Below, one piece after another: positions 1 to 64,000 of a stretch of DNA of 64,000 nucleotides; the stretch's first letter is position 1, and every line of letters begins with the position of its first letter. This DNA comes from Octopus sinensis (taxonomy: Eukaryota), in assembly GCF_006345805.1 (NCBI RefSeq), contig NC_043000.1, positions 86,738,001 to 86,802,000 on the forward strand. Reading direction: 5' to 3'. The notes below the pieces were generated by a model, which did not search any database, was not told where the DNA came from, and worked only from the letters and a program-made list of their open reading frames with translations. Both the position numbers and the translations under genes were made by a program.

Positions 1-3000
1 AAAATAAAATAGCAATTGTTTTAAATTTAAAATGTACAATTCATTTAAATCTATGCCTATTTGGGTTGTCAGCAACAAAATGAATAAATAAGCTTATTAT
101 TTTTAGATAGTTTTGTTCAAATATTCTATATTTGGTATAAAATATGTTACTTCTTATTGATGTGCAACAGAATGCAGTTTTTGATTTTTCAAATTTCTGT
201 TGAAATTGTAACCTAAATAATTGAAATCTTTAATTAACTGAGAGAGGTGTCATACAATTCTTTTAACAATGTAATTGTAATAATCTTGAAGTGTCAGTTA
301 GGATTGCATAATGGTGAGAGTACTTGTTTATTGCTGCCCCTGTTAAAAGCTGTGTCAAATAAAAGAAACATATCTACAAATCTAAGTAGTTTAAAACTCA
401 CCATTGAACATGTTATTATTAGCCACAAAAATTACTTCAAATTTCAGTTGAAAAATGAGAAAATGAGAACCATATATTGGAGTGCTTTTAGATATTTTTG
501 CATAAGGTTCTTCCATTATCTTCTGTCAGTCTAAGTCTAGGTTAATTGTTGCTTTAATTTTATGACTAAGGAATTCTAAGGGTCATATATCTAATTGGAT
601 CAAGATGGTTTAGGATTATTATTAGTTCCAGTTTGTCAGAAATCAAGTGGTTGCAGAATTTATTGGCTTAAGTGTCACCTCATAACTAGTTTTTAGTGGA
701 TGTGCTTGTATCTTCCTATATAATGTTTACATATGTGTGTGTGTGTATATTTATCTCCTGCAATTCTTCAGCTCAATGTACAAACACCATTGGAATAATA
801 TAATTTCCTTGAAAATAATAAGGATTAACATCAGCAAGAGCATCTAGCCATAAGAATATTCTCTCATGAAATTTTGCCAAACCCATTGCTAGCATTGAAA
901 AAACAAAACATAAGAACTAAAAAAGCTGAAAAAGATTATGATGGTGATATGCTGTTACATTGCGTTTTGCTTTATCATTTTGTAATATATTATTGGATAT
1001 CATTTTTTCATCATGTATCCACCAGTCATCTATTTCTACATAAATTCTCAAAACTCTTCATTAGTACCTCTTCTAGATTTAGTCAAAGTTCTTATGAAAT
1101 ATTTATATTTCACTTCTTGATTGCTATTCTAATAAATTCTATTAATATTTCTCAATCTTTTCATAATAGTTGATATACAAAGAAAAAAAAACAGGAAAAG
1201 AACATAAAATATTTGTTTTCTTGGTTGATCGATCAATCTGTCTGTTAAGATATAATATTCCAATTAGATGTTCTTAATAGATATATTGGTTTCTACAGTT
1301 CTTACTTGAAATGGTTTTGTTCTTTCTCAAAGAAAAACTAAATTTCAAAGATTAATTTTATTTCAGCATTCAGTATTTATTGTCATTAAGAAATATACCC
1401 TTTTTTTGAAGTTGATTTCACTTTGCTGCTAATCTACAAAAAAATCTACAAGATTTTTTTAAATATTTTGCTTTTAAATATAATTTTCTTATGTTGCTGT
1501 CTATTTCCTAGTAAAATGAGGCATTCATAGATTGTTTTATTACCTTGTTTCTCTCAGTAATTATTATAATTATTGTAATCAGAATATATTTTATGCAGGA
1601 TTGTATGTTCAATCTTGTATGATTGTCAGATTTCATGGATGAGATGTTGTTCTTTTTATTTCAATGGTTTGTTTATAATTCTAACTACATTTAGGTGAGT
1701 TTCAAAAATATGACTAATTTGAATTGTGTCTACATCCTGAAAGTTCTTGTGGTTAAATATCCAGATTTAACAGAATATAACAGGAATATATTTCTCATAG
1801 GTTTTACTTCCTTATTAAATCTTCCAATTAAAACAAATCCTTGCTTCTAAATCTGGAATCTGTAGAGTCATGATGCATGAGATTTTTTTGGATTCACTCT
1901 GCTTCTCACCCTTCCTGCCATTTCTCTCTTTCTCTGTATATATCTCTATCTCTCACTCTCACCTTTCACCTCTCTATCACCTATAATAAGCAGAATGGTG
2001 CTTAGGTTTTTTAAAATGTTCATAAATAGTTTCTAATTTAAAAAAAGCCCACTGGCTGCTCTATTAATAATAAATATGCATTGTTTAGTAGATCCACCAC
2101 ATTAGAATTTATTTAACATAGAACAGTCATAGTAAAAAATAGCTTTTTTGATGTTATTTTACCATGTGGTGTTATGTGCATATATCTGAAACTTTATACC
2201 TTCAAGATAACATCTTTGAAAGCCATTTATTTTATTGATCAATTTTGCTTCAACTTACATTTAGAATGGTGTTTTATCTATCTGTTTTTCTTGTTATACT
2301 ATGTCAGATTTATTTATTATATCTTTCTTTCTACCTTACTACCATATCATTTGTGTGTGTGTGTGTGTCTTCCCCTCTCCTTAAAGATCCCATACTAAAC
2401 ATCCAGTTGCTATTTGATAAATTAAGAAAATCTGTACTTGTTTTCTTTAGTTTTGTTATAGTGATGTTGGTTTCTTTAAAATACAAATAGTAGATCAATT
2501 TATAAAATTGAAGATGACAACATGACAGGCAAACTGAAATTTAGTCGGGTTTTTTTGGGGGGTTTTTTTGGTATGAAATTACTGTTAAAATTGATCTGCT
2601 GGTTAAAATTTTAGATTGGTACAAATAACATTTTTAAAGATTAATTATTCTAATAGATTAACTTTTAACTGCTCTGATTTACTGTTTCATTCTCAAGTTC
2701 TGTTCATTTATTTCAAAATTACTTGTAGTTTACTTTTACTGAAGTAACTGAATTACAAACAGCATTGTTTCACATATATGTGTGTATGTGTATTTTACAA
2801 TACTGCTCTCAATAGTTTCATAACCACTCAGAACAGTTTTATAAACTCTTTACCTGCTATGCTTCTATTTAATGAATTTAATATTCATTTATGGTTTGAC
2901 TTTTGTTGCTGCTTTTAAAATTTAGTATATTTATAAACCTTTAAATTTAAAGTAATAATTTCCATTATTTACAAAATAAAACAATCTTTTTATTCTTTTC

Positions 3001-6000
3001 ATTACTGTTTAGCTTCTTCAAAAACTTTACTCTTTTTAGACACTAGCATATTTTAAGAAATCTACTCTTTCTACAAGGCAGAATATATTTTTTATGGGAA
3101 AAACAAATTTTAGCCTAAAATTTGTGTTTATTGAAATAAAAATAAATCATTGATTATCTGTTCGTAATATGTTCCAAAAGTTCCAACCAAATTTATTTTC
3201 ACTTCAATTTCTTTGGCATACACTGTTATAAAACTGAAGCAGTTATGTAAACCTAACTACAGTTATGATATAAGCTCTCATTTTGAGGCCGTCTAACAAG
3301 CTTTATGGCTAAGATTTTCATTTTTCTTGTCTTTTATTACATGCTTTCATGAACAATAGCCTATTTGAACATTTGAGATCAAAGTATGGTCCAGTGGGAA
3401 ATTAATAATTTACTGCATTATTGACCGTAGGGATGTCAAAAAGTGCTTCTTCCTGTCCAATGTGTGGGACCTTGGCATTAGGCACTGAGCAGGCTTTTAC
3501 AGATGTAAAAATATAATTTTCATATAGTGTATTTCATGCTATAGTCATAGTTCTGATGGGCAACAGCTTTTGTGCATTTTACAAAATACTGTTATTGCAG
3601 TAACTTACCTCCTGTTGGGCAAGTTTTTTTTTGGAACCATCTGTTTCATCAGCTGCTCAGATCCTGAAAGTCTGTTTTGAACTGAAATGAGTTAGTAGAG
3701 TATGCTATATGAAATATTAAATCAAAATAAACATACATATTCCATGATGTTTTTAGACTTGCACTTCAGAAACAGTGGCTCTTCCTTCACTATGCAACTT
3801 AGCAATTTTGCATGGCACCCTAAGCCTCTGTGCAGCTGTAATAAAAAGATATCTTCTATATCAGCTTACTGGCTCTAGTAACATCTAGAATCTTAATATA
3901 CTTTTAAAACCAGCTTATAATTTCTGAAGTATTGTTCAAGATTTTGTTGATTTCTTTTCTTTGACAAATCTATTATCATCATGTTGACTTTCCAACTTAT
4001 GTATTAGTGAAATTCATTTGTGATATTTCTAAATTGTTAAATCCAATATAGTTTTATAGATCTTATTAATTCACTAATTTCTTCTGTAATCATTATATTA
4101 GATTTCCTCTTCCTTTCTTTATAATCTTTTGTCAGTGAACTTGTGCTACTTTTTCCATTTGACATATTTAAATTATTATTTTTCAAATGTTTTTCCTGTT
4201 TATAGATCTAATTAACTAATTTTGTGTTTTATTTTTAAAAACTCTTTTTGAATGTCAACATAAATTTAGGCATTAGAAATTTGATTAATCAGAAATCTTA
4301 ACAAATGAGCTTGTGGTGGAATTTTATCATCTGCTTTTTCTAGGAAAACCTGAACTCCTTAATCTGCTTGTTGTTGTTGTGTTGCTTCTCCCATGCATGA
4401 AATCCTGCTAAACTTACCCATTCTGTTGCATTTGCTTATACTGCATAAGTAGTTTCCTCCTCTTCTTTTCCTTTATCAATTTGAAAGCCAGTTTATTTTG
4501 TGTTTAAAGCCAATTATATAAATTTATTTAGAGCTTTGCTTAGAAGGTAATTTTTGTCATAATCAACAGAAAATTTTTAAATTTAGAAATATAATTATTA
4601 ACTTCTCTTTACTAGTTTGTGTGTAAGAAAGATACTGTTGTTGAGTTTCATTCTTATGAAAAATATATAAGTTTAGCCATAATTTCTTTCTTTTGTTTTG
4701 TTATTTTTTTCCCAAAATTTTGTAAAATTAATTCCTTCAATTTTAACAGTATTTCAAGGAACCTAGTTAATGATTTTTAATCCAAATTAATGGTACTTAG
4801 TTAAATGATACTAACATGTTTAGCATGCTTGATTTTAACTTCTATTTGCTTTACTGTATGGTTACACTATTAAAATATTGAGAGAAAGTTTATTAAAAGT
4901 TCAATTTTTTTCTTATTTTGCCACATAAGACTAGAAATGAAATTAGAATTTTTTTTTTTAATTGCATTAATTGTATTTTGTATTTATCTGATTGCTTATT
5001 TAAAATTGGAGCTGAATATGTTTAATCTTCCACTGAAATCTCATCTCTGCATCAGAATCTTCGAATTAGCATTTATTTCTACTTTAACTAAAATTCTCTT
5101 ATTATATATGTGATTTAATGAAACTTATAATTGTTTCTTTCTTTTTTTATTTATTTCCTTAATATACTGTCATACATTCCTAATACTCTGCTTATTGTTA
5201 TTATTGCGACAAATTTTTGTTTATTTTTTTTTGTCTCTATCAAAGATTTATGGTAAATTCTTGTGTATTAGGTACATTACGATGTATTCAATTACATTTC
5301 TAGAGATTTAGTTAGATTTTAATTTGAAATTTAAAAGGTATTTTAAGCATCTAATATTTTTAGAAAATTGTTTTGTTTGATTTTTTTGTTTCTTTGATAT
5401 TAAACTTGTTAATCATTTTATGCATTGACTATCTGTTAAAAGCTTCAAGCTTCCAAAGATTTAGTACATGGTTGAATTTTTAATAAGTTTTCTCTCAATT
5501 CAATTAAAACTGAAGACATATTGCTTCTTTTAACACTTGAAGAAGTCATCAGGAAAACTTGATCTACTGGGTTTTTTTTTTTAAGTTTCAAATAAAACCA
5601 ATAATTTCTTCTAATGTATTTAGATGATTGAATATGTATGGTGTGTACATAACTGTGTGTAATGAGAGAGAGTGGTGTGAGTGTATGCATTCAATACAAG
5701 AAACTAATAAACTGCTTTGTCAATTTTAAGACACTGTCAGAACTTAGGGATGGTGGCAGGTTCTACCCTTTCAAACAAATTTATTACTAGATTGACTGGC
5801 CCTTTCACTGTTGGGTTTCCCCTTCTATAGATGTGGCACAATACTGATGAAACAATATAAACTATGGATGTCTTTTCTTCTCCATCAACTTGACTATTTG
5901 TACACTCTGCATACAGATAGAAAATAATCATTTGAATAATAAATAGTGATACTCAGTTATGATTCAAGAGGCATCCGCTTCTAATAAAATATACACACTC

Positions 6001-6080
6001 TGCTTTACATTTTGGATACTTTTACTCTGTCTTTGTGTTAGCATAAGCATTCACCTACATATATATATATGTATGTGTGT

Positions 6081-6336
6081 GTGGAGACACGTGGCTAAGT
6101 GGTTAGGGTGTCAGCATCATGATTGTAAGATTGTGGTTTCGATTCCTGGACCAAGTGATGTCTTGTGTTCTTGAGCAAAACACTTCATTTCATGTTGCTC
6201 CAGTCCACTCAGCTGGCAAAAATGAATAACGCTGCGATGGACTGGCATCCAGTCCAGCTGGGGAACACATACGCCATTGAAACCGGGAAACCAGGCCCAT
6301 TAGCCTGGCTAGGCTTTAAAAGGGCACATTTATTTA
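6081..6336 (+). mobile_element. tRNA-derived SINE, copy 1 of a head-to-tail pair
   Basis: Pol III A box TGGCTAAGTGG, B-box-like GGTTTCGATTCC, CORE-like CTTGAGCAAAACACTT; repeated immediately downstream. Confidence 0.85.
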
Positions 6337-6588
6337 GTGGAGGTGTATGGTTTAGTGGTTAGGGTGTCAGCATCATGATCGTAAGATTGTGGCTTCGATT
6401 CCTGGACTGGATGACACATTGTGTTCTTGAGCAAAACACTTCATTTCACATTGCTCCAGTCCACTCAACTGGCAAAAATGAGTAACACTGCGATGGACTG
6501 ACGTCCCGTCCAGCTGGGGAACACATATGCCTTAGAAACCAGGAAACCGGGCCCATGAGCCTGGCTAGGCTTTAAAAGGGTGCATTTA
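6337..6588 (+). mobile_element. tRNA-derived SINE, copy 2 of a head-to-tail pair
   Basis: Colinear and highly similar to 6081-6336. Confidence 0.85.
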
Positions 6589-6599
6589 TATATATATAT

Positions 6600-6900
6600 G
6601 CATGGTTGTGTGCTTAAGTAATTTGATTCACAACTGCATTGTTTAAGGTTCTGTCCCACTGCATGACAGCTTGGGAATGTCTTCTGATATAGCCTTGGGC
6701 TGACCAGTACTTTGTGAGCAAATGTGATAAATGGAAACTATATGGAAGCCTCTGTGTGTGTCCATGTCTGTATAAGTGTGCATCTCTTAGTGTTTATCTC
6801 TCACTGCTTCACAACCTTTGTTGATTTTGTTATTAAATGATTTGGCAGAGAGATTGATAAATCTTAAGTGAGAATTAGGATCTATTTGACTGATCTATTT
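6600..6900 (+). mobile_element. Decayed SINE of the family typified by 49509-49910
   Basis: Shares GTCCCACTGCATG, CCTTGGGCTGACC and GGAAACT...GAAGCC segments with 47907-48252 and 49509-49910. Confidence 0.7.
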
Positions 6901-7477
6901 GACACACAAATCATCCATGAGGAAAGCATCTCATGCTTGCTAGCGATAGCTGTTAAATATCCTTCTGAAAGTGGGGTATAGTATGAGACACAATGCTGAT
7001 AAAAAGATAAGGATAACTAAGCTGGGAACTTTGTTGTCATAGATCTACTGGGTCAAGGCTGATTTATGTCAAAACAATAACACAGTTAATTATGTATGGT
7101 CATGAGGTTAAGAACCTCACTTTGCAATCACATACTGCCTTTGGCAGGTGTCTTATATCATAGCTTTAAATCAACCCAAGCTTTGTGAATGAAACTGAGT
7201 AGACAAAGACTGTAGAGAAATCTACCAGCTGGACAATAGCTGTAATTTTTAGATTCATTTTTATCACAGAGGTTGAATATTCCTGGCCATTACAGAAGTA
7301 GTAGCTGTGGAAAGCATAACTATTTACATTGTAGGTCAATGAGTATACATGTAGGTTGATTGTATGATTGAAACCTTTATCCATTGAAATCAACACAACC
7401 TTAATTTTGTGTGTGTGTGGAGAGAGAGAGAGATTATATGTGTCTTACATATATACATACACTCACACAAATACAAT

Positions 7478-7592
7478 GGCTTCTTTCAGTTTTGTCTACA
7501 AAATCCTCTCACAAGCTTTTGGTCAGCTGGGAACTATAGTAGAAGGCAGTTGCACCAAGGTGCCATGTGGTTGGGAAACAAACTTGACCATG
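7478..7592 (-). mobile_element. SINE 5' half, reverse orientation
   Basis: GGCTTCTTTCAGTTTTGTCTAC...CAAGGTGCCATGTGGTTGGGAA is the reverse complement of the 49509 family head. Confidence 0.75.
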
Positions 7593-7596
7593 CTTG

Positions 7597-8105
<509 letters not shown>

Positions 8106-8126
8106 CACACACATATTCCAAAACTA

Positions 8127-9550
8127 GGTGAAGCCCCTAGCAACACATTTAAATATAGCTGATCAAGTTGAATGCCTCAAATCAGACAGACATTATATAG
8201 CATAGGACCAGGGGAGCAGTTTCATGACTAATAGAAAATATAAGCCTATTAACCTAAGAATAGACACAAATAAAACACACAAACTTATTGCAATGGAATT
8301 GTATCAGCTCTACTAAGTGGTTAGGAGTATCAAAGATAAATTCAATTGCAGATTCATATGATTCAATATTGCTGAGTTGTAGCCATGCCTTTCTAAAAGT
8401 TTTCTTCTGAAGGTTCTAGAATTAGAAAAGCATGCATTGTAAGAAATTCAAGGAAATCATTATTTTATATCTAATTCTTTCTGGTTTAACATGGAAATGA
8501 GCTTTTCGGTGTATTTATGTGTAGCTACAATGAAGCAAAATATTAGGATTTGCTCAATTTATGCATTCTACATACACTACAAACCAGACCTAGGCTTACA
8601 AGTATAGAATTTCACAGAGACAATATGTGACATGGAGAGGGGAAGGAATTTGAATTTAAAAATTATGGTAGAGAACTGAAGATTATAAACTTCCCAGATA
8701 CAATATTAAACCTATACACCAGCAAATGCCATGCTTGCACAAACCTACATTATATAGAATTCAGAGCATCCACCCAAGATCATACAGCACATCATGGGTA
8801 TTATTTACAGATTTATATCATTAAACCAAGAAATATTTAGAAACGCTGCCTCACACAACAAATGAGTTCTAATAGTGGTTTTAATACCAAGCTAAAATAG
8901 TCACTGACAATAAATAACACCAAATGCAAAAACAGGAAAATTATTTGGTTTAATCCCCCGATAGTTCTAATGTATTCATAAATATAGTAAAACTCACTCT
9001 TATAGTAATCAGTACACACTTCCCTGCTTCACACAGATATCAAAAGAAAATCTACAACAAAAAATGTTGCTAGGCCCCAGTTATAGATGTATGGAGAACA
9101 TAGACTTACAAATATCTTAGCAATTAAAATCTATAAACAGCAGGTAGACAACTCAAAACTAATATAATTTCAGTGATACAATTAGGTATTCTATTGAAGG
9201 AAAATGCTTGCCAAATGAAATAATGTACAGACCAGGGTAGAATCAATTAAACACAATAAAAACTTACATCAGGTTAACTGAAAATAACTTTAAGGCTAGA
9301 TTTGTGCCACATACCCATTTATTTAGTTCCAGAAATAAGTATAGTGTAAGATTACTTTTAAAATGTTTCTTGAAAGACAAAACAAACTTCACAGTAAAAC
9401 TGAGTATTGTTTCAAAGACATATACTAACTGTAAGAGCTGGAGCCAACAATGTGCAACTGAAAAACTCAACATTTCGACCAGCTGGCTGTCTTAAACAGG
9501 AGAAAAGAAATCTTGTCATGTCTCTCTACAAAAAATTCAAACCATTATAT
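8127..9550 (+). mobile_element. Decayed Penelope-like retroelement (RT + GIY-YIG endonuclease)
   Basis: Remnants appear in the expected order: CRFI*FNIAEL*PCLS, LFGVFMCSYNEA, HPPKII, RKIIWFNPP, IEGKCLPNEIMY, KTYIRLTENNFKARF, CATEKLNI. Many stops and frameshifts. Confidence 0.85.
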
Positions 9551-10029
9551 TCCTGTACATCTTGAACATGTATTCCTTACATGTGACTCGCTTGATTTGT
9601 GTTAAGCCAATGAAATGGTTCTCAATGCTATCTTGAATAAAAGCACATTTTTCCCTACTGACCAATCAGTATTTCCATCTGCTTAATCAAATATGAAATT
9701 TGAAGAAACTACAAACATCATTAGCTGAATATTGTGTAGTTTGGTGTTGGACTCACAATCCAGTTCATGGGAATTTGGTCTACTAGAAACTAATAGAAAA
9801 TTCCTTGAAATTTAGCCTACTAAAAACAGCCAGCTATATCAAATAATGCTTTTCTACCGTACAAAATGGAAGAACTCATTAAGTGATGTAATCATAGTTT
9901 ATATCTTGGATAAAAAAAACAGCTAGGAGGTCTATGGTAGATCTGCTTGATAAAGCCTCAGCCCACCTACATGGATATATGTACCAACTAATGTGTGTGT
10001 GTACATATATACATGTATGTATAAATGTG

Positions 10030-10062
<33 letters not shown>

Positions 10063-10199
10063 GTACATATGTTTATATATCTGTGTGTAAATATATATGT
10101 ATGTATGTGTGTATGTATGTATGCATATATATATGCCATATATGTTGTTGAACTCTCACATTGCTTCAATGAATGAGAGTTCAACAAGATACAAATGAA

Positions 10200-10730
10200 A
10201 AAAACAACCATTGCCCCAGGGCTACCTGTGTGGAGGGTCAAAGCTGAAAACTTCTAATAGCATCTCTGTCTGTCCCCATTGCCTTTTTCCCTCTCACCAA
10301 TGGACTTATTAAAGTGTGTTGCTATCGGTGCTAGTGTCTTGGTTTGCTGAACAGCCTTGCACAATGAATATTGTAATGAGCATGGCTTGTGCAGAGTCAG
10401 TCCCACGTTCTCATTCTTTAAACTTATGTTGGTCTGGTGCCACAAACTCAGTACTTATCAGGAAGCAGGATTTATGTGAAGTAGCTTTATCTTAGATAAG
10501 CAGCTAGAAGCTGATGGGTCTCATCTGCCCTGGGTCCATTAGGGTGTCTTTGAATGACCTTCCAGGGGCAATTTCATGATATGTTAATTAACCCACAGTT
10601 GGGATTCCAGTAAGTGCTACTTCTCTTCTTTGCAATTGATTCCAAATTCAATGTCCACACTTCGCAAATGCCTTCTACTCTAGCATCAGGTTGACCAAAG
10701 TTTTCACTGCACTTTTACAAAGACCTGCTA
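10200..10730 (+). mobile_element. Probable 5' region of a non-LTR retrotransposon (RTE-like)
   Basis: GC-richer block ending in IDSKFNVHTSQM, reminiscent of the endonuclease start (T.NV.TL); weak. Confidence 0.3.
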
Positions 10731-11380
10731 TATGTTTGTACATGTGTATGTGTGCAACAGTATAATGAATATTAACAGAGAACTGTTGATTTCCATGTAA
10801 AATGCCAAATTAGTTTGTCCCTTTTGCAATCCTGCAAAACTCCACTGTATCTAAATTCCTGAGTAATAGTAAGATACCTTGATACAAAAGAAATAAGGAT
10901 CACTAAATATGTATATGTGAACCTCTATCTCTCTAATATATATGTATCGTGTGTACACATACACACAATTCTTGTATTCTTTCACTGGTTTCAATCCCTA
11001 AATGGTGGTGATACTGGAGCACCACCTTCAAGATTTTATCTATCGCATTTGACCTAGCTCTTTCCCTGGTCCTTTTATCACTGTTGTAAGGGATAAAAAT
11101 TAAAATGTACTTGGTTTCAAGGAAAATGACTTAAGCCAGAATTCAGGTTTCTTTTCTTTTTTTTTCTTTTTGCTTCACTGATATACATGTTCACCCCACA
11201 CTGTTACCTATACATGCATATGTGCAGTAGGAAAGGCATCCAGTTATAGAAACTATGCCAAAATTGAGACATTGAAACAAGAATACTGGATCCTGTCAAA
11301 GCATCTCACCCATGCCAGTACAGAAAACAGATGTAAAAATGATGTTATATGTTATATATTGTGTGTGTTTCTCTAATATA

Positions 11381-11452
<72 letters not shown>

Positions 11453-11597
11453 TATATATACATATCGACAAAAGATGCTAATGTTAGCAAGAAAACCAAT
11501 ACAGCAATAATTTGAAACAAAAATGCATTGAACGAGTGATTAGCTCTTTAAAAATTTGCACCAAACATTATTTACAAAATACAGTATAATATAGATT

Positions 11598-11880
11598 TAA
11601 GCACAATCATTGCTGTTAGGTTTAGAGGCTTACTTCACATTCTAGGTTCAATTATACTGTGCTTCACTTAGGGCAAGTGTCTTCTATTGTAACCTCAAGT
11701 TGACCTTTGATGTGAATGTGATAGCCTAAAATTCATGCAAAACCCATTGTACACATGTCAGTGTAGACTGTTACGCTAATTTACGCAATGTAGATTAATG
11801 AGTACTGAAGAGAATTAGATAGTGGAATTGATGTATCCCAACGTTGCTATAGTTCAATTGCTGAAAACCACTAAAAGAAG
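11598..11880 (+). mobile_element. Old SINE copy (49509 family)
   Basis: GGGCAAGTGTCTTCTATTGTAACCTC core and a degenerate tail ending CTGAAAACCACTAAAAGAA. Confidence 0.6.
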
Positions 11881-11940
11881 ATATATATATATATATATAT
11901 AAGAATGTTATGTCTAAATTAGTGTGTGCCTGTGAGTTAC

Positions 11941-12042
11941 AAAATTAATTTTGAATGGGACTTCCAAATTTCACCTGATGGCTTATTCAATATGTTTAAT
12001 GTGCTGCAAGGGGAAATTTGAAGTTCCAGTCAAAATAATTTT
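11941..12042. repeat. Imperfect inverted repeat (MITE-like relic)
   Basis: AAAATTAATTTTGAATGGGACTTCCAAATTTC vs the reverse complement of GAAATTTGAAGTTCCAGTCAAAATAATTTT. Confidence 0.7.
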
Positions 12043-12791
12043 ACAATATATCTTACTCTACTTTTAATACTGATTCATGGCACCACCCATCCTCTATCAG
12101 TAAATGTTCTGTTATTCTTCAAAAGTACTATAAAATAATAACCCTTAAAATTAATACCCTGTACTCCCGCACATGCATACATATACATAAACACACATTT
12201 ATTGATATATATGATCTTATAAATACATTAGAAAAATTGCTAAAAATTCTCTTGATAATATTGTTTCTGCTATTTTATTAGAGCATCAGCTTAAGTTTCA
12301 GTTGATTTTCTTGATGATTTCTTCATATATCAGCACTTCATACTATTTGCTTCGTATCAGGGCACAACGTTTACAAAGAGCAATAAAATTACTGATAGCT
12401 TACAAGAAATTAGTATTTTCTTAATAAACACTGAAATGTGCATGTACATGCTTGTATGCTGAATTGAAATAATAATTGAATGCAATGATTCTTAAAATTG
12501 CAGTAAAATATAATCTATTGAAAGCCCTTCTTGTAATTTTGACAAATATTCCACCAGAAATATTTTGAACATATTTTAGAGTTTTCCTCTATAATATTTG
12601 TACATGCGAAATTTCATATAAATTCTGTAACTATTTAGAATTAATGTAAAATGGAGATCTTTTCAAATTGAAATAAATAAATAAATATACAATATTTGGA
12701 GTCGAGTTAATACTAATTAGAAAATTAATGCAAGCTTGTCAACTGTTGTGCTCTGATTTTGTGTGGAAATCCAGGGCTGACTCCTATCTAG

Positions 12792-12836
12792 CACTAACCC
12801 TTATCTTTTTTGTCTTGTCCCTCTTTCTGTTTACAG
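12792..12836 (+). promoter_or_regulatory. 3' splice site (branch point, polypyrimidine tract, AG) of exon A
   Basis: CACTAAC followed by an almost pure pyrimidine run and TTACAG, directly before the convertase motif. Confidence 0.85.
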
Positions 12837-13210
12837 TTCAACCTGCTGTTTTGCTGGACTGGGTTCTAGTTTTGTATGGGACTGATAGACATCCCCAGCA
12901 AGTTCCCACCACTACTAGCACCAGCACGACTGCCGCACCAACTAGTAGTACCACCACAGCTCCTCCTTCTAACTATCCTCGTTCGGTTGCTGACAAAGCC
13001 AATCCTCGTGTTCCAGCGACTCCTAACTTTCCAGAATATAATCATAATATATTTAGGACGAACCTAAAGTCACCATATGCACGTCGTAAACCTCCACTGC
13101 ACAGGCACCACATGTGTATTTTTGAAACTCTTGCAAAACGGAACAACATATCGTCCATGCAGTATAGGCGAGCAGTAGGTAACTCTACCTCTGATGATGA
13201 CAAGTCATAA
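12837..13210 (+). CDS. furin: Alternative 3' coding exon A of a furin/kexin-like proprotein convertase (end of P domain + Thr/Ser/Pro-rich tail)
   Basis: Branch point CACTAAC (12792-12798), long pyrimidine tract and TTACAG acceptor ending at 12836. Phase-1 frame reads xQPAVLLDWVLVLYGTDRHPQQVPTTTSTSTTAAPTSSTTTAPP...DDDKS*. The W-x-L-x-x-x-G-T motif matches the terminal P-domain strand of furin/PACE4/PC5 (recalled). The exon is GC- and CpG-richer than its flanks. Exact paralogue uncertain. A possible internal donor TAG|GTAACT follows 13178. Confidence 0.85.
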
Positions 13211-13659
13211 TTAATCACACATGTGGTTTATGGGACCATAAACAGCAATTGTTTAATATTTATCCAGTTAATGTGTACTGTTTGTCAAATGAGATAAAAT
13301 TTTTATTGTTGGAAATAGAAAAGAAAGAAATGAATGGAGGTTCTTATTGGTTATAATTGCTGTCAGGGAAAAAAAAAACTGTTTCGTAGTTGAGTAAATA
13401 TATTTTTTTTTAATTGTTGACTTCCTGCCCATTAAACACACAGACACATGCACTTACATACACACACATACACACTCTTTCTCTCCCTAAATAATTCTGA
13501 GCTTACCCCCATCTTTTTTTTTCACTCATTTAGAACAAAAATATGTTTTTGTTTATAACAATTTAAGTGCTTTACATTTTAACACATTCAAATAATGTTT
13601 TTTTTTTTTATTTTTAAGAACCTTTTTATTTTGTCTAAGTTGAAAATTTATACATTTTT

Positions 13660-13665
13660 AATAAA
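13660..13665 (+). terminator. Candidate polyadenylation signal after exon A
   Basis: AATAAA about 450 nt after the stop, with U/GU-rich sequence downstream; another at 14987-14992. The hexamer is common in AT-rich DNA. Confidence 0.3.
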
Positions 13666-15766
13666 ATTTCGATGGAAATAACAAGCAACTTTCTGCTGTT
13701 TCAGTGTACTTTTCTATTTACTTGTGTGTCAACATGACCACACAGCACGCATACACATGCACACACACAAATACACACACACAACACACACACATGCATG
13801 CATGCAGTAACACATTTTTGTGACACACCTCATTTTCTTCCCCCATAATGCTGACTGACAATTACTTTTAAATTTATTTTTAATAATTCATTTTACTCTA
13901 ACAGTTCCTTTCTGTCAGCTCTTTTGGGCTTAATGTATTTGAATGCTTTAGCCAAAGTAAAGAATTCCCTTCTTTTCTTTCTACCAACAGAATTACTCAT
14001 CTTTTTATAAGAACGCATGTTTGAATTCTTGTATTACATACAAGAAAATAATTTTTGGAAGATGATGTGAATATATTGTTATTTTCTAACTATGGTAATA
14101 AGGTTTCATTACCAGAACTTTATAACAAATTTTATCTCCTTATAACCTGGGAAGAGTTCAGCAAGTATTTCATAACAATCTGATACGCCTTTGTTTGTTA
14201 TTTTTTTGTTGAAGTCTTGCAAATTAAGAAGGATTGTACCATATTTTTATGTTATACTTGTATTTATCACTGACTAAATATAATGTCAAGTCTGTGAATA
14301 TTGACAGTGTGATGTGCTATAAGCCACTTTGAGTTTTAGACTACAGTTGGTTGTATTTTTTGAAGTGTTTCAAGCTGTGAATTTAGACAAAACATCAATC
14401 AACTACATTTCTTTCCAATTTACAGTGGCACTTCAATTTTCTCAACTCTTAGTACATTGCCAGCAAAAATATTGATGGAAATGAAATTCTGTTAGGTCTT
14501 GCTATTGCAAGAGAACTCAGTTATGTTCAGTGTGCTTTTTTTTTAAAAAAAAATTATTGAAAAAAGTATGAAAGTGATATTAATCATCTTTTTGTTTGTA
14601 GGTCAAGTAGAAATTTCCATGACAGTGTTTCTGGTAAAGGCATTGACACTAGTTGTTGAGCTAGGACAAACTCAATCAAATTGCTCCAAACATATTCAAA
14701 GGTGCTCTATATAGAATTTGTAGATCATACTCAAATGATCATTCCATGTTATTTACTTTTATAACCAAAAAGTATTCATGGTGGAAAAGACAAAAAAATA
14801 ACAAAAAAAAAGAAAGAAAAAGATAACTGCCTTAAGAATGACTGTTGTTCTCTCCAGTGATGCGTGTGGCTTCTTTATGCAAATGAATTACATACAATGG
14901 TTCATAGCAATCTTCTTTGTTTTGACTTCATTTTACCCTTTGCCTGTATATCAAACTGTGTATGTATGTGTGTATGTTTGTAAGTGAATAAACATGGCTA
15001 TTTACAAACATCCAAAATACTATTTTTAACCCATTTAGTGTTGTAGAAAAAATAGTTTGTTTCTACACTTTATGCATTGTTCTAAAATTGTTGACTTCTG
15101 ACAGTTTCTTTTTTAACAATTAATTGCTCCCTATTTGTACATTGTATTTGTTTTTAAAGTTTGGATTAGAAAAGCATTTATAGTATGTGTAAACTGTTTT
15201 AATAGAAATCTTTTTTTCTTTTTTATGATGAATCCCATTTTGTTTCTTTCTATTTCAATAGGTATATTTTCAATAATTTTAAACCACTTAGTATTTAAGC
15301 TATATCACAATGAAAGTTCAGTTTTTTGTCCAGTTGCCATCATTAGTATTGTTTTAGATGTAAATGTTGATTAAAGTCAGTTGTGTGAGTTAACATATAC
15401 TAGGATTGAGGTGAATTTTATCAATTTAGATAGTTCTTCACTCATTTTATTGATAAAGGTTAGGCCAGTGATCTTCATTAGTTTATAAGTTCTCTGGTAA
15501 TGTAATCTGTTACCAATGGATCAAAGGCACTAAGGAAAACATTGAATTTATGAAATCATATCTAGTGATGCATACTACTGGAAGTAACTGAACTCAGCAC
15601 TGACATATTTTACTGTAGCGATACTCTATACTCCTGTGTTGTACTTATTCACAGATAGATATTAGAAGTGTCATGGCTTTGAAGATATTTTAGTGCTCAG
15701 GAAACCACCAAACTTTCAGATGGTAAAATAGCACACTATCTACTTAATCGTTTGTAACTCTCATTA

Positions 15767-15802
<36 letters not shown>

Positions 15803-16551
15803 ATGTATGTAGTATCGATAAACTGTTATATAGAGTTTTTACCATCTACTTTCCAGAATTTTCACTAATTTGGATAGGTTAATAAAACAAATTTTCGTTT
15901 TTTAAAGATTTCAATTATATACTACTTTCCATTCATAATATTAATTATGATTATTGGATATAATTTTAAAAATTAAGTTTCGATTAAAATTACATCTTTC
16001 ATGAAACCTAAACAGGATTACATCAAATGTTTTAAAGACATTAATCACTTCAATTCCCAAACTATTTTCAGAGTTATTTGCTACAAATAGCTAACCTGTT
16101 AAATTGTAAGAAATATATCAAATCTGATCTATTTTGAATAATTTAATGCCACCAGAGTAATTCATTTTACTGATTTCTGTGATAATAGTTGTGGATGTTG
16201 TTCAAAATGTTTCACTAAGTTGAAGTTTGTTTTATATATATATATATATATTTATGATATCTACTCAGGGTTTCTTTTTTTTTTTAGATTAATTTTCTTT
16301 TCTTTTTTTTTTGCATTTTGTTGTTTACTTTGTAAAATTTCATAAATTTAAGATATTTTGTTTCATAATCCATTACATAATGCCTCAAAATAAGATATTT
16401 TTTCAACGTCTACAGTTAATGGTTTCATTCTTGAATAATTAGCTTTCTTTACAAGAGACTTCTTTTGTTAATCAATACTTAAATGTATTGTGTTTCTAAA
16501 ATGTTGGTATTGTTAAAGTTATATTTTCTAAGTATTGTATGTATATGTATA

Positions 16552-16608
<57 letters not shown>

Positions 16609-18169
16609 CTAAATATTTGTTTTAGTTTACTTGTGTTGTCTATTTTTATACATATCATTTTTGAATATGTAAATTTTAAAAAATTGTCAGGGAAGAATTC
16701 TAAAAGGAATCTGGTAATAGTCAGTAAATGAAATACATGTCTAAATTTTCAGAACTGAGTATATTGGATTAGTTCAAAACATCATTTATAACATATTCTC
16801 TCTTTCTCTCTCTCTCACACACACATATATACACACACCAGATTCATTTTAATTATAGAGTTAAATATACTTCATAATATATTTGATAAATTTTGAAGCA
16901 TAAATTGTAAGCAAATTTTCCTTAATATAACAACAGTTATTACTACTACTACTAATAATGTAGAAAATTATTTAAATATCTAGAATTTTATTTTCCTAAA
17001 GGGAATTTTTGTAAGAAGTGGTTAAGGAAGATCCAAAATGAAATTGTGTTGTATTTATTGTAAATTTTTGCAATTCAGATGATAATTTCAATATTTACTT
17101 AGTTTTCTTGACTGAAGTGTGCCATAATAATTATACTTGAAATGTGTAATAGGTTTGTCCTTTCTTACGTTACCATAAAGAGTCAAGAACAAACCATTTA
17201 TTTTGTTACTTTTTCAAATTATCATGTTTTGTGGGCCTAATTTCTTTAACCGATATTTTGTTTCAAGTGAATTATGTCTCCTGTTGTTAACTATATCTCC
17301 TCTTGTTAATTCTCTAGATGCCCTATGGTTATTTTTTCTAATGTGATTATCTGTTTACTCCATTTTAATTGTTAGATGGTTTCTTTGTTTTCTTCATCTG
17401 CATTTGAATTAGTGTTTGTTAGAAGAAAGTTAGAAGAGAATAAGTTTACAAATGTAGTTGTGTTCATATTATAAGGATGAAATGTGATATGGCTAAACTT
17501 GAAGTAAATCTGATTTTTAGTATACAGTATTTGATACAGATTTGGTAATGGATTCTTCTTTATGGGCCTGATTTTATCATTGGTTTATTTTTCTTTGCCA
17601 TTTTGTCTTTATGTGCCACATTCTTTACAATTATGAAGTCACAAAGCATAGAATGCCTGAAGAGATTGAAGGACATGCAAATGAGAATGTGCAGAGAGAA
17701 AAAATACAAGGAGAAATAACAACAAATAAAAAAAATGAATAATACTAATTGGTAAACTAAATATGGGATAGATTGTCCAAATTCTAAATAAGTATGAAAC
17801 CTTGTGGTAAGAATAATCTTGATTTCATGTTTGCAGTTTCCTATGAATTAATAAAAAAAAATGCCTATTTTATAGATTAAAATTCAAATATACTGGATTC
17901 TGCATGTGCAACATTAAATTTGTGTTTTGTTTTGTTTGAGAGTGTGTGCATGCGACTATACATTGCATGGATGTATGCACACATGCAATATATATGAAAT
18001 GTATGCATGTACGTGGGGCATATATGTGTGTGTGTGTATGTATGTAGGTATATATGTGTGTATGTATACATATGTATGTAAGTGTGTGTATATATGTATG
18101 TATATGTGTGTGTATATATCTTTATATATACACACACATATATGCATGTTTGTGTGTACATGCCAATTT

Positions 18170-18960
18170 ACCTTATATTGCTATTTACACAGCTGTCTTT
18201 GTTTTTCTGTTGCCTTCTTCTGTTCATTTGTGCTGTACATTGCTTCAAACTGGAACAGGCCTTCTTCATAAAGACACACCAGTCTTTTCCCTCCTACACA
18301 GAAGATTCTAGATATGACAGGGATATCAAAACTCCTGTGATTGCCTTTGATACAGTCCTTGTATCACAGTTGAGCATTCTTTTCGTTTGTTTTTCCATCA
18401 AATGCCCTCTGACGTTTGCTGGTATGCCATGCAAAAGCTGTCCATCTGATTGATGTTGCCCGTCCTGCATAACATATTAAGATCTTGATGCTGAGAAGGT
18501 CTACTCCATCTAAGCTTCTAACCCTTTCGATCTAGTTGTTTCCTGTTCCATATCCTGATCCTACAACTACATAGAAGTCTTGTAAGAATGTCTCCTTTGC
18601 CTATATTGATTTTTGTAGAAGACTGGGTGTTTGGCAGTTTCTCATTCAAGAATATTAGCAACCTATTGAGGAATTGCAGTAATTATTTCCTTGTCAAGAG
18701 AAACAGTTGATGGTTCAGCTCAGTGTCATTCACAACAAATATCAAGAGAACCATTGATGAATCTGGTGTTGGCCAATGTGGATCAGTGACATGGCAAGCT
18801 TTGAAGAATTTTTCAGCAGTCATTTGGAGATATAATTCTCTTGTAACCACAGTCTTCAGCAAATGATGCACCTTAGACCAGTTTCTTAAGTGCCCATCCT
18901 GAAACCATTGACAGAGATTGAATAAAGAGCCACCAGTTACTACCTTGTTTGTTCTTCAGT
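18170..18960 (-). mobile_element. Decayed RTE (BovB-like) LINE RT fragment
   Basis: Minus-strand remnants VVTRELY, EKFFKACH, IFVVNDTELN and KLRWS fall in the order expected for an RTE RT C-terminal half; heavily degenerate. Confidence 0.45.
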
Positions 18961-20717
18961 CAAGGTCACACAGATTCATGTAAAGAGCCTGGTTAAAATA
19001 GAACTAAACACTGACACAGCTATTTTAGAAACCACATAAGTGATAGTTGTTTAACTAAGGTTATCTCTCCTTTTTGTTTTCTTTTTGGTGAGTTGAGACA
19101 TGTAGGACTGTATCTAATGATGTGACAAGTTCTTGATAAGACAGTTTGATTTCAGGGAGAGTAGGCTGTTATTTCTATCTGGTCGAGTGGCCAGATAGAG
19201 GCTCATTTACACAAGTGGTTAAATGGTATAGTGGTGAGACTGGAACAAACTAAAGCATTATAGATAGTACTGATGATCCTGACAAATCTGGATTGGCTAA
19301 GCTTTATAGCAATGTTATGTTCCAAGTTAATACGGTGTTGACTGTATCAGGTTAATGATGGTAGTATTGAAATCTAAGCATTTCCTAGTACAATTTTCTT
19401 GAGTTTGTCTCACCATTTAAAGTTTTACACCCTAACCAAAAACCATACTAAATGTGTAACAATATGTTTTGGGGATGAGAAAGAATCATGCAAGAGTAAT
19501 GTTTGGATTTTGAAAAAAAGAGAGAAAAATAATGAGAACACTGATGGATGAACATTCTGAATGAACATTCTGAAGAATCAGTATTTGTATCTCATTCCTA
19601 TCTCTGCCATTACAAGACACATGACAGTCTTAATGTCTAATTCCACCTTGCTCTAAACTACGTATTCCATGTAATGCAATTCATTGCAATAAACAGTGGA
19701 AGCACTGTCAGATTGGTAAATGTTTCTTTGATTTGCAATGTCATATTTAGACTCTACTCTAGGAAAAGTTAAGATAGATGAGCAAGAAGGTATTTATCCA
19801 TTTCCTGCCTAAATGCTATTGAAAACCAGCGATACACATCAGATTATTCTTTGTGAATGCTGTTTAGATTGCATGAAGAAAATTATGTAAAAACCTCTTT
19901 GCCAGCAGCAGTAAGCTAGGTCTTCTCTTTTGCATTCCAATGTGTCCTTTTTACTTCACAAGTATTACTGAACCAGCTTTGTTATGCTTGGTTTCCTTCT
20001 ATCATACTGCCAGACAATCCACCTGATATATTAATCAGATCTTATGTCAATGAGGGTTTCAGAGTCATTCATTATGCTCACCATTGCTAGAACCATTAGC
20101 CGTGCAAAACAAAGTAATGCATGAAAGATGGGAACCACTCTTGAATATACTGAAAATGGCAAGGTGAGTCACTCAGTAACATTATAATTTACAAATAGAT
20201 GCATTTTTGTGGTGGTCTTATACCTTTTAGGGTTTTACAAGAAATATGTTCGATAAATGTTTTTATTTTAGCATTGTATTATTGGTTGGCTCTGCAGGAA
20301 TGGTCTGTGCTCATGACCTTCACACACTCTTGAGACTGGTGAGATTAATTCCATTAGTATTCCACTTAAACAGTTGCAAGCTAAAGGCCATAGGAAAATC
20401 CTGTGCAAAAAGCAAAATTAAGAAGTTTCAGTGTTCCAGGAAGAAAGTACTTGATGCAATGATTATTACAGGACTTGGGAGTGGATGCAGTATGAAGGAC
20501 AAAATGAGGGGAGACAAGTTGGAAATGCTTGAATGGATATAACATGAGAACCAACCAGTTCTAAGAAACAGAAGTCATTAGTGTACCAGGGAAAAAAACA
20601 AAGAGGACACAGTATGGTCAAGTGTCTTTGTGAGTGACTTTATAGCAATCAGTCAGGTTGGGTTTTGTTTGGATAAAACTGCAATTTACAGACATATACC
20701 ATACATGACATATATTA

Positions 20718-20890
20718 ATAATCATTTTAATGTCCAGTTTTCTATACTTGCATGGGTTGGACAGACTTTATTGAGGCAGATTTTCTATAGCTGGATGCCT
20801 TTCCTGTTGCCAACCCTCACCAGTTTCCAAGCAAGGTAATATTTTCCCATAGCCAGATATGTTTTTTGCAGAATATTGGAAATGAATGAC
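20718..20890 (-). mobile_element. SINE/LINE 3' tail family (GGATGCCCTTCC...GCCAACC), ending in (GAT)n
   Basis: The same motif recurs near 780-950, 11225-11345, 21690-21750, 23020-23100, 23955-24030, 42900-43070, 50520-50710 and 63640-63800. Confidence 0.7.
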
Positions 20891-20968
20891 ACTGTTTGTA
20901 TCACAGTGACACCCATTTACAACTACTATATAATGTCAAGGCACCAACATACACACTCATATGTACAT

Positions 20969-21010
<42 letters not shown>

Positions 21011-21017
21011 TTAGAGA

Positions 21018-21165
21018 GAGCTTCTTTCAGTTTCCATCTACAAAATACACTCACAAGACTTTGTTAGTCAGGAGCTATAGTAGAAGACACTTACACAAGG
21101 TGTTATATCATAAGACTGAGCCCAAAGCCATGTGGTTGGGAAGCATACTTCTTAATCACACAATC
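21018..21165 (-). mobile_element. SINE 5' half, reverse orientation (49509 family)
   Basis: GCTTCTTTCAGTTTCCATCTAC...TATAGTAGAAGACACTT...CCATGTGGTTGGGAAGC. Confidence 0.8.
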
Positions 21166-21176
21166 ACACCTTCATC

Positions 21177-21217
<41 letters not shown>

Positions 21218-23555
21218 CCAGTGCTCCAGCATGGCCACAGTCAAATGACTGAAACAAGTAAAATAAAAAAAGAATATATATGGTATATACAGAGATAATG
21301 TTAAATAGTTAGTAAGTTAGTAGTAATCTTTCTATGTATAAGACAAACTGAAATACAAACACATCCTTGATGGTATTGAACAACAAACCTTTTATGAAAC
21401 TATTCTCTCAGTAGGTTGAGTAATGTGAAAAAAAGTTTCAGTATGCAATTGTAATACTAATCAAGTGCTAATACCCTAAAATTTTACCATACATAATCAA
21501 ATAATCCACAATGCTTGTAACAGAAAATTATGGAACACTTTAATAACTTTATGTAATGAAACAAAGAAACGTGTGTGTGTCAGATTGTCATCAATTACCA
21601 TCTGCTCTCCATACTGACATAAGCGGGATTGTTCAAGATCTGACAAATCACAAAGCTGCATGAAGCTCCAATGTGTATCTTAGCATGATTTCTGTGGCTA
21701 GATGCCCTTCCTAATACCAACCACTTTACAGTGTGTACTGGGTGTTTCTTTTTTCATGGTACCATCATTAGTGAGCTTATCTCACAGTGTGCAAAACTGA
21801 TGGAACTAGAGGAGCCCCTGTAACTGAAGGATAATAGGAGAGAATGTGTGATGATTTTAGGCAAAGTAATGCAAGATAAGATATAAGGAGAGGAACAGTT
21901 AATTATGAGAGGCTGGTAGCAGAGAGAGTAATAGAATAGATATTTTGGGAAGGTGTGTGGAAAACACAAGAGAAAGAAAGAAATTACTCAGTAGTTAGTG
22001 ATAGAGGAAAAGAGGAGTAGACTGTAAAGTGAAGGGAATCCAAGGGTATTCCACATTATATAGACAAGTATGGACAGATGATGTGAGGAGAAAGAAACAT
22101 GAAAAATGAGTGTGGTAAGGATCCAGATAAAGTTATTGAATAAAAAAGGTGAGGGGTTGAGAGGTAGGCCAAAGGGAGATAAGAGAATATTGAGGTAGCA
22201 GAGTGGTTGTGGCAGAGGACAATGAAAGAAAGAGGAGAGATAGAAAAAGTGTGATAGATGGCAATGAGTAAGTGAGCATCCCAGGTGGTAAGGTAAGAGA
22301 TATGAATGATAGGGTAATGCTTGAAGTGAGTCAGGAGATAGATTTAAGAACAGATAGTTATGAGGATGGACCAATACAGTCACTCACACATGATGGGGAT
22401 GGTATGTGAAGCAGCCATACATAGTCTGTGCACTTCAAAAGTAGTAGAGAGATAAGAGATGAAGAGATTTGAGTGATCAACAAGATGAGGGGTGCATCAA
22501 ATATAAACCTCACAGAATGCAAATGTATATATATATATATATATATAACACACAAACACTTGCATACAGAGATCACAGCCTCTATCATTATCATCTTTTC
22601 AATGCACATATTGTCACAAGTAGTCAGATCTCCTGCAGCACTGTGTATCACCAATCAATACACTCTTTTGTGATTTCCTCTGTGAGGTAGCATCTTCAAG
22701 TCAGTCTTCTTTCTTATACACTACATCCGATCCTCTTATATCCAGGTTTTCTCTCAGTTCATTTGTACTCTGTCTTTCATACTCACTAACATTAGACATC
22801 CATTGGAGCATGCTTGCTTCATCACTTTCTCTCCTTGACTAAATAAATTCACACACATGCACCTGTATATCTATGAATGCATATATGTGTATGTGTACAT
22901 ATTTATACACACACACACACAGATAGACGGATATGCATTTATATATGAGTGGGTGAGTGTATGCATAGTTCGTTGATATCCAATGGGTCCAAGGACAGCA
23001 TTGTGATTAAAGATCTGCTTTGGCATGTTTTCTATGACTGGATGCCCTTCCTAATACCCACCACAGTGGGTGCTTTTCCTGTGGTACTGGCACTAGTGAT
23101 GTTGCTGTGTAACTCACAAGATAAAAATCCCATTCAACTGAATGTTGATGCAGAAGTGGGAGGCAGATATATGTAAGGTGATGAAAGATTAAAGTATAAA
23201 CATGGGATTGGAACAGGTCTCTTGGTGTATATAAGATATGTGGCTGTTTGTATACAAGTGTGGATGGGAGTAGATAGTGTGGAGTTAAAATGCGAGATGA
23301 AAAAGGTAGTAAAAAGGTATTAGGGTGGGCCCTAGGGTTAGAAAAAGAAGTGAAAGTATGAATGGGTGCCACACAATAGAACTGAACCTAGAACCATATG
23401 GGTGGGAAGCAAACGTTTTACCACATACCTATGCCTCTGTGTGTGCATCTATATATATATATATATAATGATATAGATGCATATGTTTTATATGTGCATA
23501 AATGTGTGTGTATACATATATATATAATACACACACACATACATATCTGATTATA

Positions 23556-23631
<76 letters not shown>

Positions 23632-25329
23632 TATAACATATGTATATGTACATACTTACATATGCATATGGGAAACAAAATACAAATACATGGAATATGA
23701 ACTGTTTTCTGCGAACAATGAAGGAAATGGATGGAAAACAAAACGTACAGCATAAAGAACGACCCTTTATCAGTTGTTGGCTGTTTTTCTAATCCGTATT
23801 TTGAGCATTTCATGACTGTATGTGTATAAGCCCTTAAAAAAATGTTTCAGCCCGAAGGCTGCGACCATGCTGGTGCACCACCACTATTTATGTTTGTGCA
23901 TGTATGTATATACATATATATATGTATACATGCATATTTATGTGTGTATCGTCACACTTTAACATACAGCTTCTCTGCTGGCATGGTTTCTATGGCTGGA
24001 TGCCCTTCTTAATGCCAACCTCTTTACAGTATACACATATGTATACATGCATGCATGCATGTATGTATGTATGTATGTATGTATAATGGAATGAGATGTA
24101 GTTTACACGAACGGAGACCTTGTCATTATGGACATACAATGCAGATAACAGTACTAATGGAAGAGAAAGTCTGTGGAAGTGGAAGACTTTGAAAGACATG
24201 GGTTGAAATGGTGAAAACTGATCTCGAGATACTGATGTTCATGAGGGAGTTGTTTAGTAGCTGCAACACTGTATGCTGGAGCACACTCTCTCAAGCTGGG
24301 CTGGAAGAGTGTTAACAAGAGGAGCATTGATAGCTGGGTTACTTTTGCTGTTCTTCCCTTGTCTCCTTTTCACTATCTTCTCTCCTCTCCTCTAAGTCTT
24401 TGCCTGTGATATTTTCACTGCTCTCATTCACTGCCTCCAACCACCACTACATTGTTATCTCACACTCCTCACCATTGGAGACACTTTTTCTGCTGTGACA
24501 TTCCGATCTTCCCCACTTCTTTTATGGTACTCATACTTTCAGCCACTCCCTTTCTACTCTTGCTATACTCACTCACTGCTCTTCCACCCTACTTCTCATT
24601 TTCTATGAGCATCCTCTTTGCACAACTTTTACACTCCTCCACACATTATCTTTCCATATTTGGCCCACCCCTATGATCTCCACATTCTTTGCTTCTTCGG
24701 TGACTCCCTTCAGATCCTTGTCACATCCCTCTATCTCTTTCTTTCATGCTCGCTTTTGCTAAAAGCATTCCTTTCATACTCACCTTTGTAGTGTAGGTTG
24801 GCTGGAAACCCTTACACAACAAAACTTATCACTCTGTCCCTTTCTTTCTCACTAACCACTAACACATATCCTTTCCCTATTTCCTGTTCCTTTAATTCTT
24901 TCTCTCCCAATAGTATCAGCTTTGCAATACTCCCCACTATCACCCTCTCACTACTATCAATATGTTCCTGCCTTCATATTTTATTTTCTCATCCTTGAAT
25001 CTTAAAGTGTGAGAGATACATTGCTGCCTTCTCTCTCCATTATATACAGGAGGGATTAGCTGGAAAGTGTTGGCAAGGTATCAAGGTGCCCTCTTAAGGT
25101 ACATAAAGTTGATTACACAAGACAATACAGACAGAGTACCTTCAGCAGTGGGTAGGCAAATTTGCAAGGGTGTAAATGAGATGAAGGTCAGAGATACTGA
25201 AGGATGGATATAATAAGTGATGAGCAAAGGTGGTAAGGGGGCCGTTTATGGTAGATATTAGAGAGTGTTGAGAATTATGAATGTATGTATAATTATATAT
25301 ACACATATATAGATGTATGTATATCTATG

Positions 25330-25366
<37 letters not shown>

Positions 25367-25508
25367 ATATAGTTGTATATAATATATATATATATGTATG
25401 TATATATATGTATATATATACATATTATATGTATGTATATATATGTATATATATACATATTATATGTATGTATATATATGTATATATATACATATTATAT
25501 GTATGTAT

Positions 25509-25548
<40 letters not shown>

Positions 25549-26162
25549 GTGTATATATATGTGTATATATATGTATGTGTATATATATGTGTATATATAT
25601 GTATGTATATATATATGTATATATATGTATATATATATGTGTATATATATATGTGTATATATATGTATATATATGTATATATATATGTATATACATGTAT
25701 ATGTGTATATATGTATATACATGTATATGTGTATATATGTATATACATGTATATGTGTATATATGTATATATATCTATGTGTATATATGTATATATATCT
25801 ATGTATATACATGTATATATATATATATATGTATATCTATATATATATATATGTATGTATCTTTGTGTATATGTGCGTATATGTATTTACATTTATATAT
25901 GTATGTATGTATATATATATATATTATATATTATGTTTGTGTATATGTGCGTGTATATGTATTTACATTTATATATAATATATATATTATGTATGTTTGT
26001 GTATATGTGCGTGTATATGTATTTACATTTATATATATATGTATATATATATATGATGAGCAAAGGTGGTAAGGGGGCCGTTTATGGTAGATATTTAGAG
26101 GTTGAGAATTATGAATGTATGTATAATTTATATACACATATATAGAGGTATGTATATCTATG

Positions 26163-26193
<31 letters not shown>

Positions 26194-26265
26194 ATATACG
26201 TATATATATATATATGTATATATATATTATGTATATATCTGTATATATATATATATTATATATGT

Positions 26266-26313
<48 letters not shown>

Positions 26314-26314
26314 G

Positions 26315-26411
<97 letters not shown>

Positions 26412-26469
26412 GTATATATATATATATGTATGTATGTATATATATGTAATGTATGTATGTATATATATG

Positions 26470-26502
<33 letters not shown>

Positions 26503-26990
26503 GTATGTATATATATGTATGTATATGTGTATATATATGTATATATATGTGTATATATATGTATGTATATGTGTATATATATGTATGTATATGTGTATAT
26601 ATATGTATGTATATGTGTATATATATGTATGTATATATATATATATATGTATGTATATATATATATATATATGTATGTATATATATGTATATATATGTAT
26701 GTATATATATGTATATATATGTGTATATATATGTATATATATGTGTATATATATGTATGTATATATATGTATATATATGTATGTATATATATATGTGTAT
26801 ATATATATGTGTATGTATATATATGTATATATATATGTCTATACATGTATATGTGTATATATGTATATATATCTGTGTATATATGTATATATCTATGTAT
26901 ATACATGTATATATATATATAGGTATATCTATATATATATATATGTATGTATCTTGTGTATATGTGCGTATAGTATTTACATTTATAATG

Positions 26991-27029
<39 letters not shown>

Positions 27030-27134
27030 ATCTATATTATATATGTATGTATATCTATATATATATATGTATGTATCTTTGTGTATATGTGCGTATATGT
27101 ATTTACATTTATATATATGTATATATATATATAG

Positions 27135-27167
<33 letters not shown>

Positions 27168-28219
27168 GTATGTTTGTGTATATGTGCGTGTATATGTATT
27201 TACATTTGATATATATATGTATATATATATATATATATACATATATACATACATATGTATATATGTGTGTGTCTGTGCATAATTAACATATGTATATCTC
27301 TATCTTGTGTATATTAGACTATATATATGTTATATATACATTGTATATATAAATATATATATGTAATATATATATTATATTATGTATATTATATATTATG
27401 TATATATATATATTATATGTTTATATATTATGTTAGGTATACATATTGTATATGTTATATATATATTATGTATATATATATTGTATATATATATATATAT
27501 TATATATGTTTATATATCATGTTAGGTATACATAATATATATGTTATATATTATATGTATATATTATGTTTATATATTACGTTAGGTATACATATTATAT
27601 GTATATATGTTGTATATATATATTATATATGTTATGTTCTATATATATATATGTTATATATATTATATGTATGTTATGTTATGATATGTTTTATATTATA
27701 TATATATATATATATGGTATAAATATGTGATATATATATATCATATATATATGTTATATGATATATATATATATATATATATATATGGTATAAATATGTG
27801 ATATATACATTTCATATATATATGTTATATGATATATATATATATATAAATGATATATATATGTTATATATGATATATATATATATATGTTATGTATATA
27901 TTTATCATGTACATATATATTATACATATATGTGTATATATATATATATATAATATATACATATATATATGATATATATATAGAACATATGTATACATAT
28001 ATATATATATAATATATATGTGTAAATATATTTGTATATGTATTATATAAATATAACATATATATTCAATTTTGGGCGATTAATCGATATGCGGGTATTT
28101 TATTTCAGATGATACAAACATAACCTAATGCGTATATCTTAGAGTAAACAAATGGTATTAGTTTGCACATCATAAAATAATGCTTAAAGGGATATAACCA
28201 AAATTTCCAGCTGGTATAT

Positions 28220-28319
28220 NNNNNNNNNNNNNNNNNNNNNNNNNNNNNNNNNNNNNNNNNNNNNNNNNNNNNNNNNNNNNNNNNNNNNNNNNNNNNNNNN
28301 NNNNNNNNNNNNNNNNNNN
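28220..28319. other. Assembly gap (100 N)
   Basis: Run of exactly 100 N, the usual placeholder for a gap of unknown size. Confidence 0.99.
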
Positions 28320-28726
28320 ATGTATATAGATATATGTATATATGGCATATATAGACATGTATATAGGCATATTCTCTATGCATATATGTATATATTGCAT
28401 ATAACTGTATATATGCATATATATGTATATATGTATATATGCATATAATGTATATATGCATATATATGTATATATGTATATTATGCATATATATATATAT
28501 ATATGTATAATGCATATATATGTGTATATTGCCTATATATGTATATATGCATATATATATATGTATAATGCATATATATGTATAATGCGTATATATGCAA
28601 TATATAGTATATATGCAATATATGTATATATATTATATGTGTGTATATATATATATATATATGCATATATATGTATATATATATATGTGTGTGTATATAT
28701 ATATATATATTCACATATACATATTT

Positions 28727-28968
28727 GTAGTCTCCCATGTATACAAGCCTCCACTCTCCATGCCACCGATGTTATCCAAGGGAATGTTAAGGGCCGATAT
28801 AGGTTGGCACCTGTGACGTTGCAACTCATTTCTACAGCTGAGTGAACTGGAGCAACGCGAAATAAAGTGTCTTGCTCAATAACACAACACGATGCCTGGT
28901 CCGGGATTCAAGCTCACAACCTCACGATCGTAATTTCACCACTCTAATCACTGAGCCATGCGCCTTCA
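28727..28968 (-). mobile_element. tRNA-derived SINE sharing its head/core with the 6081 pair but carrying a different 3' tail
   Basis: The reverse complement gives GAAGGCGCATGGCTCAGTG...TTGAGCAAGACACTTTATTTCGCGTTGCTCCAGTTCACTCAGCTG; CpGs are retained. Confidence 0.85.
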
Positions 28969-28972
28969 CATA

Positions 28973-29007
<35 letters not shown>

Positions 29008-30389
29008 TATATATATATAAAGATAGAGATAGATAGATAGATAGATATTTATAGATAGATAGATAGAGAGATATTTATAGATAGATATTTATAGATATAT
29101 ATATATATAGATACAGAATATATATATATCTATATATAGATATATATATATAGATACAGATATATATATATATTTATATATAGATATATATATATAGATA
29201 CAGATATATATATATTTATATAGATATATATATATAGATACAGATATATAATATATATGTATATCTATATATATATATATCTAGTATATATATATATATA
29301 TAGTATATATATATATATATAGTATATATATATATCTAATATATATATATATATTGCATATTTTATATAATGTTTTGAAAACTAAATTACCATGCTTATG
29401 TGTCTGCTGATCAGACAAGTTTATATTGGATATTCTTTTACAGTAGACTGTGTGTAATTGCACTCCTGTTTTCATTCTGAGCTTTTTTATTATAATCCAT
29501 GAATGCACATGGAGGTATATTCACTCAGTCACATGCACTCACACATGCACAGTGTGATTTGTTACTACTGTCTAATGAACCATTATGTTGAATGCTTAGT
29601 ATGAGTTTGTGAATTTTTTTTAGTCTTAGTTACGCACACACACACACATGCATGCTTACGTACATATTCGTCATTTAACATCCAGTTTCCATGCTAGCAT
29701 AGACTAGACTCTTTGCATCAAGCTGCACAATGCTTACATGTGGTTAGTTTTCAACTATGTGTGTAAACCATGATCTTGCTACAAAATAGTGGGATTCACA
29801 TCAATTTGACATGCTAGATTCCTAGAATGTCTACACAAATTCTAAAGTATGGTGTTTTGTTGTTTATTAAATACACTATGAATAGTAATTAAGTCAGTTA
29901 AATTTGTATTAGTAATTGCAGGTAATCTCTCGTTGATTCACATTAGTTGCACTACATATATGGAATGCTTGAATGGTTACAAAAATTCTAAAATGCTGCT
30001 TTATGTCTATAAAATAGTAATTAAGTCAGTTAAATTAGTTATAGTAAGCATTTGTTTAAAATTGTGATTTATTTTATAATTGGACAAATGTAGCTTGCCA
30101 TTTCAAAGCAGACTCTTCTGTTAAATACCAAAGGATATTTTGTTTACATACATATTCAACAACCTTGTCTGTGGCCTCACTAGTGGTGGTGTTTTGAAAA
30201 GAGGACCCAGTACACTGTTAAGTAGTTAGCACAGTCCTCTGGCTCAGTGGTTCCTGTCAAACCATCCAACTCACACCAGCATGGAAGACGGTCATTAAAT
30301 GATGATGATGATTGATGTGTGTGTGTGATGAGCATCTTCAGTTTCCATCTAATTTCCTTCACAAGTTACTTCATAGATAGATAGATTAG

Positions 30390-31190
30390 ATGTGTGTGTA
30401 AAATAGGTTTTTCACCGAAACTAGGAAACTTTTCATTGTAAATGATGTAACTGTGAGAATCATTAAAAGAAGCAAAGGAGACCTGTTAACCAGTTTAATT
30501 TCAGGATCTTAATTTCAAGCACACATCATACATAAATGCATGTTGGAAGAGCATTTATTTGGATTAGTTTTTAATGGGAGTGATGTTAAAACTGGAAAAC
30601 ACCTTGACACAGACATAATGATGTTTGATCAATAGGTGAAGTGTTCAGCAATTTAACTGTTGAAGAAATTGAGGTATTGTTTGTGTACCAGCAATTTCCT
30701 AATGCCAAAAATAAGTTGGATGCTGATGAACCAGTTTCACTGATTGCTGCAAATATTTAAAAAGGATGGTAAATGGTAAGAAATCTGGAAACTCATTTCT
30801 TGAAGAATGACTCTAATATGGAATACAGTTTGAATATTTAAGGTGAAACAATCCGTTGTTAAGCAACATGCGTGGGGGTGAGGAGCATGAACGCAAATAC
30901 TAGAAAAGAATGAAATTAGCATGCTTTGTTGGATGTTCTGTATCAGTTGCACATACAACAAAGTGCAAATGTATTGAGAGAAAGAGTGGGCATGAGAGGC
31001 ATCAAATGTAATGTGTAAGAGAAAGGACTGCACTGGTCTAGTCATGTGTTGCATACATACGAGGGCCATTGCATAAAGTGGATGAGATCTGTGGAAGGTA
31101 GAGACCCAGAAAGTTGCAGGACAAAATAGTGAAGACTGACCTTGGGTTTTTGAGCCTCATAGAAGATTTGCAATTTTCTTTGTTAAAGAA
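30390..31190 (+). mobile_element. Decayed RTE-clade LINE, RT 3' part
   Basis: Remnants KNEISMLCWM, SANVLRERVGMRGIKCNV*EKGLHWSSHVL and VKTDL match the RTE ERNE..MLRWM...RRLRWYGHV region (recalled). Confidence 0.75.
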
Positions 31191-33499
31191 GATTGATCCA
31201 CCTTTGGAAAAAATGAGGTCTTTAAAGTCTACCATTTTGTCTATTCCCCTGAATTCAAACTGTCCCCATAACACATCTCCTTAACACCCATCCCTTTATC
31301 ACTCTTCTGATTACAGTGCTTTCTCAGCTGCTGTAATTATAACAGAGTGGGGTTGCACATGTTTTATTTCCTATACTTTTGTGCTACTAGTTTCTCCTCT
31401 TCTTGGAACCAGCTTCCCCATATGACACACCTTGCATTTTCAGTATCATCACTATTGAACATCATCCCATGTCAGCCGTCAACCCATTCACCCACTTTTG
31501 TTTGTCATTATCTCTCTATTCACTCCTACCTAACTCTGATCTCTGCCCTTGTCACTGAGCACTCCTCCCTCTCTTCCTCTACACTTCACATCATCTTCCT
31601 ATTTCTCATTTATATGGTCTTAGTACAATGATGCTCTCCACTCATCTTTTTTTTTACTTCTTCCTCCTTCCTGATCCACTCCTGGTCCTTTCATCTTCAT
31701 GGGTCTTAACGTTTCTGATATTAGTCCTTCATCACAGGAAAAGAAAGTAAAAAAGAAATATTTGTGTCTGGAAATGGACATAAGGGAGAAATAGTGTGTT
31801 AGTGTGTGCATGGATGTATGCAAGTGCAGAAATATGGTAGTATTGTTTAGTCAGGCAGTGGAAGGACATTGGTGTGTGTGTGGTTGTTAAGTGGGTAGTG
31901 TGAGACTGTGTTAGAATGTATGCAGGAATAATTGTGTTGAAGAAGTACACAAGATGGCAAGAGCAAGTTAGAAAGTGTTGTTTATGTGTACGAGTGCATA
32001 AACAAAAACAAGTAAAGGTGTAAAAGTAAGTTTTTTTTGGCATTCAACTATGAAACATTGAGGCAAGATTTATGCTAACATTCAGAAAAGAGAGAAAAAT
32101 GTTTTAGAATGTTGAATTATGAAATGAGAAATAAAATCTGAAAAATTGTTGGGAAGTTCAAATATTTGGTAAAATTTCTGTGGAATTGGTGAGAGGAATC
32201 TTGAAGATGATAAAAAGTATCTGGGAACAGAGTACAATCCAAGAAAATGATGCATGAGGGGAAAGAGCAAAACATTGTTACACATATGTTGCAGGGAAGA
32301 AAGAAAATAGTTAACAGAAATGAGAGGGAAGAACAAATGTATTTTTTATTTTTTTATTTCTTAAGAAAAAAGCAGATGAAAAAGGAAGCAGCAGAAGAAG
32401 TGGGTGGGTATGTGGGTGTGTTTGTAGGTTAAAGAGTGAGTAATGGTTGAGTAGAAGTGACAGATGAGATGCGGAAAGAGAAAAAAATAATTCAAAAGTG
32501 AAAATCAAAACAAGAAATGCTAAAGTATAGAAAAATGTATGTGAAAGTGTGTGTGTGTGCGCACACATGCATGTATGTGCGCGTGCACACGTGTGGGTCT
32601 GTGTATCATTGTGTATATGTGTGTATGTATATGCATGGATAAATGAAGGGTATGAATGGCCAAAAGTGCCAGTGAGTTTGTTTGTCTTATGTAGGGTATG
32701 TGAATCAAAGACAAGAGGGTAAGTACTCAGAGGTGTGTAGATGCATGTATAAGGGTGTAAATGTATAGAGGCTGATGGCTTGGAGATAGGTACAAGTTTG
32801 CATATGTGAAAGCTGTCAGTTGGTGTATGTAGGGAGAGTGATTGAGGGAGCATAAAGAATGAGTAATAGAAGGATTGGTTGGATGCATGTGCAGATAGAG
32901 TTCGGGGTGTATGTATTTCTAGAATTGGCAGGGGTGTGCAGGCTACAAAAAGCAAAGGAATGAAATTAGACCAAAGGATGGGTAAGTTTTGAGAAAGAAG
33001 GTGAGTTGTTCCCTCTGGAAGTCACTAGCAGGAAATCCACTGTTACAGGCCAAACTGAAGACAAAATGAGGTTTAGGCATCCCATTGCCAAGTCAAATGT
33101 CTGAGGTACTCTGCAAAGCTGTCAGACAATCAGTAACCAGTTAATCTCAATTCATTTCTGTAGCTTTTGTACTGCACTACAAAGCAAGCAACCAATGGAT
33201 GATTACTTCCCTTCACAAATCCATGAGTAAAAACTACATCGATGGTATCAATGTCTCATACTTTCTGTGATCTCATATTACACTTTGGTCAGTTACAATG
33301 GTGGAGTATCTTTTGTGACATAAATTGTGGATGAATAAATGCTAATTTCTGGCAGCAGAAATTTAGCAAATTCTTTGAAAGGAATTGTTTATTCCTCTTC
33401 CTGTTAGTAACATCTGTGTATACATAAATATATGTAAATACACATACACATGAATCAGAATACTAGAATTTCTGGTTAGTGTTCTCTCAGTAACACAAC

Positions 33500-34900
33500 T
33501 CTTGTAAGACCACTGTCCAGCATGACCCTCAAACTTCCTCACCTTCCAAACTGCAGCTTATCCTTTTGATTCCTGCCAAGAGTGTCTCTGCCAATTTTGC
33601 TGAACCTTTTTGTCCTCCTCTTCTTAACAATGGTAACTCTGTAAGTAGTACCTCAATGGGCAGATCCTCCACCTTAGCTGCCCACTTCGCATCCAGTTCT
33701 ACACAATTTACTGAGTCAGTTCTCCCATCAAACCCTCCATCTTTCACTCCAATAGGTGGGGAACCTATTGCGTGAAAGATACCAAGCTACTTAAAACAAA
33801 CAAGGTCATCAATTCAGGCAATGTCATCTTCATTACACTTAAAGAATTCACCCCCAGAACTTGCCCCTATACTCATCAATTTTTTAAAATTTATCACTCT
33901 CTATAGGGACCTACATTTGGATGTACACCTCAGTGCATCCCCATTCCAAAGAAAAGTGAACTCTTCTAACCCAGTCAACTATCTTTCTACTTCTTTCAAC
34001 TCTGACATTACCAAGGTAATGGAGACAGCCATTAGGAATGACATTGTCCATTACCTTGAATATCTCTCTCCCCTGTGACCCTAATATGGTTTCCACTGGT
34101 GACCTATTCTCATATGTCACCAGTCTGCTGTTGCTTTAGAGAAGTTCAGTGAAAGCAATGTTGTTGCTCTCGACATCAGTAAAGCTGTTGATCATGTCTG
34201 ACATCCATATCTCCTACCAAAACTTCTCACCTATGAGCTCTACTCATCTCTCATCTCTTGGATCAGTAGTTTTCTATCTCATTGTGGCATGTGTTAACAG
34301 AGCTCTACCTACCCAACTCTCAGTTAACTTTGGTGTTTATCAAAGTTCAGTTCTCCCCCCTCACTCTCTTCCTTCTATATATCAATGACCTACTTGCTTT
34401 CGCATTCAACAACACCCATTTTTGTGCATATGACACAACCCTTCACTTTCCCCTAATTTTCCCAACCATGCATTCTCTACACACAACATATGCCAGCCCT
34501 GCATTGTTTCTATTAACAGCGTCCATGAGAGCATCTCCCAGTGGAGCCATGCCAACCTTTGTCTCTTTTAATTGCAAAAACACTCGATCACTACTCATAT
34601 CAAGAAATCCTCACCACACCATTCTCTCACCAAATATGAGTGACAGTCAGCTGGACCCCTCATAGTCACTCCAAATGCTGGGCCCACTATTACCAAAGAT
34701 CTCTCCTTACTCAAGCATTTTCTTAGCATATCTAGGACTGCATCCGAAAGAATGTCTCTTCTCTTTTGGGCCAGAAGATACTTCAGCTCCCTACAGTAGC
34801 TAACACTTTGCAAGGCTCAAGTGAGGCTCACAATGGAGCATGACTCTCACATCTGGGCTGGTGCTGCTGTTACACACATTGACACTATCAGTCTCACCAG
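33500..34900 (+). mobile_element. Decayed CR1/L2-group non-LTR retrotransposon RT
   Basis: In order: PELAPIL, SNPVNY, KVMETAI, VVALDISKAVDHV, GVYQSSVL, TLFLLYINDL, FCAYDTTL (YADD remnant), FNCKNT, ARRYFS, KAQVRLTMEHDSHIWAGA. Stops and frameshifts throughout. Confidence 0.9.
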
Positions 34901-35477
34901 TCTTGGAGGGCATGTAAGGGTCATAAGCTTTGTCTTTCCCCCCTGACTCAGCAAATAAAGAAATACAAAGAAACTAGCGGTGATCTATATTAGCAAAAGA
35001 TTTTAATGGTAAAAGGTAGCTTTGTAAGTTTCAATGTCAGTTGGAGAAGCATAATGGTGTTTTGGACCAAGCCATGTGAGAGAGAGAGAGAGAGAGACAG
35101 AGAGTGTTTCTTTTGTTCTTAGTACATTAGAGTGTTGAAATAGTAAAGATTTCATTTCCACTAACACATGGAAGAGAAAGTGAAGCTGGAGGTGAAGAAA
35201 GAATAATATGAAGGAAAGGGGAGGGTTATTGGTCTTTGTAATTTTTGCAGCGTGTGTCAGGTGAAGGTCAGTGATCTGTGAACAATTTTTTTCTTATTTT
35301 AATATACACATTTATGTCTACACACACATATATATATATATATACATATGAATATTTAAATTTAACTCAGTAGCTCTCATATTTTCATGCATACTAAAAA
35401 CTGAAACTATTAGCTCACATGTTGTTTATACACACACATATCAATTTATTTGTTTGCATATATGTATGAGTGTATGT

Positions 35478-35538
<61 letters not shown>

Positions 35539-35729
35539 GCAGCATTGATGAATATTCAAGAAGTTTACTTTGCAGTCATTGTCTTGGGTTTAACCCAACC
35601 CTTATGGCTGAAACTGGATAGGTGGAAATTGTGTAGAAACTCAGTGCTTGGATTGTACTTGTAAAAGCCAACATTATCACAAACCTCATCACATGGATTC
35701 TGCTTTAGGACTATAACAAAGGTATACAC

Positions 35730-35787
<58 letters not shown>

Positions 35788-36980
35788 AGTTTGATCCTTT
35801 AGCTCAAATTAAAGTATGTTACACTTAATAAATCAGCTTCATAATTATAGTGTCAGTATTATCAGTTAAGTAGATATTTATATCATATTTGTATTTCCTG
35901 TAAAATTTCTATTTTGCTAGAGTTCTGATGGGGCAAGATACTTTTCAAACACATGTGCTTCCGGTAACTATCAGAGCTTTTACAAGGACAATAAATATAA
36001 TATTAATAAAGAAAATTCTAACAAGAAAACATATCTTCTTTTACTTATATTCAAGTATATCATAATTAACTATAAAAAACAATTTAAACAATTTTCATCT
36101 TGTAGTAGTTCCAAAGTTTTTAACATTCTCAACAGCGTACTCCATTTTATCATTCAAACCATAATATAGGCTTCCTATCTATTCTATAAATGTATTTTTA
36201 ATTTTTAAAACTGAACTTTATTATTATTATATTATTATTACTATTACATGAAATTCACCTTTTTATCTTATAAATGCGTATGTTTATTTTTTGAAATTTC
36301 ATTATAAAGTCTCTTGACAATGTAATATTTTTTTTTTTTTACATATTATTGTCAATGACCTTAATGTCTAGCCTACCATTATTGGATTGCAAGGTTGGAG
36401 GTGGGCAGCAAAGGTATCCAAAAATCAAGTTATCAAAGTGTTCCAATAATGTGCAATAAAATAATTGTGTGTGTGTGTGAGCATGTGTGTGTGTGAGCAT
36501 GTGTGTGTGTGAGCATGTGTGAGCGTGTGTGTGTGTACTATATATAGAATAGACCATGTGCTCAGACTCTGAAGATTGCTTGGAGACACAAGGTATGTTA
36601 TAAAAACCTGCCTAGACACACGTTTCCAATGCAAGAAACTTTCAGTAGCTCATATCTTTATACTGTGTACATTAAATATCTATCTATATATATATATACA
36701 CACACACACCAGCAATTTCATCTAATTTCTTTGTGTCTAAGCTAAATATTCTCATTAGATAAATTCCAACATTAGATTGCTACTTCTGTTTATGGCTGGC
36801 AGGGTGAAGTAGTTATTGGCTTCAAACAAAAACAAAAAAAAATTTTTAATATTCTTAGATAAAAATATATTTTGATTGAGTTTGTACTTTCTGTCCAAAT
36901 GTTTACATTGCAATAATGTCAGGAAAAGTTCTGACAACCAAGAATGTAACCAGTATGATTTGTTTATTATTATTATTATT

Positions 36981-37180
36981 CAGAATCATTAGGGCATTGG
37001 ATAAAATGCTCGGTGGCATTTCTTTCAGCACTTTACATTCTAAGTTCAAATCCCACCAAGGTCAACTTTGCCTTTCATCCTTTTGGGGGTCGATAAAATA
37101 AAGTACCAGTGAAGTATTGGGATCAATGTAATTGACAAGCCCCAACCCTACTAAAATTGCTGGCCTTGTGCCAAAATCTG
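36981..37180 (+). mobile_element. tRNA-derived SINE (GCCTTTCATCC...GATAAAATAAAGTACC family)
   Basis: B-box-like AGTTCAAATCCC; colinear with 55916-56126. Confidence 0.8.
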
Positions 37181-38116
37181 TAATTGTAATTATTAGTTTA
37201 AAAGTTATGGATTTTCATTTGAGTCTTCCTTCAAGTTTAGTTGACTTTTCGATGATACAAAAACTTCAATATTTGTATGCAGTGATATCTAATTTAGTGA
37301 ATTTTTTATATACTGAATTTAACAAAAACAAGTAACTGGTGCTTATTTAAAATATTCTTGAAATGCAATACCACTTTCACAGAACTAAAATTTCAGCAAC
37401 ATTCAAAAATCATTTATTGATCAAGACAAATAAATTATTGAAACTTTAAATCATTTGTTTAGCTTAAGGCAGTTCAAAAGACTTTTTTAACATTTCAACC
37501 CAACAATGATAGAAATATCACTTGAAATTATTGTAATTGGAATAACTCACATTATATTAATCAACTCCATTTCCTTAACTTAATTTTTTGAGTATTTGAA
37601 ATCAAACATGTAGTTTGATGATCATTCTCTTTACATTGTAATTGTACAAGTATCAGTGATTGTATTTCTAATGGCAGTCTTCTAACATCTTATGAAACAT
37701 TAATTATACAACTATTATTCATGTCACCAGTCATAGATTTTATTTTGAAAACAAATTACTGTTGTTGCAATGTTTATTTCTTCAGAATTAAATTTTGGTC
37801 TTAGAATTTTTATTATATTATACAAACTATGTTTGATCATTTTATTCTTCAGGTATAAACTAATTTTGTACTTCAACTTGACTGTATATCAATTATACTG
37901 AATTTAGAAATTATCATCAGTTGTGGAAACTATTATTATGTAGTTATCTCATCTGATTTTCCTTCCAAAATAAAAATGAAAAAAAAATCTGATAGAACTG
38001 ATTTTATTGAAAGTGCCTCACCATGGGTTGGATTTGAATGGTCTACCTCTTCAAAATAGTTAATCTTTTTTTTATATGTAATATATATATATATATAATA
38101 TACATATGTATAAATG

Positions 38117-38171
<55 letters not shown>

Positions 38172-41100
38172 GCTTTGTTAAACATTGAAGACCAAAGAAT
38201 CTTAAACTATTATTAATATAGTAAAGTTTGAAATCAATTTAATGTGAAATGTGATGCTAATCTTTGCATATTGCCAAGTGTTCAATAAAAAGAAAAAAAA
38301 AGCTGCTATTCTTTCTCTATCAATTAGGGTTGGTTTGGCTCATTGTAGTGTTAACATGAGCTTTTACACATGATTTCTAAACTAACCATTTCGTTTGTAT
38401 TGTTAACTTGGTGAAAATAACAGCAGGATGTATTTAAATTTTGGACCAAAATAGGTTTTAAAATTGCTTATTCCTGTTTGTACATATATATGATGTCATG
38501 AACAAGGCAATAATAAAATAGATTACTGTACAAATTTCTACAGTCCTTGTATGTTCTGAAACTATTTTTGTCAAACTGCTGTTACCTAGTTTACAAATAT
38601 TCATAGAATTTGTGATTATTACTGCCAGCTGTATTTTACAATTTTCAAATCTATAAAACTGAAAATTCTCTTAGGAATTTTACATGTTTTTAATGTTTGT
38701 TGATTAGTCCATCTAAACAATACCAATACAGATATCAAAAACAAAAAAACAATTAAAAAAACAGTTGTTAATTTGTTAATGTTGGTGAGGATCTAATTAT
38801 AATTAACCATTTAGTTTATGATGGTTCTGATCCTCTTACCACTGAAACTGATGAAAATATTTACATAAAGTGAACTGCTTTTTTGAGGTTGAAAGAAGAG
38901 AAGAAAATCTGAACAATATTGACTCTTGAGTGCACATACCTTTTTTTTTTTTATAAGTATGTGTACTCTTTCTCTTTCTCTCTCCCTCCTTCTATCACAA
39001 AGGTAGCAATGTTACTATGGATAGTATGTTTTAGTTCAATCTGTGTTGTATACAATTGTTCATAATTGAATCATTGTACGCCTGCTTCCCATTGTGCCTT
39101 GTATGGGCCATCTGAAGTATGCTCAAGGAAAATAAACAAGGTGTCATCTTTCTCTTTACTTCTCATTTATTTTTTATGCTTGCATAATCTTTAACTTCTT
39201 TTTTAAAATGATCCACTATTTTTTCTTTGTCAATGTTTGTTGTTTCTCTTTACTTTCCTTTTATTCTTTGTATGCTTAATGTTATTGAGCTGTAATATCT
39301 TAGCTTCAATACGTATCGGAATTTTAATGTTTTAACAGATTTTATGCTGAAACATTAATATTGTTATAATTTTGGGTTTGTTGAAAAATGATAACACTCG
39401 GAGTGCCTTCAATAAACTATAAAATAATGGTAATTTGCTCTTTAAATTAATTAGCCAACTTCTGTAACAAATCATCTGAGTAATTTCATATATTTCCTTC
39501 TGTAACAAAATATAAATGGGAGATAAAGCAATGTTTCATTGTTTTTATATATCTGATTAGTAAATAAGTTCTGGGTTGATTAGTTCAATTGAAAGTCTTG
39601 AAGGTGGTCCCGCAGCATGGCCACAGTTTAATGACTGAAACAAGTAAAAGATAAAAGACAATAGTATAATTATCATAATAATATATACTAATTATAAGTA
39701 AGACATAATTATCAACCATACTATCCCAAAAATTTGAGATAAGCTGTTTATTAAATAATTTAGTATGTCTGCATATTAAAGATGGTTGTTATTATTTGTG
39801 TTTCTGTTCCTGAATATGATGAAAATCTATTTAAATAATTATACAACTGTGACTAGCTTCTTCAATTTTGAAAGAACTTCAGTGGTACAGTTTAAATTTA
39901 ATTGTTCATTGTTAATTTTCAATTATGCTTCTTTTTGCTTGATTAGATATGACAGAGTTACTGTTGAGCCAAGTATAATAATCTGCAGTGATTCTACATG
40001 TCTTTAATTTACTGCATCTCAGTGACCCTTGATTGAATAGTGCAAAGACTTGTAATTACCTTAGCTTAAGAATAAAACTGTTACAAAATGAAGTTTCCTT
40101 TCATTTATGTTTATCGCTAGAATTATTGATGTTAATAAGAATCATTGTGTATTGATTGATTGATTGATTATAAATATATGAAATGAAATAAATGCAAGTT
40201 TCAAAGCTAGGTTAAAGTCATTGCCTAACACAAGATTCAAATTTGCAAAGCAAAATTTGCTGGGAATGGCATCAGTTTATTATTGATAAAATTACCATTA
40301 GTACCTTTTCTACCCTGGAGGACAATTTAAATACGTAATGTTAAGTGTACTGGCCAGAGCCACAACAAAGTAACTACTGTGTGAGATATGAGCAAATACT
40401 GCCCTGTGACTTTGTTGTCAAATACATTATTGAATTTGTCTTTACAAAGATTTCTCTGGTAATTAGAACTTACCATATGAGAGAACATTTTCAATTAATG
40501 AAAGAGCATTTTCATTGAATGTAAAACTTAAGTAGAAGAAATAATCATTGACTTTTAATACAGATTGATATTAATTATAGTAGGTTTTGGCATCCATTTA
40601 ACTTTCTAATAAGATCAGTTTGATTGTATAAATTGAAGTAACAACAGAATTGAAAATGCTTAAAAGGTTGGCACATATTTAACAACTAAACTATATTTAG
40701 TTGTGTTAACAGATAAGATACAGATAAAGTTTTACTGAGTTAAGATTCATAAAATTAATAGGAGTTATTCATTTACATATCCATTTTTTGTCTATACCCA
40801 TTTTATGTTATTAAACAACCATAATAACTTTAGATATGGTTTTAGTGTCATTTTCACTTAAATATGGTTCCTATGACAATTTCAGAAACTGAACGGTTAA
40901 AAGCGGAATATTTTACCAAAGCCAGCACACAACTTTGCACAGAATTTGATTTATGTGCCCTTTGGTAAATAGATAATAATCTGGCCACTGTTAACTCATT
41001 GGCTTGTAGTTTTCATATAGCTCATTAAGTTTGTAGTAAATTTAAATTGCTTATGTTTATTTCTTTCTTCATTTACTGTGTTTGTATGTTATATAGTTTG

Positions 41101-44100
41101 ATTAGTTTTCTCCCTGAACATCTATTTCTTTAGAAGAGCTTTGAGAGCATAAATCTTAAAGTTCATCTGTAGAAGCCATGCCTTGGCTTAAATTTTGTGG
41201 ATTAAACCAGGTGTTTGGCAAAAATAAAAATTGATCTGATTCTTGTTGAATTGTATGGACTCCAGTTCTCTATGGAGAAAAATAACCAACTACTATTCCT
41301 TGACAGACTGATGTTGGGTATCATGATTATGTGTGTGTTGAAAATCAATAGCTGCCAGACTTTTGCCTAAATTATGAGTTTTATCATCCCTATTGTGTTT
41401 GTATAAGAAGTTATTAGATGCTTGCAACATTCAGTAATGGCCATCTGCATTCAATATAATAGCTTATAAACTAGAATTCTGACACCTAAATAATCTATTC
41501 CTGGAGAATTGATATCTTCTGTATGATAGTTGCATTTAGTTTTATAGAAAGACAAAACATAAATAATTTGTAAACAATATATTGGAACAGTATTAAAAAG
41601 TGACATTACACGCCACAAATCTTGTACTGGTTGAAAGTTGTTCCAGAAGATAGACAAATTTAAAGAATTACATTTTCAAAAGGTCTTTCAAAAAAGTAAA
41701 TAAGATGGCATGAAGATCAGAACCTCACAAAACTTTGATCATTGAAGAAGAATTAAGTAATAAATGGCAGAGAATAAATTGTGTGAAAATGAAAACCTCA
41801 TGCTCCACAAGTCACATACACAAGTTAATTGAAACATGGGTTTAGAAAATTTGGTAGGCACACACGCACACACATGGTATCCAGCTGGAGAAATCAAACC
41901 AAAACTGAGACAGTAGAGTAAGATGTGCTCTACCAGCATGCAAAGTAGATTTAAAATGATGATATATATATATATATATATCATTAAGAAGCTAATCAAC
42001 ATTTTCAGCATATATTTGAATAAAATACATTTTACTCAATTTGACACACTTCTGTCCCTTGTGAGAGCAGCATAGACAAAACATTGAAATACTAAGTAAC
42101 TTTGCTAAGGATTTTGTGTGTGTACATGAGGAAATAAAGGATTTAACAAGGATCAACAAATTAAGCAGTGGAGGTATAGTGTACAGGAAGACAGCTGATA
42201 TAAAGATAATAGTGTGCATAATTTTTTTCTGCTTGACTATTTTACCCTTTTTAAAAAAAATATGGATATTTATTCAACTTGATCTGGACCCAAAAGATTT
42301 TTCCTGAGTTTAGGAAACTTGACCGAAGTAATCATTTCCTAATATAGCTGATGAAGAAGAATTCCGGTAGGAAGGAAATTGTCTCCAAATCAAATGTATC
42401 ATTCATAAAAACATTTCCAAAAGATAAATTCAGATCAAAAACATGGGAATCTGTTCCCAATCTTCAATTATGGCTTTAATTGCTTATATATTCTACTTAT
42501 TTAGAACTTTTAACAGTTTAAACATTGATTTATTAGTTAAATACCACATACAAGAATATTAATTTTCAGCCAACTTTCAACAAGCTTTCCAAAGGAGGTT
42601 AACAAAATCGTTACCAAACAAACTCATTACCAAAGTTTTACATATTTTTTTCATTTAAATGATGTTTTTCTTCCAATTTTTTAGATTTTTATTTTATACT
42701 AGTTATATTGTATCTTTATCTTTCTTTACAGCTCCACACCATTTACTCCCACCTACCCTGTTATAATTTGGAGTAGGCATATATCTTCTCTACAACAACA
42801 ATTTTGTGCCTATCCTTTCTGTCTTTAATCTTTCAATCTCAAGCATAAAGCCTTTTCCTTCTCTGTTCTTTTAGTCTTACAAGTTACATGGCAACCTCAC
42901 TAATTATGATGCCATGAAAAAAGTACCTTATACACTCTATACAGAGGCTGGTATTAAGAAGGGCATCTAGCTGCAGAAACCATGCCAAAACTGAGACATT
43001 GCAACAAGATGTCATACTTAAACTCTTTGAATACTGTTTAACTGTTCTCAGATGTAAAATGAAGATGGTGACTAGTTACATTGCATAAAGTGTGCCTTTC
43101 TCTAGAGAAAACATGTCCTTATAAATACTATTATAAAGTAACAATAGTACAAATTTCACAATCATTTTCTTGAAAACACAAACATTCAAAGCACATATTA
43201 TTATAGCCATCCAAGTATGGTGCAATGCTTTCTTGATTTTCCCTTAAATAACATTTACATAGGGCTAATTTTATTCTCTTACCAATGAGTGTAGTACATA
43301 ATTATTAACATTTGCATACATGAAAATATAGTTGTACCTGTCAAATACCTTAAAATTAAGTGAATATATTTTTCAGTTTGACATATATATTAACCTAATT
43401 TTAAAATTAAGGTTTTTCAGAGGGGGGAATATTTTTTTTCTAGTAGTGTATGAGGTATCAGAAACATCTTGATGTTGATAGAGTGAGCTGTTGTAGTTTT
43501 ACATTCCTGTCTTAGAATATGAAATTTAAGATTTCTAGGCAAGAACCACAATACTATTTGTATTTATAATGTAAGCAAAGTGAACTGGTTACAACCAAGA
43601 ATTAAAATGAAGCAAACTTTCATCACAGTTAACTTACCTCTGCACCACAGTGTTTATCTATAAAATTAAACTTGGATCTAATGGAAGCTTGATGCTTGAT
43701 CTCTGTAATTTGACAATGAGGATTCAGTCATTCGATCAACTGAATTAGCTCCTCCTAAATTAATAAGTGACAGAGTATTCTACATACACCTTTAACATAA
43801 TTCTCAGGCAGAATCAACATGACACCATGTATTGTTGTATGGGTGTACTTTTAAATTACTGATACAATCCATCCAACAGGTGTCTTTACAGTTTCTATCA
43901 ACCCAATTTTGCTTACAAGGTATAAGTCAACCCAATCCTATAAAAAAAATGACATTTTCCCAAGATGCTACTATATAATGGGATCAAGCCTGTGGCCACA
44001 GTTGTGAAGTAAAACTTTTAACCAATCATTCACACTCCAACTATGAGAGCTTAGTATTGGAATGTAATAAACAGCCATGCAGTATCTTTGTTGCTTAAAA

Positions 44101-45761
44101 CAGTAAGTTTTGCCTTCCCATGGCACATTTTACAACTATGTGGACAGGATCGACATTGCCCAGGGCACAGCATAACAGTCATTACAGGATAGGATTCAGA
44201 TAACCCTTTGGCATCTAGATGACTGTTCTAATAGCTTGTTTTTTTTATCATAACTTTATAGTTGTTATGTCTTAGCATGAAGGTAAGAATATCCTTTAAA
44301 AAAAATGCTTTGAATCATTTATTTGTGCAGCTGGCTGCAGTTACATAGCATACTTAAAGATAAAAAATATATATTCAGTGTATTCTCCATGGCTCTCTTA
44401 TCAATTAGAGACTTGACACTAAACATTAGTTTGTAAATGAAGCATTTGTTAAACCACTAAGGCATATAAGGTTCAAATAAATTCTTTATTTAATTTTGCC
44501 CAAATTACCCACCAGTCAAATTATATTTAATATTAATAGTTTAAAGTTTTAACATATGTTTAAAATTTAGTCAAGTAATTCTTCAAAACTTAATCAAGTA
44601 GTTCCTTAAAAGTGGAAATTCTTATATCCTACTTAACCTGGCTATATTGTTAGAGTGCCATATTACTGCATTATTCACCTTGAGAGATTCTCTCATATAG
44701 GCATAAAGTGCTTAGAGGTACAAACATATTGTTAGCAGACGATGATGTGGCGGAACATGTTAGCAGATATGGGTGATCACATGAATTCAGCATATCAGCA
44801 TTTCTTCAGTTGCTGGCATCCACTCACCACATGTCAGGCAAAAGGAAAGGAATATTTTTAATATATTGAAGAACAAGAGAAATAACTTGTTTATAAAACC
44901 CACATGCCTTCTACACTTGCAAAATTGCTAATTAAATCAATTTTAAATGTTTGCTTTTCTGCAAAAGGAACTTAAATACTGCTGTCATTAAATATTTTGG
45001 ATCTATCAGCATTATTTATTACATTTCATACAGATTGTTGCATTTTCAAGTACAGTATAACAAATCATATCTTATTTTCACATATAAAGAATTAGAAGTA
45101 AAGATTAAAAATTACAGCTCTTATACCTTCTTGTTCAGTATATTTATTTTTAAAAACAGTTTTGTTTTAAGTTATTTCAGCAAGAGCCAAGGTTTCCTTT
45201 ACCAACAATGAAATAATTAAATAAGATTGAGAGCAATATTCTTTGAAATAGTTAAATATAAGTTATGTACCTTTCTTAAGAATACATCTTAATACATTCT
45301 TCAGCTACCCAGCTAGCTTATGACTTCCTAACTCTTAGACCAATGGTTTTACCCCCCCCACACACACACTTTTTTTTGTAGAGCTCCTTTTTTAAGTTGT
45401 TATGCCTAACACCTACCTAGATGGCAAGTCAGGTATCATGACAAAACTAATTTAACATGGGGGTTAATTTATAAATTTTACTCAAAAAAATGGATTGTTG
45501 AGAATCTCTGCCTTAGACCAATACTTCATATTCCCGCAAATGTTAGCTATAATATTTCTTAATTAGCATACTAATTAAATACATCAGAACTGTTTAATTG
45601 TTGTCTCTCTTTGATTTATAAACAGAAATATGATTGACTTACTAGTTATGTTTTCACAAATTGTTACAAACTGAACTTCTAAGAGCATAAATGTAATTCT
45701 CTGGTTCTAGTATGATCTTTATAATTCTATCCACTGTAAATTATTTGTATTTAACTGTAAA

Positions 45762-45784
45762 CTTTTCTTACTCTTTTACAGCAG
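45762..45784 (+). promoter_or_regulatory. 3' splice site of exon B with tandem CAGCAG (NAGNAG) acceptors
   Basis: CTTTTCTTACTCTTTTA-CAG-CAG; both AGs (ending 45781 and 45784) keep phase 1. Confidence 0.8.
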
Positions 45785-45999
45785 AATTACGAGAATGGGT
45801 TTTGGTCATTCTTGGCACAAAGGAACATCCTCGACATCGTAATGTTACTCCAGAAACATCACGCATGAATCAGCAATTTCAGTCTGTATATACTTGTGCT
45901 GGTGAATCTCCTAGCAGTAGGGTCTGCATAGGTTTGTGGATATTCACTTATATTATAGTTTGTACTAGATTTTCCACATTTTACATTCCACTTCTCTGA
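45782..45999 (+). CDS. furin: Alternative 3' coding exon B of a furin/kexin-like proprotein convertase (end of P domain + hydrophobic C-terminus)
   Basis: Pyrimidine tract CTTTTCTTACTCTTTTACAG ends at 45781. Phase-1 frame reads xELREWVLVILGTKEHPRHRNVTPETSRMNQQFQSVYTCAGESPSSRVCIGLWIFTYIIVCTRFSTFYIPLL*. The start closely resembles the PACE4/PC5-type KLKEWSLILYGTAEHP strand (recalled). A weaker donor TG|GTGAAT follows 45901. Confidence 0.82.
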
Positions 46000-46630
46000 T
46001 TGACACTGATGAGTAAAAGACAACAGTTAATGATTTTTTTTTTTTTTACCTTGTACACAAGTGAAATTTTGCTCTAATTGCTATATCCAAGTCCTTTTTT
46101 TAAAAGAATAGGAAATTCCATTTTAAAGTATTTCCAGGATATTGTTATGTGCAATATTCACCTTAAGATTTTCTAAGTGGTAAATTTGCTGACACCATTG
46201 ATATAATGGTAGAGAAAATCTTTTCTTTTTTTTTTTTAGGGAGGGGGGATTCCTGTTATCTGGGGGTTTTTTTTTTCTCCATAAAACTTGTTAGCTGTCA
46301 TTGTATATTGTATATATTCCAAAGCATTGGCTTAAAAGAAGAACAGAAAACATATCAATTGAAAAAAAAAAAAACAACAAAGTAAGTCTTGTGATACATG
46401 TATATTCTTGCATATATATTTATTTTGAGGCAGGAAGATTCTATATTGGATACTGTTAAGAACTTGTGAATACTGAATGCCAATATAATGGTCTTTCCAT
46501 TTAACTACTTGGACAGCAAACAGGTCAATAAACAAAGAAATTGGTGATATTGCGAAAACAAAAACCTGCTTTGTGTAACATTACACAAATGTTTTAAAAA
46601 TTGACAATTTAGTTAACATTTTATAATTTT

Positions 46631-46636
46631 AATAAA
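46631..46636 (+). terminator. Candidate polyadenylation signal after exon B
   Basis: AATAAA followed by U-rich tracts, just before repeat-rich sequence resumes; another AATAAA at 46527-46532. Confidence 0.35.
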
Positions 46637-47906
46637 TTTCTTTTAAAGTTCATCGAATTTTTTTCTATTTAAATTCCCCACACACACAGACACCTCCAAA
46701 TACAATTACAAATTTAAAGAAACTGAATTACCTCATCAAAATTACTGGAAAACAAAGCAGTCTAATTCTTTTAACAATAGTAATGATCGCAATAAGGATT
46801 TCTTCCTTAGGCACAAGGCCAAATTTATGGGGGACAATTGAATTTACCTAACAGTGTTACTTGGTGCTGCTTTTATCAAAATTCACATATATGAAAAGTA
46901 AATTCACTCCCTTACTAAGACTTGCAGTTACAATGATGAGGTAGTGAATTAAATATCAAACAAATTAATCTTTTTTTGATATTATTATTTTCATTTTTTA
47001 TTATTTGCATTTGTACCAGTTCCATTATCCTAAGAAAATAGCAACAACACACATTAACAGTTTTTTTTTGACTCGGTACAAAGTCAGTTTCTGTTTGTGA
47101 CAGGGCATATCAATTCAATTTACATTTAAAATTATTACTTGAAGTTATTTACCCAATCTGGATGCATGAAGTGCAAGGCTGGCCTCCATTGAAATGTGAG
47201 TTTTAAACTGTGATGGCCAAAACTAGATAATGTAAATCAAGTGAACTGGCTATCTACTCAACAACTTAATAATGATTTTAAGGTGTTGTTATGAATATTT
47301 GTAGCTGAAGAACACCTCTCTTTCCATCAGCCTCTGTAAATCAATCAAAAGTGACAAGTCTTTAAAGATAACCACTTCATAGAAGTAATGAGCTAAATTG
47401 TCAGTTAGTTCAGCCACCTACTCTGAAGATATGAAAGAGAATGTATAAAGTAACAACCTGAATTGTCAGTTAGTACAGCCACCTAGAAAGTACAAGGCAG
47501 AAGAAAGAAGAGGAAAAAAACAGGTAACTGACTTGTGGTCACTTGATCTGATAAAAATAGCTGCCAAATCTCCTAAATTGCACCCTGCCTATAGTTCTAA
47601 AGGTTATACTGAACAATATTGTTCTTGATATAGAGATGACAGGGTTGTCATGACTGAATCACCTTTCATCATAGTTGTCTTTGATTATGACTGATCTGGG
47701 AATACACAAGAACAAAATTTGAGTCAATAAAGTTAAACTTCTGTCCAGGTCTGACAAGATATGGCAGCCAAATTTTCCCTAAATCATACCGTACCATCTT
47801 AAATAGGAAAGGATACATTGGAAAATGTAGTCCTATATTTCAGATAAGTTAATTGATATATCTATTACATTATATATATTAGTGTGTGAATATATATGTG
47901 TGTGTG

Positions 47907-48252
47907 TGTGCGGTAAGACGCTTGCTTCCCAACCACATGGTTCCAGGTTAAGTCTCACTGCTTGGCACTTTGGGCAAGTGCTTCTACTATAGCCTTGGGC
48001 TGACCAAAGCTTTATGAATGGATTTGGTAGGCAGAAACTGAAAGAAGCCCATTATATATATATGTATGTATATATATATATATATATATGTATATTTGTG
48101 TATACGTTTGTTCCCCCATAACTTAGCAGTTCGGCAAAGGGACCGATAGAATAAGTTCTAGGCTTACAAAGAATAAGTCCGGGGGGGGGGTGATCTGTTT
48201 GACTAAAGACGGTGCTCCAGCATGGCCACAGTTAAATGACAAACAAGTAAAG
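47907..48252 (+). mobile_element. SINE with internal microsatellite (49509 family)
   Basis: Colinear with 49509-49910, including the tail GGTGCTCCAGCATGGCCACAG...AAACAAGTAAA. Confidence 0.88.
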
Positions 48253-48261
48253 GTGTTTATT

Positions 48262-48292
<31 letters not shown>

Positions 48293-49508
48293 TTATATAT
48301 ATATATATATATACACATACATACATAGACATGCAAATACACACACACACACGCACATTATATTATATATATTACATTATATATATTTTATACTATATAT
48401 ATTATATAGATATATGTGTATGTGTATAAAGGTATATTTTTATTAAAATAACTTGTAGAAAACTACTTACAGAGCAATGATTCTCTTAGTAATAATAATT
48501 CATTTAAAGCATAGTTATTAAAAGCATGTGTATTCCTAATAATAAATACTACAGACCTAAATATAATCCTACCAGTATGAATTTTTGCAGTTGACATTTA
48601 CATTTCACTATTACTGCAAATGGAGCAATTAAACTTTTAATAAATATTCATGTGATATTTTGTGACAGCTACAAGAACTTTTAGCTTGTCAATGATTCAA
48701 TCAGTGGACTTGGTCTTAACTCTGTTAAAAACTGTATGGCTCCAAACATAATTCTCCCATCAAATATCATTGGAAGTATATTGAGGAGCTACAGTTACAA
48801 TTTAAGCCAGACTCTCAATACAAATGCAATGTTCAGAAATAGTATCTTTTACATATTTTATAAATGATTTCCAACATTTTATCATGAATAGAGATTACTG
48901 AAGCATTTTAAAATGCCAAAATCTTTTACAGCCCTACTTCTAAAATTAAAACATTAAGATTCCATGACTAGTGATGTAAACTGCATATTTCTTATATGTA
49001 TCTATCTATAGATGTGTGTATAATATATACAAATGTACATATATATATATATATATATTGACATGCAAATATCAATATATACATACACACACACACATGC
49101 ATATTGACAGTGACTTCAAAGTTTTGCTCTTAATTGGCCTATCTGACAGCCTGATTACACCAACTGTTGGCAAACTACAAAGAACTGTCAAAAAAATTAT
49201 CAAAAATATCTATGTTTGTTGTGAGTCCCTTAATTATTGATCACAGCAGTTTTTATGGTTGTAAAAACATCCTTCAAATATACGTATACTTTAAGGACTC
49301 CATGTAAATGTGTAGTCTATTTTTATTTAAATGAAAAGTTGAATATGACTTTCAAGTTTTGTGACAGAAGCTCCTCAAAGAGTGGAGTAACAAAAAACCT
49401 GGAAGATACAATGTGTTAGATGCAATGTGTGTATGGGGATTGGATATTATATGGCTGATATATATGTTTATATGTATACATATATATTTGTGTATGTATT
49501 TATATATA

Positions 49509-49667
49509 GGCACAGGAATGACTGTAGTAAGAAGCTTGCTTCCCAACCACATGATTCTGAGTTCAGTCCCACTGCATGGCACCTTGGGCAAGTGTCACCT
49601 TCTATAACCTCAGGCTGACCGAAGCTTTGTGAGTAGAATTGGTAGACGGAAACTGAAAGAAGCCCGT

Positions 49668-49700
<33 letters not shown>

Positions 49701-49910
49701 ATTTGTGTGTATGTTTGTCCTTCCACCATTGCTTGACAACTGATGTTAGTGTGTTTATGTTCCCCGTAACTTAGCAGTTCAGTAAAAGAGAACGATACAA
49801 TAAATACTAGGCTTACAAAGAAAAATAAATCCTGGGTCAATTTGCTCGACTAAAGGCAGTGCTCCAGCATGGCTGCAGTCAAATGACTAAAACAAGTAAA
49901 AGAATAAAAG
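49509..49910 (+). mobile_element. Near full-length dominant SINE with internal (TA)(TG)n
   Basis: tRNA-like head, CORE-like CCTTGGGCAAGTGTC, internal microsatellite and A-rich tail; many fragments elsewhere in the window. Confidence 0.9.
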
Positions 49911-50028
49911 TATATATTTGCAATGTATATATGTTTGCAAATGTGCATATGTATATGTGTATTTGTTTACATATATGTGTGTATGCACATATGTTTGTGT
50001 TTATAAATAGGTATATATCTGTGTGTAT

Positions 50029-50063
<35 letters not shown>

Positions 50064-50788
50064 TTTATGTATGTTTATAAAATGTATATATGTGTGAATT
50101 TGCATGTATAGATGTATGTACATATATTTTTCATGGCTACTTATGCTGACATAAGCTGGATGGGTTGTTACAGTCAAGTTGCTTCTCATTGGGAGATTCT
50201 GCTCCAAAGGGCTATATACTCAAACAAATCATTTGGTTTGTCTTCTACCACTGGATGTCCTTCCTTATGCCAAATACTATGCAGAGTAGGTGTGTAGCAG
50301 GTTACCTTGTGCACAATAAATGTAAATTTAGAAAGGAAACTATGATGGTAGAAAGGCCTGAAATACGCATTTTAGAGGTGAAGAATGGGGGTGTTAATAT
50401 AGGTATAGTGAGTACTCCATAAATTAAAATGTGTACATTTGAATAAGTGACCAATGACATCAGAATAGGTGGAGGATGGTTGTAACATTTCACTGTTATT
50501 ACAAATGTTGACATTTTTTGCCAGTTTCCCATGTAACCATTGATACCCAGTTTCTTGTTTGATAGACTGTGAGGTTATTACCTCACTTAGTAACAGGTGA
50601 GGGTTAGTATTAAGAAGTGCATCCAGCCATAGAAATTTATCCCCTAACATAGTTTCATCTGACCCATACAAGCATAGAAAACTAGATGTCAACATCAATG
50701 ATGATGATGATTCATGTACATGTGAGTATTAGTGTGTGCATATATATATAAATATATGTGTGTGTGTATGTATGTATGTATGTATGTA

Positions 50789-50861
<73 letters not shown>

Positions 50862-51457
50862 GCACACACACATGTGCACATACGTTAATAATGAAGAAAT
50901 AAGAATGAAATGTCAACACTGCATTGGTGGATAAATATTATTTATTTGTGGGTTAACCAGACTACCGCTACCCAGAAATAAAGTGTGTGTGTGAGAGAGA
51001 GAGAGAGTGAATGAAGAACAGCAGAAAACAAAATCAGTGGTATTTCAAAATGCTCATTCCTCTTATAGCTGTTAATAACACTTATGTTGCATCATAATAA
51101 TAGTCATATATGATTATAATGTAATTATATAGAACATAAGAATCACATTATCAAGAATTTTAAAAACATAATTTACAAACTTCAAAGCATCTCTTATAAT
51201 AGGTTAGAGAATCAAGAACAGAAGTGCAAAAGAAACTCAGAATAGAAGGGATGGGTGGAAGCAGGAAGAAATAAAATATAGGAAGTAAAAAAATAAAATA
51301 GAATAAAGATAATAAAGCAATAGTAATAATGCCAGAAAATGAGGAAATAATCAGTAGGAAAGTAGCCTCTGAAATTGGTCTCTAAATGAATAAGGACTAT
51401 AAGTTATTGCAGCCTTCACAATAGTGCCTGACTCTATTACTTAAGCTGCATGAGTGA

Positions 51458-51535
51458 CAGTGGGTTTAACTGTATTAAATGTTAAACTTTAAACTGTACT
51501 AAACTTTAATGTTTATGATAGTTAAACATCTACTG
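51458..51535 (+). ncRNA. Candidate pre-miRNA-like or structured RNA hairpin
   Basis: About 33-bp stem with 3 mismatches and one 2-nt bulge, short loop; the G-U pairs form only on the + strand. Confidence 0.3.
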
Positions 51536-51859
51536 AACATCCATTTTATTTTCTATTTATTTTTTCTAATTTTATTTCATTTCATAGGAGAAAAAGTAAT
51601 AAGTACTATCTGTAAAGGGGCTGGGATTAACAAAGGTATTGAGATATAGAAACAATGCCAAAACAGAGATATTGGAGTATAACATGTTCTTCCGATTTGC
51701 CAAATCCTGGTCAGGCTGTCCAACCAATGCCAGCATGAAGTGGAGGTATAAAATGATGCTGATAGTCGTGATGATATGTGTAGTGTGTGTGTGTGTGTAT
51801 GTGCGTAAATATGTTTTTATATATACACACACATTTGTATCTATGTGTGTGTGTATGTG

Positions 51860-51894
<35 letters not shown>

Positions 51895-52778
51895 TCCTAT
51901 ATGTTTATGTGTAAGCACATATGCAGTCATGTTCCCTTTTACATACACACACACCAACACAAAGTCACACATGTACACACAAACATATATATAAAATAGG
52001 GATTATGTATATGTAAGTTGTTTTTAATGTATTAATCAATGAGAATAGTGGAGTAATTCTTTACTATGCATATTTTTTTTTAAATGGTTGCTTGTATTTT
52101 CAAAACATTCCACATTATCTGTTAACAAGAGATTAAAAAAAATGAATCTATGAATTAGAAAACAAAAAAAAACCTCAACTGGAAAGAAATTCTTTCAGTT
52201 ATTATTTTTTTTTCTGTAATAAAATATATATATTTGTTGCCTTATATATTTTTTGTAGTTATAAAATATATGTTTGTACTAGCTTCAACTTTGCAAATAC
52301 ATTTAGAAAAGAGAATATTTGAAAATAATTTGCAAGTTTATAATCTACTTGCAAAAAAAGATTTTTTGATACCAAACTCCGTTTTTATCTTTTTCTTTCT
52401 CCCTTTATTTCATATGCTGTATATTTGAAATATCCATCCAAATTTACCATCACACCAAATGAAAATTATGTATTATCTTAAAACATCCTTTATCACTTTT
52501 AATCTTTTGTTACCAATATTTCTGTTGAAATACACTGCCTTTGTTTCAAATAATTTTGAAAATAATGAAGAATTTAGTAAAATAATTTTGTCATTATTAT
52601 GTTGGTGTTTGAAACATAAATCTAACAGAAAACTTTTGATGGAAACTTTTAATTTAGATTACTTTAAAACAGTAAGTTTGTGTCATAAACTTAGGGGTGG
52701 TCTTAGGCTGGCTGGTAATTGATATCAAAAGGGTTTATACAGATTTCCTTTCAAGTTTGTAAGTAATACATTGTATGA

Positions 52779-52843
<65 letters not shown>

Positions 52844-55800
52844 GTTATATATAGTAGAATGATGTATAAGAGCCAGTAGCCCTTTATTTCTAATAAGGCA
52901 TTTCTTATAGACAAAATTTTTCAAACTAGCAACCATTGGTTATCCAAAACAAAAAAAAATTTTTTTAAGTGCTTTTTATTTCACATTTTATTATTTGTTA
53001 TCTATTTTTTTTCTGTTATTTCGTAAAGAAACCAGGTAATATTTTCAATAAATTGAATTTGTCAGAAAATATATTTACAAGTGGAGATAATTATTTTAGT
53101 GCTCTTTCTTTTTCTTTCATTCACATACCTTACAAAAATAATTTTGATTATTGTTAGTAAAACACTAAGTTCGAAGAAAATATAACAGCATGATGCTATA
53201 AGACTAATTGTAATTGGTTAAAAAATTGGTTTCAATTATTGGAACTTGACCATGCTTAAGCATCATTTAATAATCTATTACCTCATCCCTGGTTCTCTCT
53301 TATTGACCTTGGAAGTATAAAAGGCAAATTGGAACTGGGTGGGATTTGCACCCAAATGTAAAGAGATGTAACCAAACAGCAATAGTTATTTTGTCTAATA
53401 TATACTGAGATTATTTACTACATAAACAGGTCCTAGTTAAGATTTCACTGAACAGCTAACATTTAGACACTTCATATATAGTTTATTGATGACTGTGAAC
53501 TTGGCAAAATAAAGTTTAATTTAAAAAAAGGAATTGACAGGGACAAAAAGTTGTTGAAAGAAAGATGGATTTAAGCTTTCCTGTATTCTATTTTAAACCA
53601 TTGGAGTAAGTTCAGAACTAAATATAAGATTTTCTATTCAAAACTCTACAAAGATAATAAAATTAAGGTTATTGAACATTAATTTTTCACATTAATATTG
53701 AAAGATTGTGAAAAATAAGACCAATACAATGGAAGGGCAATTAATGTTACTAACTGTAGAAAGATTGTAAAAAATAAGGGTAGTTACATTCATTAAGAGA
53801 AACAGTTGATTGATATGATATAAGATTATCATGTATACATGTACACAGGACTATTTAAATCTGGATAAAGTACTGAGTCCAAAGGAATTGAGAGATTAGT
53901 CATGCAAGGCAGGGTTTAAAATTTTAGGATATAGAGTAATGCATTTATATAAATACAGTATCTTCTATTTCTGTAAAGGTTTCGAAATCAGTAGGTTCAG
54001 GTCTTTTGATTTCTCATCAAGAACTTAAGAAATCTACAAGTCTGTGTTCTTCACACACAAGTCTCTTTGAGAAATTTTCTCTGAGACAGCATATTACAGC
54101 TAGTACCATTCAACATTTGTGTATTCATCGGTATTGTCATTTAAAGCTCTTTCAAGTGCATATATTAAATTATTAATCATATTGATTTTTAATACAGTTT
54201 ATAGTTTAAAATCTAAGATGTCCAGAATGGAATTTTTTTTTTTTGTATTTGTTTTTTCAAAGAAATCCCATATTTCAGTAAAGTTCTGTCAACATTTCCA
54301 AACATTTGCATGTTGCATTTATCATATATTTGTTTAACTTTCTATGAGATTTCAGTATTTGTTAGTAGTTATTTTAATGCTGGTATTAATCTTGTATCAA
54401 TTCATTTATATAAACCTCAGATGCAATAACTTTAGAATAATATTATTGCATTTTGTAAGTATTGAAACCTTTTCCAAATAATTGAAAGAGCTTCAAATAG
54501 GCTTCTTAGGTCAATAAAATGTTCTCATATTAAGTGTGTAAATCAATAGGTTAGTGTTTTCTTTATTGATTGAATAAAATATTTGAATACATTCTTTTAA
54601 AACTAATTTTCTGGTGAACTTATTTTTAAATATATATTGTATTGTCTACAGATATTACATATTATAAAAAATGCCATAGTCTACCAACAATGTAAAAGGA
54701 TAATTTAATACAAAGAAACTTTGCTAATATTTCTTCACTTGTAAATTCAAAACTACTTTGGATATTAACAAATATTTCAATTTTAATTTTACTACATAAG
54801 TATTTAAGATTTCAATAAATAATCTTTTAAAATAAAATGTATTGTAGTCTTGTATCTGTGTGAGAGTTAGTTTAAGTATATCACTATCTTGTAATTGGAA
54901 ATATTTTTTTTAGGTAATTAAAGTTTTTATCAGTTACACCAAAACCACTTTAAAAATTTTTTTTTTCCTTCATTAATTACGAAGTTATATTCATTTAGAC
55001 TATTTCCTATATATTCTTTTGAGTATTGACTGCTAATGGGTGAAGAAGTGTTATTCTTATGAAGTTTTGGAGGACCTGAAATCCCAACAAGGACATTACT
55101 GTAGGTAGGACTACCTCACACTATTTCAGTCACCTTCAGTAACCAATGCTGTTACTCTACATGCATTAACATTAACTTCCTCTATGTGTGGCTTAGCTAA
55201 ACTTAAAATACTCTAGTGCTTGCACTCTACATTTTTCATCAGTAACATTCTTTTATACTTTATCTGTCATGGACAATATTCATCAGAAGTAAATGTCAAA
55301 GGATTTGGTACTAAAGGTAAAAGGTATCTCCTAAACTCAAGACTCATTTTGTTTAAGATGACATTTCACAATAAACTCAGATATTACAGTAATACATATG
55401 TAGATGGTAATAACAAGCCTATATTGGTTTTTTTCCAATTGTGTGATGTTGTAGACTATTTTTATTGATTTTTTTTTATTGCTGAAATTAAAAAATGTCA
55501 TTTTCAGTTATATCATAGTTGGAATATATCTTAGAAAATTTCATTAAATAATAAACTTCAAGCAGATGACATCAACCCTAGCAGTTGTATTTGACCTTTC
55601 ATTTGATAATCAATTAATGTATTAATTATACAAATAATTGGTCATTCTTAACTTTTACTTTTAAATGTCTCTCATCTTTAAAGATTTACTCCATTAACTA
55701 ATAATTTAAAATGTATTTCTAGTTCATTAAATACATTTGTTTGATGTAAAACAACTTTGAATCCTTAATAACACTGTTTTGTATGAGATTGCTAGTTATT

Positions 55801-55915
55801 AATTTTTTTGCACAAATCACATATTCAGTGCAAGTTAATTTATCATCTCTTTTAATTAGAATTATGGAATTGACAATGCATATAACTTTAGTTATCAATA
55901 TTATTAGTAGATTTT

Positions 55916-56126
55916 AAGGTGCTGAGTTGAATTGTTAGCACATCGGACAAAATGCTTAGTGGCATTTCTTCTGACTCTTTACATTCTGAGTTCAAATCCT
56001 GACATGGTCAACTTTGCCTTTCATCCTTTCAGGGATGATAAAATAAAGTACCTGTCAAGCATGGGGGTCAGTGTACTTGATTTTCCCCTTCCCTCAAAAT
56101 TGCTGGCCTTGTGCCAAAATTAGAAA
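55916..56126 (+). mobile_element. tRNA-derived SINE (same family as 36981-37180)
   Basis: GAGTTCAAATCC, GGTCAACTTTGCCTTTCATCC and AAAATTGCTGGCCTTGTGCCAAAAT. Confidence 0.8.
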
Positions 56127-58974
56127 GAACTATTACTATATTTTCTTCAGGAATATTCTACTACATGTCAAAGACATCATCACGTATTGCTTGCTTCCTC
56201 TGTGTCAGATTTATTCTCCGATTTCTATACACACACTTAAGTGACATGCATAAATACTATCATGTGTGAACATATATATTTGTATGTGTATGTATATACA
56301 TATATGCACATGTGTGTGTGTATAATATAAATAATTGTTCAACTTTTTTTGTAAAAAAAGGGAATGGTTTATTATGATTAATCTAATGGAATAAGTGATA
56401 CCTGTGAGTGGGAAGATTAATAATTTTGTAATTTTCACATCTCTCAATTTCTATCAATATTCTTGATTAAAGTCCTTGTCAAAAGAAGACAAAACCATGT
56501 GACTGTTTTAATAATACAACTTGGTAATATGCATGTTTGGTATAATTCTTAGCTTAATTTGTCCAATAATCCATCCATCCAATGAATTTGGCAGTATTAT
56601 TTCATGTTGCTTCTGTTGTCTTAAGCCCACTGTATCACAGCTGCTGTTGTACCTTATTATTTATCTTTCTCCTTTTTTTTTTTTTTGCGCTAAACTTATT
56701 TTACTGTGATGCTCCACTTCTATTATTGCTAATTACTTGCATTGTAAAATTAATTGATCCTTTAAAAGTAAAACATTGTGGGTTACTTTGATAATTATAC
56801 TTGTAGGATTAAATAAAAAATAGATGTTTATTAATGACATCAAATATTTCTGTACAACTAGTATCTTTATCACTCATTTCTACTCTTTGCTTACCCACAC
56901 TATATGCTAACCTGTACACTACCTTCAGGTTTGTCCAGTCTCTCTCCCACTCTGAATTAGCTATTTTCTTCTGCAGAGTATATTCAATTTTTCATTCCCC
57001 TTGGATTATTTTTTAATGGTATATCCTGAAATTGATTTTTTTTCATCTCCCTAAGCAAGAGAATAACTCCAACTTCTCTAATATCTTGAAAGGTTGTGAG
57101 AACTACTTTCAACTGAATCTTCATGTCTTCCTTTTCATTCTCAGTAATCAAAGTAGCTTTTGCAGAGTTTTGCATAAAACCCTCTCATTTTTTTCTTACC
57201 TTTTTCATAAACGAATGTATTTCTTTCATTTCAAATTCCAGTCAGTTATATTGTAACTCCACTATCCTCTGTTACTCATCACCATTTTCCTTTCAACATA
57301 TGTTGTGCTGGGCCACCCCCATATAAATGGCTTTCTTTTCAATCAGCAACACTCTCACTTGATTTAGAAGAAGGTTATTCAAACCAAACTTCTCTTTCAA
57401 TCAGTTGCATCACTATTTCTCACCAACATTTTCATGTCCTTTGCTTCTAAATCTATTAAGTTTTTTGCTTCATTCCTGTGTTGTGTCCTCACTTTATATC
57501 CTTCCTTTAATGTCCTATTGAATTAGTTGATTACTTCTGTTGCAATATTTTATTATTGTTATTACTATACATGTCACTGCTACATCTTATCACCATTAGC
57601 TCATCCATCCAAGGTTGTGTACCAACAATATTTACAATCATTCTTTGTCACATCCCACAACAACACTGCTTTTATGTCTTATGTTCCTTAATTTTTTTTT
57701 TTTTTCGCTTTTTACTAATGTTTTCAGCTCTTCAAAATCAATATGAATCTTATAAATACTTGCACAACAAACCCAAATATTCCACTTCAGGCAAGGTGTA
57801 CATCCCTCTCTCCTTGAAAAAAAAAAGTTTATACAATGCGTAAAAATTATTTTTTGTGTTGATAATAATTATGAAATTATTACGAAATTTGTTTTTTGCA
57901 TTGTTTTTAATTGTTGAAAATTACTTATTGTTGATGTGCAATATGAAAACTGTATTAGCTGGATGTGAGAGTCTTCTTCAAGCAGTGGTTGTAAACAATC
58001 CAATTTACTAAAAGCTAGCTAACAGCAACATTTTGAAAAAGTGTTTTGAAAAATATGCCTATTGTTTCAGTTCATGTTCTCTTTTATTTAAATTATTCTT
58101 TGATTATATATTTAATGAATTGAATATTTTTCTATATAAACAGGAATTTGTATATATCAACAGGCTTTATTACATAAACATTTTCTCAGCAATTAATATA
58201 TATACTCTAACATTTTAAGTCATTTACATGTCATAAATGAAGTAGATTATTTCACTTTCATCATCTTTCTTATAACTGTCATTTAAAAGGCTCTGGTAGT
58301 TGAGTAGAATGAATTTAAATACATGTCTATGTATATAATTATTTATGGTTAAAGTAGCTATAAAACCTTAAGCTCAAGTTTTATATCCTGGTATGTTTAA
58401 TGTAGAGAAAACTGGCCATGTTGGTAGTGTATTGACTTACCAACCAAAAGTTCATATTCTGTAATTGATGTTGTCCTGTCTGTGATCAACACATTTAATT
58501 CTTACCTGTAAATAGTTATCATGAGTTGATAAAATATTTCCCATTGTAAATAGCAGGATTGCTTTGTTTTATTAGATTACTAGTTTGAGTTCTAATTCTG
58601 TAGACCATCTAAAAGCAATGGGGAAAACAATTCTAATATTCTCTTTTTAAGTAATCCTTAAAGATGAGTCGTTGGGGAGTCTCTTATTGTTGCAGTGAAT
58701 CATAGGATTAAGCAAACGTGTAGCAGATGATGAGATAAAATATATATTTATCATTGCCATCCTGAGGTAATTTGTTCTACAAATTTTAAATATTTGCATT
58801 ATTGTTGGTGTGTTGATTTTCACAGCTGGTTCCCATCCTAGCTCACAATGAAGTGGTATTGATATACTGTTAGGTTAACCAAGGCAACAAGAGCCTGGTG
58901 TCTTTACATTTTGTAAGTTTGAATGTGTCAGTTTCCACTTTTGTCATCTTGTAAATTTTGTCATTTATCTAGAA

Positions 58975-60420
58975 TCATTATCATCACATGTAGTTCTATA
59001 CTTGCATGGGTTGGGTGGTTCTTTCCTGTACATCACTTTCCTATTTGTCAGTCTTTTGAATCTCCTTAATGAAGTTTAGCAACTTGTAATTAGCTTTAAC
59101 TCTCCTCCCATATCTTCATATTTTACAGGTTTCTTCCTTTAATTGCCTGGCCCTTGTGTATCCACCTGTCATCTGCATCATATATCCATACTATTGCAGT
59201 CATCTCTCTTACACACTGTAGCTGATTCTTCTTAGTTTTCTCTCCCAAACTATTTGCACTCCATTGTTTATTCACAATAACATTACACATCCAATAGAAC
59301 ATGTTTGCCCTTTCTCAGCATTCATTCAAATTTCAAGTTTTACTACCATGTAACATCACACTTTGTGCACAACTATCATACAATCTCTCTATATTCCTGG
59401 CCTGAGTAATAATTCCCTAGACATTTTTCACCCTGTTCTGTTCTGAGTACTATCCATTAAGAACATTCTCCTCCACACTCCATAGGATATGACAATTGTC
59501 TGATTGTATGAGTTACGAGAAAATACTCTCCTTCGCCAAATACTTTCAACATCTCTGTGATTATCCCTGGTGATCCTGCTGTTATTTTTGTCTTGATATC
59601 TTTAACTATACTTTCAACTATATAGTGATTAACTTCAATAGTTCTCAGTGGTCTAGTGGTCTATTTAAATAAAAAAAAACTTTTTTCCAATCACACTTTC
59701 TATTTAGTAAGTTCTTGTAGTTACATTTCCAAAACTTTTTCTTTTAAGCATCAGTAAGGGCAAGCACATTATTGTCATTCTGTACACTCTTTTCCACAAC
59801 AACTTTAGGATCTATACTGATACACTGTTTTTCAGTCCACAATACCTCACACCTCTGATCCTTTCACATTTCCTGAAGTTAGTGTAGTACATGATTACGT
59901 AATTTTCATCACGCAACTCTAATAAGATCTTTGATCTCTCTTCATCTCTTGTCCTGCATTCATAGCCTCCATATACACCAAACTGTCCATCATAATGTAA
60001 CAACATGTCCATTTAAGTCACCAGCTGTGATAACAAGGTCATTGCCATTCTTTATCAAAGTTGCGTGCAAAATGATGTTTTCTGAAATGGTGCATTGACT
60101 TGATTGTAATAATACACATAAAAATGTTGTTTATGACTCGTGTAAGTTTGATTATTCTGTTATATATTCTAACCTCAATTACTTTATCCATTTCTTTGAC
60201 AATATATCTATTTCATCCTCCTCCCCCAGCACTGTTACTCATCTACAAGAATTTATACCTTCTGCTCCTTTTCTTTGAAAAGTTGCTGAGGCTTCTCTCT
60301 TTTTGTACATGGCACACATTCTCTCACCTCCACTTTAGCATTTCTACAATCTCTCTGAACCTACCTTTCACTACACCAATGTTAAGGGTGACAGCTCTGA
60401 GTTTTTGCACCTGACAGAAA
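58975..60420 (-). mobile_element. Internally deleted RTE-clade LINE (AP endonuclease + RT C-terminus)
   Basis: Minus strand shows LRAVTLNIGVVKGRFREIVEML (endonuclease start), GVYGGY...KILLEL...YTNFRK and RLYDSCAQSVMLHGSKT, with a (GAT)n-type 3' end near 58975. Confidence 0.85.
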
Positions 60421-63400
60421 GAGGAGAGTTTCTGGTGTTGGGTGCCAGCTTGATGTCTATCTTGTTTGTTTGTTTTTTTTTGTTTTTTTATCTGAAACGA
60501 AGAGAATTGATGCAATTATTTGTTGATGATGATTAAGGTTCTCACACAAGGCCAAATATTTCTACCTGACCATCCAAATATGTGCTGCACTAATATGGTA
60601 AGTGTCAGTCTTTTAGATGCAGTTGAGGTTTTACTTTGTAACTATAGAAACTTTGGTATGTTTTTATTATTATTTTCCTTTTAATCAGCCTATCCTCCAA
60701 CACTTTATGACATGGACTGAGAACACTAGAGAGGCAGTCTTTTAGGACTGAAGTGTAACCTCTACACTGTTTCATTGTTACTGCTCTTCATTGTGGCTTG
60801 CAAATTCCTCATCTCATTAGTGCAGTTAGGGTAGTACCTTTTTCATAATCTGATGGAGTTTGTTTGCATTACCCAACTTCCTAGGTTAGTCACACCCACT
60901 ATGACTGTGAAGCCATATCTTCTGTGTTGCATGGAGGGGATCCCAAAGTTTATATAGCACCCCTCACACTCTGAAGGTGTCTATCTCAGGGGGTGAGATT
61001 TATCTGAGGTTGTCAGTAATGAGATTGATGCAGTGGTACTAGGTTAAAGAGATGTTGGAACTGGGAATTGAGGCACTGGGTGAGGTGGGGTGAAAATTTT
61101 TAGGTTAGATTTTAATATATAAAAGAATTAACAGATAAGCATATTACAAAAGATGATCTTAAAGATTAATGATAAACTACCACTGACCCAAGTATATCAA
61201 GTGTAAAACATTGAAAATCGCAGATATTTGTCAAAACTACCAAAATTCTTTAAAACTCTGTGCATTTTTTAAAAGGTATTGCTAAAATATCCAATTTTAA
61301 ACAGGTATCAATTTTTTCTTAAAACTTTCTATTAAATTAATTATTATTCTAAGCTGTATTTTATATTAATTCATTATTAAAGTAACTAAACTTAATCCTC
61401 TTCACCTGCACCTTTTCTCTCTCTCTCGTAGTATTTACATAACTGTATCGATGATATGTATAATAAGAACGACTTCATTGATAAATAGTTGCTTAATTTT
61501 TTCCTTCTACACATTTAGAGGTAAGTAAACATTTCGCTAATTTCAGGTTTAGAGACATTTTCTCGTTTGTGTTCAAAGTTATCTTTCCTGTAACTCCTCA
61601 GTAGTCTCCCTTCATTGAATTATTTCTAAAATTCTATTTTGCCTTTAACAGGAGAGAACATGATCTTTATTTAGTTTGTTAAATACTTACTGCTAGTAAT
61701 ATAATTTTTAAATAATTTAGTTTCCTGTAAAATGTTGATTATGACGATAATGATAATTATAGAAGTTGTACACCTCACTTTTCGAAATGAAAGCCAATTA
61801 ATTTAACTTCAGTTAGCAGTTTGAAAACAAAAGTAATCCTAGTATCAGTTTTTGATAATTTTTTCTTTCTTTTTTTTTTCCCCTCAAGAGAAAATTGATA
61901 TTGTAAATGCTGTAAATATTCAGCAAGTACAAAATGATTCTATTATATCTCCAGAACTATTAATTCACATACCACTTACATCCTTCACTCTGAAATAAGA
62001 GCAAATATTCTAAAACATTAAATGGTTCACAATTTCGTTTTTATTTCTTGAAATCTTAAAATCACTTTTAATCTACCTCATTTGGTTTTTTTTTTTGGTT
62101 TTTTTAACACTTGTGGAAAAATTTTAACTAAATATAAATATTAATTTGAATATATTTCATTTTATGTATTTGTTTCTTTTTCACTACTTCCTTTATTTTA
62201 CTTTTTTAAATTTCTAAAGCCATATTTCTAAAAGTTATGTTCAAAACTAATTTTAATTCTAAAATGAAGAAAATTTCTCATAATTTATTTCTTTATTTCT
62301 TAAAAATAAAGTACAAGTATATAATGAAGACTAATTACAATTGTTTCTTTAAAAACTTTTGTCTCTCAGCTGTTAGATTTATTTTAATAATTAATAACTA
62401 AATATATTTCAATAATGTTCCGAATAATTTAATTGACTGAATTTTTAGCAGTCTGTCTTAATTGCCAGATGGAGATATGAATGAATGAATAAATTATAAA
62501 AGATTCGTATTTTTGAAGGGCTAGAAATTTTCATAAGTTATCGATTTTTACCCTTTAGCAGTGATCCTTTATCCTTTAATTAAACAGTTATATTGTTAAC
62601 AAAATATTCCAGTTCAATTTTCAGTTGTTTACTCCTCTGATTGATATTATAATTAAAAATGACAAACTCAAAGACAAACTTTATTCAGAATATTTTTCAT
62701 TTATCAAATATTATCTTTGGTATTTTTGTTTTTTTATTGTCATGCTTTTGAGTTGTTGTTTTTTTCCATTTCTTAATCCTCTTTTAAAAAATAATATAAT
62801 GTTTAGCTGTTTTTTGTTTATCTGTATTATCATTATCAGACATTAATGATGTCTACACTTTACTCTTTTACTGCTTTTGTCAATTCAACATTGTGAAATA
62901 TTGATCATATTCTTTTGTTGCCTTGTACCTGCTCGACAACAATGTCTAATTCTGTATACACATCATTATTCATATTTTTAAGAAAAAGAAAAAGACATGA
63001 ATAAAAAGACATTTGTTTTTAATCTTGTTTTTTGTTGGTTACTTAATTCTAGAAAGGTGTCTTTCTATTTCATTTTAAAATATTGTTCTTAATCATAATT
63101 TAGATATGTAGGAAACTTGGTTTGCTGTAAGTTTACTCATTCCACAAGAGACAATAGAATTGCTATCAAAATGCTTTGAATTCTTAATCCCTGAACAAAA
63201 TCAAAAGTTACGGTTTTAGGAATGTGTGACAACTGTAGAGCTTAAGTTGGAATTGAATTCAAATCTACATTTGTGTGTACAACTCTTATTTGCTTCGCTT
63301 CACCTAGTTCTCATGAATAAGTATCAGAACTTAGGGAAATTACCTGCAATGGAGTATTATACTATCCAGTTTCTCTTTTATCTGCTTAACACTTTAGAAA

Positions 63401-64000
63401 TGAAAATTTATTACTGGTTCTCTAAATTCATATGGTTAGTAAAAATATATATTTCGAATATATGACAATTTTTGAGGCTTTAAAAAATGTGTCCCAATTT
63501 GAACTCCTGCCCAGTGTATAATTTAAACTACTGATTTATAGTGGAAACTTATATTGTGTAATAATTAACAGACATCACTGTCATACAAGCAGTGTCTTTC
63601 ATCTGTAATCTTCCATGAAAATATATCTTGCCATTGTACTGTTCATATTCAAAGGATTAGGATATAAATATTACCTTACTTAGAGACAAGAGAGTGTTGG
63701 CAACAGAAAAGGCAACTAACTGCAGAAAATCTACCTCAGGGAATTCTATCTGACCCATGCAAGCTCAGAAGAGTGGATGTTAAACAATGATGATTATGAT
63801 CAAGATCCAAATATCAAATTTAGTATTTTACAAAAACCTCAAATTTAAGGTTAATTTTTTAGTTTTGAATACCAGCTTATTTGCTAATAATCTTGTTTAT
63901 AAAATATTATTAGATACAATGTTTATTCAGCAGCAGCATCACACTGTTTTCATTTGAAATTTGTTCATCATCTGACTCATAATAATTGCTGGTATGTCCT

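Follow-up and report, generated by a model that had tools for sequence, protein, structure and literature searches.

Two exons on the + strand of the 64,000-nucleotide stretch of Octopus sinensis DNA analysed here (the window), designated A and B, are best understood as alternative continuations of one furin1 gene, a reading to which we assign a probability of about 0.88. Furin1 enzymes activate other proteins by cleaving them. Joined to exon A, the shared P-domain exon would yield a 677-residue enzyme without a membrane anchor, likely soluble or secreted; joined to exon B and from there to a Cys-rich, transmembrane tail, it would yield a 760-residue enzyme that is predicted to be membrane-bound. 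Because the final strand of the P domain is not encoded in the shared exon, each choice must bring its own copy of that strand, and this need likely explains the duplication of the strand and its retention in A as well as B. The probable purpose of such an arrangement would be to deliver one catalytic domain to more than one compartment, with the choice between the two exons presumably regulated.

Results

Both exons are parts of a single gene, octopus furin1, probably of the kpc-1/Dfur1 type. A genome search, designed as a strict first pass that can miss weak matches, located one set of pro, catalytic and P-domain exons, at C4 86594965-86705454, entirely upstream of exon A, and no catalytic exon between A and B, in agreement with a preliminary description of this DNA. 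The 3' end of the P-domain exon common to both isoforms lies 32.5 kb before the window begins, and the donor there, read from the sequence, is GCA T|GTAAGT, in phase 1. The S8 pro-domain, Peptidase_S8 and P domain follow one another, all above the Pfam cut-offs, in the 760-, 677- and 625-aa forms, and the octopus protein aligns with the solved furin structure 1p8j over residues 108-570, the exon A strand included (E 8e-209); by homology, the enzyme would be expected to cleave after basic residues. A quick tree, which addressed the grouping with insect Fur1 as distinct from the Cys-repeat-rich furin2/PCSK5-like proteins and PC2, gave a 28-row clade with insect Fur1 (SH-aLRT 85), with unnamed outgroups and after removal of 6 of 47 candidate rows whose alignments were short. 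The database names agree with a placement in the protostome furin1 (Dfur1/kpc-1) group.

Each of the two exons is preceded by a polypyrimidine tract and AG and has a phase 1 acceptor. When 235,990 peptide windows in 260 kb were scored with a profile of 82 closing strands, none of which matched an octopus strand exactly, the sites in exons A and B ranked first and second, with 28.5 and 28.4 bits; the next best site scored 7.3, and the best among 20 shuffled windows 11.4. At the DNA level, the starts of the two exons are identical at 30 of 51 positions in register, compared to 10-16 of 51 at 12 other offsets. The match between the strands is not due to chance, and the strand orientation, acceptor phase and homology given in the preliminary description are all borne out. 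A third strand exon, which a scan of the flanks for further WxLxxxGT exons might have revealed as an additional option, was rejected, as no third copy exists within the 260 kb. A Pfam scan of the two exon peptides by themselves returned no family; in the full-length proteins, the P-domain match spans the splice point (joint at 553/554) and continues into A or B (residues 480-562 or 480-565). Furthermore, the exon A strand LLDWVLVLYGT aligns with LTKFTLVLYGT at the end of crystallised furin, at chain residue 467 of 471 in 1p8j. On the basis of these two alignments, the choice of exon exchanges both the tail and the final strand of the P domain, as had been proposed. Six records lack a closing strand; all of them stop shortly past the P donor and none has a Cys-rich tail. 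The strand is presumably required for folding.

The coding part of exon A (12837..13210, + strand), which is terminal in the 677-aa isoform, reads QPAVLLDWVLVLYGTDRHP, with the stop at 13208-13210. It consists of the P-domain closing strand, a Thr/Pro/Ser-rich stretch and a mollusc-conserved motif (HMCIFETLAK...QY) followed by the stop, and is matched at 100% by XP_029635351.1 and XP_052823300.1. There is no hydrophobic anchor in exon A, where the best 19-residue hydropathy is 0.75, and a scan of its tail for amphipathic helices found three windows above 0.5, none within the conserved motif; the tail might nevertheless contain a membrane-binding or sorting signal. An Atlas look-up of the HMC-ETLAK motif gave no usable match. 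Contigs run from 12837 over the stop to 13362-13604, placing the start of the 3' UTR at 13211..13604 (+ strand), and patchy contig cover persists downstream to 15700.

These contigs come from four of the 20 runs that contain the locus; none of the runs is recorded as RNA, a status that we presume, and contigs drop rare forms. All four join the P exon to exon A, the loose end at 12837 corresponding to the last 30 nt of the P exon. In three of the four it is exactly 30 letters long, which would fit a branch of the contig graph at the donor. The joint between the P exon and exon B is seen in protein records, comprising gene models and Logan-derived proteins, so that the claim of one upstream donor serving both exons is upheld by contigs for A and by protein records for B. 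In two Octopus species, RefSeq isoform X1 corresponds exactly to the P-B-Cys/TM form and X2 to the P-A form, and the Logan-derived proteins of the Sepia cluster include seven with the P-B joint and one with P-A-stop. Queries with the region of exon A and with that of exon B returned only one and two cluster representatives, respectively, and no new cephalopod forms.

Exon B (45782..45931, + strand; 150 nt) is in phase 1 at both ends and contains the second closing-strand copy, a linker and two Cys. It reads ELREWVLVILGTKEHP, and its frame reaches a stop at 45997-45999. The preliminary description had both exons ending in stops, which is correct for the terminal exon A; exon B carries a splice donor at 45931/45932 and serves as an internal exon of the 760-aa isoform (XP_029635350.1, XP_052823299.1, GAB1606790.1). 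It is followed, just beyond the window, by the Cys-rich/TM exon (C4:86809588-86809968, + strand, equivalent to window positions 71588-71968) and by the last exon of this isoform (C4:86810828-86810919, + strand, equivalent to 72828-72919). Since no third closing strand precedes the Cys-rich exon, the Cys-rich tail is reached through B; these exons were thus rightly suspected outside the window, as the continuation of B rather than as a further option. The second acceptor of a CAGCAG pair (45785..45786, + strand), previously listed as a possible start of exon B, is rejected as unproductive because the shared donor leaves T, and T+AA is a stop. Exon B probably also has shorter outcomes, both known from gene models: a splice to a tiny stop exon (608 aa), and a read-through past its donor (45932..45999, + strand) that adds 22 mostly hydrophobic residues before the stop noticed in the preliminary description and gives the 625-aa form (CAI9721294.1, gene model only; hydropathy of the end 1.62). 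Read-through ends like that of exon B are present in Patella, Drosophila, Anopheles and Culicoides models.

Discussion

An alternative to two strictly separate continuations is that octopus, too, uses exon A as an optional internal cassette, the A-terminal form being merely the commonest and P-A-B-Cys/TM being produced at a low level. A donor-like site near the end of exon A, AG|GTAACT (13179..13184, + strand), is in frame and in phase 1 and could join A to B in frame, and tandem A+B proteins are known from 22 of the 28 non-cephalopod mollusc groups and make up four of six Logan-derived oyster-like proteins. However, A and B do not occur together in any of 15 cephalopod proteins, the contigs of all four presumed RNA runs cross the 13178/9 site unbroken, with no loose end and no branch inside exon A, and the site lies some 4-5 codons before the point at which other molluscs exit exon A, where cephalopods read on to the stop. 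We therefore regard the optional cassette as unlikely in octopus, although contigs drop rare forms, so that some low-level A-to-B splicing through the 13179 site may occur. The mutual exclusivity of A and B claimed in the preliminary description holds for these 15 cephalopod proteins and is not a general property outside cephalopods: in addition to the molluscs, both strands are found in one protein in a nemertean, an annelid and insect Fur1.

The same description went further in treating A and B as terminal exons that exclude one another, and the Cys-rich/TM set as a possible further option of its own. The stops in both frames, the exon B read-through model CAI9721294.1 and the absence of A and B together from the cephalopod proteins examined are all compatible with that scheme, but the joining of exon B to the Cys-rich/TM exon in three octopod records and seven Logan-derived proteins of the Sepia cluster refutes it as the main form and makes it highly improbable overall; B is a combined internal/terminal exon. 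Still less credible is the existence of two tandem paralogous convertase genes, the second catalytic set of which would be concealed in the assembly gap between the exons (28220..28319, 100 N, within AT-rich simple repeats). Even though the strict genome search might overlook weak matches, in octopod and Sepia-cluster protein records one and the same P exon leads into A as well as into B, and a single catalytic exon set was found on C4. With the upstream sequence common to both isoforms, paralogy is rejected, and the gap is unnecessary for explaining either exon.

The preferred reading, a single furin1 gene with two continuations, provides an example of an alternative exon that rebuilds part of a folded domain, each tail carrying its own last P-domain strand. 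An anchor-less cephalopod furin1 could act on its substrates within granules or extracellularly. As a tentative evolutionary scenario, to which we give less than even odds, the strand exon would have been duplicated once, before the split of molluscs and insects, and kept as a tail switch; coleoids would then have lost the exit from exon A, resulting in a strict either/or choice, and the soluble furin1 would be sorted by the HMC-ETLAK motif, for example to secretory granules. If the duplication is indeed common to molluscs and insects, the long-known Dfur1 isoforms represent a very old switch and not a fly oddity. There is also a warning for annotation, in that tandem A+B models, and likewise forms truncated at the P donor, call for verification.

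Relation to known convertase isoforms

The alternative C-termini of Dfur1 and bli-4 are already published, and RefSeq already includes models of the two main octopus isoforms, so the gain here is comparative, a modest twist on a known arrangement. Roebroek in 1993 and De Bie in 1995 are said to have described the Drosophila dfurin1 isoforms, and the repeated strand may already have been noted there. The mammalian isoforms PC5-A and PC5-B probably diverge after the P domain, so that no strand would be swapped, and they belong, unlike octopus furin1, to the PCSK5/6 group. These two isoforms come from one convertase, differ at the C-terminus and are reported to be sorted to distinct compartments (PMC2121096). 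The Caenorhabditis elegans bli-4 gene encodes a single convertase whose isoforms are distinguished by their 3' exons and may have or lack Cys-rich and TM domains; mutants affecting single isoforms complement one another, and therefore the tails are not interchangeable (PMC10538796). In the same paper, bli-4 is a different gene from kpc-1 and is named separately. Among the titles and abstract openings covered, with older Aplysia and Lymnaea furin papers outside that scope, none concerned these isoforms in cephalopods or molluscs.

The layout itself, which the preliminary description had not known from cephalopods, already exists in Drosophila Fur1 records and in other molluscs. Furin1/kpc-1-type models of gastropods, bivalves, a nemertean and an annelid have, like octopus, A-type and B-type exons with the same strands, and the HMC-ETLAK motif of exon A is common to molluscs; these models differ in having donors inside or at the end of A, which give rise to proteins of the A+B or A+Cys-rich type. 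Read-through of A produces a hydrophobic end in Gigantopelta (1.71) and a non-hydrophobic one in Mytilus (0.27). The terminal, anchor-less exon A may be specific to cephalopods.

Drosophila Fur1 (dfurin1, dfurin1-X, dfurin1-CRR) may belong to the same protostome furin1 group as octopus, going by the quick tree, and its records have an octopus-like layout, in which the P exon leads either to the first strand and a low-complexity stretch or to the second strand and a Cys-rich/TM tail. In Drosophila subpulchrella, X1 contains both strands, 379 residues apart, and X2 the second only. Across phyla, the similarity of the strands does not distinguish A-A or B-B pairs from mixed ones (41.6 vs 41.0 for A), and the tails after the strand, in an informal comparison, have no evident likeness between phyla; the layout matches. 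Octopus shares with the Dfur1 type the single P donor with two downstream exons, each bringing a closing strand, and a second exon that continues into a Cys-rich/TM tail or a hydrophobic read-through end (the latter as a gene model only), which in insects, as in octopus, follows C-[IL]-G. The X-type form of Dfur1, with the first and second exons together, was not encountered in the cephalopod proteins or the contigs, where rare forms could be present. Insects mostly use the first exon as an internal cassette, with both strands in one protein in seven of eight groups (chosen partly for showing two strands), whereas in cephalopods exon A is terminal and the enzyme that it completes has no anchor.

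Organization of the duplicated closing strand

The last strand of the P domain, its closing strand, is encoded twice on the plus strand of the window. Exon A follows a polypyrimidine tract and an AG, and its coding part (12837..13210) comprises 123 full codons and a stop at 13208-13210; exon B comes after a CAGCAG at 45779-45784, with the acceptor at 45782, and its frame reaches a stop at 45997-45999. Both exons lie at the places given in the preliminary description. A position profile was compiled from closing strands of other convertases, 82 in all, not one of which equals an octopus strand; its rows were picked by id range to omit named molluscs, and some molluscs may remain among the unnamed rows. 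Scanned over the surrounding 260 kb, which comprise 235,990 peptide windows, it placed the exon A and exon B sites in the first two ranks (28.5 and 28.4 bits; next best, 7.3), and 20 copies of the window that had been shuffled locally scored 11.4 at most. In register, the starts of the two exons are alike at 30 of 51 bases, compared with 10-16 of 51 at 12 other offsets. The two starts are true homologous copies, as had been proposed; further strand-bearing exons nearby, for which the preliminary description had suggested a scan, did not emerge, the profile detecting no third copy in the 260 kb scanned.

Upstream of the window, at a distance of 32.5 kb, an exon gives the genome's best P-domain match; it is 100% identical to furin-like protease kpc-1 proteins of Octopus sinensis and O. 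vulgaris and ends in ...ENGASA followed by T|GTAAGT, a phase-1 donor. The window occupies 86738001-86802000 of contig C4 (G000:C4). All exons that encode the pro, catalytic and P regions are on this contig, from 86594965 to 86705454, and a genome search with a strict first look found none of them between A and B, in agreement with the earlier reading that no catalytic exon intervenes. The core idea of one upstream donor for two strand-bearing exons holds. Joined to this donor, 12837 yields Phe and 45782 yields Ser; of the two acceptors proposed for exon B, only 45782 is productive, since the joint with 45785 reads TAA, and 45785 is ruled out.

Isoforms and transcripts

Mapping of octopod proteins onto the region gave four forms. 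In the 677-aa form (XP_029635351.1, XP_052823300.1) the P exon is followed by exon A and its stop. In the 760-aa form (XP_029635350.1, XP_052823299.1; 766 aa in Argonauta) exon B ends at 45931 and is followed by the Cys-rich/TM exon and the last exon, at 71588-71968 and 72828-72919 in window numbering carried past its end. Two further forms are gene models only: one of 625 aa (CAI9721294.1) reads through exon B, and one of 608 aa (XP_036358123.1) ends in a mini exon at 64431 in the same numbering (G000:C4:86802431-86802447), which adds VIHKT and a stop after exon B. Therefore, exon B is a combined internal and terminal exon through which the Cys-rich/TM tail is reached, and the original picture of a terminal exon pair with this tail as a third choice was wrong in detail. 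Over the best stretch of 19 residues, hydropathy reaches 2.54 in the tail of the 760-aa form, compared with 1.62 for the read-through end and 0.75 for the exon A tail.

Four of the 20 runs holding exon A, one for each of four organism codes, were examined as contigs, their RNA origin being a guess. In all four, a contig starts at 12837 with a loose end matching the last 30 bases of the P exon; in three of the four this loose part is exactly 30 letters, as contig construction would lead one to expect from a branch at the P donor. Exon A contains a candidate in-frame donor-like site at 13178/9, through which it might be spliced onward to exon B. Contigs cross this site unbroken in 4/4 runs, and from 12837 they continue past the exon A stop to 13362-13604 with no joint (4/4 runs); A-to-B splicing was thus not seen in the contigs of these runs, which rare forms can escape. 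The P-to-B joint is supported by gene models and by seven Logan-derived proteins in the cluster holding Sepia furin, where one further such protein has the P-A-stop form. The claim that the same donor joins both exons is borne out by contigs for exon A, and by gene models and Logan-derived proteins for exon B. A contig of run X3 (depth 22.5) matches 15191-15700 with many differences and may represent a repeat or a diverged UTR.

As to why both exons carry the strand, a review assigns the furin P domain to residues 436-576 (PMC12649860). The exon A strand aligns with the end of crystallised furin (up to chain residue 467 of 471, 1p8j), the Pfam P-domain match spans the splice point into exon A and exon B alike, and the six tallied records that have the P exon but no strand all stop soon past the donor, none with a Cys-rich tail. 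On these grounds, every working tail would have to supply its own last strand.

Distribution and origin

Among 19 cephalopod proteins, four were left aside as fragments or as cut at the donor; of the 15 reaching a strand, 12 have B only, three A only and none both in tandem, as expected from the claim that the two are kept apart. Across 28 other mollusc groups, represented mostly by gene models, tandem forms occur in 22, B-only forms in 17, A-only forms in four and no strand in two; four of six Logan-derived oyster-like proteins are tandem, and Lineus and Owenia have tandem forms as well. Cephalopods, gastropods and bivalves have in common the exon A end motif H-[MT]-C-[IV]-[FY]-E-T-L-A-K...Q-Y, just past which other molluscs exit, whereas cephalopods continue to the stop. 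At 13100-13180 of the window this motif carries a single Cys, and neither Pfam nor Atlas gave a match for it.

A wider search matched Fur1 proteins of insects that carry the strand twice. In Drosophila subpulchrella, X1 carries both strands, 379 residues apart, and X2 the second only, before a Cys-rich tail; tandem forms occur in 7/8 insect groups, chosen partly for showing them. In five records, from Octopus, Patella, Drosophila, Anopheles and Culicoides, reading through after C-[IL]-G-[LW] gives a hydrophobic end. In a quick tree (41/47 rows kept), the octopus gene groups with Fur1 of insects and with relatives from nematodes (SH-aLRT 85). The strand scores pair neither mollusc A with insect A (41.6 vs 41.0) nor mollusc B with insect B (34.3 vs 34.4), and would speak against, or at least not for, a single origin of the duplication.

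A second convertase gene (L003, G000:C3:36668344-36668568) has a P-domain frame that also ends before any closing strand, which suggests that the intron position is old; this gene could carry duplicated strands too. Convertase-like matches on C8703, C12468 and C12597 cover long intronless stretches, several with internal stops, and are possibly retrocopies or pseudogenes. Within the window, short frames at 33776-34816 resemble LINE remains by eye, with no Pfam match for the two tested. Downstream neighbours are an RRM exon (L038, 86920147-86921076) and a multi-C2H2 zinc-finger exon, presumably CTCF-like (L040-L041, G000:C4:86949766-86952393).

Comparison with known systems

Isoforms of bli-4 have differing 3' exons and cannot stand in for one another (PMC10538796), and PC5-A and PC5-B are C-terminal isoforms with different sorting (PMC2121096). 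A metazoan convertase phylogeny that covers Octopus defines the furin1 group; neither 'splic' nor 'isoform' occurs in the portion of its text considered (10.1101/802215). A search by title and abstract start, with older Aplysia and Lymnaea furin papers outside its scope, found no literature on these furin1 isoforms in molluscs. The feature is real, and both main octopus isoforms are already annotated; the remaining interest lies in how old the duplication may be and in exon A having turned, in cephalopods, into a terminal exon with no anchor. Dfur1 is said, in work of Roebroek in 1993 and De Bie in 1995, to be alternatively spliced into dfurin1, dfurin1-X and dfurin1-CRR. From the Drosophila records, we take dfurin1-X to correspond to A plus B and dfurin1-CRR to B plus the Cys-rich tail, and the octopus exon pair is the mollusc counterpart of this Dfur1 arrangement.
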